The translations under genes were made by a program, and so were the position numbers. A stretch of 64,000 nt of DNA, taken from assembly GCA_963851265.1 (NCBI GenBank), contig CAWKNZ010000010.1, forward strand, positions 151,026-215,025, written 5' to 3'. Under the pieces are notes generated by a model, which was not told the origin of the DNA, made no database searches, and saw nothing but the letters and a program-made list of their open reading frames with translations. Positions 1 to 64,000 of the stretch are shown here, piece after piece. This stretch comes from an uncultured Gemmatimonadales bacterium (lineage in GTDB: Bacteria; Gemmatimonadota; Gemmatimonadetes; Gemmatimonadales; Gemmatimonadaceae). Each line of letters starts with the position of its first letter. Position 1 is the stretch's first letter.

Positions 1-39
1 CTCACAGCGGCGTGCCGGCCATGCCCCGATCGCGATGCG

Positions 40-1317
40 CTACCGCGAGGCGTACCGCGAGGCGGCACGAGCGGCCGGGGGCGGGCCGACCCGCGATGCG
101 AGTCGTGCTCCCGCCACCGGTCCGATGGGCGTTGGGCGCACGGTCAGCAACTGCTCCGCCGCGTCGAGCCCCGAGACCTGGGCCGCCGCACCCGGAGCGA
201 CCGAAACCGCCGCGGCCGCGGCCGCGCGCGGCGGTACCGGCGCGGGTCGCGAGCGCGGGTACGGGTCCGGAGACGGCAGCGACGACGAGTCGGTCGGGAT
301 CTTGTCGACCGCGTCGCGCCGGTCGACGATGCCGTCGAACGACGTGTCCGCCGGCGTGTGCGCGTCCCACGGCCCGGGGTGGCCCCAGAGCGCCGGATAG
401 TCCTTGACCATGCTCACGCCCGCGAGCGGCTTGTGCACGCCGTTGTGACACGTGGCGCAACCGACCATCGGCGGGTCGCCGCGCTCGCCCAGCCGCACGG
501 CGGGGAGGACGGTGCCGAGCGGGCCGACGTACGTCTGGTTGATGTGGCGCGTCATGCGCAGCCCGTAGAGCGCCGACACGCGCGTCCAGGGCGCGTTCTG
601 CCAGCTCGCCCACGAGCGGCTGTTGTGGCAGAACGTGCAGTTGACGCCTAACGAGTTGCTCATGTTGATCATGAGCGCGTACGTCCACTCGGCCTGCCGG
701 ACCGACGAGTAGTTCGCGTTGGTCGGCGGCGCGGTGTACGACTGCACCCGGACGTCCGACCGGTCGAGGTAGGCGCGGAGGTACTGGTTCTCGTTGGTCT
801 GGTGCCAGAGCCCCGCGCGCGGCACCGGGGCCCCGTAGTGGCACGTGTAGCACGTGACGCCGGTGACCCGCACGTGCGCGCGCCAGTTGGTGTTGATGTC
901 GCGCGTCATCAGCAGCATGCGGCGCGAGACCACCTTGGCGTACTTCTCGTCCGAGGCGTAATTGGCGGGGTTGTGGCAGTAGATGCACCCGGCCTGCGAC
1001 CCCGTCTTCGGCGCCACCCAGTTGGTCATCGCCTGCATGGTGCGCGTGAACTCGCCCGCGGGCAGGTTCACGAGCACCTGGACGTTTTGCCAGTTGCCGA
1101 CCGGTGTGTTGGGCGGCGCCGGCGGCAGCGGCGGCAGCGCGACGTTGCGCGAGAGGACCTCGCGTTCGTTGCGGACGTCGATGTTCTGCTCTTCGGCGAC
1201 CCCGCGATAGCCGAGTTGCGCCGTTTCCTTCTTCCCCAGCTGGCACGCCGCGAGTGCGGCGGCGGCCAGGGGGAAGGTGACGGCCGACCACGCGCGGGCG
1301 GTCATGCGGATGGTCAT
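40..1317 (-). CDS. pufC: Photosynthetic reaction centre tetraheme cytochrome c subunit (lipoprotein, C-terminally extended)
   Basis: LAAC lipobox; four CxxCH motifs (CIYCH, CYTCH, CTFCH, CATCH); NVQVL and F-TR-M-AMT-WV PufC motifs; directly downstream of pufM. Confidence 0.96.
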
Positions 1318-2774
1318 GGCGGCGTCCTCTGGGACTTCGGGGCCGGCGTCGTCCCCTGGGCGGGGACCTCGTTTCGCGCGGCGCCCGGCGGCGGCGTCAC
1401 GCGCGGCTTCGCGGCCGCCGGGTTCTGCGGATAGTACGGGGCGGGCGCGCCTTTCGGCAGCGGGAGCGTGCCCGCGTTGGCAGGCGGCGCCGCACCCATC
1501 GGTTGTGCCGGGTTCAGCTTCCCGGGATACGGGGACGTCGTGGCCGGGCCCGCGGCGTTGGGCTGCGCGCTCGTGTTGGTGCTCGCGTTGGGCATCGCAC
1601 CCGCCGCCGGATTCGCCGTCGTCGGCATCTGCACGACCGGCGTGTTCTGCTGCAGATGGCCGATGTGACCGCCCCGCGTCGCGCCCGGGAACGTGTCGGG
1701 CGGCGAGCCCTGGTAGTACCCGCGCAGGTCCTGCGCCTTACGCGGCGAGATCACGATCGTCGCGGGGTACTGCGGCGTGAGGCCGTGCTTCTGGCCCCAC
1801 AGGTACCAGTTGTCGACCGCGGTGCCCGTCAGCAGGATCCCGATCGCGCCGGTGAACGTGGTGAGGAACGCGAACCACCAGCTCCAGCGGTGGATGCTCT
1901 CCATCGTCGCGTTCCAGCCCATCGTCCAGCGCCAGAACAGCGCCGCGCGCTCGGTCGCGGTGCCGCGGTCGGTGATCTGCTCGATCTCGCGCTCGCCGCC
2001 CAGGCGGCTCACGGCCAGGATGGTGGCACCGTGCATCGCGAAGAGCAGCGTCGACCCGTAGAGGAAGACGATGCTCAGCATGTGGAACGGGTTGTAGAAC
2101 AGGTTCCCGTAGCGCAGGCTGAACGCGGCCGTCCAGTCGAGGTGCGGCAGGATGCCGAACGGCACCGCCTCGCCCCAGCTTCCCATCAGCAGCGGCCGGA
2201 TGAAGCCGAGCGACAGGTAGAGGAAGATCGCCGAGGCGAACGCCCAGGGCAGGTGCGTGCCCAGCCCCAGCGCGCGCACGCGGCGGTAGGTGCGCACCCA
2301 CCAGAGGATGATGCTCGTGGTGAGGAAGAACCCCGCCATGAGCCACCACCCGCCCTGGTTGAGCGGCGGGATGTGCAGCCCGTAGGCGGGCGGCGGCGGC
2401 TCGAGCGCGAGCCACGGGAGGCGTCGCACGAACTGGATCGGGTTCCAGTTCACCGACGCGAACATGTTGAGCCCGATGATCTCGAAGGCCGCGAAGCCGA
2501 AGATCAGCGACGCGACGCCGGTCGCGCCCAGGTAGATGGGGCCGACCTGCGCGTCGCCGAGCTTGCCGAGCCAGTACGAGAATCCCGGGGCGCCCTGGCG
2601 CACCCACGTGCGCTGCTCGATGGGCACGCCCCAGTCGGGGGCGGTGCGCACCTGCACGCTCGTGAACAGGTTCTGGTACTCGAGCCGCGGCAGGAATGCC
2701 GTGAGCGGGTCGAGCGGTTCGGGGGCCGCCGCCGGCGGCGCGCCGGCGGGCGTCGGCTGTGTGATGGTTGCCAT
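1314..2774 (-). CDS. pufM: Reaction centre M subunit with N- and C-terminal extensions (486 aa)
   Basis: [55 protein letters not shown]. Confidence 0.98.
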
Positions 2775-2784
2775 GGCCGCTTCC

Positions 2785-3609
2785 TCAGCGCCAGATCGGG
2801 AGGTTGAGCCACCAGTCCCACCACTCCGGCCAGCCCTTGGTCCAGAGCGGCCCGCTCACCACGATGCAGAGGGCCGAGAAGATCCCGGCGCCTAACGCAA
2901 GGGCGAGTCCGAGGCGGTGGATGCCGACCGCGCCGATCGAGTAGCCGAGCACGTCGCGGAAGAAGGTGTTCTCGTGCTCGCTCGTCTTCACCGGCTCCCC
3001 CTTCTTGGGGTTCACCACGGAGAGGATGAGCGACCCGTGCATGGAGAGCGCGAGCGTCGTCGTGAAGAACAACGTCACCGCGATCATGTGCAACGGGTTG
3101 TAATGGAAGTGCAGGTACTGGTACCCGACGTTGCTCACCCAGTCGAGGTGGCTCAGGATGCCGTAGGGGAAGCCGTGTCCCCACGCGCCGAGCCAGACGG
3201 GGCGGATGACGACGAGCGTGACGTAGGCGAACACGGCCACGCCGTACGCCCAGGGGATGTGCATCCCCATGCCCAGCTTGCGCGAGATCTCGGCCTGCCG
3301 GAACGCCCAGCTCACGAACGCGCCGATCGCGGCGATCGTGATGAGCTGCCAGAGGCCGCCCTCACGGAGGGGGGCGAGGCCCAGTCCGTACTTGAGGTCG
3401 GGCGGGGCGATGTTGATCTGCCACAGGTCCCAGGTGCCGCCGATGGCCGCGCCCCAGACACAGAGCAGCGTCCCGACGACGGCGAAGAAAATGGTGGTGA
3501 CGCCGAAGAAGCCCACGTAGAACGGTCCGACCCAGAAATCGAACAGGTCGCCGCCGATCAGCGTGCCGCCCCGGACGCGGTACTTGGCCTCGTAACTCAG
3601 CATGGCCAT
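2785..3609 (-). CDS. pufL: Reaction centre L subunit
   Basis: [49 protein letters not shown]. Confidence 0.99.
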
Positions 3610-3724
3610 GTCGCAGGCCCTCCGCGTGGTGAACGAACGGGAAAAGAACGAAACGTGCTAGGGAGCGCGGGGCGGGGGGCCGCCCGGGGGGAGCACGCCG
3701 ATGGGCGCGCCCCCCCCGCGGGGC

Positions 3725-3904
3725 TCATCGGCCGCCGGGCAGCGGCGAGATTTCCGCGGCCGACGCCCGGGCGTTGGCGTCGAGCCAGTTGTACCGGTTG
3801 GTGCTCAGGAGGATGAAGTGAATCACCAGCGCGAGCACGAACAGGAACGTGAACAGCGCGATGAGCGTGCGCCGCGGGTCGAAAAGCATCCAGACGCGAT
3901 GCAT
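3725..3904 (-). CDS. pufA: LH1 alpha polypeptide (59 aa, below the ORF-track cutoff)
   Basis: Manual translation [59 protein letters not shown]; conserved BChl-ligand His and NWL. Confidence 0.96.
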
Positions 3905-3913
3905 GGCGGGCTC

Positions 3914-4243
3914 CTAACGCGAAGTGGGAGAGACGGCCGCGACGCGGAGCGCGGCCGAGAGTGCCGATGGGGCCTTGGCCGCCGGCGCGATCTGCGCGGT
4001 GCGCGTGGGGTACCCGTTCGCGCCGGGGATCCACGGGCGCCACTGCCAGACGAGGATGTGGGCGACGATGGCGATCGCGAGGAAGCCGAGGAAGCTCATC
4101 GTGAACGCCGTGTGGAACCCGCGCGCTTCATCCTCGTTCAGCCCCGACGTGGGGGTGGACGGGCGCGCGGTCAGGTCGCCGTACCCGCCGCCGTAGGGCG
4201 GTTGGGACGTGGCGGTCGACTGCATTCCGATCGGGGCGGTCAT
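3914..4243 (-). CDS. pufB: LH1 beta polypeptide, extended (109 aa)
   Basis: SGLNEDEARGFH...AIVAHILVWQWRPW; GGAGG RBS before ATG at 4243. Confidence 0.93.
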   Translation of the reverse strand: MTAPIGMQSTATSQPPYGGGYGDLTARPSTPTSGLNEDEARGFHTAFTMSFLGFLAIAIVAHILVWQWRPWIPGANGYPTRTAQIAPAAKAPSALSAALRVAAVSPTSR

Positions 4244-4392
4244 AACAACCTCCGGGGTGTGGAGAGCGCCGCCGCCCGGCCGTGGCCGGCCGTCGACGGC
4301 GTGGTGAGCGACGCCGCGCGCGTGCACGTCACGCGCGGGCGCCGCGGGGACGGCGCGCCGGGACCGGCGCGCCTAACATGTAGCCCAACATA

Positions 4393-5307
4393 GTGTCCGA
4401 CACATCGCCTAACACGGGGCCCGACTGGGCCGAGTGGCGCGGCCGCTGGCCCAACGCGGCCGCCAGCCGCTTCGTCCGCGCCGCCGGCTACACCTGGCAC
4501 GTCCAGGTCGCCGGCGCCGGCCCGCCCCTGCTCCTCCTGCACGGCGCGGGCGGCGGCACGCACAGCTGGCTCCGCGTGCTGCCGCGCCTCGCGACGCGTT
4601 ACACCGTCGTCGCCTGCGACCTGCCGGGGCACGCGTTCACCGACGCGCCGCCGGCCGACCGCCTCACGCTGCCCGGCATGGCGGCCGACGTCGCCGCGCT
4701 CCTCGCCACGCTCGGCCTGCGCCCGCGGCTCGCCGCGGGTCACTCGGCCGGCGCGGCCGTGCTGCTCCGCATGGCGCTCGACGGCGCCCTGCCCGACGCG
4801 CGCGCGCTCGTCGGCATCAACGCCGCGATCGTCCCGCCGCCCGACGTCTACCGCCTGCTCGGCGGGTCGTGGCTGCGCGGCGCGTTCACGGGGCTGTTCA
4901 CCGGCCCGCTCGTCACCCGCCTCACCACGCGCTACGCCGCGCGCGCCGGCGCCGTCGAGGCGCTGCTGCGCTCCAGCGGCTCGCGCGTGCCGCCGCTCCT
5001 CGTCGCCTGCTACGAGGGCCTCGCGACGAGCGAGCGCCACGTCCGCTCGACGCTCACGATGATGGCCGAGTGGCAGATCGAACCGCTCCTGCGCGACGCG
5101 CGCGCGCTGCGCGTCCCGACCGTGCTCCTCTCCGGCGCCGACGACCGCTGGGTGCCGGCCGGCGCGGTACAGCGCGTCGCCGCCTACGTGCCGGGCAGCG
5201 AGTTCGAGCTGTGGCCGCACCAGGGCCACCTCATGCACGAGGAGCTGCCCGACGCCACGGCCGACCGCGTCCTGGCGCTCGGCGCCGCGCACGGCCTGGG
5301 CGGCTGA
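4393..5307 (+). CDS. bchO: Alpha/beta hydrolase, BchO family (Mg-chelatase accessory)
   Basis: WPNAAASRFV..WHVQ N-terminus, LLHGAGG, GHSAGAA nucleophile elbow, GHLMHEE; PGC context. Confidence 0.88.
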   Translation: MSDTSPNTGPDWAEWRGRWPNAAASRFVRAAGYTWHVQVAGAGPPLLLLHGAGGGTHSWLRVLPRLATRYTVVACDLPGHAFTDAPPADRLTLPGMAADVAALLATLGLRPRLAAGHSAGAAVLLRMALDGALPDARALVGINAAIVPPPDVYRLLGGSWLRGAFTGLFTGPLVTRLTTRYAARAGAVEALLRSSGSRVPPLLVACYEGLATSERHVRSTLTMMAEWQIEPLLRDARALRVPTVLLSGADDRWVPAGAVQRVAAYVPGSEFELWPHQGHLMHEELPDATADRVLALGAAHGLGG

Positions 5308-5330
5308 CCCCTCGCGAGCCCGCGCGCCGC

Positions 5331-6854
5331 TCACGCCCCGGCCCCCGCGAGCGCGCCGCGCGCGCCCTCGACGAACGCCCGCGTGACCGCCGCCGCGCCC
5401 GCGTGCCGCGCGTCCCGCTCGGCCCGGTCACGAATCCGCTTGGCGACCGAGATGCGGGCCACGTACGGCGCGGCCTCCACCGCCTCGTCGAGGCCGGCCT
5501 GCGCGCCGTCGTCCCACGGCAGCGCGTCGTCCGCCGCGACGACGCCCGCCGAGCCGGCCGCCGCACCCGCCGCGCGCGCCGGCGTGGCGTCGATCCGGTC
5601 CAGCTCCGTGCCTAACGGGATGATGTGGAACAGGGTGTCGAACAACGCGTTGCAGCACTCCTGCACGAGGTACGTCGCGCCGGCGTACCCCATGAAGGGC
5701 GTGCCGGTGTGCCGCCGCACGACGGCGCCCGGGAACGACGCCGGGATGTACGTCGCCCGCCCGCCGGTCTCCGCGAGGTACATGCGCTCGTTGAAGCTCC
5801 CGAACAGGACGAGCGGCGGCCGCTCCTTGATCGACTGCCGCACGGCCGCGTTGTCGGTCTTCTGCCCGGGCCGCCGCGCGACCGCGAAGGTGCACGGCAT
5901 CCCGAGCTCCTCCTCGAGGAAGTGCCGCAGCCCGCGCGCGTACGTCTCGTTCGCGACCACGCCGAACGACGCCGTGCCGAAGAAGTCCTGCGTCACGCTC
6001 CGCCACAGATCCCAGAGCGGCTTCACCGTCGTGTGCTTCTCGCTCGCGATGAACGGCTCGGGGTCGAGGCCGAGCTCCGCGCCGAGCGCCCGCAGGAACG
6101 CCGTGGTGCTGTGCAGCCCGATCGGCGCCTGGAAGTAGGGCCGGCCGAGCGCCTCGGCCAGCAGGCGCCCGTACTCGCGGTACATCACCACGTTCGCCTC
6201 GGCATCGATCAGCCGCGGCACGTCGGCGAGGTGGCAGCCGAGCGGGAAGGTGAGGTTCACCTCCGCGCCGATGCCTTCGACCAGCCGGCGCAGCTCGGCG
6301 AGATCGCTCCACACGTTGAACGTGCCGTACGCGGGGCCGAGGATGTTCACCCGCGGGCGCTCCCCGGCCGCACGTTCGCGGGGCTTGGGGGCCACGCCGC
6401 GCTTGAGCCCGTACTCGGTCCACAGCCAGGCCATCGCGCGGTTCGCGCTCTGCCACTGGTCCTCGTCGATCGTGCGCGGCAGGAAGCGCTGGATGCCGGT
6501 GCCTTCGGGCGTCACGCCGCCGCCGATCATCTCGGCGATCGATCCGGTGACCACCACCGACGGCAGCTCGGGGTCGAGCGCGCGGTGCGCGCGGCGCATG
6601 GCGCCCTCGGTGCCGTGCTGGCCCAACTCCTCCTCGCCGAGGCCGGTGACGACGATCGGCAGCTCGTGCGGCGGGAGCGCGTCGGTGTAGTGCAGGACCG
6701 ACGTGACCGGGAGGTTCTCGCAGCCGACGGGGCCGTCGATGACGACCTGCAGCCCCTTCACGGCCGTGAAGACGTACACGGCGCCCCAGTAGCCGCCGGC
6801 GCGGTCGTGGTCGAGGACTAACACGGAGCGCCTCCCCGCGATCGCGACGCGCAT
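5331..6854 (-). CDS. bchZ: Chlorophyllide a reductase subunit Z
   Basis: [40 protein letters not shown] overlaps the bchY stop (TGATG). Confidence 0.97.
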
Positions 6855-8407
6855 CAGACCATCTCCTCCGCCTTGCGCGCCCGCGCGAGCTTGACGAGGT
6901 GCCGCTTGTAGTGCTCGCGGAACTCCGGCCGGTCCTGGGGCAGCTCGTTGGACGCGGTGCGCTCCCACACACCTGCCGCGTGGCCCTCGCCCACCCCGGC
7001 GAAGAACTCGCGCATCCGGTCGAACCGCGCGCGGTTGGCGACGGCCCCGTTGACGACCGGCGCGAGCGCTCCCGCCCCCGCCGGGCCCATCAGCGGACGC
7101 GCGGAGATCAGGTTCGTGAAGTAGAGCGCGGGCACGCCGCGCTCCTTCGCGTGCTGCACCACCGGCGTCGTCCCGATCGCGACGTCGGGTTGGAACTCCT
7201 CGAACGCGGCGAGGTCCTGCTCCAGCGACGCGCGGTACTGCACGTGCACGCCGTGCGCGGCGAGCCACTCGCGGTCGGGCTCGCTCCAGGGCGTCCGCGG
7301 GCAGGCCGTGCCGACGTAGCGCACGTCCGCGCCGCTCTCGACGAGCAGCCGCGCGACGATCAGCTCCGACCCCTCGTACCCGGAAAGCGTGACGCGCGCG
7401 TCGATCCGGTTGGCCGCGAGCGCGGCGCGGATCGGGTGCAGCACGCCCTTGGCGGTGTCGATCGCCGAGCGCGCCGCGCCCGTCGCCTCGCCCACCGCCT
7501 CGAGCCACGCGGCCGTTCCGTCGACACCCACCGGCGCGGAGGGGAGCACGCGCCGCCCCGCCGCCTCGAACTCGCGCACCGAGGCGACGTAGAAGGGGTG
7601 CAGCGCCGCGACCACCGCGCCGTCGAGCGCGGCGTACAGCTCGCGCCACTCGCGCGTGGGCACCGCCGGCCCCGCCGCGAGGCCTAACGGTTCGAGCAGC
7701 CGGCCGATCACGACCGGGTCGGCCGGGAACAGCTCGCCCAGCAGCGTGACGGTCGGCTTCGCGCTCACGCCCGCGCGCGGCGCGCGCACCGGGCCCTGCT
7801 CCGCCTCGCCGCGCGCGTAGCGCAGCATCGCGCCGGCCAGCACGTCCTTCGCCTCGGCGTGCGTCGGCACGCCGAAGCCCGGCACGTCGATGCCGACCAC
7901 GCGCACGCCGTTGATCTCCTTCGGCAGCAGCTGCAGCGGCACGCCCGACGCCGTGGGCACGCACAGGTTGGTCACCACGATCGCGTCGTACTGCGCAGGG
8001 TCGGCGAGCTCGTGCACCGCGTCGCGGATGTCCTCGAACAGCTTGCCGGTGACGAGCGACTCGGAGTTGAACGGCACGTACCCGACGGTGCGGCGCGCGC
8101 CGTAGAAGTGGCTCGTGAACGTCAGGCCGTACACGCAGCACGCGCTGCCCGAGAGCACGGTCGCCGTGCGGCGCATGCGCAGCCCGACGCGCAGCGATCC
8201 GAACGCGGGGCACATGCTCTGCGGACGGTCGTGCGGGCCTTTCGGGTAGTCGCGCGCGAACCCGTCGAGCACGTCGCCCTTGCCCGCGGCGGTCGCGGCC
8301 GCGCGCAGCTGCTCCGCCCCCGCGTGGCAGCCGAGTCCGTCGACGCCGTCAGTGGGCATGTTGGGCACCGCCTCGGGGGCAACCAGTGTGGCCATCGTCG
8401 CGCTCAC
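6854..8407 (-). CDS. bchY: Chlorophyllide a reductase subunit Y
   Basis: [42 protein letters not shown]. Confidence 0.97.
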
Positions 8408-9439
8408 TCAGACGGCGTCGTAGACGATTTCGAGCGACGGGCGCGTGACGATCGCGCCCCCGCACATGTCCGCCATCGTCGCCGGGTCGAGCACGACGTC
8501 GCGGCCCACCGCCTCGGCCGCGAACAGGTCGAGCAGCGCGTTCTGCGAGAGCGGGCGCGGGCGCACCGGCGGCGCCTCGGCGACCGCGGTCGCGAGCTCC
8601 TCGAAGACCGGCGCCCAACGCGTGCCGGGGCGGCCGATGATCTCGTAGTTCGCGCTCTTACGCCGGATGTCCTCGTGCGCGGGGATCGCCGCGAGCACGG
8701 GGATGCCGGCCGCCTCGGCGAACCGCGCGGCCTCACCGGTGCCGTCGTCCTTGTTCACCACGAGCCCCGCAACGCCGACGTTGCCGCCGAGCTTGCGGAA
8801 GTACTCGACCGCCGAGCAGACGTTGTTGGCGACGTAGAGCGACTGCAGGTCGTTGGAGCCGACGACGATCACCTTCTGGCACATGTCGCGCGCGATCGGC
8901 AGCCCGAAGCCGCCGCACACCACGTCGCCGAGGAAGTCGAGGAGGACGTAGTCGAACCCCCACTCGTGGAAGCCGAGCTTCTCGAGCAGTTCGAAGCCGT
9001 GGATGATCCCGCGACCGCCGCAGCCGCGGCCGACCTCGGGGCCGCCCAACTCCATCGCGAACACGCCGTCGCGCTTGAAGCAGACGTCCGAGATCGACAC
9101 CTCCTCGCCCGCGAGCTTCCGGCGGCTCGACGTCTCGATGATCGTCGGGCAGGCGCGGCCGCCGAACAGCAGCGACGTGGTGTCGCTCTTGGGGTCGCAG
9201 CCGATGAGCAGCACGCGCTTGCCCTGCTGCGCCATCATGTACGACAGGTTGGCGAGCGTGAAGCTCTTCCCGATGCCGCCCTTGCCGTAGATCGCGATCA
9301 CCTGGGTGGCCTTCGTGACCTCGCCGGTCGCCGGCGCGGTGGGCGCCTCGTTGGCTTCGGCTCGCAGGCGGCCCGTGAGCTGCACGAGGGCGGACGGCGC
9401 GGACGTCGTGGGGGTGTAGGCTGTCGCGACTGCGGTCAT
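8408..9439 (-). CDS. bchX: Chlorophyllide a reductase iron protein X
   Basis: AIYGKGGIGKSFT P-loop, GCDPKSD, GRGCGGRG, DFLGDVVCGGF. Confidence 0.98.
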   Translation of the reverse strand: MTAVATAYTPTTSAPSALVQLTGRLRAEANEAPTAPATGEVTKATQVIAIYGKGGIGKSFTLANLSYMMAQQGKRVLLIGCDPKSDTTSLLFGGRACPTIIETSSRRKLAGEEVSISDVCFKRDGVFAMELGGPEVGRGCGGRGIIHGFELLEKLGFHEWGFDYVLLDFLGDVVCGGFGLPIARDMCQKVIVVGSNDLQSLYVANNVCSAVEYFRKLGGNVGVAGLVVNKDDGTGEAARFAEAAGIPVLAAIPAHEDIRRKSANYEIIGRPGTRWAPVFEELATAVAEAPPVRPRPLSQNALLDLFAAEAVGRDVVLDPATMADMCGGAIVTRPSLEIVYDAV

Positions 9440-10515
9440 GCCTCGTTGCTCCAATCGGATGAGTGCGGGTCGGCGGCGCGCCAGTCGAGGACCATCTTGA
9501 CGCACGATGGATCGTCGAACGCCGCGGCGTAGGCGGACGCGACCGCGGCCTCGCCGTCGGCGACGCGCACGCGGTGCGTGACCACGCCGCCGAGCGAGAG
9601 GCGGCCGGCCGAGACGAGGTCGCGCGCGGTGGCGAGGTCGTCGGGGCGGAACTCCGCCGCGACGCGCAGCCGCAGCCCGCGCAGGAAGGCGGGGATGAAC
9701 GGGAAGGCGATCGGCGCGGTGTAGAACCCGGCGAGTACGACCTCGCCCCCGGGGCCCAGCCGCGCGACGAGCGCGTCGAGAATGCCGGCCGCCCCGCTCG
9801 CGTCCATCGCACGGCGGTAGTCGCGCCGAGGGTCGGCGTCGGGGTGGACGACGGCGTAGCCCCGGGCCCCGCCGACGCGCCGCGCGTCCGTCTCCCACAC
9901 GGTCGGCGCCGCGCCGCCGAGGGCCAGCACGAGGCGCGCGGCCAGACGGCCTAACGCGCCGTGGCCGACGATGAGGTCGGGGAGGGGCGCGCCCGGCGCG
10001 CGCTCGTCGCGCACGGCGTGCATCGCCGTCGCGGCGAGGGCGAGCAGCACGCCGTTCTCGCCCGGGACGTCGCCGACCGGGTGGACCCGCGCGCCGGGCG
10101 CGACGAGCGTCTGCCCCGCCCCGCCGAACAGGTTGCGCACGGCGCCGCCGCCGTCGCGTGCGTCGCCGACGAAGCCGTGCGCGCCGGGCACGAACACGCG
10201 CTCGCCCGCCGCGCGCCCGCTCGCCGCCCCGGCCCAACGCACGCGCCCGACGGTCTCGTAGCCGGGCACGAGCGGGTAGCCCATGCCGGGGAACGGCGGC
10301 ATCGTGCCACGCCAGAACAGGCGCTCGGTGCCGGCACTCACGCCGCTCCACTCGACGTCCACGACCACGTCCGCGTCGGTCGGCACGGCCAACGACAGCT
10401 CGCGCACCGCCAGCAAGCCGGGCGCGTCGAAGACCACCGCGCGAGCGCGCGTCGGCACGAGCGGGTGAGCCGGGGGCGCATGCGCCGCAGCGTCCGGGCG
10501 GACGGCCGTCGTCAC
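9436..10515 (-). CDS. bchC: 3-hydroxyethyl bacteriochlorophyllide a dehydrogenase
   Basis: SGVSAGTERLFW.G.MPPFPGMGYPLVPGYE, GHGALGRL, C.KMVLDW; GTG start overlapping the crtF stop. Confidence 0.96.
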   Translation of the reverse strand: MTTAVRPDAAAHAPPAHPLVPTRARAVVFDAPGLLAVRELSLAVPTDADVVVDVEWSGVSAGTERLFWRGTMPPFPGMGYPLVPGYETVGRVRWAGAASGRAAGERVFVPGAHGFVGDARDGGGAVRNLFGGAGQTLVAPGARVHPVGDVPGENGVLLALAATAMHAVRDERAPGAPLPDLIVGHGALGRLAARLVLALGGAAPTVWETDARRVGGARGYAVVHPDADPRRDYRRAMDASGAAGILDALVARLGPGGEVVLAGFYTAPIAFPFIPAFLRGLRLRVAAEFRPDDLATARDLVSAGRLSLGGVVTHRVRVADGEAAVASAYAAAFDDPSCVKMVLDWRAADPHSSDWSNEA

Positions 10516-11750
10516 GCTCCCACCTCCGCGGTCACGACGCCGGCCACGACGGGGTAGCGCGTCGCGCGGACGCGGACGCGCCGGAACCCGGCGCTCTCGA
10601 GCAGCCGGCGGAACTCTTCGGCCCGTCGCGCGCGCCCGCGCCCCATCGCACGCAGGTAGTACCCGAAGTACACGTCGCCCACCGCCTCGGCGCCGCGCGC
10701 GCCGGCCAACGGCTCGGCGATCACGATCATCCCGTCGGGCGCGAGCGCGGCCCGCACGCGGCAGAGCAGCGCGTGGACCGTCGCGTCGTCGTGGTCGAGG
10801 CAGACGCGCACGAGCGTCGCGACGTCGGCACCGGCTGGCAACGCGTCGTGCTGAAAGTCGCCGCCGACGACGCGCACGCGCGCCGCGAGGCCGGCTTCCG
10901 CCACGTGCCGCCGGGCGCGCGCCGCGACCGGCGCGAGGTCGAACAGGGTGCACGCGAGCTGCGCGTGCCGGCGCGCCGCGGCGAGGACGAAGTTGCCCTC
11001 GCCGCCACCGACGTCGAGCAGCGCACGCCGGCCCGAGAGCGGGACCGCGTCGAGCAGCTCGCCGGCGATGGGGGCGACGGTCGCGGACATGAGCGCCGAG
11101 TAGCCGGTGACGTCGGCCAGGCCGAGTCGGGCGCGACGCGGCGCGTCGGTGTACGGCCAGTACGCGGCGAGGGCCGCGCCATCCTCGCCCGGCGCGCGTC
11201 GCAGCAGCGCGAGCGGGTCGCGCAGGTCTTCGTAGAGCAGCGCGTTGTGCTCGACGAGCTGCACGAGGCCCGGGCTCGCGAGCAGCGGCCCGCCGGTGGC
11301 GCCGAGCCCCCATCGCCCGCCGGCGCGGCGCTCAACGAGCCCGAGGGCCGCCGCCGCGGCGAGCAGCGCGCGCGCACCGTCGGCCGGCAGTTCGAGTCGC
11401 GCCAGCAGCTCGGCCTCGGAGATCGGCGCGTCGGCCACGAGCGTGAGCAGTCCACACTGCACGCAGGCCGCGACGGTCTGCGTGTACGCGAACCCCGCCA
11501 CGAGGTCGAACACGGCGCGCGAGCGGCGTCGCGCGACCCCCCGCACGATGGGCACGCGCGCCGCCCACCGCTGAAACGTGGCGCTCGCGTACAGCCGGTC
11601 GCGTGCGGTGAGCGCACGGTCTCCGATCCGCTCGACCCACGTCAGGGGCCGCGCGCGGTCGGCCTGCGCCACCGCTGGAACGGCGCGCTCGCCACCCACG
11701 CGCTCGGCGCGGGGTGCGGCGTGGGGCGACATGGGCCCGGCGAGCGTCAT
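10512..11750 (-). CDS. crtF: Hydroxyneurosporene/demethylspheroidene O-methyltransferase
   Basis: FQRWAA..P..R, FDLVAGFAYTQ, LLDVGGGEG SAM motif, YFGYYL.AMG.GR; start approximate. Confidence 0.93.
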   Translation of the reverse strand: MTLAGPMSPHAAPRAERVGGERAVPAVAQADRARPLTWVERIGDRALTARDRLYASATFQRWAARVPIVRGVARRRSRAVFDLVAGFAYTQTVAACVQCGLLTLVADAPISEAELLARLELPADGARALLAAAAALGLVERRAGGRWGLGATGGPLLASPGLVQLVEHNALLYEDLRDPLALLRRAPGEDGAALAAYWPYTDAPRRARLGLADVTGYSALMSATVAPIAGELLDAVPLSGRRALLDVGGGEGNFVLAAARRHAQLACTLFDLAPVAARARRHVAEAGLAARVRVVGGDFQHDALPAGADVATLVRVCLDHDDATVHALLCRVRAALAPDGMIVIAEPLAGARGAEAVGDVYFGYYLRAMGRGRARRAEEFRRLLESAGFRRVRVRATRYPVVAGVVTAEVGA

Positions 11751-11880
11751 CAATCGCTCCGGCACGTGGGCGCTCGTGCGCGCCGAACAGCAGGCGGCGA
11801 ACACGGGTGACCGGGAGTTCCACGGGGCACGGCGACCCCGGAGATCCGGCGAGCGCGATTCTACGGTTCGTCCCAAAACC

Positions 11881-11923
11881 TGTCAAGTCTCGTTGACACG
11901 CCGAGTGTCAACACGTTGCGACA
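11881..11923. promoter_or_regulatory. Two tandem PpsR/CrtJ boxes (TGT-N12-ACA) in the divergent crtF/bchI promoter
   Basis: TGTcaagtctcgttgACA 11881-11898 and TGTcaacacgttgcgACA 11906-11923, 7 bp apart. Confidence 0.9.
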
Positions 11924-12018
11924 TCCCGGTCCACGTCGTACTGTAGCCTCGGCGGGAGCACGCGTTGCGTACCGCGACGCACGCTCCCGCGTGCCTCACC
12001 CCGAAGCCCCCGCCCACG

Positions 12019-13065
12019 GTGCCCCACGTGCACGCGCGTTTTCCGTTCACCGCGATCGTCGGGCAGGACGAGATGAAGACGGCGCTCCTGATCGCGGCCG
12101 TCGACCCCGGGATCGGCGGGGTGCTCGTGCAGGGCCACCGCGGCACGGGCAAGAGCACCGCCGTGCGCGCCCTCGCCGGTGTGTTGCCACCGCTCGTCGT
12201 CGACGCCGCGTGTCGGTACGGCTGCGACCCGGCCGCGAACGGCGCGCGCTGCGGCGAGTGCCACGACCGCGAACACGCCGGCGTCCGCGTTCGTGCCCGT
12301 CGTGCCCCGGTCCCCGTCGTCGACCTGCCCCTCGGTGCCACCGAGGACCGCGTCGTCGGCGCCCTCGACCTCGAACGCGCGCTCCGCACGGGCGAGAAGG
12401 CGTACGAACCCGGCCTGCTCGCACGCGCGCACCGCGGCTTCCTGTACGTCGACGAGGTGAACCTGCTCGAAGACCACCTCGTCGACCTCCTGCTCGACGT
12501 GTCGCAATCGGGCGAGAACGTCGTCGAGCGCGAGGGGCTGTCGGTGCGCCACCCCGCGCGCTTCGTGCTCGTCGGGAGCGGCAACCCGGAGGAGGGCGAC
12601 CTCCGCCCGCAGCTGCTCGACCGCTTCGGGCTCTCGGTCGAGGTGACGACGCCGAGCGACCCGGACGCGCGCGTCGAGGCGGTGCTGCGACGCGACGCGT
12701 TCGACCGCGACCCCGAGGGCTTCGCCCGTCGGTGGGCGCGGGCGGAAGCGGCGGTGCGCCGGCGCGTGAGCGAGGCGCGCGCGCGGATCGGCGGCGTGGC
12801 CGTACCGCACGCGGTCCTCCGCCGCGGTGCGGAGCTGTGCGCGCGACTCGGCACGGACGGCGTGCGGGGTGAGTTGACGCTGCTGCGCGGCGCGCGGGCG
12901 ACTGCCGCCTACGACGGCGCGACGGTCGTCGACGACGGGCACCTCCGTCGCGTCGCGCCGATGGTCCTGCGCCACCGCCTGCGCCGCGACCCGCTCGACG
13001 ACGCCGGGTCGAGCGCGCGCGTCGAACGGGCGTTGGGCGAGCTGTTCGGGACGCCCGCGGCGTGA
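12019..13065 (+). CDS. bchI: Magnesium chelatase ATPase subunit I
   Basis: FPFTAIVGQDEMK, GHRGTGKST, LYVDEVNLL, GSGNPEEGDLRPQLLDRFG; start approximate. Confidence 0.97.
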   Translation: MPHVHARFPFTAIVGQDEMKTALLIAAVDPGIGGVLVQGHRGTGKSTAVRALAGVLPPLVVDAACRYGCDPAANGARCGECHDREHAGVRVRARRAPVPVVDLPLGATEDRVVGALDLERALRTGEKAYEPGLLARAHRGFLYVDEVNLLEDHLVDLLLDVSQSGENVVEREGLSVRHPARFVLVGSGNPEEGDLRPQLLDRFGLSVEVTTPSDPDARVEAVLRRDAFDRDPEGFARRWARAEAAVRRRVSEARARIGGVAVPHAVLRRGAELCARLGTDGVRGELTLLRGARATAAYDGATVVDDGHLRRVAPMVLRHRLRRDPLDDAGSSARVERALGELFGTPAA

Positions 13066-13071
13066 CCGCCG

Positions 13072-13104
13072 CCTGACTGGCACCTGACGGGCACCTGACC
13101 GGCG
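13072..13104 (+). repeat. Three tandem 11-bp units (CCTGACNGGCR) between bchI and bchD
   Basis: cctgactggca cctgacgggca cctgaccggcg. Confidence 0.7.
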
Positions 13105-13105
13105 C

Positions 13106-14896
13106 GTGACGCTCCCGGACCTCGCGATCGCCCTGCTCGCCGGCGGCGACGCGTCCGCGTTAGGCGGCGCGCTCGTCGTCGCGCCCGGGGCCGAGGAGGG
13201 CGAGCGCTGGCTCGGCGCGCTGCGGGCCGCGCTCGGCGCGCGGCGGCCCGCGGCGCCCTGGCGCGTGGTGCCGAGCGCCGTGAGCGACGACCGGCTCGCG
13301 GGCGGGCTCGACGTCGTCGCGACGCTCGCGGCCGGCACGCGCGTGGACGGGCGCGGCCTGCTGGCCGAAGCGGAGGGGGGCCTGCTCGTGCTGCCGCGCG
13401 CGGCCGCGGCGAGCACGGCCACGCTGGCGCGCGTGGCCGACGCGGTGGACGGCGGTCGCGTCGCCGTCACGGCCGTGGTGTGCGGCGAGGAGGAGGCCGC
13501 GGAGCTGCCGCTGCTGCTCGCCGAGCGGCTCGCGTTACACGTGCGACTCCCGGCGGGGTACGCCCCCGACGTGGCGCACGTCGGCGCGCCCGGTGTGGCC
13601 GACGTGCACGAGTCGGACGCACCGGCCGCGGTCGCGGCACTCTGCGAGGTCGCGGAGGCGTTCGGCGTCGAGTCGACGCGCGCCGCGGTGTTCGCAATTC
13701 GGGTGGCGCGCGCGATCGCGCGTACCGCGGGGCGTGGCGCGCCCACGGACGACGACCTCGCGGCCGCCGTCCAGCTCGTCCTCGCCCCGCGCGCCGTGCG
13801 CGTCCCGGCCGACGCGTCCGCGCCGGCCGCGCCGGCGACCGACGCCGGCCGCGGGCCCGAACAGCCCGACGCCACCGCGTCCCGCGACGCACCGACACCC
13901 CCGGCACCCCCGACGCCGAACGACGGTCCGGGCGACGGTGACGCGTCGGGCACGGTGGGCGAGATTGGCGCGCACGAACTGCTCATCGCCGCCGCACGCG
14001 CCGCGCTGCCGCCGGAGCTGATCGCCGCCGGTCGCGGCGGGACGGCCGCGCGCTCGGCCACGGCGCGCGGTGCGGCGGGCCGAGCCGCCCGCGCTCAACC
14101 GCGCATGGACGACCGCCGCGGCCGGCGCGTCGGGACGCGCCCCGGGCACCCGCGCGGCGGGAGCCGGCTCGATCTCGTCGAGACGCTCCGCGCCGCGGCG
14201 CCGTGGCAGGGCGCGCGGGGGCGCGCGCCGGGCGGGGCGCTCGCCGTACGCACCGGCGACTTGCGCGTCGAGCGCCGCCGCCGGGCGTTAGGCACCACCA
14301 CGGTGGTCGTGGTCGACGCGTCGGGTTCGGCGGCGTTGGGCCGGTTGGCCGAGGCCAAGGGTGCGGCCGAGCTGCTGCTGGCCGAGAGCTACGCGCGGCG
14401 CGACCGGGTCGCGCTCGTCGCGTTTCGCGGCGCGGGCGCGAGCGTGCTGCTGCCGCCCACGCGCGCACTCGCGAGGGCGCGGCGCGCGGTGAGCGCACTC
14501 CCCGCCGGCGGCGGTACCCCGCTCGCTTCGGCGCTCGTCACCGCCGCGGACCTCGCGCGCGCGGCGGGGCGTGCCGGCACGCGCCCGGCGGTCGTGCTGC
14601 TCACCGACGGCCGGGCGAACGTCGCGCTCGACGGCGCGCCCGGGCGGGAGCGGGCGCGGGCCGATGCCGAGCAGGCGGCGCGGGCGCTCGCCGCGACGCT
14701 CGCCGCGGCGGGCGGACTCGCGGTGGTGGTGGACACGGCGGTGCGCGGCGGGCCCGAAGCGCGGACGCTCGCCGCGGCGGCGGGCGCGCGCTACGTCGCG
14801 CTCCCGTACGCGTCCGCCCGCACACTGCACGGGGTCGTGCGCGACGTCCTCGCCGAGCCGAGCGCCGCGGCCGGCCTCGCGGCATCCCACGCATGA
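13106..14896 (+). CDS. bchD: Magnesium chelatase subunit D (degenerate AAA, Pro-rich linker, VWA)
   Basis: DDRLAGGLD...TL..G, ETLRAAAPWQ, VDASGS MIDAS, LPAGGGTPLA, LLTDGRAN. Confidence 0.93.
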   Translation: MTLPDLAIALLAGGDASALGGALVVAPGAEEGERWLGALRAALGARRPAAPWRVVPSAVSDDRLAGGLDVVATLAAGTRVDGRGLLAEAEGGLLVLPRAAAASTATLARVADAVDGGRVAVTAVVCGEEEAAELPLLLAERLALHVRLPAGYAPDVAHVGAPGVADVHESDAPAAVAALCEVAEAFGVESTRAAVFAIRVARAIARTAGRGAPTDDDLAAAVQLVLAPRAVRVPADASAPAAPATDAGRGPEQPDATASRDAPTPPAPPTPNDGPGDGDASGTVGEIGAHELLIAAARAALPPELIAAGRGGTAARSATARGAAGRAARAQPRMDDRRGRRVGTRPGHPRGGSRLDLVETLRAAAPWQGARGRAPGGALAVRTGDLRVERRRRALGTTTVVVVDASGSAALGRLAEAKGAAELLLAESYARRDRVALVAFRGAGASVLLPPTRALARARRAVSALPAGGGTPLASALVTAADLARAAGRAGTRPAVVLLTDGRANVALDGAPGRERARADAEQAARALAATLAAAGGLAVVVDTAVRGGPEARTLAAAAGARYVALPYASARTLHGVVRDVLAEPSAAAGLAASHA

Positions 14897-14906
14897 CCCA
14901 CGGCCG

Positions 14907-15911
14907 GTGAGCGCCGTGGTGGAGCCGTCCCTCCCGCCGTCCCTCGCGCCGGCGGTCGTCGGTCGGCGCGGGGTGGGGCGTGCCCTCCGCCTGCTCGCGG
15001 CCGCCGCGGGTGTGCTCGCGTTCTGGTACGGCGTGACGGGCCTGTTGCTCGCCCTCGAACGCAGCGCGGCGACGCGGCTGCTCGCGCTCGTGCTCGCGGT
15101 CGTCGCGGCCGCGGTCGGCGTCGCCTGCGTGCGCGCGGCGCGCGGCGGCACGGGCGCGGGCGCCGGCGCGCGCGCCGTGCTCGGCGGCGCGCTCCTGTGG
15201 ACCTGCGTCTCGGCCACATTCTACGGCGGGTGGGTGGTCGGGCCCGCTCCGTCAGGCGGCTCGGGTGCTGCGAGGGATGCCGGGCACGCGCCGTCGCTGG
15301 CGAGGGCGGGCGACGCGCTCGCGGCGACGGCCTACAGCACCGTGCTCGCGGCCGCGCTCCTGCTGCTCGCGCTGCGGGTCGCGCGCGGGCCCGGGTACGG
15401 TCGGGGCCAGGCCGGGGCGCCAGACGCGAGCGGCGCGGCACGCTACGCGCCCGCAACGTTCGGCACGCTCTGGGCGGCACATGAGCTCGCGAAGCTCAAC
15501 GTCTTTCTCGGCGTCGCCAGCCCCGGTGCCGCGTACCTGCCGGACTATCTCGCGCACCTCCGCCGCTTCTTCGGGCCGGAGCACAACTCCCCGCTGCTCG
15601 CGTGGAGCGTGGTCGCGCTCGGGACGGCGGCGGCGCTCGCGGTGCGCGACGCACGCCGCGACCACGCGCTCCCGGCGCGCCGAACGGGCCTATCGCTTCT
15701 CGCCGGCATCCTCGCCCTCGCCGCATTCGAGCACGCGATGCTGGGTGTCCGCTCGACGCCGGCGTGGTGGGACGCGTTCGTCACGTGGCGCGAGGGGCCG
15801 CGCCACACGCGCCCGAGCGGACTGCACCCTGGGACCGCGCCCCGCGACTCCGACGGTCGCGGCGCGCGCGCCGAGGGTACACCCGAAATGCCGCCAGCAC
15901 GGGGTGCGTGA
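14907..15911 (+). CDS. DUF3623-like putative photosynthetic complex assembly membrane protein
   Basis: Hydrophobic; AKLNVFLGV...LP..L..L..FF and LA.FEH motifs; PGC context; start approximate. Confidence 0.72.
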   Translation: MSAVVEPSLPPSLAPAVVGRRGVGRALRLLAAAAGVLAFWYGVTGLLLALERSAATRLLALVLAVVAAAVGVACVRAARGGTGAGAGARAVLGGALLWTCVSATFYGGWVVGPAPSGGSGAARDAGHAPSLARAGDALAATAYSTVLAAALLLLALRVARGPGYGRGQAGAPDASGAARYAPATFGTLWAAHELAKLNVFLGVASPGAAYLPDYLAHLRRFFGPEHNSPLLAWSVVALGTAAALAVRDARRDHALPARRTGLSLLAGILALAAFEHAMLGVRSTPAWWDAFVTWREGPRHTRPSGLHPGTAPRDSDGRGARAEGTPEMPPARGA

Positions 15912-15948
15912 GCCTGCGCTCGACGCGCGCCGCCCGGGTCTTCCGACG

Positions 15949-17298
15949 TCAACGCAGCGTGTAGAGGTACGCCGCGATGTCGCGCGCGTCGCGGTCCGTC
16001 ACGTCGAGGTTCGGCATCGCCCCGCCCGGCTCGTACTGTTGGGTCGTGCGCAGCCACGCGGTGAGGTTCTGGGGCGTGTTCGGCAACCGCCCCACGATGT
16101 ACACGCGTCGCCCGTACCGGTCGAGCGGTGGTCCCACCTCGGCGTCCACCGGCCGGGCGACACCCGGGATCGCGTGGCACGAGCCGCAGCCGTAACGGCG
16201 CATCGCCGCCGGGCCACGCGTCGCGTCGCCACCTTCGACGAGCCAGGTGGGCGTGCCGCCGTGCGCGTCGCGACACGCGGACGGCCCGCCCGCGATCGTG
16301 GCGGCGCAGACGGCGACCGCTGCCGCGCGCGCGGCCGGACGCCGTATCGGAGACGGGGCGTCGGACTCGCGCAGCCAGCGCACGAACAGGGCGCTCGCGA
16401 CCCCAAGGTACACGATGCCCGCGGGGACCCACATGATCACGCCCGCCAGCTGCTGATCCTCGAGCGGCGTGAGTCCCCATGCGGCCGTGGTCCCGTAATG
16501 CCCGGTGTACCACGGGCGTACCGCGAAGGTGAGCGCGGCGCCGAGCAGGGCCATCGGCACGCCGGCAGCTGTCACGTACAGCAGGCGTGCGCCGTCGCCG
16601 AAGCGGAGGGGCGCGTGCGACCGATGACGGGGCGCGGGACGCACGACCGGCCACCAGAACAGCGCGGCCGCGCCGAGGAGCGTGACGTGCTCCAGCGCGT
16701 GCACGGCTGGCCGGCGGAGCGCCCAATCGTACGGGGCCGGGGCGTGCCAGAACAGGACGCTGGCCAGGTGCAGCGTGATCGCTACGCCGGGCGAGGCGAG
16801 CAGCGCCGCCGCGGCGCGCACGCGGGCGCGCGCGGCCCACACGCGCCCCACCCGGACGCGCGTGCCGTCCGGAAACGCCCAGAGCATCGCGAGCGCGGGC
16901 ACGCCCGCGGCGAGGAGTGGCGCCGCGACGAGGATGAGCACCAGGTGCTGGCCCATGTGCGCGGTGAAGAGCGCGTCGGCCATCGCGTCGAGCGGCGTGA
17001 GCAACGCGAGCGCGAGCGCGACGAGTCCGGCCACGTACGCCCACGCGCGCCAGCGGACGATCCCGCGTCCCGCACCGGCGCGCGCCCACGCGCGCCGGAC
17101 GCCTACCGCGTACCACGCGCCGGCCGCGACGAGCCCCGCGACCACACCCGGGCTCGCGGGCCAGGTCCGCCAGAGATCGTGCGGCTCGGGCGCGAGTCCC
17201 GGGTGTGCGTGCGCGAGTGCCGGGAGCGCAGCGACGGCGAGCGTGGCGCGCGCGACCGCCGAGCGCGCCGCGCGCGCGATCCGTGCGTTCGCGTTCAC
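15949..17298 (-). CDS. caa3-type CtaG cytochrome oxidase assembly factor fused to a C-terminal cytochrome c
   Basis: LFTAHMGQHL, FWHAP..Y, HALEH, LEDQQLAGVIMWVP; then YGCGSCH and MPNL; start approximate. Confidence 0.85.
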   Translation of the reverse strand: MNANARIARAARSAVARATLAVAALPALAHAHPGLAPEPHDLWRTWPASPGVVAGLVAAGAWYAVGVRRAWARAGAGRGIVRWRAWAYVAGLVALALALLTPLDAMADALFTAHMGQHLVLILVAAPLLAAGVPALAMLWAFPDGTRVRVGRVWAARARVRAAAALLASPGVAITLHLASVLFWHAPAPYDWALRRPAVHALEHVTLLGAAALFWWPVVRPAPRHRSHAPLRFGDGARLLYVTAAGVPMALLGAALTFAVRPWYTGHYGTTAAWGLTPLEDQQLAGVIMWVPAGIVYLGVASALFVRWLRESDAPSPIRRPAARAAAVAVCAATIAGGPSACRDAHGGTPTWLVEGGDATRGPAAMRRYGCGSCHAIPGVARPVDAEVGPPLDRYGRRVYIVGRLPNTPQNLTAWLRTTQQYEPGGAMPNLDVTDRDARDIAAYLYTLR

Positions 17299-17303
17299 GA
17301 CCG

Positions 17304-17981
17304 TCAGGTTCCGCACGGCGGCACCAGGAACGGGGCGATCCCGTGCAGTACGCTCGCAGTGACGAAGACGAGGCTCGTCAGGATTCCCGACATCGCCATG
17401 AACCTCGTGCGCCCCTCGCCGATCTCGAGCGCGGCGCGCACGTTCGTCGTCCCGCCGAGGCGCGGCGCGCCGCGGTCGGTTCCGGCGCGGTCGGTTCCGC
17501 CACGGTCGGCGTCGCCGCGGCCGGCGCGGTCGTTCGCCGATCCGCCTCCCGTGCGACCGGCCCCTTGTTGTGCGCCCTGCGGCGCGTGATCGGCCGAGCC
17601 CTCGCCCCCGCCGCCCCCCTCTCCGCGCGTGCGCGTCCATTCGCGGTAGGCGAGCAGTCCGGCGCCGACGCCCACGGCAACCGCGGCGAGGCTCACGGCG
17701 AGGGTGACCGCCTGCAAGCCGCCGAAGTCGGGCGTCCCGCGCGGATAGAGCCCTGGGTAGCAGGTGTGCGCCGCGAGCGCGTAGTCGGCGAGCGACTGAA
17801 CGCTCCACGCGGCCGGCGCGCCGAAGATTCCGAACCAGAGCGCCGCGTAACTCGCGTCGCCGCGCGCGGGTGCGGGGTGCCCGGCCTCGTGCCGCGCCAT
17901 CCGTTCGCCGGGCGTCCCACGACGCCCGCCCGCGACGTCGGCGTTCGCCCCGGGCTGCGGCGTCCCGTCGTGTGCGGTCAT
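17304..17981 (-). CDS. Membrane protein associated with the caa3 oxidase operon
   Basis: ATG with GGAGG RBS; LWFGIFGAPAAW, RTRFMA, terminal PPC; internal low-complexity DRxG repeats. Confidence 0.65.
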   Translation of the reverse strand: MTAHDGTPQPGANADVAGGRRGTPGERMARHEAGHPAPARGDASYAALWFGIFGAPAAWSVQSLADYALAAHTCYPGLYPRGTPDFGGLQAVTLAVSLAAVAVGVGAGLLAYREWTRTRGEGGGGGEGSADHAPQGAQQGAGRTGGGSANDRAGRGDADRGGTDRAGTDRGAPRLGGTTNVRAALEIGEGRTRFMAMSGILTSLVFVTASVLHGIAPFLVPPCGT

Positions 17982-17989
17982 CGCGCCTC

Positions 17990-20494
17990 CTACCGCAGAT
18001 GCGGTGTGACGTAGAGCGACGTGAACACCGCGAGCCACACCACGTCGACGAAGTGCCAGTACATCGCGGCGTTGGTCACCGCGAGGTGCCGGCGCGCCGT
18101 GAAGTGCCCGCGCGACGCGCGCACGAGCACGACCAGCAGCATGATCAGGCCCGCCGCGACGTGCGCGCCGTGGAAGCCGGTAATCGTGTAGAACAGCGAG
18201 GCGGACGCGTCGCTCGACGGGCCGAAGGTCTTCTGGCGGTACTCCACCAGTTGCAGCGCGAGAAACACGACGCCCATGCCGATCGTGACCGCCACGCCGA
18301 GCTTGAGGCGCCCCTCGTTGCCGCGCCGCGCGCCGCGCTCCGCCCAGATCAGCACACCGCTGCTCGCGACGAGGAGCGCGGTGTTGACCCCGACGAGCTT
18401 GAGGTCGGGCGACCCGTAGAGCGGCCACGGGTTCGTCGACATCGAGCCGAGGTAGAAGTAGCTGAACAGGAAGTAGGCGAAGAGCGCCGCCTCCGTCCCG
18501 ATCACGCAGCACATCCCCCAGAACCCGACCGAACTGCTGCCGAGCCCCGACGTCGGAAGGTCGCCGAAGGGCGTGTCGACGTCGCCGGTGTGGTGCAGCT
18601 GGTCCGACGACGGCCAGAGCCACACCACGATCGAGACCAGCGCCGCGCCAGCGCTCGACGCGGCGAGCCACCAGCGCCCGAACAGCAGGCCGTAGCTGAG
18701 CGCGAGCAACGACGCCGCGAGCACGACCGGCGCGTACGAATCGTCGGGCATGCGGATCACGGCGGTCGGCTCACCGTCGAGGGCGGAGGTCTCGAACGTC
18801 TCGCGCCCGTCGTCCAGCACCGGCCCGCAGTCGATGACGCTGCGCCCCGATCCTTCGGTCCCCAGCCGATCCTCCCACAACGGATGCCGGCTCGCCACCG
18901 TGGGGATCACGGCGAAGTTGTACGGCGGCGGGGGAGAGCTGGTCGCCCATTCCAGCGTCCCAGCGTCCCACGGATTGGGACCGGCGCGCTGGCCGCGGTA
19001 GATGCTCACGACCACGTCGTAGACGAACAGGAGCATGCCGAGCGCGAAGAGCAGCGCGCCAACGCTCTCGACGAGGTTGGCCGACTCCCAGCCGAGCCCG
19101 GCCTGGTAGGTGTAGACGCGGCGTGGCATGCCGAGCATCCCGACGATGTGCATCGGGAAGAACAGCACGTTGGTCGCGACGAGGAGCGTCCAGAAGCTCC
19201 ACTTCGCGAGCCGCTCGTCCATGAGCCGCCCGGTGAATTTCGGGAACCAGTAGATGATGCCGGCGAGCACCGGGTACACGTTGATCCCGACGAGCACGTA
19301 GTGCAGGTGCGCGACGACGAAATACGTGTCGGTGAGCTGCCAGTCGAACGGCACCGCGGCCGTCATCACGCCGTTCACGCCGCCGATCACGAAGAGCAGG
19401 ACGAACCCGAGCATGAACAGCATCGACGCCGTGAGGCGCGGGCGCCCGTGGTAGACCGTCGCGATCCACGCGAACGTCGACACGCCGCTGGGGATCGCGA
19501 TGATCATGCTCGCCGCGCCGAAGAAGGACAGCGAGAGCGGCGGCAATCCGGTGGCGAACATGTGGTGCACCCAGACGCCGAAGCCGAGCAGCGCGGTGAC
19601 CACGGTCGAGAGCGCGACGAAGGTGTAGCCGACGAGCGGGCGCCGCGCGAACGTCGGGAGCGCGTCCGACACGATCCCGATCGCGGGCAGGACGATCACG
19701 TACACCCACGGGTGCCCGAACATCCAGAACAGATGCTGCCAGAGCAGCGGGTGCCCCTCGCTCGTCGCGTCGTAAAAGTGGAAGCCGAAGCGCCGGTCGA
19801 GGTAGAGGAAGATCAGCGCCGCCGAGAGCGCCGGCACCGCCGCGAGGTTCACGAACGACGTCGACAGCGTTCCCCACACGATGATCGGCAGCCGGTTGAG
19901 CGACATCCCCGGCGCGCGCGTGGTGAAGAGGGTGACGATGAAGTTGACGGCGCCGACCGTCGTCGAGACGCTGAGCAGGAGCAGCCCGAGCGCGTAGTAG
20001 TCGATGTTGCGGCCCGGGTTGTACGCCGCCCCGGCGTAGGGCACGTAGTCGAACCACCCCGCGTTGGGCATCTCGCCGAGCACTGCGCTGGTGTAGATGA
20101 AGATGCCGGCGGCGAGGAAGGTCCAGTACGACAGCGCGTTCAGCCGGGGGAACGCCATGTCCCGCGCGCCGAGCATCAGCGGCCAGAGGAAGTTGCTGAA
20201 GCCGCTCAGGACCGGCGAGGCGTAGAGGAAGATCATCGTCACGCCGTGCATGCTGAACAGCTCGTTGTACTGCTCCGGCCCGAGCAGCGATTCGTTGGCG
20301 CGGGCGAGCTGCGCGCGCAACGCGAGCGCCTCGAGCCCGCCGACGAGCAGGAAGACGAACGCCGTGACGAGGTAGCGCTTGCCGATCGTCTTGTGGTCGA
20401 CGCTCGACAGGAATCCGCGCCAGCCGCGCGGCGTCTCCCAGGTGCGTTGCAGGCGCGCGACCGGGGCGCGGTCGACGGCGACGAGGGTGGCCAA
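17990..20494 (-). CDS. ctaD: Cytochrome c oxidase subunit I-III fusion
   Basis: VDHKTIG, WMFGHPWVY, VWVHHMF, YFVVAHLHY, then subunit III motifs TGFHGAHV and YWHFVDVVW; TTG start after GGAG inferred. Confidence 0.93.
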   Translation of the reverse strand: MATLVAVDRAPVARLQRTWETPRGWRGFLSSVDHKTIGKRYLVTAFVFLLVGGLEALALRAQLARANESLLGPEQYNELFSMHGVTMIFLYASPVLSGFSNFLWPLMLGARDMAFPRLNALSYWTFLAAGIFIYTSAVLGEMPNAGWFDYVPYAGAAYNPGRNIDYYALGLLLLSVSTTVGAVNFIVTLFTTRAPGMSLNRLPIIVWGTLSTSFVNLAAVPALSAALIFLYLDRRFGFHFYDATSEGHPLLWQHLFWMFGHPWVYVIVLPAIGIVSDALPTFARRPLVGYTFVALSTVVTALLGFGVWVHHMFATGLPPLSLSFFGAASMIIAIPSGVSTFAWIATVYHGRPRLTASMLFMLGFVLLFVIGGVNGVMTAAVPFDWQLTDTYFVVAHLHYVLVGINVYPVLAGIIYWFPKFTGRLMDERLAKWSFWTLLVATNVLFFPMHIVGMLGMPRRVYTYQAGLGWESANLVESVGALLFALGMLLFVYDVVVSIYRGQRAGPNPWDAGTLEWATSSPPPPYNFAVIPTVASRHPLWEDRLGTEGSGRSVIDCGPVLDDGRETFETSALDGEPTAVIRMPDDSYAPVVLAASLLALSYGLLFGRWWLAASSAGAALVSIVVWLWPSSDQLHHTGDVDTPFGDLPTSGLGSSSVGFWGMCCVIGTEAALFAYFLFSYFYLGSMSTNPWPLYGSPDLKLVGVNTALLVASSGVLIWAERGARRGNEGRLKLGVAVTIGMGVVFLALQLVEYRQKTFGPSSDASASLFYTITGFHGAHVAAGLIMLLVVLVRASRGHFTARRHLAVTNAAMYWHFVDVVWLAVFTSLYVTPHLR

Positions 20495-20537
20495 GGGGTT
20501 CTCCGCGGGTGGCGAGGCGGGCGTGGACGCGCGGGCG

Positions 20538-21869
20538 TCAGCGCAGCGTCTGCAGGTAGTGGACGACGGCGAGCAGGTCGTTAGGCGGCAGCGGCAGCGT
20601 CGGCATCCGGCTGCCCGGCTTGGCACCCTGCGCGTTCGCGACCCAGCCGGCGAGGTTGCCCGTCGTGTTCGGCAGGATCCCGCCGGCGATCGTCTCGCGC
20701 GAGGCGACGTGCGTGAGGTCGGGCCCGAGGCGGCCCAGCGCGTCGCTCCCGCGCACGGCGTGGCAGGCGCCGCAGTTGGCGAGGAACACCGCCTGGCCGG
20801 CCCGCGCCAGCGAGTCGCCGCCCGCGCTGGCGGCGGACGGCGCCACGACCGGAGACGGCGCGGGCACCGGGGGCCCGAAGCCGTGCACGGCGGCGCCGGT
20901 CGCGGTGGGCGGCGGCGCCGTGGCCGGCATCGATTCGCCGACGGGCTGGTTGGCGCGGCCGGTCGCCGCGCTCATGATCGCGGCCGGGACGAGGGCGGGC
21001 GCGGACTGCCGCTGCCCCTCCGCCCAGCGCTCGAACGCCGCCGGCGGATCGGCCACGACGTAGAGCGCCATCTTCGCGTGCTCCATCCCGCAGTACTCGG
21101 CGCACTGGCCGCGGTACCGCCCCGGGCGGTCCGCCTGGATCCACGTCTCGTTGCGCTGCCCGGGGATCAGGTCCGTCTTCCCCGCCAGCTCGGGAATCCA
21201 GAAGCTGTGGATCACGTCGGCCGTGCGCAGCCGGATGCGCACGGGCCGCCCCACCGGGATGTGCAGCTCGTTCGCCGTGGTGAAGGTGTGCTCGGGGAGC
21301 GAATCGCGATACTGCGCCTCCCACCACCACATGTGGCCCGTGACGTCGACGGTGATCGCGGGCGCGTCCGGCGGGCGGGCGGCGGCGCGGAGGGTCGCCG
21401 CCGTCGCGACGAAGGCGACGACGAGGATGACCACCGTTGCCGCGGTGCCCCAGTAGATCCACGGCAGCCCCTGGTCTCCACCGTGACGCTTCGCGTTGCC
21501 GTGCGTCGCCGCGGCGGCCTGGCCGCCGGATTGCGGCCCCGCGCTATCGTCGACCGCGAGCGCGTGGCGCATCGACGGGCGCTCCCGCGCGCCCTCCCCC
21601 GCGTCGGGGCGGCGCCGGAAGATCGCCACGAGCAGGACCGCGGCGGTCGCCACGACCACCGCGACCGAGATCCCCGTCAACCACCACCCGAGCGTCGCCT
21701 CGACCTCGGCGGCCGGGCCCGACGGACGCATGTAGCTCGGCGAGGCCGCGTTGCCGCAGGCCGCGAGGGTGAGGATGCCTAACGCTGCGACGAGGGCGGG
21801 TGCCCGCCGTGCCGCGCCGGTCGTCCCCGCCGCCGCCACGCGGGCGGCGCGGCGCTCACTGGTCAGCAT
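20538..21869 (-). CDS. coxB: Cytochrome c oxidase subunit II with C-terminal cytochrome c (caa3 type)
   Basis: GHMWWWE, DVIHSFWIP, CAEYCGMEHAKM CuA ligands, CGACH heme c. Confidence 0.95.
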   Translation of the reverse strand: MLTSERRAARVAAAGTTGAARRAPALVAALGILTLAACGNAASPSYMRPSGPAAEVEATLGWWLTGISVAVVVATAAVLLVAIFRRRPDAGEGARERPSMRHALAVDDSAGPQSGGQAAAATHGNAKRHGGDQGLPWIYWGTAATVVILVVAFVATAATLRAAARPPDAPAITVDVTGHMWWWEAQYRDSLPEHTFTTANELHIPVGRPVRIRLRTADVIHSFWIPELAGKTDLIPGQRNETWIQADRPGRYRGQCAEYCGMEHAKMALYVVADPPAAFERWAEGQRQSAPALVPAAIMSAATGRANQPVGESMPATAPPPTATGAAVHGFGPPVPAPSPVVAPSAASAGGDSLARAGQAVFLANCGACHAVRGSDALGRLGPDLTHVASRETIAGGILPNTTGNLAGWVANAQGAKPGSRMPTLPLPPNDLLAVVHYLQTLR

Positions 21870-22479
21870 TCTGCGCCCCGCGCAGCGTGCGTGCGCCGGT
21901 CGTATCCTCGTCCCCCAGGTCGCCCTGCTTGCCGCGGTCCGCGAGCGGCGCGGGGAACGTGCCGTGGAACGACTCGATGTACGTCACGAGCTTCCATAGC
22001 TGCTCGGGCGGGAGCGCGCGCCCCCAGGCCGGCATCCCCTGCGGCCGCCCCTCCCAGAGCGTCTTGTAGATCTCGGCGGGCGAGCCGCCGTACCGCCAGG
22101 ACCGGTCGCGCAGGTTGGGACCCATGCCGCCGCGCAGGTCGTAACCGTGGCAGTCGGCGCAGTTCATCCGCTGGTAGAGCTCCCCGCCCTCGCGCGCGGC
22201 CGCGGAGTCGCCCTCGTACGGGTTGCGGATGGTGCTGGCGAGCGTGTTCGGCGTCGCGCCCGCCCAGTCGCCCAGCGGAACGCGGGCGAGCGTTCCCTCG
22301 TCGGGGATCGTGTTCGTGCCGCGCCCGGCACCGCGGATCTCCTGCTCGTGGCCGGCGTCGGCGCACGCCGCGAACGCGGCGGCGGTGGCGCAGAGGGCGA
22401 GTAGCGCGGCGGCACGCGCCGCCGTTGGGCGCATCGCGGTGGGGCGGCTCGTCGTGGGACGCATCGTCGTGGCGCGCAT
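21856..22479 (-). CDS. Monoheme cytochrome c lipoprotein (XoxG/cytochrome cL-like partner)
   Basis: AFAAC lipobox, NPYEGD, NCADCHG..GGMGPNL.D..W.YGG, GMPAWG; start approximate. Confidence 0.85.
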   Translation of the reverse strand: MRATTMRPTTSRPTAMRPTAARAAALLALCATAAAFAACADAGHEQEIRGAGRGTNTIPDEGTLARVPLGDWAGATPNTLASTIRNPYEGDSAAAREGGELYQRMNCADCHGYDLRGGMGPNLRDRSWRYGGSPAEIYKTLWEGRPQGMPAWGRALPPEQLWKLVTYIESFHGTFPAPLADRGKQGDLGDEDTTGARTLRGAQNADQ

Positions 22480-22487
22480 CGTCGTGC

Positions 22488-24437
22488 TCACCGGTGGCCT
22501 GTCCCCGAGCCCGGCGGGCTTCCCGTGGCGCCCCCCTGCTGCTGGTTGGGCAGCGAGGGGACCGCGGGGACGTTCTCGGGGAGCGTGTAGACGTACAGCG
22601 TCCCGCCGCGCGGCGGGAAGCCCTTCTCGGCCTGCAGCGTCATCGCGAAGCCGCCGACGCCGCTCATCACCGCCACGTACTGGTGCCCGTCGGGGCCGCG
22701 GTAGGTCATCGGCGGGCTGTGGATGCCGCTGCCTAACTTCTGCGACCAGAGCACCTGTCCGGTGCGCGCACTCACCGCCCGGAACCAGCCGTCGGTGGTG
22801 CCGTAGAAGACCAGGTCGCTGGCCGTGACCATCGGCCCGCCGGCGACGTAGAGGTGCTCGGGGATCGCCCACGCGCGCTTGCCCGCGGCCGCGTCCCAGG
22901 CGATCAGCTCGCCGTAGTTCCCCCCCGGCCCCGGGTGGCGCGTCATGTCGGCGCCCCAGTACGGCGTGCCGGCGATGTAGCTGACCTCGCGCCCGCGGTA
23001 GTCCATGCAGGCGTTGTTGACCGACGCGTAGTACCAGCCCGTGCGCGGCGAGTACGCCGCGGGCTGCCAGTTGGATACGCCGATGTCGGGCGGGCAGATG
23101 TTGCGCACCCAGCGCCCCGGCGGGATCGTCTGCTTGTCCGCGTTGACGATCGGTTGCATGGTCTTGGGGTCGATCCCGCTCGACCAGTTCTCGTAGCCGA
23201 ACGGCTTGGCGACCAGCACCTCTCCCGTCTCGCGGTCGATCGTGTAGGCGTACCCGTTCCGGTTGAACTGGACCAGCGTCTTGCGCGTGCGCCCGTTCAC
23301 CGGGATGTCGGCGAGCACGTTCCAGTTCACGCCGTCGTAGTCCCACTGGTTGTTAGGCGTGAACTGGAAGGCCCAGCGCGCGTACCCCGTGTTGGCGTCG
23401 CGCCCGAACACCGCGCTCGTGAACAGGTTGAGCCCGGGCCGCTGGTCGGCGTTCCACGGTCCGGGGTTGCTCGTGCCGTTGTAGACGAGGTTGAGGTCGG
23501 GGTCGTACGAAATCCACCCCCAGACCGCGCCGGCGCCGTGCTTCCACGCGTCGGCGGGCCAGGTCCGGGCGCCCATGTCCTTGCCCTTGAGCCAGCTGTA
23601 GAACGGCTTGTAAGTGTCGTTGATGCGCACGAGCGAGTCGGGGCCGGTGCTGAAGGCGCGCCAGAGCTCCTTGCCCGTGTGTACGTCGAGCGCGGCCATC
23701 CAGCCGTGCGCGCCCATCTCGCCTCCGGAGTTGCCGACGTAGACCTTGTCGCCGACGACGAGCGGCGCCATGGTCATCGTGACGCCGTCCTCCACGTTCG
23801 CCATCTTCGTGCGCCACACCTCCTTCCCCGTCGCGGTGTCGACGGCAACCGTGTGGTCGTCGAGGAGGTTGTAGATCAACTTCCCGTCGGCGATCATCGC
23901 GCCACGCGTCACCGCGTCGCAGCACGCCTTTCCGATCGCGGCCGGCGAGGGGTTGGGCTTGAAGGTCCACTTGAGTGCCGGCGCGCCGGGCGTCGTGAGG
24001 TCGAGCGCGTACGCGTTGCTCGGAAAGGGCGCGACGACGTACATCGTATTCCCGGCGACGAGCGGCGCGGCCTCGTGCCCGTGCCGGACCGCGGTCGAGA
24101 ACGAGAAGGCGAGCTTGAGCCGCCCCACGTTGGCGGGCGTGATCTCGGTCAGCGGGCTGTAGCGCGTCATCCCGTAGTCGCGCCCGGTGGTCAGCCAGTT
24201 GCCGTCGGTCGTGCCCGGCGGGTACCACCGGGCGGCGCGCTCGAGCATGGCCGGGTTGGCGACGGCGTTCGCGCCCCCGGGGGCCGCGGCGCCCGGCGCA
24301 GCGTTAGGCGCGGCGTCGGGCCGGAGGGTGCCGGCGGCGAGGCCGCGGTCGTCGCGCTTGCCGCAGGCGGCCGCGAGCGTGAGGGCGCCCGCGGCGAGGG
24401 CGGTACGGGTGCGGGAGGAGCACGTCGAGTGAGGCAT
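22488..24437 (-). CDS. PQQ-dependent alcohol dehydrogenase, methanol/ethanol family, D-Y-D (lanthanide-type) motif
   Basis: TRYSPL.EI, ACCDAVTRG vicinal Cys, GNSGGEMG, WGWISYDP, WDYDGVN; LAAAC lipobox. Confidence 0.93.
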   Translation of the reverse strand: MPHSTCSSRTRTALAAGALTLAAACGKRDDRGLAAGTLRPDAAPNAAPGAAAPGGANAVANPAMLERAARWYPPGTTDGNWLTTGRDYGMTRYSPLTEITPANVGRLKLAFSFSTAVRHGHEAAPLVAGNTMYVVAPFPSNAYALDLTTPGAPALKWTFKPNPSPAAIGKACCDAVTRGAMIADGKLIYNLLDDHTVAVDTATGKEVWRTKMANVEDGVTMTMAPLVVGDKVYVGNSGGEMGAHGWMAALDVHTGKELWRAFSTGPDSLVRINDTYKPFYSWLKGKDMGARTWPADAWKHGAGAVWGWISYDPDLNLVYNGTSNPGPWNADQRPGLNLFTSAVFGRDANTGYARWAFQFTPNNQWDYDGVNWNVLADIPVNGRTRKTLVQFNRNGYAYTIDRETGEVLVAKPFGYENWSSGIDPKTMQPIVNADKQTIPPGRWVRNICPPDIGVSNWQPAAYSPRTGWYYASVNNACMDYRGREVSYIAGTPYWGADMTRHPGPGGNYGELIAWDAAAGKRAWAIPEHLYVAGGPMVTASDLVFYGTTDGWFRAVSARTGQVLWSQKLGSGIHSPPMTYRGPDGHQYVAVMSGVGGFAMTLQAEKGFPPRGGTLYVYTLPENVPAVPSLPNQQQGGATGSPPGSGTGHR

Positions 24438-24493
24438 CACCACGGATCGGGGCACGGCGGAACAGGGCGCAGGGCGCGGACGCGGCGTGGCGG

Positions 24494-25504
24494 TCACGGC
24501 CGTGCGGGGAGCGGGACGATGTAGAGCGCGTTCTGCTGCATCGACGACACGGCGAGCCGGCCGCGGCGCGTGTCGACGGCGATCCCGGCCGGCGAGGTCA
24601 GGCCCGTGAGCACGGGCACGAGCGGCTCGCCGACGCGGAAGCGATACACGGCCCGCGCATCCCAACTCGACACGAACCAGCCGCCCCCCGGGGCGGGGCG
24701 CAGCCCGTCGACGCGACCGCCCGGGAGGCGGACGACGACGACCTTGCCGCTGTCCGCCGGGCCGACGCGCTCGAGCACGCTGTCGCCGAAGGTCGTCACG
24801 AGGGCGCGCCCGTCGGGCCACGCGGCGACGCCGTCCGGCCGCCCGAGGGCGAGCCCGCGCGCTACCACGTGGACGGTTCCCCCCGGTCGGCCCGGGACGA
24901 TGCGGTAGACGGCGTCCAGGTCCTGGGACGTGTCGGCCCGGACGGCGCCGTGCGCGCCGGGGTGCCGGTCGGGGCCGGTGTCGGTGACCCAGAGCGAGCC
25001 GTCGTCGGCGTAGACGACGTCGTTGAGTCGGAGCCCCGGAGTCGGGACGACGCCGATCGGGCGCCCCGTCCGGCGGTCGAAGAAGCGCACGGCGGCGAGG
25101 TCGCACACGGCCAGCGTGTCGCCGCGGATGGCGAGCCCCATCGGGGCGTCGAGTCGGACGCCCCCTCGGCCGCCGCGAATCCACGCGCGGTCGAGCACCC
25201 GCCCATCCGGCGCGACGCGGCTGACGTATCCGTTGTCGTCGCGCGCCGTCGGACTGCCGTTCACGTTCGCGACCAGGTAGACGTCGGCCGTCGAGTCGTA
25301 GACGAGGTTTTCGGGCCCGCGGAAGCCGACGCCGCGCACGACCGTCGTGTCGCCGCGTCCCCGCCGCCCGTCCGGCCATGCGCGCGCGGGCGCCCGGCCC
25401 GCGGTCGCGGCGAGGACGACCGCGGGAAGCAGGAGCGCGAGTTCGCGTCGCCGCGCGTGCGGGCCGGACGCGGGCGGGCGCACGGGGGCGTCGGGGCGCG
25501 TCAC
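24494..25504 (-). CDS. SMP-30/gluconolactonase-like beta-propeller protein
   Basis: GFRGPEN, YLVANVNG...D.NGYVSRV.PDG, LDAPMG, LNDV; GTG overlaps the upstream stop. Confidence 0.75.
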   Translation of the reverse strand: MTRPDAPVRPPASGPHARRRELALLLPAVVLAATAGRAPARAWPDGRRGRGDTTVVRGVGFRGPENLVYDSTADVYLVANVNGSPTARDDNGYVSRVAPDGRVLDRAWIRGGRGGVRLDAPMGLAIRGDTLAVCDLAAVRFFDRRTGRPIGVVPTPGLRLNDVVYADDGSLWVTDTGPDRHPGAHGAVRADTSQDLDAVYRIVPGRPGGTVHVVARGLALGRPDGVAAWPDGRALVTTFGDSVLERVGPADSGKVVVVRLPGGRVDGLRPAPGGGWFVSSWDARAVYRFRVGEPLVPVLTGLTSPAGIAVDTRRGRLAVSSMQQNALYIVPLPARP

Positions 25505-26277
25505 GGGCCGGTGCTCGCGATGGGCAGCGAAAGCCCCGCGAGGAGCGTGAGCGGGTGCGCCGCGTCGAGATAGCGCCGTTCGCCGCGGGGCACCTCGTCG
25601 CCCGCACGCGGCAGCCCGGTCGCCACGTAATCCAGCAGCACCGTGACGGCCACCCCGTGCGCCCACGTCGCGCGCGCGAGCCGCGCGAACGGGTAGGCGT
25701 CGGTGACCAGATCGAGCTCGAGCTTGTGCGTGTACGAGCTGCGATCGTCAGGCCGCTGCGCAGGACCGTACAGGTCGCCGACGTGGGCGCTCAGGTCGAA
25801 CCACCCCGCGGCATCGGCGGTCCGGACGAGCGCCCCGGTGGCGACGAGCGTAACGGTCGGCGAGTTCGCGTGGAGGTACGTCGAGCCGACCTCGCTCGCC
25901 GTGTAGCGCGTGAACGGGTTACCCTGCTCGGTCGCGTTCGGCGTCCACTGCACGCTCCCCAGGAGCCCGACGCGGGGAATCGGCGTCTGCACGGTCCCGA
26001 CGAGCGTCAGCTGCAGGTTGCTCTCGGGCGGGAGCCGGCGCACGCTGCCGTCGCTCAGCCGCTCGACGCGGGGCGCGCCGGCGATCGGCGACCGGTTGAG
26101 CGCGGGAAAGAAGGTGAGCGCCGGCGAGCAGAGGACGTGGCACGGCGCCGCCGGTGCCTGGGCGGCGACCGGTGCGGCGACCGGCACGGCGAGTGCCGTT
26201 AGGCAACGGGCGGCGGCCGACCGCCCCGCGTCCCGCGCGCGCGGGACGGCCGCCGCGCGGCCCACCCGCCTCGCCAT
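25501..26277 (-). CDS. Exported hypothetical protein
   Basis: Signal-like N-terminus, C-x3-C, coupled to the operon by a GTGA overlap. Confidence 0.6.
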   Translation of the reverse strand: MARRVGRAAAVPRARDAGRSAAARCLTALAVPVAAPVAAQAPAAPCHVLCSPALTFFPALNRSPIAGAPRVERLSDGSVRRLPPESNLQLTLVGTVQTPIPRVGLLGSVQWTPNATEQGNPFTRYTASEVGSTYLHANSPTVTLVATGALVRTADAAGWFDLSAHVGDLYGPAQRPDDRSSYTHKLELDLVTDAYPFARLARATWAHGVAVTVLLDYVATGLPRAGDEVPRGERRYLDAAHPLTLLAGLSLPIASTGP

Positions 26278-26340
26278 CCGCCCGAACACCCCGTGACGCA
26301 CGTGTCCTCCCGCCCGCCATGACCGCAGCAGGCTCCGCCG

Positions 26341-26400
26341 GAGTACAAATGAGTACGTACAGAATTGTACGTACAGGGTCGTACACGCGTGTAATTACGG
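26341..26400. promoter_or_regulatory. AT-rich GTAC-repeat region between the PQQ/oxidase operon and a divergent Crp/Fnr gene
   Basis: gagtacaaatgagtacgtacagaattgtacgtacagggtcgtacacgcgtgtaattac; palindrome TGTACGTACA 26366-26375. Confidence 0.55.
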
Positions 26401-26522
26401 CGTGAGCGCGGTGGCGTGCAAGTCCCGGGCGCGGGGGCCCACGCCGTGCGCGCCACGGCCTTGGGATATCTTTGTGCGACCGCGCCCGGCACCGCCGGTC
26501 GTGCCACGCGCAGCCTCCGCCC

Positions 26523-27308
26523 ATGCCTCCGTCCCGCTCCGCCGCCCGCCCGCCCGCTGCCGGAACGCCTCGCGCACGCGGGGCCGCTCCGGCGCGCACC
26601 GCCACTCGGGGTGACGAACGCAATCGACTCCTGGCTCGCCTGCCCAGCGCCGAGTACGCCCGCCTGGCGGCGCACCTCGCGCCCGTGACCTTCCCCGCGC
26701 GCCATGTCGTGTACGAGCCGGGGGCACCGATCACGCACGTCTACTTCCCGCAGGCCGGGATGTTCTCCCTGGTCCTGCCGCTCGCCGACGGCGGCACGGT
26801 CGAGGTCGGGATGGTCGGCCGCGAGGGCATGGCCGGCATCCCGGCCGTGCTCGGGGTCGACGCGCCGGCCATCCGCTGCATCGTGCAGCTCGAGGTGCGC
26901 GCGCAGGCCCTGCGCGTCCCGGTGCTGCGCCGCCTGTCGCGCGGCGACGCCGCGCTCCACGTCCTCCTCAAGCGGTACGTCCAGACACACATGGACCAGA
27001 TCGCCCAGGGGGCGGCGTGCAACCGGCGGCACACGCTCGAGCGCCGCTGCGCGCGCTGGCTGCTCATGAGCCACGACCGCGCCGAGGCCGACGCGTTTCC
27101 GCTCACGCAGGAGTTCCTCGCCTACATGCTCGGCGTGCACCGCCCCGCCGTCGTCACGGCGTTAGGCGTCCTCCGGAACGCGGGGCTGGTCGAGTCGTCG
27201 CACGAGCGCGGGGGCGGAATCCGCATCCTGGACCGCCCCGGGCTGGAGCGCGCGGCGTGCGAGTGCTACGCCGCGATCCGCCGGCGGTTCGACGCGGTGT
27301 TCGCGTGA
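26523..27308 (+). CDS. Crp/Fnr family transcriptional regulator
   Basis: NRLLARLP, VYFP..G..S, EVGMVGREG, ACNRRH.LERRCARWLL, LTQEFLAYMLGVHR, ACECY. Confidence 0.93.
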   Translation: MPPSRSAARPPAAGTPRARGAAPARTATRGDERNRLLARLPSAEYARLAAHLAPVTFPARHVVYEPGAPITHVYFPQAGMFSLVLPLADGGTVEVGMVGREGMAGIPAVLGVDAPAIRCIVQLEVRAQALRVPVLRRLSRGDAALHVLLKRYVQTHMDQIAQGAACNRRHTLERRCARWLLMSHDRAEADAFPLTQEFLAYMLGVHRPAVVTALGVLRNAGLVESSHERGGGIRILDRPGLERAACECYAAIRRRFDAVFA

Positions 27309-27374
27309 GGGAGCGGACGACGCGCGACGCGGCCGCGACGCGGTCGGAACCGACGTGAGCGCGGGTCGCGCCCG

Positions 27375-28259
27375 CTAAGGAGTGCTCAGCGGGTGCTTGC
27401 TCTGCTCGTAGAAGTCGTGCTGCAGCCGCAGACTCTCCCGGTCGGCCTTGACGGCGCGGATCGACTGCACGATGGCCGTGATCCACGTCTTCGCCTCGAA
27501 CGCGCCGAGCTCGCGCGACGCGACGGCGCCCTCACCGGCGTAGTGGTTCGGGAATCGCGCGTACCACCAGATGCCGGTGTACAGGCCGTCCGGCAGTTGG
27601 ACGCGCGCCTGATCGGCCCCCGATTCCTGCGACGCCCGCTCGAGATGGACGAGGTCGGGGCGCGCGATCATCGTCATCGAGGTCTCGCTCTCGCCGGCGT
27701 GCATGTCCGTGGCCGGATTCGACCGGTGCTTCGGCTCGCCGGGTCCGCTCCGCGCCAGGCCCTGCACGTACACGACGTACTCGTGTGGCGCCTCGAGCTG
27801 CGTCTGCGCGAAGTACGGCAGCAGGCTGGTGTTGCCCCCGTGGCCGTTCACGACGATGATCTTCTGGCAGCCATTGCGGGCCATCTCGTCCGTCGTCTCC
27901 TGCAACAGCTGGAGCTGGAGCCCGCGACTGTACGCGACCGTTCCGGGCTCGTGCTTCGCCTCGAAGATCTGGCCGAAGTAGTACTCGGGGAACACGACCG
28001 CGTACTCCTGCTCGGCTGCGTGGAGTGCGGCGTACCGCACGTTGAGCAGGTCGTTGCCGAGGGGGAGATGCGGCCCGTGCTTCTCGAGAATGCCGAACGG
28101 GAGCAAGCACGTGCCGCCTGCGCGCGTGATCGCCTGACGGAAGTCGGCGGCCGTCAGCTCCTCCCAGTGTACCGAGAGCCGATCCGGCGCCGCGGGGGCC
28201 TGCGCCCCGGCGGTCGACGCGAAGAGTGCCGCGATGGTCAGCCATGACGCCGTGCGCAC
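27375..28259 (-). CDS. Creatininase (creatinine amidohydrolase) family protein, exported
   Basis: LPFGILEKHGPHLPLGND, NGHGGN, HAGESETS. Confidence 0.9.
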   Translation of the reverse strand: MRTASWLTIAALFASTAGAQAPAAPDRLSVHWEELTAADFRQAITRAGGTCLLPFGILEKHGPHLPLGNDLLNVRYAALHAAEQEYAVVFPEYYFGQIFEAKHEPGTVAYSRGLQLQLLQETTDEMARNGCQKIIVVNGHGGNTSLLPYFAQTQLEAPHEYVVYVQGLARSGPGEPKHRSNPATDMHAGESETSMTMIARPDLVHLERASQESGADQARVQLPDGLYTGIWWYARFPNHYAGEGAVASRELGAFEAKTWITAIVQSIRAVKADRESLRLQHDFYEQSKHPLSTP

Positions 28260-28340
28260 GTATCCTCCGTTGCTGGTGTGGGGCGGAGTGTAGCGCGCGG
28301 GCGGACCGGTGCCAGGGGTCGCGCCGGCGGCGGGAATCCG

Positions 28341-28751
28341 TTAGGCGACCGGCCCGGCGCGACGCGACTCCTCCACCACGGCGATCGCGTCGACCGAGAA
28401 CAGGAGCCCCCGCGGGAGCGCGATGACCGGCGTGGACCGAACGGGCGGGCTCTCAGGAAAGCATTCGGCGAACAGCGCGTTCAACGTGCCGAACGCCCCG
28501 GGATCTGCCACGTAGCACGTCACCTTCACGACGCGCTCCATCCGGCTCCCCGCGTCCTCGAGCACCGCGCGCAGATTGGCGAACGCCTGCCGCGCCTGCG
28601 CCTCGAAGGTTTCACCCGCCACCTGCCCCGTCGCCGGATCGATCCCCGGCTGTCCGGCGGTGAACACGAGGTCCCCCACGCGCACGGCCTGCGAGTAGGG
28701 CCCGATACGCGGCACGCGCGCACTCTCGACGACTTCGTCCGGCAACGCCAC
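28341..28751 (-). CDS. RidA/YjgF family protein
   Basis: IGPYSQAV, VFTAGQ, PPVRST, LP.G; start approximate. Confidence 0.9.
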   Translation of the reverse strand: MALPDEVVESARVPRIGPYSQAVRVGDLVFTAGQPGIDPATGQVAGETFEAQARQAFANLRAVLEDAGSRMERVVKVTCYVADPGAFGTLNALFAECFPESPPVRSTPVIALPRGLLFSVDAIAVVEESRRAGPVA

Positions 28752-28954
28752 TGGGTTTCCTCGTGAGGGTGAGAACGACCATCGCGCGTCGGACGGTAGC
28801 ATCAGCACCGGCGCGCGGGATCGGCCAGGCCGATGTCGGCGCGCCCGGCCCGCACGCGGCAACGCCGGAGGGGCATTGTCAGGATCCATGCTCTCGCGTT
28901 CGCCGCTTGCTCGCGGCCCGGAGCCGCGCACGATGATTGCTTGGCCGCCCACTC

Positions 28955-30779
28955 ATGCGCGCCAAACGGTCGCCGCCGACCCTCCGTAACGAGAAAACGC
29001 CGGTCCCGGCTGCCGCGCGCGCCTTGGGCCAGGTCGCCGCCCCGTCCGCCGCCCGAACCGCACCAGACGACTCGATCGGGAGCACCGGCACCGACGACCC
29101 GACGGCGGACGTGCCGTCCCTGCCGCGTCTCGCGCTGCTCGATGCGGCGATCCGTCAGACTCGCGACGCGATCGTGATCACCACGGCCGATCTCGACCCG
29201 CCCGGACCGACGATCGTCTTCGTCAACCCCGCGTTCTGTGCCATGACGGGGTACGCCTCCGACGCGCTGCTCGGGCGCTCCCCCCGCATCCTGCAAGGGC
29301 CGGAGACCGACCGCAGCGTGCTGGATGCGCTCCGCGCGGCGCTTGCCGCCGCCGCCCCGTGGACCGGCGAGACGGTCAACTATCGCTCGGACGGCCGCTC
29401 GTACCGCGTGCATTGGCAGATCACCCCCGTGCACGCGGCCGGCGCGGGCCCTGCCTTCGGGCCGGCGTCCGCGGCGCCGGGCACCGGCCCGATCACGCAT
29501 TTCGTCGCTGTCCAGCACGATGTCACGGAGCGGCGCGCACTCGAGGCGCGCGTGCGGACGACCGGCACGCTCGAGGCACTCGGGCGCCTCGCCGGCGGGG
29601 TCGCGCACGACTTCAACAATCTGCTCACCGTCATCGCGGGCGGGACCGAGTTCGCGCTCGACCTCCTGGGCCCCGACCACCCCGCGCGCGCCGAGCTGGC
29701 CGACGTGCAGACTGCGACCCGGCGCGCCGCGGCCCTCACGCGCCAGCTGCTCGCCTTCGGCCGCCGGCAGGCATTCGTGCCGGCGCCGCTCGACGTCAAC
29801 GCGGCGGTCGCGGCGGTCGAGCCGATGCTCGCCCGGATCGTCGGCCCCGGGATCGCGGTGGTGGTGGAGCTCGCAGCGTCGAGGGCGCTGGCGCGCGTCG
29901 ACGCCGCGCAGCTCGACCAGGTGCTCGTCAATCTCGCGGCGAATGCGCGTGATGCGATGCCCGGCGGCGGCCTGCTCACCATCGCGACGGCCGCTGCCGT
30001 CGCGCCCGAGGACGCGTCGGGTGGAGCGAAGGACGCGGGTTCGACCGCCGCGGACGCCCGAACGTCGTACGTGCGTCTCACCGTGGCCGACACGGGCCAC
30101 GGCATGGACGCCGCGACCCAGGCGCGGCTCTTCGAGCCCTTCTTCACGACCAAGCCGGCAGGCCGCGGCACGGGGCTCGGCCTCGCGACCGTGTACGGCA
30201 TCGTCGCCCAGAGCGGCGGGCACGTGCGCGTGGAGAGCGCGCCGGACCGGGGCACGACGGTCCACGTGTATCTGCCGTCGGCGGTCGGTGATGCGGCGGC
30301 CGCCGCCGCGGCGGACTCCCCGGCAGCGGCATGAGACCGACGATCCGCGTGGGTCGGAGCTCGTCCTCGTCGTCGAAGACGAGCGGCTGGTGCGCGCGGC
30401 GCTCCAACGGCTGCTCGAGTCGCGCGGCTACTCGGTGCTCGCCGCGCGGCACGGCGAGGACGCGCTCCGGCTGTATGCGGCACACGGCGGCGCGGCGGGC
30501 CGGATCGCGCTCGTGCTCACGGACGTCGTGATGCCCGCCGTGGACGGCCCGACGCTGGTAGCGCGCCTGCGGGCGGTCCGGCCGCGGCAGAAGGTGGTAT
30601 ACCTGTCGGGATACGCCGCCACGGGTCCGCGCGCCGAGGGGCTGGGAGGGGGGTTGGACGGCGTGACCGTCATGCGGGACGCGGTCACGGCCGTCGTCGA
30701 GAAGCCGTTCGCCGCGGCCGCCCTCGCGCGCGCCGTGCGCGAACTGCTCGACCGCGCCGACGCATCGGAGGGGGCGTGA
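28955..30779 (+). pseudogene. LOV-like PAS hybrid histidine kinase, with the receiver domain in a shifted frame near 30300-30334
   Basis: GRSPRILQGPET PAS; GRLAGGVAHDFNNLL H-box; FEPFFTTK..GTGLGL; receiver VLVVEDE...LTDVVMP in another frame without its own start. May be a sequencing indel. Confidence 0.72.
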
Positions 30780-31192
30780 CGTCGGCGCCCCTGTAGGCGC
30801 GAGTGCTCGACCGGGGTCGTCGGTGGCCGTGAGCGGCGGCGCGCCCGAGGCGTCGTGTCTTCGTGCGAGGCCGTCGCGCGTAACGGGTGCGCTACCGGCC
30901 CCCGGTTTGCACTCCCCCCGTGCTGGTAAGTCCGGGGACGCGTCGTGTTTCCCGGGACGACTTCTACCTTCACACCTGGTTTGACCCCGTGCCGTACTTG
31001 ACCGTGTTTACCTCCGTTTGCGCCGCCTGGCTCGTCACCGCCGCCGGTTTCGGCTACGTCGCGAATCGCGCGGTCCGCGCGCCCGAGTAACTCGCGCGCC
31101 GGTCGGTCCGCTGCGGTCGCGGTGCGAACGGTTCCGGCGCCCGGCCCCACGACGCGGCCACTCGGCACGGTGAGCGTCCGAGTGGGTCTGAC

Positions 31193-31456
31193 TCATCGGA
31201 AGCGGATCTTCGCCACCAGCAGGGTCCCGGCGAGCACGACGACGCCCACGTTGGTCAGGATCACGGGCCGCTGCGCCGAGGCCACGCCGTAGGCGATCCA
31301 TAGTGCGCCCGACGCGATGAGGAGGAGGATCAGCCCCCAGGCGACGTCGTGCATCTTGCGCGTGCGGTAGGCGCGGACCACCTGCGGCACGAGCGAGAGC
31401 ACGGTGAGCGCGCCCGCCGCGTAGCCGACGTACGACGTCAAGCTGGACGAGGTCAC
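31193..31456 (-). CDS. SemiSWEET (PQ-loop) transporter
   Basis: 87 aa, 3 TM segments, LSLVPQVVRAYRTR, LWIAYG, PVILTN. Confidence 0.88.
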   Translation of the reverse strand: MTSSSLTSYVGYAAGALTVLSLVPQVVRAYRTRKMHDVAWGLILLLIASGALWIAYGVASAQRPVILTNVGVVVLAGTLLVAKIRFR

Positions 31457-31492
31457 CGCGTGCTCCGGATCAGCACGGCTGACGCCTGTCGA

Positions 31493-31737
31493 TCACGCAC
31501 GGACGGCGTTCGAGCGCAACGCCTCGTTCGGCGGGTTGCACCGGGGTTGGATTCGCGGCGCGGCCCGGAGCTCGTCGACGACCCGCTCCACTGTGGCCGT
31601 GACCTCGTCGGGCGCGTCGTGGCCGAGGTACTCGGCGAATGCCTCGGCGTGGGGCTGACTGCGCGTCCGGTGCGCGCGGCTGTGTGCTGTTCCGCCGTCC
31701 GGAAGAGCCGGTCGGAGACGGAGACGGCGGTCCTCAT
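31493..31737 (-). pseudogene. Frameshifted ribbon-helix-helix antitoxin remnant
   Basis: MRTAVSVSDRLFRTAEQ in one frame continues as RSQ..AEAFAEYLGHDAPDEVT in another; no toxin partner seen. Confidence 0.55.
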
Positions 31738-31971
31738 ACCGCGAGCATAACCCCGAGGCCAGGCGTCGCCAAGGCTGCGGATCTGCCCCGGCCGGGATGC
31801 CGCCCAACGTCAGGGTTGGCGGTGATGTGACGTTGGAGCGCCACCGGTTGGGTGAGGTACGGGCGGCTTGGGACTCCGGACACGTCCGGCCGATATCGGT
31901 GCGCGTGTGCGCCCATCCCGAGGCTATCGGCGGACCTTTGGAGCCGTGATGCGGCGTGTGTCCGCCGGCGC

Positions 31972-32541
31972 CTACGGGCCCGCGCCAGCGCCCGCTCTGG
32001 TCGTGATTTTGATGACACCGTTCGCCGCCTCGGGGGCCGCGTAGCGCGTCGCGGCGGCAGGGCCCTTGATGACTTCGACGCTGACGATCTCGCCCGGGGT
32101 GAGTGCCCGCATCGCGGCCGCGTCGCGGCGCTTGCCGTCGATGAGGACGACGCCGTCGAACGTTCCCCCGGACGTCGCGCGCACGCGGTCCGCGACGCCG
32201 GTGCCGTTCGGGCCCGCCGCCCGGCGCGTCACGATCGCGATCGTGCCGTGGTCGTCGGGGCCATGCCTCGTGACCTCGATGGACGCGATCTCCGCCGGCG
32301 TGAGCGCGCGCGCCTGCGCGGCCGCCACGCGCCGGCCGTCGACTGTGTAAGTCGCGAGCGAGTCGCCCGGCGCGTGCACCGCCAGCGGTTGTGCCCCCCG
32401 CTCCGCGGCGCTGACGTCGAGGTTCGCGACCTGGGTGGCGGTGGGGAGCGTGCTCTCGCACGCGGCGACTACGAGCACGAGGGCGAGTGCGTTGAGGCCG
32501 AGGGCCTGGGCACGGGCGAAGCGCGGGCGGGTGGGGCGCAT
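31972..32541 (-). CDS. Lipoprotein with TonB-receptor plug-like repeats
   Basis: VVAAC lipobox; two VDG...LTP.EI.S.EV repeats; KG.AA..RY..EAANGVI.ITT. Confidence 0.7.
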   Translation of the reverse strand: MRPTRPRFARAQALGLNALALVLVVAACESTLPTATQVANLDVSAAERGAQPLAVHAPGDSLATYTVDGRRVAAAQARALTPAEIASIEVTRHGPDDHGTIAIVTRRAAGPNGTGVADRVRATSGGTFDGVVLIDGKRRDAAAMRALTPGEIVSVEVIKGPAAATRYAAPEAANGVIKITTRAGAGAGP

Positions 32542-32604
32542 GGCGAGCAGTCTCCGTTCGAGCTGACCGCTGGGCGCGGGCGCCGGACCGCGCGCCAGCC
32601 GACG

Positions 32605-33591
32605 TTAGGCGGCTTGGGGCGGGTCGTCGCGTCTGGCGAGGTCGGGCGCGGGGAGATCGAAGATGCCGGCCATGGCCGTCGCGAGCGCGTCGCGCAGCTC
32701 CGGTGCTGTCGCCCCGAGGTGGTACGCGGCCACCACCGCGGGCCGCAACAGCCCCGTCAACGCGGCGGGCCGCTCGGCCGCCGGCACGACCGGCGCCCGC
32801 GGGGCGACGCGCGTGCCGCGCGTGCCCTCCGTCACGACCGCGCCGCGCCGTTCGAGCTCCGCGTACGCGCGGGCGACCGTCCCGGGCGCGACGTCGAGCG
32901 CGTCGGCGAGCTGCCGCACCGTCGGGAGGCGGTCGCCGGTGGCGAGTTGCCCCGTCGCGACCGCCTCCTGCACCTGCGCGACGACCTGCTCGTAGATCGA
33001 CCGGTCGGACGTGTCGTCTAACCGCACGCGGAAGGCCGGCGCGGCCGGCGCCGCGTCCGAGGCGAGGGCGTCGCACGTCCCGGTGTGTCGGACGGCGGCG
33101 CGCGCCGCCTCGAGCGTGACACCGCGGTCGGCCAGCACCTGCGCCGCGACTCCGCGGCCTTCGGCGAGCAACCCGAGCAGGAGGTGCTCGGTGCCGAGGC
33201 CGTCGTGGCCGAGCCCCTCGGCCTCGCGCAACGCGAGCTCGACGACGCGTTTCGCGCGGCCCGTGTACGGGGTGTCCTCGACACGACCGGCGTACGGGCC
33301 CGTGCGCGGCCCGGCGGCGTCCGCGGTTTGCGCCCGGACGGCCGCGAGGTCGGCGCTGGCGGGCGCGAGGAGGGCCGTCAGAAGTCGGGCCGCGCCCCCG
33401 TCCGGCTCGCGCGTGAGCGCGAGTAGCAGGTGCTCGGTACCGACGAACGCGTGCCGGAGCCGGTGCGCCTCGTCGCGCGCGTCCGCGCCCATGGCGCGGC
33501 GCGCCGCACCTGTGAAGGCGACGCCGGCCGGTGCTCCCGGGGCGCGCGCAGTAGTGGTGCCCTTCGTGGTGCGTTGCGTGCGACCAGACAT
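32605..33591 (-). CDS. Clp N-terminal repeat domain fused to a GntR (YtrA-type) HTH regulator
   Basis: Two GTEHLLL Clp-N repeats; SIYEQV...GDRLPTVRQLA..L.V.PGTVARAY.ELE. Confidence 0.88.
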   Translation of the reverse strand: MSGRTQRTTKGTTTARAPGAPAGVAFTGAARRAMGADARDEAHRLRHAFVGTEHLLLALTREPDGGAARLLTALLAPASADLAAVRAQTADAAGPRTGPYAGRVEDTPYTGRAKRVVELALREAEGLGHDGLGTEHLLLGLLAEGRGVAAQVLADRGVTLEAARAAVRHTGTCDALASDAAPAAPAFRVRLDDTSDRSIYEQVVAQVQEAVATGQLATGDRLPTVRQLADALDVAPGTVARAYAELERRGAVVTEGTRGTRVAPRAPVVPAAERPAALTGLLRPAVVAAYHLGATAPELRDALATAMAGIFDLPAPDLARRDDPPQAA

Positions 33592-34038
33592 GCGATGGTC
33601 TCCCGCGTGCGCTCGACGGGGTGCCCGCCGAGCGGTTGAGGCCCGCTTGTACTACTCCAGCCGAACATGGAGCCGTGCGCGTCTTGTGTCAACAGGCCCG
33701 GTACAAGCTGGGCGCACTGGATCGGATTGCGCCCCGGGTAGCGAGCTCGTCAGGGCGCGACCACTCGACCGGGGCGGGACTCTCCCCGGGTCGGTGACTC
33801 TCTCGGCTGCCGTTTAGCGGCGTCAGGGAGAGATGTTGATCGTGCGCACGGATTTCGAGATGTCGTGCGCCTCGGACGCGACATGGCGCAGTGGGTGCCG
33901 GAGGGACGTCCGAAAGACGACCGTCGCGTTCGCGACCCGGATCGGGCATCCGGCCACCCGCCGCGGCTTGCCGGCGCGGGGACGGCGCCGTACGTTCGCG
34001 GCGCCCCCGAACCAGGATCTGCCCGTCGCGCACGCGCC

Positions 34039-35252
34039 GTGGCGTCGTAGTCGCGGCCTGCACCGCCGTTTGTTCCGCCGCGCTGGCGCTCGGTCCCGGC
34101 GCGGCCGGCAGTCAGTCGCCCGCGCTGAACACCGCGCCGCGCGCATCGCGGGGCGCCCCGGCGGGCGCGCCGAACGTTCCCGCCGCGGGGTCGTTTGGCG
34201 TGGTGTACGGCGTGGTGTACGATTCGCTCGGGCGCGGGCCGCTCGCGGGGGCCACCGTGCAGCTCGCGCGCGCCGGCGACCGGCCCGGCGGTGGCGCCGT
34301 GACGGCGGACTTCACGGGGGCGTTCCGAATGGATTCGCTCGCGCCGCGGCGCTACGTCGTCGGCATCGAGCACCCGCGGCTCGAGCTGCTGGGCATCGAG
34401 ATCTGCCCGCGGCTCGTCGAGCTCGGGCCCGGCGGGGACGCGGTCCGCGTCGACCTCGGTCTGCCGGCCCTCGCGCGGGTGCGGCGTGCGGTGTGTGGGA
34501 GCCCGCAGCCGCCGGCCGACTCGTCGGGCCTGCTCGCGGGCCGCGTGCGCGACGAGGGCGGCAACGCGCCCCTGGCCGGCGCCGCGGTCGCCCTCGCCTG
34601 GTCGGAGCTCACCGTCGGACGCGGCAGGCCGCCCGGTGCCCCGGGCCCGGGTCCTCGTCTGGGGCACTGCCGCCGAGGCGGTCGGGGGCGCGGACGAGGG
34701 GTTCAGCCTCACCGGGCTCCCCGCGGGCACCTGCACGTTCGAGGCGCGGGCCATCGGCTTCGCGCCCCATCGGGTCGCCATCGACCTCGCGGCCGGCCGC
34801 AGCGGCACGCTCGACGTGCGCATGGGTCGCCCAGTGCATATCCTCGGGCCGGTGACCGTTTTCGGCGAGCCCGGTGCAGCGTCGCCGCTGGTCCAGGGGT
34901 TTCTCGACCGGCGGCAGCACAGCGCCGTCGGCCACTTCCTCACGGCCGAGGACGTCGTCCGCTTGGCGCCGGTCGACGTGTTCGGCGCGTCACGCGGGGT
35001 CGGCGGACTGCGGGTCGTCCCGAATGGCCACATGGGCTCCACCGTGCTCGGCTTCACCCCGGGGGGTTGCCCTGCCGAGCGGCGATATTCCTCAACGGGC
35101 AGATCCTAGATGCGAACGACGAGATCGACGTCCATGTCGCTCCGCACGACGTGGCCGGCGTCGCGGTCTACCGCACCCCGGAAATCGCCCCGTCTCAGAT
35201 CATGGGCACGCACAGAATCGAGTGCTCCGTCGCGATGATCTGGACCCGGTAG
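34039..35252 (+). pseudogene. Carboxypeptidase-regulatory-like repeat / TonB plug protein, multiply frameshifted
   Basis: GVVYDSL...PLAGATV in one frame; FEARAIGFAP...GFLDRR...GHFLT in a second; CRAAIFLNG...GVAVY...C.V.MIWTR in the first again. Confidence 0.6.
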
Positions 35253-35341
35253 CGGCGCTCGGCCGGCCGACACGCCGGCGCGGCGCGACCCGGGTTCGGC
35301 ACCCGTCCGCTGCTTCGCGCTGTCACGCACCCCCGCCGCCT

Positions 35342-35407
35342 GCGACGGTACCCGCTGGGGCGGACGGGCGTCCCCGCGTACTCGATAGCTGCAATGCCAC
35401 GTTAGGC
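35342..35407 (-). repeat. Truncated (half) attC marking the distal end of the array
   Basis: ...ggggcggacgggcgtccccgcgtactcgatagctgcaatgccacGTTAGGC resembles the right half of attC 45567-45684. Confidence 0.7.
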
Positions 35408-35410
35408 GGC

Positions 35411-36734
35411 GGGTACAGACCGGGTTGATTGTTGACACGCCTGACCGGGAGGAGGGTTGACACTGCTCACTTGCATGGCGGACCCTCAGGAGGGACGCCA
35501 TGCCCTGGCAGGAGACCGACCCCGTGGACCAGCGCGAGCGCTTCATCGCCGACCATCACCGCTCGCTCTAGTCTATGACGGAGTTCTGCGCCCGCTACGG
35601 CGTGAGCCGTCAGACCGGGTACAAGTGGCGCGCTCGGTACGACGCGGGCGGCCGCCCGGCACTCCGCGAGCGCAGCCACGCGCCGCATGCGTGTCCCCGT
35701 CGGGTCGAGGACGCCGTGGCGGAGCTGCTCGTCGCCGCCCGCGACGCGCACCCGAGCTGGGGGCCGCGCAAGCTGTTCGCCTGGCTGGCGCCGCGGCACC
35801 CGCGCGTCGCCGCCTGGCCGGCCGCGAGCACCACCGGCGACCTGCTCGTGCGGCGCGGCCTCGTGAAGGCGCGGCGGCGGCGGCGGGCGCCCGTGCATCC
35901 CGGCGTGGTGCCCGCGACAACGGCCGCGCCGAACGATCTGTGGGCGCTCGACTTCAAAGGACAGTTCCGCATGCGCGACGGCGTGTACTGCTATCCGCTA
36001 ACGGTCGCCGACCTCCACACGCGCGACTTGCTCGACTGCCGCGGCCTGCCCTCGACCGAGGGGCACGACGCGCGGCGCGCGCTGGAGCGGGCGTTCCGCA
36101 CCTACGGCCTGCCGCGCGCGATCCGCACGGACGCCGGCGTCCCGTTCGCCACCCGCGGCGTGCACGGGCTCTCGCCGCGCAACGTGTGGTGGCTCCGCCT
36201 CGGCATCGTGCACCAGCGCATCCTCCCGGGCTGCCCCCAGCAGAATGGGGCCCACGATCGCATGCACCGCACGCTCGAGGCGGAGGCGCGCCGGCGGCCG
36301 CAGGGGACGCGCGCCGCGCAGCAGCGCCGCTTCGACGCCTTCCGGGCGGGAGAATCCCGCCACGCGTACAACGCCGAGCGGCCGCGCGAGGCGTTAGGCG
36401 GGAACACGCCGGCGTCACGCTACACGCCCTCGACGCGGCCCTACCCGGCGCGTCGCCCGCCGCTCGACTACCCCGGGCACTACCGGGTGAAGCGCGTGAC
36501 CAACGCCGGCACGTTCCGCTTCAAGGACCGGCTGCTCTTCCTCGCGAACGCGCTCAAGCAGCACCACATCGGGCTCGAGGAGTCCGACGCCGGCGTGTGG
36601 TCGATCTACTTGGGCCCTGTCCTCCTCGCCCGCCTGGACGAGCGCGACCACGTCATCCGCGGCTGACCCCGCGTGCACACAGCGTCAACCATCATCCCGG
36701 TCTACGCTGTCAACGATCAACCCGGTTGCTGACG
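35411..36734 (+). mobile_element. IS481-family element, degenerate
   Basis: Long imperfect IRs with doubled ACCGGG..GA..GTTGACA units at both ends; ends approximate. Confidence 0.85.
35500..36666 (+). pseudogene. IS481 transposase with a nonsense codon
   Basis: MPWQETD start, in-frame TAG at 35569-35571; WALDFKG; DNG changed to DAG and HER to HDR. Confidence 0.85.
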
Positions 36735-36954
36735 ATCGCGTTTGGGATCGGCAGCGCACACGCATCGCGTTCCTTAGCTGGTCAGCCACAACGCAGGCGG
36801 CCGTTCCGGAGCACCGTTCCGGAGCACCGTTCCGATGTCGGTCATCGCGGCAGCTACCCGATCGCGCGTTGAAGCACGCGGCACGACGTACGTCCTCGCG
36901 TCGAGCGATGCCACCAGCGGTAGCCAACGCTCGCGTACGGCGACCGCTCACGCG

Positions 36955-37860
36955 CTACTGCTTATCCAAAAACGCAAAAACTCGCTCGTACGCCGTTTCC
37001 AACTCGCCGGCAGAGGGACTGTGGCGCCCTTCCGGTACGAACATCACCTCGTTCTTTCGCTTGTCCCGCTGGAGCACGTTCACAAACTGGACAAACGTGA
37101 CCGGCGGCACTTGGTCGTCCTGCCCCCCGTGCCAGATGAAAAATGGCGGGTCCTTCGGGTCCAGATAGGAGAGGGGCTCGTAGCGCCGGGTCACTTCTCG
37201 TGGCGCGTGCCCCCGTGTCTCGGGGAAGAGGGCGAGCCCAATTTCCTTCATGATGGGCACTGGGTTGTTCACGAACACGGCTTCCACCACGTCGAGTCCC
37301 CCCACCGGACCTGAGAAGTTGACCACGGCGGCAATGCCAATCCCTGCGGCCAACGGGTGCGCGTACGTGGGGTCGTTGGCGGTCACGGCGACGAGGCTGG
37401 CAATGTGGGCTCCGGCAGAAAAGCCCGAGAGCACGACCCGCTGCAGGTTCACGGCGTACGCACCCTGATGCCCCTGCAGGAAGTTGAGGGCGAGGGTCAA
37501 GTCTTCCGTAGCGACCGGAATTCCCCGCTTGAGCCGGTAGTTCAGGTTGACGACAGTCACACCTCGTTGCAGATACGGCTGGATGTAGCGCTCCTCCTTG
37601 GTCTTGTCGCTGAGGTAATAGCCCCCGCCGTGCATGAATACCAAGGTGTAGTTCGCGCGACGTCCTCGGCTGGCCTCCCTCGGCACGTACACATCCATGG
37701 TTTGCTCCGAATCAGTCCCGTAGGCCACGTCCCTCGTGACGGCATACGTAGCCAGTGCCTGCGCCGGAGTCATGTTGGCCACGGGAGCCCGCTTCACCGA
37801 ACATCCGGCGAGGAGGACCGTCACCGCGGCGACACGGAACCAATGCTGCGAACGTCGCAT
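36955..37860 (-). CDS. Cassette: alpha/beta hydrolase (BD-FAE/esterase-like) lipoprotein
   Basis: LLAGC, HGGGY, GFSAGAH, HGGQDDQVP; lower GC than flanks. Confidence 0.9.
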   Translation of the reverse strand: MRRSQHWFRVAAVTVLLAGCSVKRAPVANMTPAQALATYAVTRDVAYGTDSEQTMDVYVPREASRGRRANYTLVFMHGGGYYLSDKTKEERYIQPYLQRGVTVVNLNYRLKRGIPVATEDLTLALNFLQGHQGAYAVNLQRVVLSGFSAGAHIASLVAVTANDPTYAHPLAAGIGIAAVVNFSGPVGGLDVVEAVFVNNPVPIMKEIGLALFPETRGHAPREVTRRYEPLSYLDPKDPPFFIWHGGQDDQVPPVTFVQFVNVLQRDKRKNEVMFVPEGRHSPSAGELETAYERVFAFLDKQ

Positions 37861-37910
37861 GCGAGGGAGAGGCTGAGAAGAAGGATAGGGACAACGAGAC
37901 TCGGGGAGCC

Positions 37911-38031
37911 GCCTAACACCCGAAGTTCGGCGGCGGGCCCTCTGGGCGCCCGAGCGGCATCCCCGCTGCGGTCACCCGCGGGCGCGGCGTGGCGTCCGTG
38001 CACACCCGACTGCTACAACTCACCGTTAGGC
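37911..38031 (-). repeat. attC (degenerate)
   Basis: GCCTAAC...GTTAGGC. Confidence 0.8.
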
Positions 38032-38493
38032 GGCCGGTGTGCCGGGGCCGTCCCGCCCCAGGCCTAGCGCACCGGATGGCGAATCGGGAACCTGCAGCGC
38101 GTGCCCGAGCGCCGAAGGGGGGTCCGCCAATGCGGGTGGACAAACCTCCATGGCGCGGATCGCGCCATGCTCGATGGTGAACCGGTGACCGACGTGCGCG
38201 TCTGCAAGCACGGCGCCAGCCAAGTCGCGCACGACCTGATGCACCTCAATCCGGACCTGAGCGCGGCCCTCCGGGTGGAAGGCAACTGGCTCGACGTGGG
38301 GATTGATCTCGCTCCACTGCTCCGTCCAGTACGCGCGGACCGCGTCACGTCCACGGACGAAGCCGCCCTTGAACGCCCTCGGCCACACCACATCGGGAGT
38401 CACGCGGGCGAGGGCGGCCTCGATGTCCCGCGCGTTGAAGGCCGCGTACACTGCGCGGAGCAGGTCGATCCCTGTCATGGATTGATCTGGCAT
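38026..38493 (-). CDS. Cassette: SnoaL/NTF2-like protein
   Basis: YAAFNARDIEAALA...DVVWP, VRAYWTEQW, VHQVVRDL.G. Confidence 0.85.
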   Translation of the reverse strand: MPDQSMTGIDLLRAVYAAFNARDIEAALARVTPDVVWPRAFKGGFVRGRDAVRAYWTEQWSEINPHVEPVAFHPEGRAQVRIEVHQVVRDLAGAVLADAHVGHRFTIEHGAIRAMEVCPPALADPPSALGHALQVPDSPSGALGLGRDGPGTPAA

Positions 38494-38518
38494 GACGCGT
38501 ATGAGGTAATGGGTCGCC

Positions 38519-38635
38519 GCCGAACGCCCCCGTTCTGCTGCAAGCTGTCGGGGCGGCACGACGGGTGCGGAGGCGAGTGACGGCCGGGGCGGACGGGCAT
38601 CCCCGCGAACTGGCAGCGGCAACGTCATGTTAGGC
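38519..38635 (-). repeat. attC
   Basis: GCCGAAC...GTTAGGC. Confidence 0.85.
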
Positions 38636-38642
38636 GATTCCG

Positions 38643-39962
38643 TGGTATGATCCGGGCTGAGGGGTGACACAACATTCTAGGCTGAGGGGTGACACCCGCC
38701 AGACTTCGGGCACTCTCTACGGAGGTGCCCATGCCCTGGAGCGAGACCACCCCGACGGACGAGCGCCTGCAGTTCGTCGCCGACCTGCGCCGCGGGACGG
38801 ACGAGATGGCCGTACTCTGCCGCCGCTATGGCGTGAGCCGCAAGACCGGGTACAAATGGCGCGACCGGTACGCCGCCGAGGGCGCGGCCGGCCTCGCGGA
38901 ACGCTCGCACGCGGTGCACATCTGCCCGCACGCGACCGCGCCGGACGCCGTCGACGCGCTCGGCGAGCTGCGCCGCCGGCACCCGACCTGGGGCCCGAAG
39001 AAGCTGCTGACCGTGCTCGCGGCACGCCGACCGCGGCTCGCGCTCCCGGCGCCCAGTACCGCGGCCGCACGACGCAAACGCGCCGGCCTCGTCACGAGTC
39101 GCACGAGACGCCGCACGCCGGGCCACCCCGGCCGCCCCACGGCGGCGATGGACGCGCCGAACGCGATCTGGACGGCCGACTTCAAGGGCGAGTTCAAGAC
39201 CCGCGACGGGGTGTACTGCTACCCGCTCACCGTGTGCGACGGCTACAGCCGCACGCTGCTCGCCTGCCGCGGCCTACCCTCGACGCGTACCGCCGGCGCG
39301 CGGCCCGTCGTCGAGCGCCTGTTCTGCGAGCATGGCCTGCCCGCGCGCATCCGGAGCGACAACGGCGTGCCCTTCGCGACCATCGCGTTGGGCCGCCTCT
39401 CGACGTTGAGCGTCCGGTGGGTGCGCCTCGGCATCCTGCCCGACCTGATCGAGCCGTCCTCGCCGCAACAGAACGGGCAGCACGAACGCATGCACCACAC
39501 ACTCACAGCCGAGGCGACCCGGCCCGCGGCGGCCACCATGGCCGCGCAGCAGCGCGTCTTCGACCGCTTCCGCCGCGAGTACAACGAGGAGCGGCCGCAT
39601 GAGGCGTTAGGCAAAGCCACCCCGGCCAGCCGGTACGCGCCGTCGCCGCGGCCGTACCCCACCCGGCTGCCCCCGCTCGAGTACCCGGCGCATTGGGAGG
39701 TGCGCCGCGTCAGCCGCAACGGCGGTATCCGGTGGTACGACGCGTGGGTGAACGTGAGCCATGTGCTCGCGGAGGAGTACGTCGGCTTCGAGGAGATCGA
39801 CGCTGGCGTATGGAACGTGGCGTTCGGGCCGCTCGTGCTCGGCCGCTTCGACGAGCGCACGCTCAAGATCACCGACGTGAACGGTTACCGCAGCCGCGAC
39901 CCCCGGCAGGTGTAACCCATCAGGCGAGAACGAAGTGTCACCTATCATCCCGGCCGGACACA
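38643..39962 (+). mobile_element. IS481-family element
   Basis: Doubled GGCTGAGGGGTGACAC units at left, complementary GTGTCACC...CCCGG units at right ending ACA; ends approximate. Confidence 0.88.
38731..39915 (+). CDS. IS481 DDE transposase (apparently intact)
   Basis: MPWSET, GVSRKTGYKW, WTADFKG, SDNGVPF, QNGQHERMH. Confidence 0.92.
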   Translation: MPWSETTPTDERLQFVADLRRGTDEMAVLCRRYGVSRKTGYKWRDRYAAEGAAGLAERSHAVHICPHATAPDAVDALGELRRRHPTWGPKKLLTVLAARRPRLALPAPSTAAARRKRAGLVTSRTRRRTPGHPGRPTAAMDAPNAIWTADFKGEFKTRDGVYCYPLTVCDGYSRTLLACRGLPSTRTAGARPVVERLFCEHGLPARIRSDNGVPFATIALGRLSTLSVRWVRLGILPDLIEPSSPQQNGQHERMHHTLTAEATRPAAATMAAQQRVFDRFRREYNEERPHEALGKATPASRYAPSPRPYPTRLPPLEYPAHWEVRRVSRNGGIRWYDAWVNVSHVLAEEYVGFEEIDAGVWNVAFGPLVLGRFDERTLKITDVNGYRSRDPRQV

Positions 39963-39965
39963 CGC

Positions 39966-40484
39966 TCACTGGCGGCAGTACCGCCGGCCGGTGCAGGACT
40001 GTGGGGCGAACACCTCGCGGACGATCTCCCACACGCTGGCCCGCTCGCGCCAGACCGCGTAGTACGTGCCGCGGATCTCGGTCGGCTCCCCCTGCTCGAG
40101 CCACGTCTCCCGCCAGTGACCATACTCCGTCGCGAGTACGCCCCCGAAGACCGCGCTCGCCTCCAGCCGCTCGGGCACCTCGACGAGCCCGAACTGCGGG
40201 CGCCGCGCCATGTTCCGCGCGAGCCCCGCTACGTAGCGGTCCCGCCCGGCACTGGCGAAGAACGGTGACGCCTGGACGATGCTGTCCGCCGCCAGCCGCG
40301 CCAGCGCCCCAGTGTCGCGCGCGGCGACGGCCGCGTTCCACCGCGCCCGCGCTGCCCGGACCGCCGACAGGGAGCCGGCGGGCGCGGCGCTCGCGGAGGC
40401 CGCACTCTCGGGCGCCGCCATCCGGCGAGCGCAGCCGAGTGCGACGGCCAACAGGCCAGTAACACCCAGGCGGGCGACCCGCAT
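39966..40484 (-). CDS. Cassette: DUF4440/NTF2-like lipoprotein
   Basis: VALGC, RARWNAAVAARD, ATEYGHW, RGTYYAVWR...W.IVREVF. Confidence 0.8.
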   Translation of the reverse strand: MRVARLGVTGLLAVALGCARRMAAPESAASASAAPAGSLSAVRAARARWNAAVAARDTGALARLAADSIVQASPFFASAGRDRYVAGLARNMARRPQFGLVEVPERLEASAVFGGVLATEYGHWRETWLEQGEPTEIRGTYYAVWRERASVWEIVREVFAPQSCTGRRYCRQ

Positions 40485-40538
40485 GCGGCACTCTCCGGGA
40501 AGTAGGTGGCGTAACACGGCGGGAGGTGGCGGTCTAAC

Positions 40539-42326
40539 GACGCTATAGGAAAAGCCCGAGATTTCTCTGGCGTTAGGCAGATCCGGGCGCAAGATTGGCG
40601 GTGTCGCGTTGCTGCCGTGCTGCCCCGCCCCCGAGCGCCCCGCCCATGGCCCGCTACAAGCATATCGACCAGAGCCCGCGGTTTCTGCCGGTCGACTTGG
40701 CCGCGCAGCTCCTGCCCGGCACGTTCGAGCACGCGGCGTATCATCTCCTGCGCGGCGCAATCGACCTGTCGCGCTTCGACGCCCGGTTCCGCAACGACGC
40801 CACGGGGGCGCCCGCGTACCCGCCCGCGATGCTCCTCACGGTCGTACTGTGTGCGTACGCACACGGCGGCGTCAGCAGTCGCGCCATCGAACGGCTCTGC
40901 CGTGAACACGTCACGTTCATCGCGCTGTGTGGAGACACGGCGCCCCACTTCACCACGATCGCCCAGTTCGTCAGCACGCTCGGGGCCGACATCGCCCACG
41001 TCTTCGCCGCGGTCCTCGCGATCTGCGATCAGCAGGGCCTGATCGGCCGCGAGATGTTTGCCATCGACGGTGTGAAGCTTCCAAGCAACGCCAGCAAGCG
41101 GCGCAGCGGCACGCGGGCCGACTTCGAGCGGCTGGCGACGAAGCTCGAAACCGCCGCGGCCGCGATGCTCGCCCGGCACCGGGCCGAGGACGCGCGGCCC
41201 GTCGAGCCGGACGTGGCCGCGAAGGACACGGCGCGCCGGGAACGCCTCGAGCATGATGCCGCCGAGCTCCGCACCTGGCTCGCCGCCCATCCAAAGGACC
41301 GGCGCGGGCCCTCGGGCGGCGTGCGGCATAGCAACCGGACCGACCACGAGAGTGCGAAAATGGCCACGGGCAAGGGTGTCATTCAGGGCTACACCGGGGT
41401 GGCCGCGGTCGATGCCAAGCACCAGATCATCGTCGACGCCCAGGCGCACGGCACGGGAGCGGCGCGACCGGCGCGGAGCAGGAGCTGCTCATCCCCATGG
41501 TCACCGCCCTACAGCCGGTGCTCGCCCCTACGACCGTGCTCACCGCCGATGCCGGCTACCACAGCGAGGCGAACCTGCACCACTTGGCTGAGCAGCGGAT
41601 CGACGCGCTCGTCGCCGACAACGATCTCCGCCGGCGTGACGAGCGCCTCGCCACGCAGGATCACCACCGCACCGCGCCGCATCCGTTGCGCGCCCTGACG
41701 GGCGGGCGCCCGGAGCCACGGGTCTTTCAGCCGGCGGACTTCACGTACGACGCGGACGCGCGGACCTGCGTGTGTCCGGCGGGCAAGACGCTCTACCGCT
41801 CGGGCCGTGACGTGGTCACCCGGGGCTACGTCGCCGACCACTTCCGCGGGGCCAAGCGCAACTGCGGTCCCTGCTCGCTCCGAACCCAGTGTCTGCGCAC
41901 GCCCGACCGCACGCCGACGCGTCAGGTCGCGTTCTTCCACGGCACGGCGCCCGATTCGCCGGAAACGCATACGGTCCGGATGAAGCGGCGGCTCGACACG
42001 GCGGAGGGCCGGGCGGAGTACGGACGCCGCTTCGCGACCGTGGAGCCCGTCTTCGGCAACCTGCGGGCGAACAAACGGCTGGACCGCTTCACGCTCCGGG
42101 GCCGCGCGAAAGTCGACGCTCAGTGGAAGCTGTACTGCCTGGTACACAACATCGAGAAGCTCGCCCATCACCCCTACGCCGCCCCGGTCGCCGCCTAACG
42201 AAGGAACCGGGGCACCGCCTCGGATACGGCCGCCGCGACGGTCGACTCGCCCGCGAGTCCGTGATGCCCAATCGCCACGTCCTAACGCGGCCGAGGGCGC
42301 CCAGAACTGGCTTTTTCTACATCTTC
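40539..42326 (+). mobile_element. IS1182-family element inserted in the attC core with an AAC duplication
   Basis: IRL GACGCTATAGGAAAAGCC vs IRR(rc) GAAGATGTAGAAAAAGCC (14/18); AAC on both sides. Confidence 0.88.
40646..42198 (+). pseudogene. IS1182 transposase, frameshifted near 41455-41470
   Basis: GAPAYPPAMLL, SSRAIERLC, AIDGVK, then LTADAGYHSE, CPAG, RFATVEPVFGN in a second frame. Confidence 0.88.
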
Positions 42327-42429
42327 AACGCCCGAGTTCAGCTGCAAGCTGTCGGGGCGGCGCGGCGGTCGCGAGCGACGGCGCGCGCCGGGACGCATGG
42401 CCCTCTGCGCATACGTGGCCGCTGCAACG

Positions 42430-42732
42430 TCACGTTGGGCGGCGGCGCGCCGCCCGCGACCGCCCGGGTCGCGCGTGCCACAGCACCTCGAGCAGGTCGA
42501 CCGCCGCCGCGACGGCCGCCGTCACCGCGCCGGCGACGAGCACCCACCGGAACCGGGCCGCGGGATCGGCGAGCACCATCCGCGCGTCCGTCGCGTCGGC
42601 CCAGACGACCAGCAGGGCCCAGCACGCCGCCGCCTGGACCGACCGGCGGACCCAGACGAGCGCGAACCCGAGCGCGCGCGCGAGGGGCCGACTGGCCAAC
42701 GCGGCCGGAGCGTTTCGGTCGTGAGCAGTCAT
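42430..42732 (-). CDS. Cassette: small hypothetical membrane protein
   Basis: Fills the inter-attC space; two hydrophobic segments. Confidence 0.55.
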   Translation of the reverse strand: MTAHDRNAPAALASRPLARALGFALVWVRRSVQAAACWALLVVWADATDARMVLADPAARFRWVLVAGAVTAAVAAAVDLLEVLWHARPGRSRAARRRPT

Positions 42733-42754
42733 GGGTTCCTCAAGGTTCGTTGCC

Positions 42755-42850
42755 GCCCAACGCCACGTTCAGCTGCGCAGCGGGCCGCCCGGAGCCATCC
42801 CGCCACGAGGCAGGTCGGCCCGCTGCGTCTGCTGCAACGCCACGTTAGGC
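42755..42850 (-). repeat. attC (short class)
   Basis: GCCCAAC...GTTAGGC. Confidence 0.9.
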
Positions 42851-43189
42851 GGCGGGACCACTGACCTCGACCAGCGGCTCCCCGGCGGACAGGAGCGCCG
42901 CGACCCGCGGCCAGGCGCCGCCGAACAGCTCGCGCAAGTACGCGTTGCTCGTGTTCCCGCACGTCAGCCAGATGACCTGCGGCGGCGGACCGTGGCGCTG
43001 CAGGAGCTCGACGAAGTCGCTGTCCTTCGTGAGGACGACCGCCCCGGCCGCGCGCGCCCGGGCGAAAATGACCGGGTCCTCCGCCTCGGGCAGCCCGAGA
43101 TCGCGGACCGCGTGCGCGTCCACGCCGAACGTGCGTCGCAGCCAGCCGGCCAACGCGGGCGAGACCTGCGCGTCCGTCCAGACCGTCAT
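42845..43189 (-). CDS. Cassette: DUF5615 PIN-like toxin
   Basis: WTDAQVSPALA, HAVRDLGL..AED, LTKDSDF, GPPPQVIWLTCGN. Confidence 0.88.
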   Translation of the reverse strand: MTVWTDAQVSPALAGWLRRTFGVDAHAVRDLGLPEAEDPVIFARARAAGAVVLTKDSDFVELLQRHGPPPQVIWLTCGNTSNAYLRELFGGAWPRVAALLSAGEPLVEVSGPAA

Positions 43190-43207
43190 CGGCCAGGCGA
43201 CCGCGTC

Positions 43208-43441
43208 CTACGCCGCGAGCACCGGATGGTCAACGCGGCGCCGCGCGAATCGGACGCACGCGGCCACGTCCGCCGGCTCGAGGTCGGGCAACTCCGCGAC
43301 GACCTCCGCCGCGCTCAAGCCGACGGCGAGGAGGTCGAGAACGTCCACGACACGGATGCGCATGCCGCGCACGCACGGGCGCCCGCCGCACTGGTCGGGG
43401 TTGACGGTGATCCGATCTATCAGCTCGACGGTCTGGCCCAT
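43208..43441 (-). CDS. Cassette: DUF433 antitoxin
   Basis: RITVNPDQCGGRPCVRGMRIRV.DVL. Confidence 0.92.
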   Translation of the reverse strand: MGQTVELIDRITVNPDQCGGRPCVRGMRIRVVDVLDLLAVGLSAAEVVAELPDLEPADVAACVRFARRRVDHPVLAA

Positions 43442-43532
43442 GGCGCGCTCGCGGGAGGAAGGGGACGGCGGAAGATAGCATCCCCGCAGCTGGCCGGCGC
43501 ACCCGACCGGTCGCGCGACCCTGCTCGGAGAC

Positions 43533-43629
43533 GCCTAACGCCCAAGCTCAGTTGCAAAGCCGCAGGGCTGGAGCCCGGCCCCGCGGCGGAGCGGTGCGCG
43601 GCTTTGACAACTGCAGCGCCTCGTTAGGC
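43533..43629 (-). repeat. attC (short class)
   Basis: GCCTAAC...GTTAGGC. Confidence 0.9.
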
Positions 43630-43633
43630 GCTG

Positions 43634-43900
43634 CTACGCCGCCGCCCGCCCGGCTTGCCGGCGCGCCACGTCCGCCAGCGCGCGCAACGCCGCGTTGACG
43701 GACTCGGCCGTGGGGTAGACCGCTGCCACATCCGGGTCGAGGACGACCACGTTCGTACCCTCGGCGTAGCGGGCCGCGTACTTGCCCCGCTCCGCGCCAC
43801 GAAAGTCGTACTCGGGCAGGATCTCGTCCGCGTCCACGTCCGCCGGGTCCACCCCGGCCGGGTCGGCCGGGTCCGGGCGCTCAGAAGGTGCCGTGCTCAT
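43634..43900 (-). CDS. Cassette: BrnA-like antitoxin
   Basis: EILPEYDF.GAERGKYA, VVLDPDVA..YPT.ESVNAALR. Confidence 0.8.
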   Translation of the reverse strand: MSTAPSERPDPADPAGVDPADVDADEILPEYDFRGAERGKYAARYAEGTNVVVLDPDVAAVYPTAESVNAALRALADVARRQAGRAAA

Positions 43901-44165
43901 AGGTGCCCCGCTCGCGGCGGGTGGCTTCGCGTGCGCTGATGAGCCGGGTGCGCGGGCCGCGCTCCGTGTAGAACACGGCGAGCAGCCGGCCCCGGGCGGA
44001 CCGCCCCAAGATGGCGAAGCGCGCCTCGCCGTGCGAGTGCCGCGGGTCGGGGCGGCTGAACGAGAGCGGGTCGGCGAACACGGTGCTCGCCTCCTCGAAG
44101 GCGACGCCGTGCTTGGCCGCGTTCGCGGCCGCCTTGTCCAAGTCCCATTCGAACTCGAGCGCCAT
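43881..44165 (-). CDS. brnT: Cassette: BrnT family toxin
   Basis: FEWDLDKAAAN..KHGV.FEEA..VF.DP, E.RF..LG, RLISAR.AT.RER. Confidence 0.92.
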   Translation of the reverse strand: MALEFEWDLDKAAANAAKHGVAFEEASTVFADPLSFSRPDPRHSHGEARFAILGRSARGRLLAVFYTERGPRTRLISAREATRRERGTYEHGTF

Positions 44166-44199
44166 GCCCCAAGATAGCCGAACGCGCAAACCGTGGAGC

Positions 44200-44317
44200 G
44201 CCTAACGCCCAAGTTCACGTGCGGGTTGTCAGGGCGCGGTACTACATGCGGACGACGAGGCCCGCGGGTGCACCGGAGTGTCCGCGCAGACCCGACACGT
44301 GCAACGCATCGTTAGCT
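44200..44317 (-). repeat. attC
   Basis: GCCTAAC...GTTAGCT. Confidence 0.88.
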
Positions 44318-44812
44318 GGCTGGCGCAGCCGACTCACTTTTCAGCGCCGTCACGTCAAAGGCCCGGTACCCGCGTGGATCACGGAGCAGCGGCGGCACTC
44401 GCTCCGCGTCGCTGATCGTGAAGGACCGAACGTCCCGGAGTTCCGGTATCCGTTCTGGGCCGGCCCACTCCGGCACCAGACGGCAGCCGTCGAATACGGC
44501 CAGTCCAAGACGGTGCTCGCGGACGCCGACGACGACGCGCTCCCCAGGGTAGAGCGGGAGGGCGCCGCGTTGCAGCGAGTACACGGGGCGGAGGGCCGCC
44601 CGCGTGCGCGCCACCCAGCGCCCGCCCACAAGCGTCGAGTCACCCGCGCTCTGTCCGGTCACATGTGCCTCGACCGGCACACAGGTGCTGTCCTGCGCCC
44701 GAGAGAGTGGGGACTGCGCGCGCGCCGGATGTGCCACGACCAGCGCCGCACTCGCGGCGGCGGTGACGAGACGAAAGGCCGATGTATTCACGAGTCGGTG
44801 TTCACGGGGCAT
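44312..44812 (-). CDS. Cassette: secreted hypothetical protein
   Basis: Signal peptide ending ARA-Q; stop in the attC TAA; start uncertain. Confidence 0.6.
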   Translation of the reverse strand: MPREHRLVNTSAFRLVTAAASAALVVAHPARAQSPLSRAQDSTCVPVEAHVTGQSAGDSTLVGGRWVARTRAALRPVYSLQRGALPLYPGERVVVGVREHRLGLAVFDGCRLVPEWAGPERIPELRDVRSFTISDAERVPPLLRDPRGYRAFDVTALKSESAAPAS

Positions 44813-44835
44813 GCACTGCGCGGATGTGTGTCGCC

Positions 44836-44954
44836 ACCTAACGCCTCAAGTTCAGCTGCAAGTCTTCGGGGCGGCGCGGCGGCCGCGTGCGACGGTCATC
44901 GCCGGGGCGCACGGGCAGCCCCGCGTACTTGGCAGCTGCAACGTATCGTTAGGC
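44836..44954 (-). repeat. attC
   Basis: ACCTAAC...GTTAGGC. Confidence 0.9.
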
Positions 44955-45197
44955 GGCCCCGCGCAGCGCCCCGACGGGCCGGACCGCGAGCAGGTCGTCG
45001 TCGGCCACCGGCCGCACGTCCGTGGCCGCCAACGTCCGCAGCGCCTGCGTCCGCCCGGCGGCCGTCACGAACTCGACCTCGAGCGCGTCGGGCGTGTACA
45101 CCTCGACGACGGCCCCGAGGTCGCCGGCCTTCAGGCCGGCCTCGGGCAGGTCGCGCACAAGAACCACGGTGTCGAGCTCGCGGAACGGCGGCGTCAT
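44949..45197 (-). CDS. Cassette: DUF4926-like protein
   Basis: ELDTVVLVRDLPEAGLKAGDLGAVVEVY...EVEFV...G.T.AL. Confidence 0.85.
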   Translation of the reverse strand: MTPPFRELDTVVLVRDLPEAGLKAGDLGAVVEVYTPDALEVEFVTAAGRTQALRTLAATDVRPVADDDLLAVRPVGALRGAA

Positions 45198-45538
45198 GGG
45201 CGGGGCTCCCCGGGGTAGGCGGACACGAGCCGGGGCGCGTCCTCCCCGGCGCGGACGATCCAGGCGGTCAGCACCCACGCGGCCCGGCCGCCCGGCCCCT
45301 GGATGATACCGCGCACGACGTACTTCTGCCCGAACACGGTCGCCTCGCCCGGCTCGGCGTCGTGTCCGAGGGCGACGGCCAGGAGCGCGTCCCGGAGCAG
45401 CCGCCAGCCGTCGCGGGTGAAGCCGAGCGCGGCGAAGAACCGCGCCTTCGCGCCGCCGACGGGGTGATCGGAGGCGCGCAGATAGTCGCGGACCTTCGCG
45501 GGCGCGACCACCGCGCGCTCGACATTCGGGAGCCTCAT
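45194..45538 (-). CDS. Cassette: DUF6883-like protein
   Basis: LPN.ERAVV..AKVRDYL...HP.G..KARFF..LGF, FGQKY.V.G, TAWI, PRLVSAYP. Confidence 0.82.
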   Translation of the reverse strand: MRLPNVERAVVAPAKVRDYLRASDHPVGGAKARFFAALGFTRDGWRLLRDALLAVALGHDAEPGEATVFGQKYVVRGIIQGPGGRAAWVLTAWIVRAGEDAPRLVSAYPGEPRP

Positions 45539-45566
45539 GGGTGCGGAACATAACCCACCGTCGGCC

Positions 45567-45684
45567 GCCTAACGCCCCAGCTCAGCTGCAAGCTGTCGGG
45601 GCGCGCTGCAGGACGCGAGCGACGGTGACGGCTGGGGCGGACGGGCGTCCCGGCGGACTTGGCAGCAGCAACGCCCCGTTGGGC
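45567..45684 (-). repeat. attC
   Basis: GCCTAAC...GTTGGGC. Confidence 0.9.
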
Positions 45685-45691
45685 AGCAGCA

Positions 45692-45904
45692 TCACGGCAG
45701 CTGGCGGAACTCCTCGGGCGTGAGTCCCGCGTCCCGCACGATCCCGCCCAGGGTGAACGCGTTCAGCGGATTGTGCCGCGGGATGGTCAGAATCCGCGTT
45801 CCGTCCGACATGACCGCGTGCTTCCCCTGCCGGACTACCCGGAAGCCGGCCTTCTCCAGCGCGCGCATCGCGTCCAGGTGATTGACGCCAGGAATACGGC
45901 CCAC
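45692..45904 (-). CDS. hicA: Cassette: HicA toxin
   Basis: RALEKAGF...RQGKH..M, LTIPRH, TL.GI.RDAGLT.EEF. Confidence 0.88.
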   Translation of the reverse strand: MGRIPGVNHLDAMRALEKAGFRVVRQGKHAVMSDGTRILTIPRHNPLNAFTLGGIVRDAGLTPEEFRQLP

Positions 45905-45910
45905 GACCGC

Positions 45911-46108
45911 CTACGCTGCGACCTCGACCTCGCGCACGTCCGCCCCGAGCAGGAGGTCATCGCGCGCGGCCAGGTACTCGGTCACGGCGTCGCGGATGTT
46001 GGCGAGCGCCTCGTCCTCGGTGGCGCCCTGCGACCAGCAGCCGGGCAGGCCGGGCACCCAGACGCTCACACCGTCCTCGTCGTGCTGCAGGGCTACACGG
46101 TACGTCAT
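45911..46108 (-). CDS. hicB: Cassette: short HicB antitoxin
   Basis: VWVPGLPGCWSQGATEDEALANIRDA. Confidence 0.9.
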   Translation of the reverse strand: MTYRVALQHDEDGVSVWVPGLPGCWSQGATEDEALANIRDAVTEYLAARDDLLLGADVREVEVAA

Positions 46109-46284
46109 GGCTCAGTCTCCGGATCGAGTCGGGGCGGCGCGGTCCCGCCGGGGGCAACATAGCGCCGCGCCGGCCGGGGCGGGTCGCAGATGCTGAATGC
46201 GCGGCTGCCCGGCGGCGGTGTAGCGATGCGACCCACGCGGAACGCGGCGGTACCGGACCGTCCCTATCACCGAGCATCGTTGCT

Positions 46285-46403
46285 GCCCAACGCCTCAAGT
46301 TCTGCTGCGAGTTGTCGGGGCGCGCTGCGGGTAGCGTACGCCAACGTCTGCCGGTGCGCCGGGGCGTCCCAGCATACTCGACAGCAGCAACGCCACGTTA
46401 GGT
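46285..46403 (-). repeat. attC
   Basis: GCCCAAC...GTTAGGT. Confidence 0.9.
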
Positions 46404-46422
46404 GGCGGCGTGACTCGCCCAG

Positions 46423-47070
46423 TCAGTGCGGCGCGAAGGTGAACGGGATCTGGATCATCTGGCGCACCGGACGCCCGTTGAGCTGCGCGGGCGCGAACCG
46501 GTACCCGGGGAGCACGGCCCGGACCGCCTGCTCGAAGCGCGGGTCCGACGACTCCAGCACGACCAGCGTCTCCGGCACCGGCACGCCCGCGCTGTCCACG
46601 GCGATCTGCACGACCACCTTGCCGCCGAGCGCGCGCGCCGCCGGCGGGTACGCCGGCGCCGCGCCGCGCACGAGCGCCGCCATCCGCTGCACCTCGAACT
46701 CGAAGTACATGTGCTGGGCCTCGGCCTCGGCGAGGGGCACGGCGAGTTCGCGCGGCTGCTCGGCGGACGTCGTCGCCGCGACCGAGTCGACGTGCGGCCG
46801 GGAGCCGTCCGGGAGCGAGACTTGGAGCTGGTAGAACCCGGCTGCCGGCACCGCGAGCACGAACCGGCCCGCGGAGTCGGCGCGCCCGTTGGCCACGAAG
46901 CGCCTCTCGCCCTGCGGCCGTACGCTGACGTATAGCGCGGGGGCGGGGTGACCGGAGCTCGCGTCGCGCAGCACGCCCGCCACAACTTGGGCGCCCGCGC
47001 GGCGCGTCGCGCCGGCCAGCAGGAGTCCACCCGCGGCGGCGTGCCACATCCGACTTCGACGAAAGATCAT
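46423..47070 (-). CDS. Cassette: TonB C-terminal domain protein with an N-terminal carboxypeptidase-regulatory-like domain
   Basis: YFEFEV, P.YP..AR..GG.VVVQ..VDS.G, RF.PAQLNGRPVRQ..Q.PF.F. Confidence 0.85.
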   Translation of the reverse strand: MIFRRSRMWHAAAGGLLLAGATRRAGAQVVAGVLRDASSGHPAPALYVSVRPQGERRFVANGRADSAGRFVLAVPAAGFYQLQVSLPDGSRPHVDSVAATTSAEQPRELAVPLAEAEAQHMYFEFEVQRMAALVRGAAPAYPPAARALGGKVVVQIAVDSAGVPVPETLVVLESSDPRFEQAVRAVLPGYRFAPAQLNGRPVRQMIQIPFTFAPH

Positions 47071-47098
47071 GACCTTCCCGTTCGGTAAAGTGTGGGCC

Positions 47099-47195
47099 AC
47101 CTAACGCTTCAAGTTCACCTGCAAAGCGGCCCATGCGGAGCCGTACGTACCGCGGATCGTCGGGCCGCTTTGTCAGGTGCAACGTCTCGTTCGGC
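47099..47195 (-). repeat. attC (short class)
   Basis: ACCTAAC...GTTCGGC. Confidence 0.9.
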
Positions 47196-47211
47196 GGCAC
47201 GCGCGCCCGCG

Positions 47212-47586
47212 CTACGCCCGGCGGGCGATGACGAGGAGCGCCGCGGCGGGGTCTGCCGCGAACGCGACCACGTCGGCGTGCCGCGCCCGGAGCGCGGTCT
47301 CCACGTCGGCCGTGGCGCAGTTGCCGAGTCTGGCCCAGACCACCTTGGGCGGTGGCCCGCGCAGGAAGCTGCGCTGTCGGAAGTCGTCGTCCTTGGTCAC
47401 GATCGCGTACCCGCCGGCGGCCGCGTGGGCCCAGATCGCCTCGTCGTCCGCCGCCGCCAGCCCGGCGTCCCGCACGTGGGCCGACCCGGGGTACAGGTCC
47501 GCCAACCGCCGGGCGAGCGCCGGCGCGAGGTTCTGGTCGAAGAGGAGCGGCGGGCCCGGCGGCGGCGCGCCGCCGCCGGCCGTCAC
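47212..47586 (-). CDS. Cassette: DUF5615 PIN-like toxin
   Basis: LLFDQNL, SAHVRDAGL..ADD, IVTKDDDF, PPKVVWARLGN. Confidence 0.88.
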   Translation of the reverse strand: MTAGGGAPPPGPPLLFDQNLAPALARRLADLYPGSAHVRDAGLAAADDEAIWAHAAAGGYAIVTKDDDFRQRSFLRGPPPKVVWARLGNCATADVETALRARHADVVAFAADPAAALLVIARRA

Positions 47587-47810
47587 GCCGCGACGTCGCC
47601 GGCGAGGCGGCGCTCGCGGTCGGCGGCGAAGGCCAGGGCGGCGCGGATGTCCTCACGCTCCAGGTCGGGGAAGTCGGCCAGGATCGCGTCCTCGTCCATC
47701 CCGCCGGCCAGGTAGTCGAGGACGTCGTAGACGGTGATCCGCAGCCCGCGCAGGCACGGCTTACCGCCGCGCTTGCCCGGCTCGATGGTGATCCGCCCGC
47801 GGTAGTCCAT
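47583..47810 (-). CDS. Cassette: DUF433 antitoxin
   Basis: ITIEPGKRGGKPCLRGLRITVYDVL. Confidence 0.92.
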   Translation of the reverse strand: MDYRGRITIEPGKRGGKPCLRGLRITVYDVLDYLAGGMDEDAILADFPDLEREDIRAALAFAADRERRLAGDVAA

Positions 47811-47885
47811 GGTCGGACGCTACTGCTCGGCCGCCCCGCGCGCTAGCCGGACCCCACGTTGCCTCGACGAACCCACCGGAGTGCC

Positions 47886-47982
47886 GCCGAACGCCAGAGT
47901 TCAGCTGCAAGGCCGCATACGCGATCTCTGCTGCCGGCGAGGGCCGCTGCGCGGCCTTGTCAGCTGCAATGATTCGTTCGGC
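47886..47982 (-). repeat. attC (short class)
   Basis: GCCGAAC...GTTCGGC. Confidence 0.88.
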
Positions 47983-48001
47983 GGCAGCGCGTTGGGGCTA
48001 C

Positions 48002-48235
48002 CTACGCGGGATCAAGCGCGAAGGACTCGAGAGCGCCGCAGCGCGAACATCGGTAGGTGGCCACGCGGTAGCGCTCCCGGTCCCCGCCGCTCCCCTCGCC
48101 GAGCAGCGCGCCGACGACGCCGCTGCGGTGATCGCCGGACACCCAGCGGATGTCCTCCGAACCGTTGCGCTGGACCAGCATCCCGACTGCGGAACTGCCC
48201 TGGCACCGGTAGCAAGAGTGCGGCTCAGCATGCAT
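48002..48235 (-). CDS. Cassette: small double-CxxC Zn-ribbon protein (DUF6487/PF20097-like)
   Basis: CYRC...W.SG...TYRCSRCGALESFA. Confidence 0.7.
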   Translation of the reverse strand: MHAEPHSCYRCQGSSAVGMLVQRNGSEDIRWVSGDHRSGVVGALLGEGSGGDRERYRVATYRCSRCGALESFALDPA

Positions 48236-48269
48236 GCGAAGAGTAGGGTTAGAGTGGAGCGATTTGGCC

Positions 48270-48366
48270 GCCGAACGCCGCAAGTTCAGCGGCATAGCGG
48301 CCCGCGCTGCGCCTGATCGGCTGATGATGGTCGGACCGCTATGTCCGCTGCAACGCCTCGTTCGGC
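48270..48366 (-). repeat. attC (short class)
   Basis: GCCGAAC...GTTCGGC. Confidence 0.88.
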
Positions 48367-48390
48367 GGCCGCGCGCCAGACGCGCGCATA

Positions 48391-49008
48391 TCAGCAGCCT
48401 TCGGCCACCCGGCGCGCCACGAACCGGAACCGTCCTATCACGCTGTCCGGGGCGACCGAGGTGAGGACGATCCAGCCCGCGCGGGCATCCAAGCTGGTGT
48501 GGCAGAGCGACAACGGCCAGCGCCCGTCGGAGACCGGCGACACGGCGAAGCCCGCGCGAACGGTGTCGGGATCGAACGGGATGCCGCCCCCGCCGATCGG
48601 ATACCAGCCCGGCGGCGGGAGCCACCGCGGCACCGCGCGGCCACTCGGGTCGACCGGGGACCGGTCGGCGAGGCTGAAGTATAGCCCGGCGCACGACACG
48701 TCGAGCGAGCGCACCTCCACGCTGCGCCCCTCGTGCACGAGGTTCTCGCCGGTGAGCCGCCCAACCCGGACCGCGTCACCACCCCACGGCAGCGCCCCCG
48801 CCGCGACGTCGCGGCCATCCACGCGGACACGGCAGGTGCGCCCGCGCAACTCGCCCTCGACCGTGATGCGGTCGAAGTGCCACCAGGGCGCGTCTACGCA
48901 ACCCGCGGCGCAGCAGACGAGGAAGACCCAGCGCGCGAGCCGGCGCGGCCGGGCGGGAGCGGCCCGCGACTCCGGCCAGGTCGGGGCGTGCAACCGGATC
49001 GAACGCAT
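48391..49008 (-). CDS. Cassette: hypothetical (lipo)protein
   Basis: Fills the cassette; AAGC lipobox-like; C-terminal DSVIGRFRFVARR. Confidence 0.6.
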   Translation of the reverse strand: MRSIRLHAPTWPESRAAPARPRRLARWVFLVCCAAGCVDAPWWHFDRITVEGELRGRTCRVRVDGRDVAAGALPWGGDAVRVGRLTGENLVHEGRSVEVRSLDVSCAGLYFSLADRSPVDPSGRAVPRWLPPPGWYPIGGGGIPFDPDTVRAGFAVSPVSDGRWPLSLCHTSLDARAGWIVLTSVAPDSVIGRFRFVARRVAEGC

Positions 49009-49057
49009 AGCGCGAAGACGCCCACGCGTCCTGCGCGGTCACCCCAGCCCGTTGTCC

Positions 49058-49174
49058 GCCGAACGCACAAGTTAAGCTGCGGGCTTTCCGAGCGCGACGA
49101 ACCGCCCCTGTGATGGAGACAGCGGAGGAGCGAAGCATCCGTGCATACCCGGCAGCTTCAACGCTTCGTTAGCT
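49058..49174 (-). repeat. attC
   Basis: GCCGAAC...GTTAGCT. Confidence 0.88.
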
Positions 49175-49208
49175 GGCGGCTCGCCGACCCTCGGCTGCGC
49201 CGCCCCGG

Positions 49209-49700
49209 CTACCAGAAGTGCCACCACGGCTGCCGCACCTGCACCATGGCGAAGCCGCTGCACGGGCCGTCCAGCGGCTGCTCGGCCATGCGAACCCGCA
49301 GCCGCACCTCGCGCTGGGACGTGACGGTCAGGGTGTCGCGGACCATGGCATAACCAAGCCGGCGCACCTCGAGCCGGTACGTCCCCGGCGGGATGTTGGA
49401 GGCGGCAAACGCACCGTCGACGTCGGCGTACGCCACCACCGGCGGCGTGCCCGCGGCCCGGCGCAGCACGACGGCCGCCTGCTCCACGGGGGCGCCGTCC
49501 TGGCGCTCCACGCGGCCCCGCACCCCGGCCGCGCCGGCCGGGGCGCCCGGCTCGACCCGCTCGGCCAGACTGCGGCGCGAGTCCACCCCTCGACACGCGC
49601 CGGGTACGTCGAGCTCGTTGACCCAGCGATACCGCGGAGCGCACCCGGAGAGGGCGCCGAGCGTCAGCGCGAGAACGAAGGCAAAGCGACGGATACACAT
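49209..49700 (-). CDS. Cassette: lipoprotein with a carboxypeptidase-regulatory-like domain
   Basis: LSGC; VRGRV...GAPVEQAAVV; DG.F...IPPGTYRLEVRRLGY. Confidence 0.8.
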   Translation of the reverse strand: MCIRRFAFVLALTLGALSGCAPRYRWVNELDVPGACRGVDSRRSLAERVEPGAPAGAAGVRGRVERQDGAPVEQAAVVLRRAAGTPPVVAYADVDGAFAASNIPPGTYRLEVRRLGYAMVRDTLTVTSQREVRLRVRMAEQPLDGPCSGFAMVQVRQPWWHFW

Positions 49701-49852
49701 GCCGAAAGGACGATGAAGCCCGGAGCCAGCTAGAAGTTATGACTGGGCTGGCCCCCCGCTCTCGCGTGGGTTAGCTCCTGCAGCGCGAGCCGCAGTCACC
49801 AGAGCCACAGGCGACGGTAGAACGTTGTCGCCTAACATGCGGAGGACCCCCC

Positions 49853-51037
49853 ATGTCATCCCGGACGATCGCTGCACCCGCGCCTGCCCCGTCCAGCGCC
49901 GCCCCTGCTCCCGGTACGATCTACTTGGGGCTCGACGTGCACAAGGACTCGGTCACCGTGGCCGTGCTCCCGGCCGGAGCGGCGGCCCCGACCCGCGTGG
50001 AGAAGCTCGCGAATGACCCTGCCAAGCTCCGGCGCTACTTCGACCGCCTCGCGACCGAGGGCACGCTCCGGGCCTGCTACGAAGCCAGCGGCGCCGGGTA
50101 CGTCCTCTATCGTGCGATGACCGAGTGGGGGTACGCGTGCGAGGTGATCGCGCCGTCGCTGATCCCGCAGCGGCCCGGGCACCAGCGCAAGCACGATCAG
50201 TACGACGCCGCCCAACTTGCCCGCTTGTACCGCGCCGGCGAGCTCACCACCGTGCGCATCCCGAGCGCGGCGGAAGAGCGCGTGCGCGACGTGGTGCGCT
50301 GCCGCGCCACGATGCAGCGCGAGCTGCTCAAGTCGCGGCAGTACCTGCTCAAGTTCCTCGCGCGCCGCGGCTTCGTGTACCGCGAGGGGACGGCCTGGAG
50401 CCGGCCGCATCTGCGCTGGCTCACGCAGCTCGCGCGCGACGACTCGCCCCTGGCCGCCGAGGACCGGCTCGTATTCCGCGAGTACCTCGCGCTCTTCGAG
50501 TACAAGCTCCAGCGCCGTGACGCGCTCGACACCGAGATCGAGCAGCTCGCCCTCACGCCGACCCTTCGGGACGCCGTTGGGCGCCTCCAATGCTTCCGCG
50601 GAATCTCGGTGCACGTCGCCATGGTCCTCGCGACGGAGCTCGTCGACTGGCGTCGCTTCGCGACCCCGCGGCAACTGGCGGCCTACCTGGGCCTCGTCCC
50701 GTCCGAGGACTCGAGCGGCGCGCGCGAACGCAAGGGCGCGATCACGAAGGCGGGCAACACGCACTGTCGCCACGCGCTCGTCCAGGCGGCCTGGAGCTAC
50801 CGCTACATCCCCAAGGTGGCGGCCCACCTCAAGAAGCGGCAGGAGGGACAACCGCCGGGCGTACTCGCCCACGCGTGGAAGGCCCAGCAGCGGCTGCACA
50901 AACGGTATACCCAGCTGACCTACCGGAAGCCGCCGCAGGTCGCCGTCGTCGCCGTCGCGCGCGAACTCGTCGGCTTTCTGTGGGCGGTCATGCGCGACGG
51001 AACGCCCGGCGCCACCGCGACGCCCGTCGCTGCCTAA
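49853..51037 (+). CDS. IS110 DEDD recombinase/transposase
   Basis: LGLDVHKD, CYEASG, KHDQYDA, GLVPSEDSSG, GAITKAGN. Confidence 0.97.
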   Translation: MSSRTIAAPAPAPSSAAPAPGTIYLGLDVHKDSVTVAVLPAGAAAPTRVEKLANDPAKLRRYFDRLATEGTLRACYEASGAGYVLYRAMTEWGYACEVIAPSLIPQRPGHQRKHDQYDAAQLARLYRAGELTTVRIPSAAEERVRDVVRCRATMQRELLKSRQYLLKFLARRGFVYREGTAWSRPHLRWLTQLARDDSPLAAEDRLVFREYLALFEYKLQRRDALDTEIEQLALTPTLRDAVGRLQCFRGISVHVAMVLATELVDWRRFATPRQLAAYLGLVPSEDSSGARERKGAITKAGNTHCRHALVQAAWSYRYIPKVAAHLKKRQEGQPPGVLAHAWKAQQRLHKRYTQLTYRKPPQVAVVAVARELVGFLWAVMRDGTPGATATPVAA

Positions 51038-51300
51038 CGGATACCCTGAACTCTGAGTGGCGTGTGGTCGGGGGTACGCACGAGAGCGATCCCCGACGGC
51101 GTTATGCAGACCGCCGGCGCGACACGGCCGGCGCGATCTCCGCGTCTAGAATGCGGGCGCTCGCGACGCATCCAATTCTTGCGGCTCCGGCTTCCGAGCT
51201 GACCCGCGTATAGCAGCAGGATTCACCGTCGCCTCTGCCCCGGCCCACGTCACTCTTGCCTTCTGATGCCCAACGACTCGACATGCCGGCATCACCCCGC
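51038..51300 (+). ncRNA. Putative bridge/seek RNA of the IS1111-type element
   Basis: 3' non-coding end with nested stems and target-like segments GGCGTTA (51098-51104) and GCGTCTA (51142-51148), plus donor-like ATAGCA (51210-51215); boundaries unknown. Confidence 0.7.
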
Positions 51301-51924
51301 TTGACACCAGCCCAGTCATAGCAATGCCCCAGCTCAGCTGCGGCGTTGTCCAAGAGCGACGCCGGTTGCGTACCAGAGTGGCGGCGGAGGAGCCGGGCGT
51401 CCCGGCGGACGCCGTCTGCTGCAGCGTAACGTTAGGCGTCAGCTCGATCCGGGCGCACCCCGTCCCGGCGAGTATGCCAGGCGACCCGCTCGGCCGCCAG
51501 GGGCACCGCCGCCGGGACCGCGCGTGGAACCGTCCGCGCCGCCGCGCGCCGGACCGGCCTTGTCGAACGGCACCGCCGGCGCGCGGCGGCGCCCACGCGA
51601 CGAGCCCGGCCCCGGGCGGCCCCGCTGCGAGCACCGCCTGGGGCGCCGTCCCGTCCTGGCGCCCCGGCCCGCCGGGGCACGGCCGTGCGCCGCCGCGCGC
51701 ATCGGCGCCCGCCCATCCGCGCCAGCGCCCACGGCGGGCGTCCCGCGCTGCGCGTCGTACCGCGTGCGGACCGCGGCGCCCGCCGCGGCGCGGTGAGGCG
51801 TCCCGGCCCTCGCCACCGCGGCGGACGGCGCTGCGCGCGACCTACGCCCTGCGACGGCGCGCCGCGCGGTGCACCGCCCCGCCCCGCCGACGAACAAGCA
51901 CTCACGTTCTCCCGGTGTACTGAC

Positions 51925-52021
51925 GCCTAACGCCTGAAGTTCACCTGCAAAGCGGCCCATCGGAAGCCGTACGTGCTGACGAGCGTCGGGCCGCTTTGTC
52001 AGGTGCAACGAATCGTTAGGC
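51925..52021 (-). repeat. attC (short class)
   Basis: GCCTAAC...GTTAGGC. Confidence 0.9.
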
Positions 52022-52279
52022 GGCGCCGGGGACGGAGCCGACCGGACGGACCGCGGGCAGGTCGTCGCCGGCCACCGGGCGGACGTCGGCCACCGCCAGC
52101 GTGCGCAGCGCCTGCGTGCGCCCGGCGTGCGTCACGAACTCCACCTCGACCGCCTCGGCGCCGTAGACCCACACGACCGTCCCCACGTCGCCCGCGCGTA
52201 GGCCGGCCTCGGGCACGTCGCGCGCGAGCACCACGCGCTCCAACTCGCGGTAGGGCGGCCGAGCCGCCGTCGTCGTCAT
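52016..52279 (-). CDS. Cassette: DUF4926-like protein (second, diverged)
   Basis: ELERVVLARDVPEAGLRAGDVGTVV.VY...EVEFV. Confidence 0.85.
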   Translation of the reverse strand: MTTTAARPPYRELERVVLARDVPEAGLRAGDVGTVVWVYGAEAVEVEFVTHAGRTQALRTLAVADVRPVAGDDLPAVRPVGSVPGAA

Positions 52280-52620
52280 GGTAGGCCCTCCCCCGGGTAC
52301 GCGGTCACGAGCCGCGGCACGTCGTCGCCGCGCAGGACGATCCAGACCGTCACGACCGCCGCGGTCCGGCCAGTCGGCCCCGTAACGATACCACGGACGA
52401 CGTACTTCTGCCCGAAAACGCCGGCCCCGGCCGCCTCGGCCTCGCCGCCGCGCGCGAGCGCGAGCAGGGCGTCTCGGAGGAGGGGCCACCCGGCGCGGGT
52501 GAAGCCGAGGGCGGCGAAGAACCGCCCCTTCGAACTCCCGTCCGGGTGGTCGGGGGAGAGCAGGTAGTCGCGCACCTTGGCCGGGTCGACCACGGCACGC
52601 TCGGCGTTCGGAAGCCTCAT
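52276..52620 (-). CDS. Cassette: DUF6883-like protein (second, diverged)
   Basis: MRLPNAERAVVDPAKVRDYLLSPDHPDG..K.RFF..LGF, PRLVTAYP. Confidence 0.82.
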   Translation of the reverse strand: MRLPNAERAVVDPAKVRDYLLSPDHPDGSSKGRFFAALGFTRAGWPLLRDALLALARGGEAEAAGAGVFGQKYVVRGIVTGPTGRTAAVVTVWIVLRGDDVPRLVTAYPGEGLP

Positions 52621-52648
52621 GCCGCGCAAAGATAATCAGCGGTGCGCC

Positions 52649-52767
52649 GCCTAACGCCCCAGCTCAGCTGCGGCGCCGTCCGAGCGAGGTATAGGTCGCG
52701 TGTGACAGAACCCGCGGAGGAGCGGAGCGTCCCCGCGCACGCCGACTGCTGCAGCACGACGTTAGGC
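52649..52767 (-). repeat. attC
   Basis: GCCTAAC...GTTAGGC. Confidence 0.9.
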
Positions 52768-53130
52768 GGTGATCACGACGAGCTGTCCCGGTCTCACCTC
52801 CGCCGCGGCCTCCCTGGCCCGCGGCACCAGCGGTTCCAGGGCCGCTCGCGTGTTCGCTCGAGCCCGGAGCAGCACCGTCCCGAACGGTCGACCTTCGAGC
52901 CGTTGTTGCCGCGGTAACCGCTTGTCCACGGTCACGAACACGTCGCATAGGCCGGTGATACGGTCCAGCAACGGGCCGTCGTCCACGTCGGCTAACCCGA
53001 GCGCGCCCACCCGCTCGACATCGAACGCCGGCGGCTCGCCGGCCAGCAGGCGCATCAGCGGGCGCGGCACACAGTGGTCGATTAGGATACGCCGGCGCTC
53101 CGAGGGCGGCGGCGCCCCAGTCTCGTCCAC
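52762..53130 (-). CDS. Cassette: DUF5615-like PIN toxin
   Basis: ILIDHCVPR.L, DDGPLL, DVFVTVDK.L..QQ. Confidence 0.8.
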   Translation of the reverse strand: MDETGAPPPSERRRILIDHCVPRPLMRLLAGEPPAFDVERVGALGLADVDDGPLLDRITGLCDVFVTVDKRLPRQQRLEGRPFGTVLLRARANTRAALEPLVPRAREAAAEVRPGQLVVITA

Positions 53131-53136
53131 CCGCGG

Positions 53137-53361
53137 CTACGCGGCCGGGGCGTACGCGTCCAGCGCGGCGCGGGCGAGCTCCAGGACCGCGACCGCGTGC
53201 TCGCGGCTGACGTCCGGGAAGTCGTCGAGGAACGCGTCCAGCGGCTCGCCGTCCTCGACATAGTCGATTAGGGTCTGGACGGGGACCCGGGTGCCGGCGA
53301 AGACGGCCGCGCCGCTGAGGCGCTCGGGCGAGCGGGTGATGAGGGGCGACGGGAGCGGCAT
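53137..53361 (-). CDS. Cassette: DUF433 antitoxin
   Basis: ITRSPERLSGAAVFAGTRVPVQTLIDY..G..LD.FLDDFP.V. Confidence 0.9.
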   Translation of the reverse strand: MPLPSPLITRSPERLSGAAVFAGTRVPVQTLIDYVEDGEPLDAFLDDFPDVSREHAVAVLELARAALDAYAPAA

Positions 53362-53482
53362 CGGACCTCCAGGCCGGGAGCACGGGTGGGGACGAGATGA
53401 ATCTACGCCCCATGACCGCCACGCGCTGCGCCAGCCCCGGCGGGGAGCCCCGGCCATAGCCATACGCCGTCGCGCGTTCACC

Positions 53483-53579
53483 GCCTAACGCCTCAAGTTC
53501 ACCTGCAAAGCGGCCCACACGGGACCGGACCTGTTGATGATGTCTGGGCCGCTTTGTCAGGTGCAACGCCTCGTTCGGC
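53483..53579 (-). repeat. attC (short class)
   Basis: GCCTAAC...GTTCGGC. Confidence 0.9.
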
Positions 53580-53619
53580 GGCACGCGCGACCGCGCCGGT
53601 GGGCGAGCGCCGGCCGGCG

Positions 53620-53844
53620 CTACGCCGACGGCGCGTACGACTCGAGGTAGCCACAGGCCGGGCAGCGGAACGTGGTGACCGCGTGGCGCTCACGCCCGCC
53701 CAGTTTCAGCCCGGTCCAGAAGGACGGCTCCGGCACCCCCTCAGCCCACTCCGGCGCCGAGACGGAGCCACTCGGCATCCCCTTGTCGATGATGAACCCC
53801 GACTCCATCGCGGCGGCGCACTTCGGGCACGTTGGTGGTTGCAT
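53620..53844 (-). CDS. Cassette: small double-CxxC Zn-ribbon protein (DUF6487/PF20097-like)
   Basis: CPKC...ME.GFIID...W.EG.P..SFWTG...FRCPACGYLESYA. Confidence 0.8.
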   Translation of the reverse strand: MQPPTCPKCAAAMESGFIIDKGMPSGSVSAPEWAEGVPEPSFWTGLKLGGRERHAVTTFRCPACGYLESYAPSA

Positions 53845-53911
53845 GGAATTCGAGCGGAACGCAGCGGGTGATTGAGGTCTGACGGGATGCGACGCGAGAA
53901 GTTCCGGTGCT

Positions 53912-54029
53912 GCCGAACGCCGAGTTCAGTTGCGGGTTGTCCAAGCGCGCAAACGCTCGCGTACGCGAGCGGCCGCGGGCGGGCCAGGAGCGTCCCCGCA
54001 TCCCCGCCAACTGCAACGTCTCGTTGGAT
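53912..54029 (-). repeat. attC
   Basis: GCCGAAC...GTTGGAT. Confidence 0.88.
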
Positions 54030-54050
54030 GGCCGCGCACTGATGCTGGCG

Positions 54051-54413
54051 TCATCCTACCTCCACCAGCGGCTCACCCGCGGCTAAGAGCGCGGCGACCT
54101 GGGGCCACGCCGGGAGCACAATCCGACGCAGCTCGAGGTTGCGCACGGTCCCGCACGTCACCCACACGACCTGTGGTGGCGGACCGTGCTGCTCAAGCAG
54201 TCGCACGAAGTCGTCGTCCTTGGTGACCACCACCGCTGCGCCGCCTTCGCGAGCGGCGGCGAAGATCACGGCGTCGTCCGCGCTCAGGTACCCGACATCG
54301 TTCACGTGCGCGGCGCTCACGCCGTACTCATCGACCAGCCACCGCGCGAGCGCCGGCGGAAGCTGCGCGTCAACCCAGACGCGCGGGGTGGCGTTGGTGC
54401 CGCCGAATGTCAC
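54051..54413 (-). CDS. Cassette: DUF5615 PIN-like toxin
   Basis: VWVDAQLPPALARWL, VVTKDDDF, GPPPQVVWVTCG. Confidence 0.88.
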   Translation of the reverse strand: MTFGGTNATPRVWVDAQLPPALARWLVDEYGVSAAHVNDVGYLSADDAVIFAAAREGGAAVVVTKDDDFVRLLEQHGPPPQVVWVTCGTVRNLELRRIVLPAWPQVAALLAAGEPLVEVG

Positions 54414-54644
54414 CTATGCTGCGAGCCGTGGATGGTCGAGGCGCCGCGCCGCGTAGAGGAGACAGGCAGCGATGTCGTCGTGCTCGAGGTAGGGGAAGTC
54501 GTCTAAGATCTCCGCCTCGGGTGCGCCGGCCGCCAGCAGGCCGAGCACATCGGACACGCGGATGCGCATGCCGCGGACGCATGGGCGGCCGCCGCACTGC
54601 TCCGGGCGGAGCGTGATACGCGAGAGGAGTTCAGTGTCGGACAC
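54414..54644 (-). CDS. Cassette: DUF433 antitoxin
   Basis: LLSRITLRPEQCGGRPCVRGMRIRVSDVL; GTG start inferred. Confidence 0.9.
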   Translation of the reverse strand: MSDTELLSRITLRPEQCGGRPCVRGMRIRVSDVLGLLAAGAPEAEILDDFPYLEHDDIAACLLYAARRLDHPRLAA

Positions 54645-54719
54645 GGGATCTCCGGGGCGGTGGACGTCGCTGGAAGATAGTGCCGGCCACAACCCGACCC
54701 TCCTACGGCGCATGTGGCC

Positions 54720-54836
54720 ATCCAACGCCCCAGTTCTGCTGCAAGCTGTCCGAGTGCGACGGCGGTGGCCTCCGACGGCGCACGCGGAGGAGCGGAGCGT
54801 ACCTGCATACTTGACAGCAGCAACGCAACGTTAGCC
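54720..54836 (-). repeat. attC
   Basis: ATCCAAC...GTTAGCC. Confidence 0.88.
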
Positions 54837-54890
54837 GTCAGTGCGCGTCGGCGCGCGTCGCGGGTACCCTTCGGCGTGCGTGGATGTACG

Positions 54891-55226
54891 TCAGGCGGAA
54901 TCAGACGGCCTCCGTATACGCGCGAGGAGCGCCCCGAGGGCACCTATCACGAGCGCGAAGCCGAGTTCGCCCGTCGGGGTCCAGTGCGTGTCGCGCCACC
55001 CGCCCGTGAATCGGTCGCGGTAGATCACGTGCGATCCACCGATCGCGACCGTGACACCGATCCAGAGCCAGCCTCCGAGCGTTCCCGCGCAGAACCATAT
55101 ACGAGCGCGGGCCCGTAGGCTCCTGCTGCTGATGGCGCGGGCACGCCGGATCAAGGCAGCCGCGAGCAGGAGGCCGAGGGAGAAACCGAGAAGGTTGCCG
55201 ACGTCCTGCCGAAACGACGAATCCAC
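54891..55226 (-). CDS. Cassette: small 3-TM membrane protein
   Basis: Three hydrophobic segments; fills the cassette. Confidence 0.6.
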   Translation of the reverse strand: MDSSFRQDVGNLLGFSLGLLLAAALIRRARAISSRSLRARARIWFCAGTLGGWLWIGVTVAIGGSHVIYRDRFTGGWRDTHWTPTGELGFALVIGALGALLARIRRPSDSA

Positions 55227-55385
55227 GCGGGCGTGTACGTTTAGCGGGGCTGGGCCTGACGGCTAGAAGTTATGACTGGGCTGGCCCCCCGCTCTCGCGT
55301 GGGTTAGCTCCTGCAGCGCGAGCCGCAGTCACCAGAGCCACAGGCGACGGTAGAACGTTGTCGCCTAACATGCGGAGGACCCCCC

Positions 55386-56570
55386 ATGTCATCCCGGACG
55401 ATCGCTGCACCCGCGCCTGCCCCGTCCAGCGCCGCCCCTGCTCCCGGTACGATCTACTTGGGGCTCGACGTGCACAAGGACTCGGTCACCGTGGCCGTGC
55501 TCCCGGCCGGAGCGGCGGCCCCGACCCGCGTGGAGAAGCTCGCGAATGACCCTGCCAAGCTCCGGCGCTACTTCGACCGCCTCGCGACCGAGGGCACGCT
55601 CCGGGCCTGCTACGAAGCCAGCGGCGCCGGGTACGTCCTCTATCGTGCGATGACCGAGTGGGGGTACGCGTGCGAGGTGATCGCGCCGTCGCTGATCCCG
55701 CAGCGGCCCGGGCACCAGCGCAAGCACGATCAGTACGACGCCGCCCAACTTGCCCGCTTGTACCGCGCCGGCGAGCTCACCACCGTGCGCATCCCGAGCG
55801 CGGCGGAAGAGCGCGTGCGCGACGTGGTGCGCTGCCGCGCCACGATGCAGCGCGAGCTGCTCAAGTCGCGGCAGTACCTGCTCAAGTTCCTCGCGCGCCG
55901 CGGCTTCGTGTACCGCGAGGGGACGGCCTGGAGCCGGCCGCATCTGCGCTGGCTCACGCAGCTCGCGCGCGACGACTCGCCCCTGGCCGCCGAGGACCGG
56001 CTCGTATTCCGCGAGTACCTCGCGCTCTTCGAGTACAAGCTCCAGCGCCGTGACGCGCTCGACACCGAGATCGAGCAGCTCGCCCTCACGCCGACCCTTC
56101 GGGACGCCGTTGGGCGCCTCCAATGCTTCCGCGGAATCTCGGTGCACGTCGCCATGGTCCTCGCGACGGAGCTCGTCGACTGGCGTCGCTTCGCGACCCC
56201 GCGGCAACTGGCGGCCTACCTGGGCCTCGTCCCGTCCGAGGACTCGAGCGGCGCGCGCGAACGCAAGGGCGCGATCACGAAGGCGGGCAACACGCACTGT
56301 CGCCACGCGCTCGTCCAGGCGGCCTGGAGCTACCGCTACATCCCCAAGGTGGCGGCCCACCTCAAGAAGCGGCAGGAGGGACAACCGCCGGGCGTACTCG
56401 CCCACGCGTGGAAGGCCCAGCAGCGGCTGCACAAACGGTATACCCAGCTGACCTACCGGAAGCCGCCGCAGGTCGCCGTCGTCGCCGTCGCGCGCGAACT
56501 CGTCGGCTTTCTGTGGGCGGTCATGCGCGACGGAACGCCCGGCGCCACCGCGACGCCCGTCGCTGCCTAA
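55386..56570 (+). CDS. IS110 DEDD recombinase/transposase
   Basis: Identical protein to 49853-51037. Confidence 0.97.
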   Translation: MSSRTIAAPAPAPSSAAPAPGTIYLGLDVHKDSVTVAVLPAGAAAPTRVEKLANDPAKLRRYFDRLATEGTLRACYEASGAGYVLYRAMTEWGYACEVIAPSLIPQRPGHQRKHDQYDAAQLARLYRAGELTTVRIPSAAEERVRDVVRCRATMQRELLKSRQYLLKFLARRGFVYREGTAWSRPHLRWLTQLARDDSPLAAEDRLVFREYLALFEYKLQRRDALDTEIEQLALTPTLRDAVGRLQCFRGISVHVAMVLATELVDWRRFATPRQLAAYLGLVPSEDSSGARERKGAITKAGNTHCRHALVQAAWSYRYIPKVAAHLKKRQEGQPPGVLAHAWKAQQRLHKRYTQLTYRKPPQVAVVAVARELVGFLWAVMRDGTPGATATPVAA

Positions 56571-56833
56571 CGGATACCCTGAACTCTGAGTGGCGTGTGG
56601 TCGGGGGTACGCACGAGAGCGATCCCCGACGGCGTTATGCAGACCGCCGGCGCGACACGGCCGGCGCGATCTCCGCGTCTAGAATGCGGGCGCTCGCGAC
56701 GCATCCAATTCTTGCGGCTCCGGCTTCCGAGCTGACCCGCGTATAGCAGCAGGATTCACCGTCGCCTCTGCCCCGGCCCACGTCACTCTTGCCTTCTGAT
56801 GCCCAACGACTCGACATGCCGGCATCACCCCGC
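56571..56833 (+). ncRNA. Putative bridge/seek RNA, copy 2
   Basis: Same 3' non-coding end as copy 1. Confidence 0.7.
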
Positions 56834-57025
56834 TTGACACCAGCCCAGTCATAGCAACGCCAGAGTTAAGCTGACGGGCCGTGCGGGTACGCGAGCGCCG
56901 AGGCGCGACACAGCCGAGGGGCGCGCCGGGGCGTCCCGGCGGACCCGGGCAGCTTCAACGCCTCGTTCGGCGGCGCCGCGCCGGCCCGTCCCGGCGGGCG
57001 CGGGCTCGCGGGCGCTCCCCGGCGC

Positions 57026-57247
57026 TCACGCGCGCAGGAACGCCTCCGGCTCGACGCCGATGTCGCGGCAGATCTGCCGCAGCAGCGGCGGCGCGAGGTC
57101 CCGGCCCCCGTGGAACGGCACCGTCGTCTGCCGCCCGTCGGCGTGCCGGAACTGCTTGTGCGACCCGCGCTGCCGGACCTCGACGAAACCGAGGCGCTCC
57201 AGGCGCGCCACGACCTCTCGGGGCTTCAGGACCGGCAGCGAGCCCAC
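57026..57247 (-). CDS. hicA: Cassette: HicA toxin
   Basis: [29 protein letters not shown]. Confidence 0.92.
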
Positions 57248-57259
57248 GCGCGGCCCCGG

Positions 57260-57469
57260 TCAGGCCACCCGAAGCGTCTGCGTCCCCACGAACTCGGCCT
57301 CGAGCGGCGGCTCGCCGTCCTCAAGCAGCATGGCCACGACCTCCTCGAGGTTGCCCCGCAGCTCGTCTAGCGTGGCGCCCTGGCTGTGGGCGCCCGGGAA
57401 GCCGGGGACGTGGCCCACGTAGAGGCCCGTGGCGGGGTCGCGCTCGACGACGGCGGTGTAGGTGCGCAT
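57260..57469 (-). CDS. hicB: Cassette: short HicB antitoxin
   Basis: YVGHVPGFPGAHSQGATLDELRGNLEEV. Confidence 0.92.
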   Translation of the reverse strand: MRTYTAVVERDPATGLYVGHVPGFPGAHSQGATLDELRGNLEEVVAMLLEDGEPPLEAEFVGTQTLRVA

Positions 57470-57587
57470 GGGAGGCGGGGGCGAGGGCTCCGGGGCCGGG
57501 ACGCGCGCAATCTACACCCGGGTCGGCCAGCAACGGCGCGCCGCGGCCCGGTCCCCAGGGCGGCCCCGCCGCAGGCAGCCGTCCGCC

Positions 57588-57684
57588 GCCGAACGCCAGA
57601 GTTCAGCTGCGGAGCGGCCCGCACGGAGTTGTAGATGCAAGGTGCTGCTTGGGCCGCTCCGTCTGCTGCAACGATTCGTTAGAC
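57588..57684 (-). repeat. attC (short class)
   Basis: GCCGAAC...GTTAGAC. Confidence 0.88.
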
Positions 57685-58353
57685 GGCCGGGGGCCTCAGC
57701 CGCCCCGGTCGGACCTGCGCAGCGACCGCGTCGTCAAGTTGGGTACTACTAACAATGAGGAGGTTGTCGACGCTAAAGGTGTTCTTCTCGACGGATGCAA
57801 GAAACGCTAGGTACTCTCGGATACGTAACAGATCGCCCAACCGCACGTCGCTCCAGCACACGACAAGGCCGATCCGGCCGAGAGCGACAGCGTTGAGCGC
57901 GCTCCCAATCAGGTACTTGGCGGCGATGTTACCCTTCTCGACTTCGATCGCGAGAAAACAGCGGGCGTTCTGGTTTGCTGCAGTCAATCGCTCGTAGGCT
58001 GCGCTGGGGTAGTCGCTACCCCAGCGCTGGACATTGTGGAGGTTGGCCAACATCAGGGCCCGCAAGAACGCGCTGTGCGCCTCGGCCATGCGGTCATACT
58101 CGTCTACATGTCGCTGATGGATGGCGAACGGCCCTACGGCTATGTCCACACGCGGTTCGTAAACGGCTCGTCGGCGAGAGGTGGGCTCCGGCCGCCGCCA
58201 GAAGGAATCGGAACCCGATGCAAGCCACTCTAGCTCGACTGCCGCGCCGACCCCGAGCACGGTGCCGAGTCTCGTGGCCAGCGAGCGCTGATACTCCGCG
58301 ACCTCAGGCCGTGGCTCGCCGAAAGGGCGGAGCTTCGCTCGGGAACGGTCCAT
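57679..58353 (-). CDS. Cassette: putative PD-(D/E)xK restriction-endonuclease-fold protein
   Basis: EYQ...ELEW...YEPRVDIAVGPF...FLAIEVEK; lower GC; stop in attC. Confidence 0.65.
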   Translation of the reverse strand: MDRSRAKLRPFGEPRPEVAEYQRSLATRLGTVLGVGAAVELEWLASGSDSFWRRPEPTSRRRAVYEPRVDIAVGPFAIHQRHVDEYDRMAEAHSAFLRALMLANLHNVQRWGSDYPSAAYERLTAANQNARCFLAIEVEKGNIAAKYLIGSALNAVALGRIGLVVCWSDVRLGDLLRIREYLAFLASVEKNTFSVDNLLIVSSTQLDDAVAAQVRPGRLRPPAV

Positions 58354-58382
58354 TTTTTATGGCTGCAGGGATGCTGGTAGCC

Positions 58383-58499
58383 GTCTAACGCCGAGTTCAC
58401 TTGCGGGTCGTCCAGGCGAGTAACCCGTCGCGTGTGACAAGCGCGGCGGGAGCTACGAAGGTGCCCGGCGAACCCGTCAAATGCAACGTTCCGTTAGGT
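58383..58499 (-). repeat. attC
   Basis: GTCTAAC...GTTAGGT. Confidence 0.88.
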
Positions 58500-58839
58500 G
58501 GCCGAAGCGCCGAACGACGGCCGCACACGCGGGCAGCCCCCGCTCGCGCGCCCACAGCCGAGCGTGGGTGAGTTCGGCTTCCCGGGCGCGAAGCACCGCG
58601 GGATCCCAGAACGCCCGCACGGCTCCGACCGGGAGACCGTCGGTCTCGGAGATGATCCCGGTGAACGCATCGAGCACTGCGTCACCCTGCCGTAGTCCAG
58701 CCTCTCGGAGGTGATGCTCAAGTTGCGGCGCCGCCTCCAAGAGCTCGTACGCACCGGAGAGCACGCGCGACGCGAGGCGAGCGGCGCGGCATCCAGCGTC
58801 GGCGGCGGCGGACGTAGAAGCTCCCTCTGAGTCGGGCAT
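58477..58839 (-). CDS. Cassette: DUF2489-like protein
   Basis: F.GI.SETDGLPVG..R.FW...L...E.E. Confidence 0.65.
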   Translation of the reverse strand: MPDSEGASTSAAADAGCRAARLASRVLSGAYELLEAAPQLEHHLREAGLRQGDAVLDAFTGIISETDGLPVGAVRAFWDPAVLRAREAELTHARLWARERGLPACAAVVRRFGHLTERCI

Positions 58840-58859
58840 CGCAGGATGAGCGGGTGGCC

Positions 58860-58977
58860 GCCTAACGCCCAAGTTCAGTTGCGGGTCGTGAGCGTGCGAC
58901 AGCGCCGAGGCGAGACAACGCCGATGGCCGCGCTGCCCTAACCCCGCGTACCCGACAACTGCAACGACACGTTCGGC
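58860..58977 (-). repeat. attC
   Basis: GCCTAAC...GTTCGGC. Confidence 0.88.
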
Positions 58978-58995
58978 GGCGCGGTGCGCGTGGCT

Positions 58996-59295
58996 TCACC
59001 CGCGCGCGTCACGTGCCCGCTCGGCAAGTACGGCCGTGGTGAACCGTTGTCCCTCAGCGACTTGGTCGACGACGTGCCCGACGGCGGCCACCTGCTCCTC
59101 GAGGGCCGCGACGCGTGCCGCGAGCGCGGTCGCCTCGGCGGCGCCGCGCGCCCGACGCTCGTGGGCGCGGACGAACCGCAGCGCCAAGTAGAGGAGCGCC
59201 GCGGGCAGGGCTAGGTAGACCAGGGCTGCGACGGCGAACGACAGCAGCATGGGGCCGATCTCGGCCTGCAGGATCGGTTGCGCGTCGGCCTGCAT
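58996..59295 (-). CDS. Cassette: small TM plus coiled-coil protein
   Basis: TM helix then RVAALEEQV...VAEGQRFTTAVLAER. Confidence 0.7.
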   Translation of the reverse strand: MQADAQPILQAEIGPMLLSFAVAALVYLALPAALLYLALRFVRAHERRARGAAEATALAARVAALEEQVAAVGHVVDQVAEGQRFTTAVLAERARDARG

Positions 59296-59348
59296 CGTAG
59301 CTGGAAAGTTGGGTAAGTCGGTCTGTCGTGCGCGGATCGCGGTAAGCC

Positions 59349-59470
59349 GCCGAACGCCCAAGTTCTGCTGCGAGCTTGTCGGAGCGCGATGGCGGGTAGC
59401 GTACGACAACGTCTGCCGGAGGCGCCGGGGCGTCCCAGGCAGACTCGACAGCAGCAACGCCACGTTAGGT
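59349..59470 (-). repeat. attC
   Basis: GCCGAAC...GTTAGGT. Confidence 0.88.
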
Positions 59471-59489
59471 GGCGGCGTGACTCGCCCAG

Positions 59490-60136
59490 TCAGTGCGGCG
59501 CGAAGGTGAACGGGATCTGGATCATCTGGCGCACCGGACGCCCGTTGAGCTGCGCGGGCGCGAACCGGTACCCGGGGAGCACGGCCCGGACCGCCTGCTC
59601 GAAGCGCGGGTCCGACGACTCCAGCACGACCAGCGTCTCCGGCACCGGCACGCCCGCGCTGTCCACGGCGATCTGCACGACCACCTTGCCGCCGAGCGCG
59701 CGCGCCGCCGGCGGGTACGCCGGCGCCGCGCCGCGCACGAGCGCCGCCATCCGCTGCACCTCGAACTCGAAGTACATGTGCTGGGCCTCGGCCTCGGCGA
59801 GGGGCACGGCGAGTTCGCGCGGCTGCTCGGCGGACGTCGTCGCCGCGACCGAGTCGACGTGCGGCCGGGAGCCGTCCGGGAGCGAGACTTGGAGCTGGTA
59901 GAACCCGGCTGACGGCACCGCGAGCACGAACCGGCCCGCGGAGTCGGCGCGCCCGTTGGCCACGAAGCGCCTCTCGCTCTGCGGCGGTACGCTGACGTAT
60001 AGCGCGGGGGCGGGGTGACCGGAGCTCGCGTCGCGCAGCACGCGTGCCACAACTTGGGCGCCCGCGCGGCGCGTGCGCTGGCCAGCAGGAGTCCACCCGC
60101 GGCGGCGTGCCACATCCGACTTCGACGAAAGATCAT
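59490..60136 (-). pseudogene. Cassette: second copy of the TonB-C protein, with a 1-bp deletion near 60075
   Basis: Near-identical to 46423-47070; ggcgcgTCGCGCCggcc became ggcgcgTGCGCTggcc, shifting the frame after the signal peptide start. Confidence 0.8.
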
Positions 60137-60164
60137 GAGCTTCCAGTTGGGTAAAGTGTGGGCC

Positions 60165-60260
60165 ACCTAACGCCACGTTCAGCTGCGCAGCGGGCCGCCC
60201 GGAGCCATCCCGCCACGAGGCAGGTCGGCCCGCTGCGTCTGCTGCAACGCCACGTTAGGC
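60165..60260 (-). repeat. attC (short class, duplicate of 42755-42850)
   Basis: ACCTAAC...GTTAGGC. Confidence 0.9.
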
Positions 60261-60599
60261 GGCGGGACCACTGACCTCGACCAGCGGCTCCCCGGCGGAC
60301 AGGAGCGCCGCGACCCGCGGCCAGGCGCCGCCGAACAGCTCGCGCAAGTACGCGTTGCTCGTGTTCCCGCACGTCAGCCAGATGACCTGCGGCGGCGGAC
60401 CGTGGCGCTGCAGGAGCTCGACGAAGTCGCTGTCCTTCGTGAGGACGACCGCCCCGGCCGCGCGCGCCCGGGCGAAAATGACCGGGTCCTCCGCCTCGGG
60501 CAGCCCGAGATCGCGGACCGCGTGCGCGTCCACGCCGAACGTGCGTCGCAGCCAGCCGGCCAACGCGGGCGAGACCTGCGCGTCCGTCCAGACCGTCAT
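60255..60599 (-). CDS. Cassette: DUF5615 PIN-like toxin (duplicate)
   Basis: Identical protein to 42845-43189. Confidence 0.88.
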   Translation of the reverse strand: MTVWTDAQVSPALAGWLRRTFGVDAHAVRDLGLPEAEDPVIFARARAAGAVVLTKDSDFVELLQRHGPPPQVIWLTCGNTSNAYLRELFGGAWPRVAALLSAGEPLVEVSGPAA

Positions 60600-60617
60600 C
60601 GGCCAGGCGACCGCGTC

Positions 60618-60851
60618 CTACGCCGCGAGCACCGGATGGTCAACGCGGCGCCGCGCGAATCGGACGCACGCGGCCACGTCCGCCGGCTCGAGGTCGGGCA
60701 ACTCCGCGACGACCTCCGCCGCGCTCAAGCCGACGGCGAGGAGGTCGAGAACGTCCACGACACGGATGCGCATGCCGCGCACGCACGGGCGCCCGCCGCA
60801 CTGGTCGGGGTTGACGGTGATCCGATCTATCAGCTCGACGGTCTGGCCCAT
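60618..60851 (-). CDS. Cassette: DUF433 antitoxin (duplicate)
   Basis: Identical protein to 43208-43441. Confidence 0.92.
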   Translation of the reverse strand: MGQTVELIDRITVNPDQCGGRPCVRGMRIRVVDVLDLLAVGLSAAEVVAELPDLEPADVAACVRFARRRVDHPVLAA

Positions 60852-60942
60852 GGCGCGCTCGCGGGAGGAAGGGGACGGCGGAAGATAGCATCCCCGCAGC
60901 TGGCCGGCGCACCCGACCGGTCGCGCGACCCTGCTCGGAGAC

Positions 60943-61060
60943 GCCTAACGCCCAAGTTCTGCTGCGAGCTGTCGGGGCGCGCCGCGGGTAGCGGACGCCA
61001 GCGTCTGCCGGGGCGCCGGGGCGTCCCTGCATACTCGGCAGCAGCAACGCCTCGTTGGGC
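60943..61060 (-). repeat. attC
   Basis: GCCTAAC...GTTGGGC. Confidence 0.88.
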
Positions 61061-61082
61061 CGCATCGTATTGGAGCGCGAGT

Positions 61083-61520
61083 TTACCGCGCATTGGGCGT
61101 GACCTCCACCCGCGCGTGCCGGCACGCAGCACGGCAGTGCCGCCCATTGATGTAGTGGCCGACGTAGACAGGCGCGAGCACCTGCTCGTGAGTCCCACGC
61201 CGGGTGCGCACCCGGAGTCGAATCGTGTCCGGCGCGAACCCGTCGAGGCGGACGCCGCGCTCCCGGCAGGCGCTGCCGACGCAGCTACCGGCCACGGGCA
61301 GGGCCGCTGCCTGCCGGAACGCGACTGCCTCGATGTGCACCGTATCGGTACGTGGGACGTCTCGGATCACGACTTGGACTGAGGAGAAGCAGGCCATGAG
61401 CGTGCACTCCTCCTTCGGAGGCGGCCGGTCGGCGTCCGGTGCACGTCGCCCGCACGCGGCCGCGACGCCGAGCCCGGCTAGCAGGACGTACGCGATGAAG
61501 AGGCTATGCGACCGATGCAT
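61083..61520 (-). CDS. Cassette: Cys-rich lipoprotein
   Basis: VAAAC lipobox; CTLMAC, C...C, NG..C...C. Confidence 0.7.
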   Translation of the reverse strand: MHRSHSLFIAYVLLAGLGVAAACGRRAPDADRPPPKEECTLMACFSSVQVVIRDVPRTDTVHIEAVAFRQAAALPVAGSCVGSACRERGVRLDGFAPDTIRLRVRTRRGTHEQVLAPVYVGHYINGRHCRAACRHARVEVTPNAR

Positions 61521-61543
61521 GTCCTGTGATCACGCATGTTGCC

Positions 61544-61660
61544 GCCGAACGCCCCAGTTCTGCTGCGAGTCGTGCCAGCGCACGGCGCGTCGCGTGCGAG
61601 GATGCACGCGGAGGAGCGGAGCGTCCCCGCAGACTCGGCAGCAGCAACGCTACGTTAGGC
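61544..61660 (-). repeat. attC
   Basis: GCCGAAC...GTTAGGC. Confidence 0.88.
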
Positions 61661-61671
61661 GTCCGCGGACG

Positions 61672-62166
61672 TCACCGGGCCGCGAGGCGTCGGGCCTGCG
61701 TACACCGGGTGAGCTGGACGACCTCGCCTGCAAGGTAGGCGCCAAAGGTGATGTCCCCGAGCGTGCCCGCGGCGCTGCTCCGGCACACGTCGACCGCCGG
61801 CGGGCGCGGCGCCCGCGGACCTGCGAGGAAGGTCACGAATCGGTACCCGCCCGCCGTGTCGCGCGCGACCTCGAGGACGGCGTACAGGGCCGAGTCGGCG
61901 GCCGCGGCGCGGTCGAGCGGCAGGACCGTGATGCCGACCTGGGCGCCGGCCAGCCCGACCGCGAGGAGGACTTGCCCCCGGTCGCGCACCCCGTTCCCAC
62001 GGAGCCGGACGTCAATGACGAGCCGGCGCTCGAACGGGCAGGCCGGCCCGCCGCCGACCTGGCCGATCTCGCAGATGCTGACCGCCGCAGCCGGCGTCTG
62101 CGCGCAGGCGACGCCAAGCGGGAGGGCTCTAAGCGCCACGAGCGCCACCGCCGATCGAGTGAGCAT
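61672..62166 (-). CDS. Cassette: secreted hypothetical protein
   Basis: Signal-like N-terminus after GGAGG; fills the cassette. Confidence 0.6.
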   Translation of the reverse strand: MLTRSAVALVALRALPLGVACAQTPAAAVSICEIGQVGGGPACPFERRLVIDVRLRGNGVRDRGQVLLAVGLAGAQVGITVLPLDRAAAADSALYAVLEVARDTAGGYRFVTFLAGPRAPRPPAVDVCRSSAAGTLGDITFGAYLAGEVVQLTRCTQARRLAAR

Positions 62167-62194
62167 CCGACAACCTCCAGAATTACTTGTAGAC

Positions 62195-62313
62195 GCCTAA
62201 CGCCGCAGTTCTGCTGCAAGCTTTCGGAGCGCGACGGCCGCAGGCGGACAACGGCGGACGCGGGAGGAGCGGAGCGTCGCTGCATACTTGACAGCAGCAA
62301 CGCATCGTTAGGA
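62195..62313 (-). repeat. attC
   Basis: GCCTAAC...GTTAGGA. Confidence 0.88.
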
Positions 62314-62379
62314 GGCGACGCGCCACAGTCAGACGCCCACGCACGGGAGCGCACGGGTGCCCCCGACGACCGCCTCAAG

Positions 62380-62803
62380 CTAGGTCACTGTCGCCTTCAG
62401 GAGTACCGGGTCGACCTGGTCGATCGCCTGGCGGAGCTGGGCGACGAGATCGAGGAGGTCCGCCCGTCCGCCGGGGAGCAAGGCCCGAAACTGTAACCAG
62501 TTGTAGAGCGTGGATATGAGGTGGTACGCTGTCCCGTACTCGATTGTATGCCCCGGATCGCGGATCGCAAGTTCGGCGTCCGCGAGGAAGTCCACGACCG
62601 CACCCGGGCCGTCCACGTACACGTGGAACGTCGCGGTGTCGATCATGGTCTGCGGCACGTCGGGGTACCGCGCGCGCGAGAGCCGCGCGCCCGTCCTCGA
62701 TCCGGCGCGGGCGGGCAAGGAGGGCGAGCGCCAATTCGCGCCGCGCGTCGTCGGGCACCGCGTAAATGCCGGCTTTCGGAGCGGGTGTCGTCGGATCGGT
62801 CAT
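62380..62803 (-). pseudogene. Cassette: hypothetical protein, apparently frameshifted near 62700
   Basis: MTDPTTPAPKAGIYAVPDD in one frame; protein-like RARYPDVPQTMIDTATFHVY...LYNWLQF in another. Confidence 0.5.
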
Positions 62804-62843
62804 GACGAAAGATAAGTGCTCGGCGGAATACTCGGCTTGTGCC

Positions 62844-62961
62844 GCCTAACGCCAAAGTTCACGTGCGGGTCGTCACGGCGCGAGACGGCGCGCGTGAGAT
62901 GGCGACGGAAGGTGCGCTGCCGTATCCCCGTTTACCCGTCACGTGCAACGCCTCGTTCGGC
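62844..62961 (-). repeat. attC
   Basis: GCCTAAC...GTTCGGC. Confidence 0.88.
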
Positions 62962-62989
62962 GGCGGGTGCACGACCGCATGCCCGAGCT

Positions 62990-63430
62990 TTATTGCGGCG
63001 GACTACCGTAGCGCCACCGCTGCCGACGATCCGCGAGGACCACGAAAGCGCCGAGCGCCGGACCGAGGACCCCGCTCAGCACCAGATGGTCGCGCCAGCG
63101 ATGCGGCGCACGTGGATGAAGCCCGAGGCCGCCGCAGAAGCAGACGGCAAAGTAGGCAACGCTGTGCACGACTACCGCGCGCCCGCGCCGGTCGCCGACG
63201 AACCGGCGGGCCGCCCAGGGGATCAGCATCCCGAGCGCGAAAGCGAGCGGCAGCGCCCAGAACTCGACCCACGCATCCTCCTCGCTACCGCGGACGTGCC
63301 GATACCGGGGACCGAGGAGCGAGAGCAGCAACACGACCACCAGCGGCGAGAAAATGATCGCGTACACTACCCACATTTCACGTCGGCTTACGTCGCGCGG
63401 CGGTTTCGAGGAGGGGTGGCGTTCAGTCAT
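62990..63430 (-). CDS. Cassette: 4-TM membrane protein
   Basis: Four hydrophobic segments; fills the cassette. Confidence 0.65.
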   Translation of the reverse strand: MTERHPSSKPPRDVSRREMWVVYAIIFSPLVVVLLLSLLGPRYRHVRGSEEDAWVEFWALPLAFALGMLIPWAARRFVGDRRGRAVVVHSVAYFAVCFCGGLGLHPRAPHRWRDHLVLSGVLGPALGAFVVLADRRQRWRYGSPPQ

Positions 63431-63448
63431 GGCATAGTAGGTACGACC

Positions 63449-63545
63449 GCCGAACGCCAAAGCTCAGTTGCAAAGCCGCAGGGCTGGAGCCCGGCCCCGC
63501 GGCGGAGCGGTGCGCGGCTTTGACAACTGCAGCGCCTCGTTAGGC
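63449..63545 (-). repeat. attC (short class, duplicate of 43533-43629)
   Basis: GCCGAAC...GTTAGGC. Confidence 0.9.
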
Positions 63546-63549
63546 GCTG

Positions 63550-64000
<451 letters not shown>

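Follow-up and report, generated by a model that had tools for sequence, protein, structure and literature searches.

Why should one exact heptamer, GTTAGGC, recur through ordinary genes of a chromosome in which it is often carried by the rare codon TTA? The question was raised by a stretch of 64,000 nucleotides (the window) from the genome of an uncultured Gemmatimonadales bacterium, G000, for which an earlier note had proposed a genome-wide selected or driven signal. The window holds 49 copies of the word, 18 at 646..32610 and 31 at 35401-63545. Dinucleotide shuffles of the window gave 3.03 +/- 1.68 copies, and 49 copies were reached in 0 of 100 shuffles. All 18 copies that it had placed outside the cassette array were found, nine per strand, and 14 of them are preceded by C as it had counted (three by T and one by A). 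The ten in-frame TTA-GGC copies and two GCC-TAA stops that it had described were also recovered, whereas three CCT-AAC copies were found instead of four; two further copies read CTA-ACx.

In the reaction-centre cytochrome c gene (40-1314, -) the word is TCG-TTA-GGC (Ser-Leu-Gly) at 646..652 (-); among G000 and the relatives G001, G003 and G004 it occurs in G000 only, the relatives carrying GCCGAGC at the site. The pufL-type Photo_RC gene (2785-3606, -) has GCG-TTA-GGC (Ala-Leu-Gly) at 2890..2896 (-), common to G004 and G003 and absent from G001. A word at 4371..4377 (-), between the LHC antenna gene and a hydrolase gene and either intergenic or of unclear frame, is common to G004; at 4407..4413 (-) the other strand reads TCG-CCT-AAC (Ser-Pro-Asn) in the alpha/beta hydrolase gene (4393-5304, +). 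The bchZ-type gene carries TTA-GGC (Leu-Gly) at 5610..5616 (-) in the frame of the ORF 5331..8213 (-), and the bchY-type gene (6854-8404, -) carries CCG-TTA-GGC (Pro-Leu-Gly) at 7682..7688 (-); both words are conserved in G001, G003 and G004. The copy at 9949..9955 (-), GCG-TTA-GGC (Ala-Leu-Gly), is common to G001 only and lies in an open frame (ORF 8408..10351, -), upstream of a NifH domain of the bchX type. The earlier note had assigned it to bchC; this part of the ORF had no Pfam match and the assignment was not confirmed.

Two GCG-TTA-GGC words fall in the Mg-chelatase D-type gene (13106-14893, +), the one at 13159..13165 (+) being found in G000 only and the one at 14287..14293 (+) being conserved in G001 and G004 (same three relatives). 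Where the COX1/COX3 and COX2 frames overlap, a word at 20580..20586 (+) is read on the minus strand as CGC-CTA-ACG (Arg-Leu-Thr), and the COX2 gene (20538-21866, -) has GCG-TTA-GGC at 21777..21783 (-). The PQQ dehydrogenase gene (22488-25604, -) contains AAG-TTA-GGC (Lys-Leu-Gly) at 22731..22737 (-), ACG-CCT-AAC (Thr-Pro-Asn) at 23352..23358 (+) and GCG-CCT-AAC (Ala-Pro-Asn) at 24303..24309 (+). An unnamed frame (25501-26298, -) reads TGC-CTA-ACG (Cys-Leu-Thr) at 26198..26204 (+), and the Crp-type regulator gene (26472-27305, +) has GCG-TTA-GGC at 27161..27167 (+). The words at 28340..28346 (+) and 32604..32610 (+) form the GCC-TAA stops of an L-PSP/RidA-type gene (28341-28949, -) and a Clp_N/GntR gene (32605-33588, -), respectively.

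The 31 further words lie in an IS-ridden gene-cassette array (35401..63545). Four adjacent inverted pairs in it, 90-114 bp apart (37911/38025, 43533/43623, 51925/52015 and 52649/52761), look like attC sites; the other array words are cassette-gene stops or lie inside transposase genes. An IS110-family element of 1,596 bp (49729..51324, +) has internal words at 49830 and 51032 (a stop) and an identical second copy at 55262-56857.

The whole genome contains 1,762 copies of GTTAGGC, on all 12 contigs (885 forward and 877 reverse) and at a density of 0.38 per kb, against a zero-order expectation of 397. The word is exact: variants that differ from it by one letter but leave the TTAG core intact number 4-68 copies each, and 98% of the 1,794 TTAGGC in the genome are preceded by G. 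Information in the flanks is confined to one base per side, with C (79%) or T (14%) 5' of the word and T in only 5% of cases 3' of it.

Gene calls were made with a crude GC3-based open-frame caller, which gave 2,941 frames covering approximately 80% of the genome. The called genes contain 1,129 GTTAGGC, compared to 78.9 +/- 8.4 after within-gene shuffling of synonymous codons and 47.6 +/- 2.1 under a null with codon usage taken from outside the words; a codon-aware ratio near one, which would have spoken against the earlier note, was thus not observed. Window genes at 1-33000 have 14 copies against 1.25 in the synonymous shuffle (largest shuffle 3). G-TTA-GGC holds 816 of the 1,177 TTA codons (69%), so that TTA is preferentially embedded in the word, as proposed. 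The word occupies 814 of 9,229 X-Leu-Gly slots (8.8%) and 196 of 1,356 X-Pro-Asn slots (14.5%), while dipeptide use is hardly altered (Leu-Gly O/E 1.02). Occupancy was 4-7% in low-GC3 genes and 13-15% in the most native-looking genes. Among stop codons, 101 of 356 TAA and 67 of 662 TAG lie inside the word. Its density per kb is 1.31 in convergent, 0.65 in tandem and 0.58 in divergent spacers, compared to about 0.30 in genes, and hairpins that have a copy in each arm are formed by at least five inverted pairs (about five were seen). The word belongs to the DNA level, being filled into synonymous slots in both orientations, and the claim of a genome-wide signal that overrides codon bias held.

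In a phylum survey the word was strong in 16 of 401 genomes, spread across 10 genera; all five genomes of the genus of G000 were word-rich, and one word-poor genome was found within a word-rich genus. The relative G012 has 7,758 words, with a density of up to 1.5 per kb, and fills 23 of 60 [A/T/P/S]-Leu-Gly and 17 of 34 X-Pro-Asn slots. The photosynthesis cluster, which the note had considered already ameliorated, does carry the word at full density in G000, against 0 words in 25.7 kb of the cluster in word-poor G014 of another genus. Conservation at orthologous sites was partial: 13 of 21 words were identical between G000 and G004 and 8 of 17 between G000 and G001, and the preferred synonym GCTCGGC was identical at 50 of 156 and 47 of 144 sites, respectively. 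When a replacement word was sought in 200-kb samples of four word-poor genomes none was seen, thus giving no sign of dialects like those of Neisseriaceae. The word is therefore exact, hyper-abundant, without orientation bias, retained among congeners and patchy across genera, and the core proposal of the earlier note is supported.

We tentatively favour the reading that the word marks DNA as self for uptake and has spread by molecular drive, as has been suggested for uptake sequences in Neisseriaceae and Pasteurellaceae. YGTTAGGC would be a "self" word written in the DNA and specific to the lineage, which some protein would recognise in either orientation, and a bias in favour of word-bearing DNA would have carried it over the whole chromosome; the most likely bias would be preferential uptake of such DNA followed by homologous replacement. 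Like the DUS of Neisseriaceae, which is received by the minor pilin ComP, the word is a lineage-specific, exact sequence of very high abundance that stands equally on both strands; it lies in genes, appears to be enriched in spacers, seems to form some hairpins as inverted pairs after genes, and occurs together with ComEC, a secretin and type IV pilins. It differs from the DUS in its length (7-8 bp versus 10-12 bp), in lying mostly in genes at synonymous sites with so few hairpin pairs, in having word-poor relatives that lack a dialect of their own, and in belonging to a phylum for which, to our knowledge, competence has not been described; a literature search found no paper linking the phylum with uptake sequences. 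With the USS of Pasteurellaceae, for which we know of no identified receptor, it shares many copies in genes, in reading frames that the protein tolerates, a spacing more even than random, and congeners that keep copies amid ongoing turnover. Unlike the USS it has no extended AT-rich flank, its density is different and the amino-acid composition of G000 is not visibly bent.

Uptake hardware was common among 31 relatives (ComEC in 31, secretin in 30 and type IV pilins in 30) and equally so in word-poor and word-rich genomes; it thus gives no account of which genomes have the word and is permissive only. The ComP_DUS profile (PF16732) had no match over its 27.3-bit cut-off, the best scores (16-21 bits) falling on ordinary pilin genes; the best in G000 was 16.2 bits (E 0.07), and in word-rich G012 there was no match at E<=0.01. 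A receptor may belong to another family. No word-reading protein emerged from the co-occurrence that the note had suggested with intI, competence genes or methyltransferases: across the 31 relatives neither integron integrase, ComEC, secretin and pilins nor the intact methylase described below tracked the word.

The words are more evenly spaced than chance and avoid one another within approximately 300 bp in G000. Genic gaps below 100 bp numbered 7 where 35 were expected, those of 100-200 bp 8 (expected 32) and those of 200-300 bp 15 (expected 31); in G012, gaps below 100 bp numbered 4 against 15 expected. This repulsion scale is shorter than expected if one tag per kilobase-sized fragment sufficed, which counts against the uptake reading. 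At the other extreme, one stretch of 45,086 bp has no word at all (Poisson probability 3e-8 per gap). It holds mnmG, parA, parB and mnmE together with a parS-like palindrome of 16 bp that has just two copies in the genome, both of them here. Among the longest gaps (15-22 kb), several contain housekeeping operons (infC-rplT-pheST, nusA-infB and dnaA-dnaN) and not alien DNA. The position of these gaps, and of the 45-kb gap with parAB, likewise counts against uptake.

Such spacing would suit a word to which an abundant protein binds on the resident chromosome (in nucleoid structuring, condensin or partition traffic, or transcription-independent marking) and which is kept by selection for regular coverage. 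An exclusion distance near 300 bp in G000, and near 100 bp in G012 where words are denser, fits footprint or nucleation logic. The word-free parAB stretch with its palindromes also speaks for such binding, and on our reading the counterpart segments are word-poor in G004 (7 words in about 40 kb) and G001 (4 words in about 42 kb) too. The non-palindromic, monomer-sized word corresponds to the arm bound by integron-type recombinases and might fit a domesticated, recombinase-like binder. However, words in G012 stand 0.1-1 kb from parB, so that words are not generally kept out of the partition zone. In G004 and G001 the segments contain few words, and these lie at differing places and accumulate at about the rate of unshared flank words, which suggests a segment that began empty and not a forbidden zone. 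No candidate for the protein emerged, and the nucleoid sites of this kind that we know of are few and palindromic. We consider this explanation unlikely. Modification-linked repair, in which a methyltransferase marks the site and short-patch repair turns near-matches into matches, has been put forward to explain the highly iterated palindromes that cyanobacteria carry. These palindromes, HIP1 and its alternates, are linked to orphan methyltransferases and resemble our word as exact short words, tens of times over-represented, in genes against codon bias and patchy across genomes. One intact adenine methyltransferase of the Eco57I/MmeI type (1,141 aa, C7:582089-585511) is encoded in G000, adjoining a SNF2 helicase; enzymes of this type have asymmetric sites of 6-7 bp with the target adenine next to last, a pattern that the complement of the word would fit. 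Near-matches with the TTAG core are very rare, and motif and non-motif states at orthologous sites are often two letters apart, e.g. GCTCGGC. Against this, the word is not a palindrome, this methylase is present in 30 of the 31 relatives irrespective of the word, no part of its sequence brings G000 closer to G012 than to word-poor genomes, and two other PF02384 genes in G000 are broken into pieces in several frames; neither a C5 methylase (PF00145) nor an N4/N6 methylase (PF01555) was found in G000. The modification site offered by the earlier note is weakened, and we regard this route as quite improbable.

A word that steers a DNA translocase in a polar way, as words of the Chi or FtsK-orienting (KOPS) kind do, would likewise be short, asymmetric and over-represented, and in raw counts 354 of the 630 copies on contig C2 lie on what is presumed to be the leading strand. 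That excess matches the strand bias of the genes (64.5% of gene bases leading). Provided that the putative dif-like site at C2:1368955 lies at the terminus, genes on the leading and lagging strands have equal occupancy (Leu-Gly 8.7% vs 8.9%, Pro-Asn 12.6% vs 15.3%), and outside called genes the leading strand carries 75 of 147 copies; the majority orientation of genes, used as a proxy, led to the same outcome. As slots are filled in both orientations and replication polarity is lacking, the word belongs to the DNA level and is not Chi or KOPS, as the note had argued; a word of that kind is refuted as far as sequence can show, and we give it virtually no credence. The possibility that the words serve the integron integrase (IntI) as secondary recombination sites, or were left behind by cassette traffic, draws on their letters: GTTAGGC fits the core pattern GTTRRRY that IntI binds and cuts in attC and attI, as a random heptamer would about 0.2% of the time, and is the exact core of the inverted pairs in the cassette array of G000 and of arrays in word-poor G021 and G023. 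The chromosomal words nevertheless differ from such sites, as they run into thousands and bear no relation to whether a genome has IntI. Genome-wide, only 8 adjacent inverted pairs have a distance of 60-150 bp, and the rest of the 1,762 copies are solitary, without attC partner or hairpin, at synonymous sites of conserved genes, where insertion sites would harm and not be favoured. Of 31 relatives, 18 have an integrase over the family cut-off, and many of these 18 are word-poor (G005, G006, G009, G010, G014, G019, G020, G026, G028 and G029), while in word-rich genomes it was interrupted (G000, C6:5244-6044 plus 3005-3166), fragmentary (G001 and G012) or not found (G002 and G018). This option of the earlier note was not borne out, and we judge it highly improbable.

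Beyond what the earlier note described, the analysis brought out a mutual avoidance of about 300 bp, a peak density between convergent genes, the 45-kb word-free parAB stretch and a patchy distribution in the phylum. In a further version of the uptake reading, which we think has only a small chance of being right, recognition or uptake machinery would be tuned to the integron attC core; DNA bearing GTTAGGC, above all cassettes with the word twice each, would be taken in preferentially, and the chromosomal words would be a by-product through molecular drive. The word and IntI do not co-occur, yet a receptor need not be IntI. If true, this version would explain why the hyper-abundant word is the local attC core, and it would tie the supply of integron cassettes to sequence-specific DNA import.

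In the window (contig C10:151026-215025 of the genome under study, G000, up to the contig end), 49 copies of the heptamer GTTAGGC, read on either strand, were counted, compared to 3.03 ± 1.68 in dinucleotide shuffles, and 0 of 100 shuffles reached 49. All 18 copies listed in the earlier note between 646 and 32610 were recovered where that note had placed them, nine on each strand, 14 of them preceded by C and 10 read in frame as TTA-GGC. These ten lie in the genes for the reaction-centre cytochrome, a Photo_RC subunit, two nitrogenase-like chlorophyllide reductase subunits, a Mg-chelatase D-type protein (two copies), COX2, the PQQ dehydrogenase and a Crp-type regulator, and in the frame upstream of the NifH-like subunit. 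For the other eight, the two GCC-TAA stops described before were found, but CCT-AAC was read three times rather than four; two copies are CTA-ACx and one has an unclear frame.

The abundance of the word is real and strong, and it extends over the whole genome. G000 (4.60 Mb, 12 contigs, 73% G+C) contains 1,762 copies, 885 forward and 877 reverse, compared to a zero-order expectation of 397. One-letter neighbours keeping the TTAG core occur 4 to 68 times each, G precedes 98% of the 1,794 TTAGGC, and 29% of all TTA trinucleotides belong to the word. C precedes the word in 79% of the copies and T in 14%, whereas T follows it in only 5%; information outside the word is limited to one base per side. 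With crude gene calls (a GC3-based caller, 2,941 frames, about 80% of the genome), 1,129 words fell within genes, compared to 78.9 ± 8.4 in a codon-aware null of the kind that the earlier note had proposed (here a within-gene synonymous shuffle) and 47.6 ± 2.1 when codons were resampled from usage outside words. As that note had supposed, most TTA codons, the rarest for Leu, are embedded in the word, G-TTA-GGC holding 816 of 1,177 (69%). TTA-GGC was the third commonest Leu-Gly codon pair in called genes (823 of 10,851), above CTG-GGC, and the word also contained 101 of 356 TAA and 67 of 662 TAG stops. The ratio of observed to expected dipeptides was 1.02 for Leu-Gly, 1.15 for Pro-Asn and 1.12 for Asn-Pro; dipeptide use is hardly altered, indicating that the word is written at synonymous sites and not through protein change.

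Maximal-order Markov statistics hide the word, since its own sub-words consist of it. The top over-represented words under that model were AGCGCT-like cores (AGGCGCT 2,075 observed vs 1,040 expected, AAGCGCT 635 vs 234) and AGCNGCT types. A strong codon-pair bias was also seen in the avoidance of CTG ahead of GGC, with 777 CTG vs 5,430 CTC in that position and 37,771 vs 64,755 overall.

The fraction of dipeptide sites (slots) spelled as the word, where synonymous codons would allow it, depended on the flank. Occupancy was 15-18% following Ala, Thr, Pro or Ser (NCG codons, giving C before the word), 5.5-8.8% with T as the preceding base and 1.3-4.4% with A or G. It climbed with GC3, from 4-7% below 0.90 to 13-15% at 0.93 or more, so that the word load is highest in the most native-looking genes despite the rare codon. 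Words in short spacers were densest where genes converge (1.31 per kb), followed by tandem (0.65) and divergent (0.58) arrangements. At least five hairpins arise from inverted pairs with the word in both arms, and eight attC-like adjacent inverted pairs 60-150 bp apart were found genome-wide. When an equal number of words was put on random synonymous slots, close neighbours proved to be avoided: genic gaps below 100 bp numbered 7 vs 35.3 in the null, those of 100-200 bp 8 vs 32.1 and those of 200-300 bp 15 vs 30.7, while gaps of 300 bp or more gave ratios of 1.0-1.4. In 113 kb sampled from G012, a word-rich genome of another genus, gaps below 100 bp numbered 4 vs 15 and those of 300-750 bp 57 vs 39.

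Raw genic orientation was uneven, with 859 sense and 265 antisense copies. Occupancy was 8.8% for X-Leu-Gly (814 of 9,229), 14.5% for X-Pro-Asn (196 of 1,356) and 4.1% and 1.3% for the two rarer frames, and the sense bias vanishes once the available slots are taken into account. A dif-like site (…CATAA-CATATA-TTATA…) at C2:1368955, where gene orientation turns from mostly plus to mostly minus, is likely the terminus; a Xer-type gene lies 22 kb from it. The site is without the word, which speaks against the word being the XerD arm of dif. Taking this site as terminus, Leu-Gly occupancy was 8.7% in leading-strand and 8.9% in lagging-strand genes, Pro-Asn occupancy 12.6% and 15.3%, and 75 of 147 copies outside called genes lay on the leading strand; a separate polarity test agreed. 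The earlier argument that lack of strand polarity speaks against Chi or KOPS therefore holds, and with no leading-strand preference such a role is excluded as far as sequence can show. No replication polarity and the filling of both orientations indicate that the word is read on the DNA, in either orientation.

At orthologous sites the word exchanges with synonymous spellings such as GCTCGGC, GCTGGGC, GTTGGGC and GCCCAAC. In these small samples, 13 of 21 word 7-mers of G000 were kept identical in G004 and 8 of 17 in G001, both of the same genus; the preferred synonym GCTCGGC was unchanged in 50 of 156 and 47 of 144 cases, and 7-mers overall in 29-37%. Within the photosynthesis cluster, G000, G001 and G004 share sites 5610, 7682 and 14287, and the first two also occur in the congener G003, whose contig stops short of 14287. 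G000 alone has sites 646, 4407 and 13159, and the relatives carry sites of their own in the cluster. Among 31 relatives, detection of pufL-type genes was confined to four members of this genus and the word-poor G014, whose 25,677-bp photosynthesis-cluster contig contains no word. Since that cluster lacks words and those of the genus carry them, the photosynthesis genes gained their words within the genus lineage, in agreement with the earlier suggestion that they had been ameliorated.

The word is abundant in each of the five genomes of the genus, with 977-3,304 copies compared to 77-194 per strand for a reversed control word. G012 contains 7,758 copies (61% G+C on the sampled contig), with 23 of 60 [A/T/P/S]-Leu-Gly and 17 of 34 X-Pro-Asn slots filled and a core shifted by one letter (CGTTAGG 158, GTTAGGC 135). 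Most of the family has 10-100 copies per genome, and in the word-poor G006 and G015 none of 358 and 257 Leu-Gly slots were filled. In a phylum survey of 401 genomes, in which the 8-mer was counted and at least twice the control was called strong, 16 genomes were strong: 13 of 95 in the window's family (nine genera), 3 of 166 in a second family (one genus) and 0 of 140 in the other ten. These tallies take in four genomes flagged as unpublished (G011, G078, G117 and G198), on which none of the conclusions depends. One genus held three rich genomes (G235, G292 and G396; 3,479-4,141 copies vs 257-289 for the control) and a poor one (G288, 66 copies vs 190 for the control). A scan for dialects, using the neighbour ratio of 6- to 8-mers in 200-kb samples, found the word again in G000, G001, G004 and G012 (scores 10-27), and no comparable replacement word in samples of G006, G015 and G028 (score 4.9 or less). 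In the word-poor G029 (C1:200001-400000, loci L048-L057) the scan returned purine/pyrimidine-rich 8-mers, e.g. CCTCTCAC and AGAAGGGA, with about 20 copies and ratios of 6.5-8.6, which are probably part of a dispersed repeat.

The longest word-free gap, 45,086 bp at C1:182876-227962, holds mnmG, parA, parB and mnmE. The chance of such a gap is 3e-8 per gap and 6e-5 across 1,750 gaps, and its G+C is native. The sole two genomic copies of the GC-rich palindrome TGTGGCACGTGCCACA, at C1:192709 and 195715, both lie in this gap, and the palindrome is probably a parS; no match to canonical parS was found in G000 at two or fewer mismatches. dnaA is located on the same contig, 170 kb away. In the orthologous segments, about 40 kb of G004 carry 7 words and about 42 kb of G001 carry 4, none common to both, in genomes averaging about 0.6 per kb. 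Compared with G000, these segments tend to match less closely (73-83% identity) than their flanks (72-89%), a hint that strains may diverge more where words are missing. In G012 words occur within 1 kb of parB and the segment is not word-poor. These G012 words weaken the case for a forbidden zone around parAB, as does the fact that G004 and G001 gain words at a normal rate; our tentative reading is a segment that was empty in the genus ancestor, through import or isolation from gene flow, and has been filling at the usual rate since. The next longest gaps (15-22 kb, near chance expectation) hold infC-rplT-pheST, nusA-infB and dnaA-dnaN. A type IV pilin gene lies just downstream of polA (C1:169101-169478), and a pilin gene lies 10-27 kb from parB in G000 and in three other genomes (G004:C1:1535737, G001:C5:757959, G012:C51:51413), which looks like a conserved neighbourhood.

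The co-occurrence with intI, competence genes or methyltransferases that the earlier note had proposed to test was not borne out: no tested candidate tracks the word. The word matches the integron core pattern GTTRRRY, as a random heptamer would about 0.2% of the time, and the window's array is a chromosomal integron that is rich in toxin-antitoxin genes and has duplicated cassettes. A DUF5615 (PIN-like)/DUF433 pair is present there twice with identical scores (window 42845-43438 and 60255-60848), beside more such pairs and HicA/HicB, BrnT and DUF6883 cassettes. Two identical copies of a 1,596-bp IS110-family element (window 49729-51324 and 55262-56857), the only ones in the genome, lie inside the array; attC-targeting IS elements are known from integrons, and by this analogy the element may be one of them. 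The integron integrase scored above the family cut-off (TIGR02249) in 18 of the 31 genomes, including many word-poor ones, and was not found in G002 and G018, genomes 78-79% complete. It is fragmentary in G001 and G012 and interrupted in G000, where two parts about 2 kb apart (C6:3005-6044, model positions 2-265 and 260-313) were probably split by insertion; as the array runs past the contig end, this integrase and the array may belong together. Integrase presence bore no relation to word counts, arguing against it as the reader, and an integron role, like a polar-word role, is close to excluded.

That the word is the product of a modification-linked repair bias appears improbable. No PF00145 or PF01555 methylase was found in G000 and two PF02384 genes there are broken; an intact Eco57I/MmeI-type methyltransferase (1,141 aa, C7:582089-585511) adjoins a SNF2-type helicase gene. 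This enzyme is present in 30 of 31 relatives of the order, and no 60-residue window of it showed G000 to be more similar to G012 than to five other genomes from outside the genus, of which four are word-poor and one is intermediate; both results argue against it as the reader. Many of its copies contain one in-frame TGA, for which read-through, a gene border or another cause may account. A resident protein-binding site, which the word might also be, is unlikely, if less so than the repair bias. The best-matching known class for the word's properties is the uptake sequences of Neisseriaceae and Pasteurellaceae, with which it shares being exact, unpolarised, synonymous, evenly spaced, retained and lineage-specific and, less clearly, enriched in spacers. 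By this likeness the word is possibly an uptake-type sequence, a tentative reading that we place ahead of the two just named. ComEC (31 of 31 genomes), secretin and type IV pilins (each 30 of 31), among the latter the pilin encoded next to polA, are general, so uptake hardware does not explain who has the word; ComP_DUS gave only sub-threshold matches of 16-21 bits, in ordinary pilin genes.

Among the matches listed from the searchable literature, none describes the word, and none ties the heptamer to integrons or Gemmatimonads to DNA uptake sequences. The present analysis adds codon-aware nulls, a test of polarity based on dif, the finding that copies avoid each other within 300 bp, the word-free gap at parAB, negative co-occurrence tests and a 401-genome survey with a within-genus contrast. 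To our knowledge, few exact genome-wide words have a known reader, namely Chi, KOPS, the palindromes of cyanobacteria and the uptake sequences of two families of Proteobacteria, and every one of them has opened up a part of DNA biology. The present word, of 7-8 bp, fills up to half of the open synonymous slots (in G012) and comes and goes between genera and even inside one genus, and this patchy presence should make its reader findable by comparative genomics. Because it is identical to the integron core, one may ask whether the movement of cassettes is connected with DNA import. If it serves as an uptake tag, the word would be the first one known from beyond Proteobacteria and would imply natural transformation in a major soil phylum.

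Follow-up and report, generated by a model that had tools for sequence, protein, structure and literature searches.

What directs an insertion sequence to the same base of two different integron attC sites? This question is raised by a 64,000-nt stretch of DNA from an uncultured Gemmatimonadales bacterium (the window, meaning the whole stretch analyzed), in which two copies of one element interrupt a cassette array. With a probability of about 0.85, we read the element as an active insertion sequence of the IS1111 group (IS110 family), in which a DEDD/serine recombinase gene is followed by a structured RNA of ∼200 nt in the right end and which is guided by that RNA to the R' core of attC.

Two identical elements split attC at the same position

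Positions 49729-51324 and 55262-56857 are identical over 1,596 bp, and once the target bases common to both (GCT and AA) are set aside, the element measures 1,591 bp (Table 1). Mapping across the whole Gemmatimonadota genome, which had been proposed as a check, found only these two full copies, both in attC. Copy 1 is flanked by gccAGCT on the left and AATgcc on the right, and copy 2 by gacGGCT and AACgcc. The flanks diverge exactly at the element boundaries and, when rejoined, rebuild attC sites that are both split at ..GCT/AA.. (the slash marks the insertion point here and below). In this respect the element resembles the IS1111-attC group in 2 of 2 copies. The rejoined box of copy 2 (GGCT/AAC) is perfectly complementary to GTTAGCC at 54830, and that of copy 1 (AGCT/AAT) to GTTAGCT at 49168 in 6 of 7 positions. 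The uninterrupted box is present in intact attCs of the same array.

The ends read AGAAGTT + ATGACTGGGCTGG ... CCAGCCCAGTCAT + AGC, with extensions of 7 nt and 3 nt outside a perfect inverted repeat of 13 bp; sub-terminal repeats with such short extensions are typical of IS1111. Among related elements, the left repeat was exact in 12 of the 13 loci displayed, and of the 53 elements that include a left end, 52 had the tip AGAAnnT. Thus, the identical pair, the shared split point, the end geometry, and the boxes complementary to the other ends of their cassettes all stand as originally noted, with the one differing position at 49168. The transposase (P0001) has the N-terminal DEDD (RuvC-like) and C-terminal Tnp domains of the IS110 family and IS1111 group (PF01548, DEDD_Tnp_IS110, 1.7e-13; PF02371, Transposase_20, 2.6e-18), and its best annotated relatives are members of the ISSfr2 (44.8%) and ISSso6 (39.3%) families. 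As in other IS1111 elements, a long noncoding region lies 3' of tnp (285 nt after the stop versus 121 nt before the start).

Table 1. Coordinates of the features of the element and its target sites within the window
Feature	Position	Strand	Basis or remark
IS copy 1, IS1111-type, 1,591 bp	49732..51322	+	Same sequence as copy 2
Left tip AGAAGTT (7 nt) and left sub-terminal inverted repeat ATGACTGGGCTGG	49732..49751	+	Element ends
Transposase/recombinase gene tnp, 394 aa (P0001)	49853..51037	+	PF01548 and PF02371 matches
Structured noncoding RNA, bridge/seek RNA candidate	51055..51255	+	RNAalifold and pair counts, 52 sequences
Target guide 1, GGCGUUA	51098..51104	+	Complementary to T/AACGCC on the tnp-sense strand; covaries with right flank
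Hairpin between the two target guides	51108..51139	+	5 of 5 pairs with compensatory changes
Target guide 2 region, GCGUCUA+GAA	51142..51151	+	Only ..CUA tracks the left flank
Donor-binding loop module	51165..51230	+	Stems GACG/CGUC and AUCC/GGAU; strands AAUUCU (51174-51179) and UAUAGCAGCA (51209-51218); inner hairpin
TTGACA, candidate -35 box	51301..51306	+	16 nt from right end
Right sub-terminal inverted repeat CCAGCCCAGTCAT and right tip AGC	51307..51322	+	Element ends
Body of attC split by copy 1	51323..51438	-	Rejoined site folds as attC; attC family seen; other R' piece 49725-49731
IS copy 2	55265..56855	+	All copy 1 features repeated at +5533
Body of attC split by copy 2	56856..56971	-	attC family; other R' piece 55258-55264

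No sigma-70-like promoter and no terminator was found inside the integrated copy by a promoter/terminator scan. A TTGACA near the right end, kept in 12 of 13 aligned elements, may be the -35 box of a promoter formed only at the circle junction. Across 49400-51700, the contigs from four DNA sequencing runs ended where the element ends and formed no joints, and thus revealed no circle junction and no empty site. Among the sequencing runs listed, none of RNA contained this stretch.

The insertion point lies in the R' core, antisense to the cassettes

From the polarity of the attCs, the cassette ORFs, and the position of intI, we place the insertion in the R' core (GTT/AGCC on the top strand). On the + strand the extra bases fall in the 3' half, the arrangement shown by the bottom strand of R100's aadA1 attC; long minus-strand ORFs, judged by eye without gene calling, fill the cassettes of 49000-57300; and intI lies to the right, on a contig that continues the array. 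The cassette top strand is therefore the minus strand, and tnp, on the + strand, runs antisense to cassette transcription, as in the IS1111-attC group. In contrast to that group, the insertion is not near the 5' end of attC but at its 3' end, within R', where only 2 nt separate it from the crossover point of the integrase. Since R' is the recombination core, the element sits 2 nt inside the next cassette, which agrees with the predicted aim at the crossover core and location at the head of that cassette. It is not a gene cassette itself, as it lies 2 nt off the G/TT crossover, has inverted repeats, and carries no attC of its own.

A structured RNA is encoded 3' of the transposase gene

We recovered 63 relatives of the element, which yielded 51 independent insertion sites. 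The relatives were found with CTAGAATG as the search anchor, so the conservation of CTAGAATG itself does not count as evidence. RNAalifold on 52 distinct sequences gave a fold of 38 pairs, with compensatory changes in 24, closed by an outer stem (51055-51063 with 51247-51255). Paired cells amounted to 94.9%, versus 31 to 42% when the partners were slid, and the covariation score was 0.389 versus 0.144 (0 of 500 shuffles as high). The stem GAGCG (51084-51088)/CGCTC (51158-51162) is present, and compensating variants also occur in the helix closing the first loop, a helix that RNAalifold did not itself call. In the donor loop, the inner hairpin has six covarying pairs; the closing stems are invariant and hence uninformative either way. 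The fold of the 285-nt end as a single sequence was no better than its shuffles (z = -0.85), and no Rfam family matched the candidate RNA at E ≤ 1 over 46000-60000, where the sole match was a chance mascRNA elsewhere. The compensatory changes and the guide covariation described below support the prediction that the 3' end encodes a putative guide RNA, in which one loop would read the target and the other the joined ends of the element itself.

Guides covary with flanks and tips across independent insertions

The four predicted guide motifs lie exactly where they had been placed (GGCGTTA, 51098-51104; GCGTCTA, 51142-51148; AATTCTTG, 51174-51181; ATAGCA, 51210-51215). GGCGTTA occurs 20 times in the window versus 5.1 expected, and the guide match is thus weak from the window alone; its significance comes from the relatives. 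Across the 51 independent sites, guide 1 matched the right flank at a mean of 6.47 of 9 positions, versus 5.32 ± 0.13 when guides and flanks were permuted, and none of 10,000 permutations reached the observed value. Positions 1 to 7 of the right flank matched in 34 to 49 of the 51 sites. Loop-flank covariation among homologous elements, another check that had been proposed, is therefore present, and GGCGTTA is supported as a target guide for the seven bases to the right of the insertion. Natural retargeting is also seen: GAGCGUUA occurs with AACGCTC (3 of 3) and CYUCGUUA with AACGARG (8 of 11), while CGGCAUUA is paired with AATGCCG, AUCCGUUA with AACGGAT, UGGCUGUU with AACAGCC, and CACAACGC with GCGTTGTG.

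Guide 2 was weaker overall (2.80 of 8 versus 2.60 ± 0.10; 316 of 10,000 permutations reached the observed value). Position -1 of the left flank (C) matched in 45 of 49 sites, -2 in 23, and -3 in 24, with no match at the positions upstream. GCGTCTA had thus been read too long as a 7-nt guide, and only its last 3 to 5 nt track the flank. The GAA behind it repeats bases of the left tip of the element itself, and may act as a handshake guide. The two sites in use are imperfect, as had been noted originally: AAT in place of AAC requires a G-T pair, and neither copy matches at position -2.

In the donor loop, ATAGCA goes with the right tip AGC, and ATATCA with the tip ATC, in 57 of 58 elements, as expected of a match to the predicted circle junction. 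By comparison, AATTCTTG is almost invariant, and its seven variant copies do not track the variable left tip.

How the guides would select the target

In the proposed mechanism, GGCGUUA of the first loop would pair with the tnp-sense target strand (T/AACGCC), and the ..CUA on the 3' side of that loop would pair with the opposite strand of the left half-site (..CT/A). The two guides would overlap on T/A, the position at which the element is found, and would together specify the 10 to 11 bp (C)CT/AACGCC, which correspond to the R' core of the attCs in this integron, read on the bottom strand, together with three spacer bases. A target so specified would bring the element down 2 nt from the crossover, antisense, at the head of the next cassette, with the R box broken. 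In the second loop, AUAGCAG and UUCU would match the joined ends of the excised circle (..CATAGC/AGAA..). A guide of CCUCGUUA in place of GGCGUUA would be expected to direct insertions to AACGAGG rather than AACGCC. By analogy with IS621, ISEc11, and ISKpn4, we infer that the RNA would be made and bound by the recombinase, that the element would pass through a circular intermediate, and that strand exchange would follow similar chemistry and impair attC function. Insertion that breaks the R box should fuse adjacent cassettes, and such elements may in this way shape large chromosomal integrons.

Why the element is found only in attC

The genome holds 213 exact copies of CTAACGCC, 19 in the integron and 194 outside it. 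The abundance of potential targets had been foreseen, and none of the 194 is occupied; base pairing alone thus does not explain the restriction to attC. The guide may be necessary but not sufficient, with a further dependence on attC folded as a cruciform or single-stranded hairpin, or on a protein of the integron, in which case an isolated CCTAACGCC site should not be used as often as a full attC. Both copies lie in attC even though the integron has only 19 of the 213 words. Scored against a profile of attC left halves (an MFE-based attC detector was too strict and missed copy 2's own attC), 22 of the 33 independent right flanks from relatives with a ..GCGUUA guide reached at least 4 bits, and none of the 194 outside words scored above 2.4. 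However, some relatives with this guide class occupy sites lacking an attC fold (L033, L086, and L120), the CYUCGUUA class adjoins DDE transposase genes, purging of harmful insertions would leave the same unoccupied pattern, and published IS1111 assays succeeded on plasmid targets (PMC11187229). On balance, we consider this additional requirement possible but unlikely.

At the other extreme, the protein alone might recognize the site, and the matches in the noncoding end would then be due to chance or to misplaced element boundaries. The frequency of GGCGTTA in the window and the nonsignificant single-sequence fold fit such a view, but the joint change of guide and flank across independent elements contradicts it, copies 1 and 2 cease to agree exactly where the element ends and their flanks restore attC sites, and intact attCs of the array carry the box uninterrupted; we regard it as barely plausible. 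The element could also be a member of the ISPst6/ISPa21/ISKpn4 lineage, the known IS1111-attC group, that has simply reached another phylum, given the common family, attC targeting, and antisense orientation. Yet that group inserts near the 5' end of attC (PMC3001079), the guide motifs in the noncoding region of ISKpn4 match TAACAAT..CGTTCAA of the aadA1 attC (by our own reading, the R''-spacer-L'' side), and the closest annotated transposases are those of ISSfr2 and ISSso6, which makes simple spread quite improbable. Guidance by the RNA to the R' core remains our preferred reading. A bolder combination seems to us improbable: that attC homing by IS1111 was invented a second time, independently, in Gemmatimonadota with a guide on the crossover core; that the element, making up the first bases of a cassette, could be mobilized by the integrase or freeze the array through it; and that confinement despite ∼190 equally matched GCCTAACG words reflects recognition of DNA structure, in addition to sequence, by the recombinase.

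Comparison with known systems

The IS1111-attC group, with insertion into attC antisense to the cassettes, was reportedly described by Tetu and Holmes in 2008 and by Post and Hall in 2009. RNA guidance to attC is likewise already published: a seekRNA was demonstrated for the attC-targeting ISKpn4 and ISPst6 (Siddiquee et al. 2024, PMC11187229), and bridge RNAs were predicted in the right end of 93% of IS1111 elements (Durrant et al. 2024, PMC11208160). The element is a further case in another lineage and at a different spot of attC, and it leaves the known principle unchanged. Our literature search, which had limited coverage, found no Gemmatimonadota IS1111-attC element or attC-aimed bridge RNA beyond the papers cited here. 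RNA-guided attC homing thus appears not to be limited to the clinical Pseudomonas/Klebsiella group but to extend to soil Gemmatimonadota and the opposite attC end.

With ISKpn4, ISPst6, and ISPa21 the element shares the IS1111 architecture, an RNA encoded 3' of tnp with the top-strand match 5' of the bottom-strand match, and insertion into integron attC antisense to the cassettes. Those elements have hosts in the Pseudomonadota and insert near the 5' end of attC, whereas this one is from Gemmatimonadota and lies inside the R' core at the 3' end, and its transposase lineage is probably separate from theirs. The noncoding region of ISKpn4 was taken from the PMC11187229 supplement, which gave no ISKpn4 flanks; its guide motifs match R''-spacer-L'' in our own reading, and those of the present element match the R' side. 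For ISKpn4 and ISPst6, RNA and function were shown at the bench, whereas here they rest on covariation. A plasmid match (Klebsiella, 39%) was rejected as a stand-in for ISKpn4, as it is not in an integron.

In comparison with the bridge RNA of IS621 (Durrant et al. 2024, PMC11208160; Hiraizumi et al. 2024, PMC11208158), both RNAs have two internal loops, each with a longer guide to one strand and a shorter guide to the other, overlapping at the crossover, both have bases beside the short target guide that copy the donor, like handshake guides, and in both one loop reads the element's own joined ends. Against IS621, the RNA of the present element lies in the right end, after the gene, with reversed strand order, and the element has long sub-terminal repeats. 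At its crossover, a single base (A) is common to target and donor, whereas IS621 has CT dinucleotide cores that are identical in the two, and hence the register of strand exchange is not fixed.

IS4321 and IS5075 are IS1111 family elements that insert into the terminal repeats of Tn21-family transposons. They too insert site specifically into a recombination sequence of another mobile element, but they have 24% identity to P0001 and a different target. Among our relatives, those with CYUCGUUA, found beside DDE transposase genes, probably sit at the tip of the element that carries those genes. Group IIC-attC introns (PMC3001079) are likewise mobile and RNA guided, and they too home to attC in antisense orientation relative to the cassettes, but they are retrotransposing ribozymes, with no recombinase-guide RNA pair, and use the other attC end. 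Alongside these systems, the 51 natural guide-target pairs can be used directly to study how IS1111 bridge RNAs choose their targets: a guide of ∼8 nt for one side and of 3 to 5 nt for the other, three bases copied from the donor tip, and nonidentical bases beside the crossover.

Element, copies and relatives

Two stretches of the window (49729-51324 and 55262-56857) were identical over 1596 bp, each lying inside an attC. The first three bases of the repeat (GCT) and the last two (AA) are target derived, and assigning them to the target leaves an IS1111-type element (IS110 family) of 1591 bp. Searching all 12 contigs of the assembly (4.60 Mb) recovered these two copies only; the sole further match was a 72-nt stretch with 76% identity to another element. 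The original prediction had described an element programmed by its own RNA to the attC recombination core. Every motif coordinate in it was exact against the sequence, the observation is real, and its reading was correct in the main. The element also occurs in other soil samples: contigs from sequencing runs of another study (X2 and X4), compared with window positions 49400-51700, contained pieces of it with 0 to 3 differences, and one of these contigs stops exactly at the left boundary (49730).

Among genomes sampled at one per species, 70 stretches encoding relatives were found, of which the best ∼35 lay in Gemmatimonadota assemblies (50 to 73% identity), and a scan of metagenome contigs returned 279 relatives, of which the best 80 were used. 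The best annotated relatives of the transposase belonged to the ISSfr2 (44.8%) and ISSso6 (39.3%) families. The closest relatives, on two metagenome contigs (L072 and L088; 92% and 97% protein identity), occupy two further attCs, AGC/AACGCCCCAGTTAAG and AGC/AACGCCCAAGTTAAG (the slash marks the insertion point here and below). Near-identical elements have therefore entered at least four different attCs.

Features of the element and of the RNA at its 3' end (RNA coordinates are for the left copy)
Feature	Position	Details
Element, left copy	49732-51322	ends AGAAGTT-ATGACTGGGCTGG ... CCAGCCCAGTCAT-AGC
Element, right copy	55265-56855	same ends
Transposase ORF	49853-51037	394 aa; both Pfam domains of IS110-family transposases
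Long-range stem	51055-51063 / 51247-51255	encloses the two modules
Module 1 helix	51084-51088 / 51158-51162	GAGCG / CGCTC; second covarying segment
Guide 1	51098-51104	GGCGUUA; follows module 1 helix
Module 1 hairpin	51108-51139	follows guide 1
3' strand of target loop		GCGUCUAGAAUG; follows hairpin
Module 2 (donor loop)	51165-51230	invariant stems around internal loop with opposing strands AAUUCU and UAUAGCAGCA; covarying inner hairpin

Structured RNA and its guides

The RNA anchor motifs were carried by 65 among the 147 loci and two window copies; removing 6 sequences cut by contig ends and 7 duplicates left 52 distinct sequences for alignment. RNAalifold predicted 38 pairs, and in 24 of these both partners vary. 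Standard pairing was found in 94.9% of cells, compared with 31 to 42% when the 3' partners were slid by 1 to 3 columns, and the covariation score was 0.389 versus 0.144 in shuffles (0 of 500 shuffles scored as high). An Rfam search with this RNA gave no match.

The RNA of each element was set against the flanks of that element, and every insertion site entered the count once. Over 51 sites, guide 1 matched the right flank at a mean of 6.47 of 9 positions, against 5.32 ± 0.13 when permuted, and none of 10,000 permutations reached the observed match, bearing out the expectation that guide and flank covary among homologous elements. Positions 1 to 7 each matched in 34 to 49 of the 51 sites, and positions 8 and 9 did not match the right flank. 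Guide variants were paired with right flanks as follows: GAGCGUUA with AACGCTC (3/3), CGGCAUUA with AATGCCG, AUCCGUUA with AACGGAT, UGGCUGUU with AACAGCC, CACAACGC with GCGTTGTG, and CYUCGUUA with AACGARG (8/11).

For the second target guide, the prediction held in part. The C at position -1 (counted leftward from the insertion point) follows the flank in 45 of 49 sites, but the overall match of the 3' strand of the target loop to the left flank was weak (2.80 of 8 versus 2.60 ± 0.10; 316 of 10,000 permutations reached it), with positions -2 and -3 matching in 23 to 24 of 49. The GAA after this guide repeats the start of the left tip of the element. In the donor loop, which reads the element's own joined ends, the motif and the right tip change together in 57 of 58 elements (ATAGCA where the tip is AGC, ATATCA where it is ATC), as expected if the motif matches the circle-junction end. 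AAUUCU was almost invariant and did not change in step with those positions at which the left tip varies. The right flank begins with AG instead of AA in 3 of 58 elements (L028, L121, and L137); AG also comes directly after the right tip once the ends are joined in the circle, and these flanks may point to a crossover region of two bases that are not the same in donor and target.

Insertion point within attC and integron layout

In 25 attCs of the window, folding puts the extra bases into the 3' half of the plus strand, just before AAC-spacer-GTTAGGC. An extra G occupies the equivalent place on the bottom strand of the R100 plasmid's aadA1 attC, beside a nearly identical AAC-GAAT(T)-GTTAG, so the plus strand of the window corresponds to the attC bottom strand. 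On the top strand, the insertion reads GTT/AGCC, inside R'. The integrase crossover in R' lies at G/TT, and the element, 2 nt beyond it, therefore sits at the head of the following cassette. R' differs from R'' in the three spacer bases GCC that guide 1 reads. Next to the attC body, insertion leaves a box ..TAGCAAC, in which AAC alone remains for pairing with R''; we infer that this attC is crippled as an integrase substrate. One relative (L136:3977-4120), with the guide CCUCGUUA, sits in an attC-like hairpin at its other end, R'', and reads the top strand, so the element family hits both attC ends with different guides.

Long cassette-filling ORFs in 49000-57300, read by eye rather than by gene calling, are on the minus strand. 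The window ends (64000) at the end of its contig, C10, and in C6, another contig of the same genome, attCs of the same polarity come first (379-2895) and an integron integrase on the minus strand follows. This polarity and layout place the integrase to the right of the array, with cassettes running leftwards, and the two contigs may abut. The integrase gene, intI (C6:3005-6339, locus L155), is interrupted by an insertion: two pieces match its family model (model positions 2-265 and 260-313), and the ∼2 kb that separates them includes a 529-aa ORF. The attC array is located 3' of intI and shares its direction, known as the "inverted integrase" arrangement.

Target words outside the integron

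The element's target overlaps a genome-wide word, GCCTAACG / CGTTAGGC (in the window, compare 13158-36396), and with 1396 copies in 4.6 Mb, GCCTAACG is abundant beyond the integron. CTAACGCC occurs 213 times, 19 in the integron and 194 outside. None of the 194 outside copies was attC-like (best profile score, 2.4 bits), and none was occupied by the element. Among relatives with a ..GCGUUA guide, 22 of 33 independent flanks scored at least 4 bits on the attC profile; sites other than attCs were found at L033, L086, and L120. This pattern could reflect a preference for attC structure, or it could reflect the loss of harmful insertions in genes.

Relatives with the CYUCGUUA guide (L007, L009, L011, L014, L016, L131, and L138) were inserted at CT/AACGARGCTGTAGRA. 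At L011 and L016, a DDE transposase gene (DUF772 / DDE_Tnp_1_6) adjoins the insertion in either orientation. Here the elements probably hit the tip of a different insertion sequence, a situation resembling that of IS4321, which sits in the ends of Tn21.

Comparison with known systems

In the literature searched, no element of this type was described from Gemmatimonadota. The IS1111-attC elements known so far sit close to the attC 5' end, antisense to the cassettes (PMC3001079). Two that target one attC end, ISKpn4 and ISPst6, were shown by Siddiquee et al. (2024, PMC11187229) to produce a seekRNA. It derives from the non-coding region downstream, is recovered together with the transposase on purification, and has matches to both target strands; the strand order reported there for IS1111 seekRNAs fits the RNA described here. 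In the ISKpn4 non-coding region (supplement of PMC11187229), ..TAACAAT.. and ..TTTGAACG.. flank a hairpin, and by our own reading these motifs match TAACAAT and CGTTCAA of the aadA1 attC, on the R''-spacer-L'' side. Durrant et al. (2024, PMC11208160) predicted bridge RNAs for 93% of IS1111 elements, located in the right end. With strands renamed, the IS621 bridge RNA (PMC11208160) has the same layout, a longer 5' guide and a shorter 3' guide overlapping at the crossover, and the GAA copy of the left tip resembles the IS621 handshake guides (PMC11208158). The element adds a member to a class of systems with a mechanism already published in 2024.
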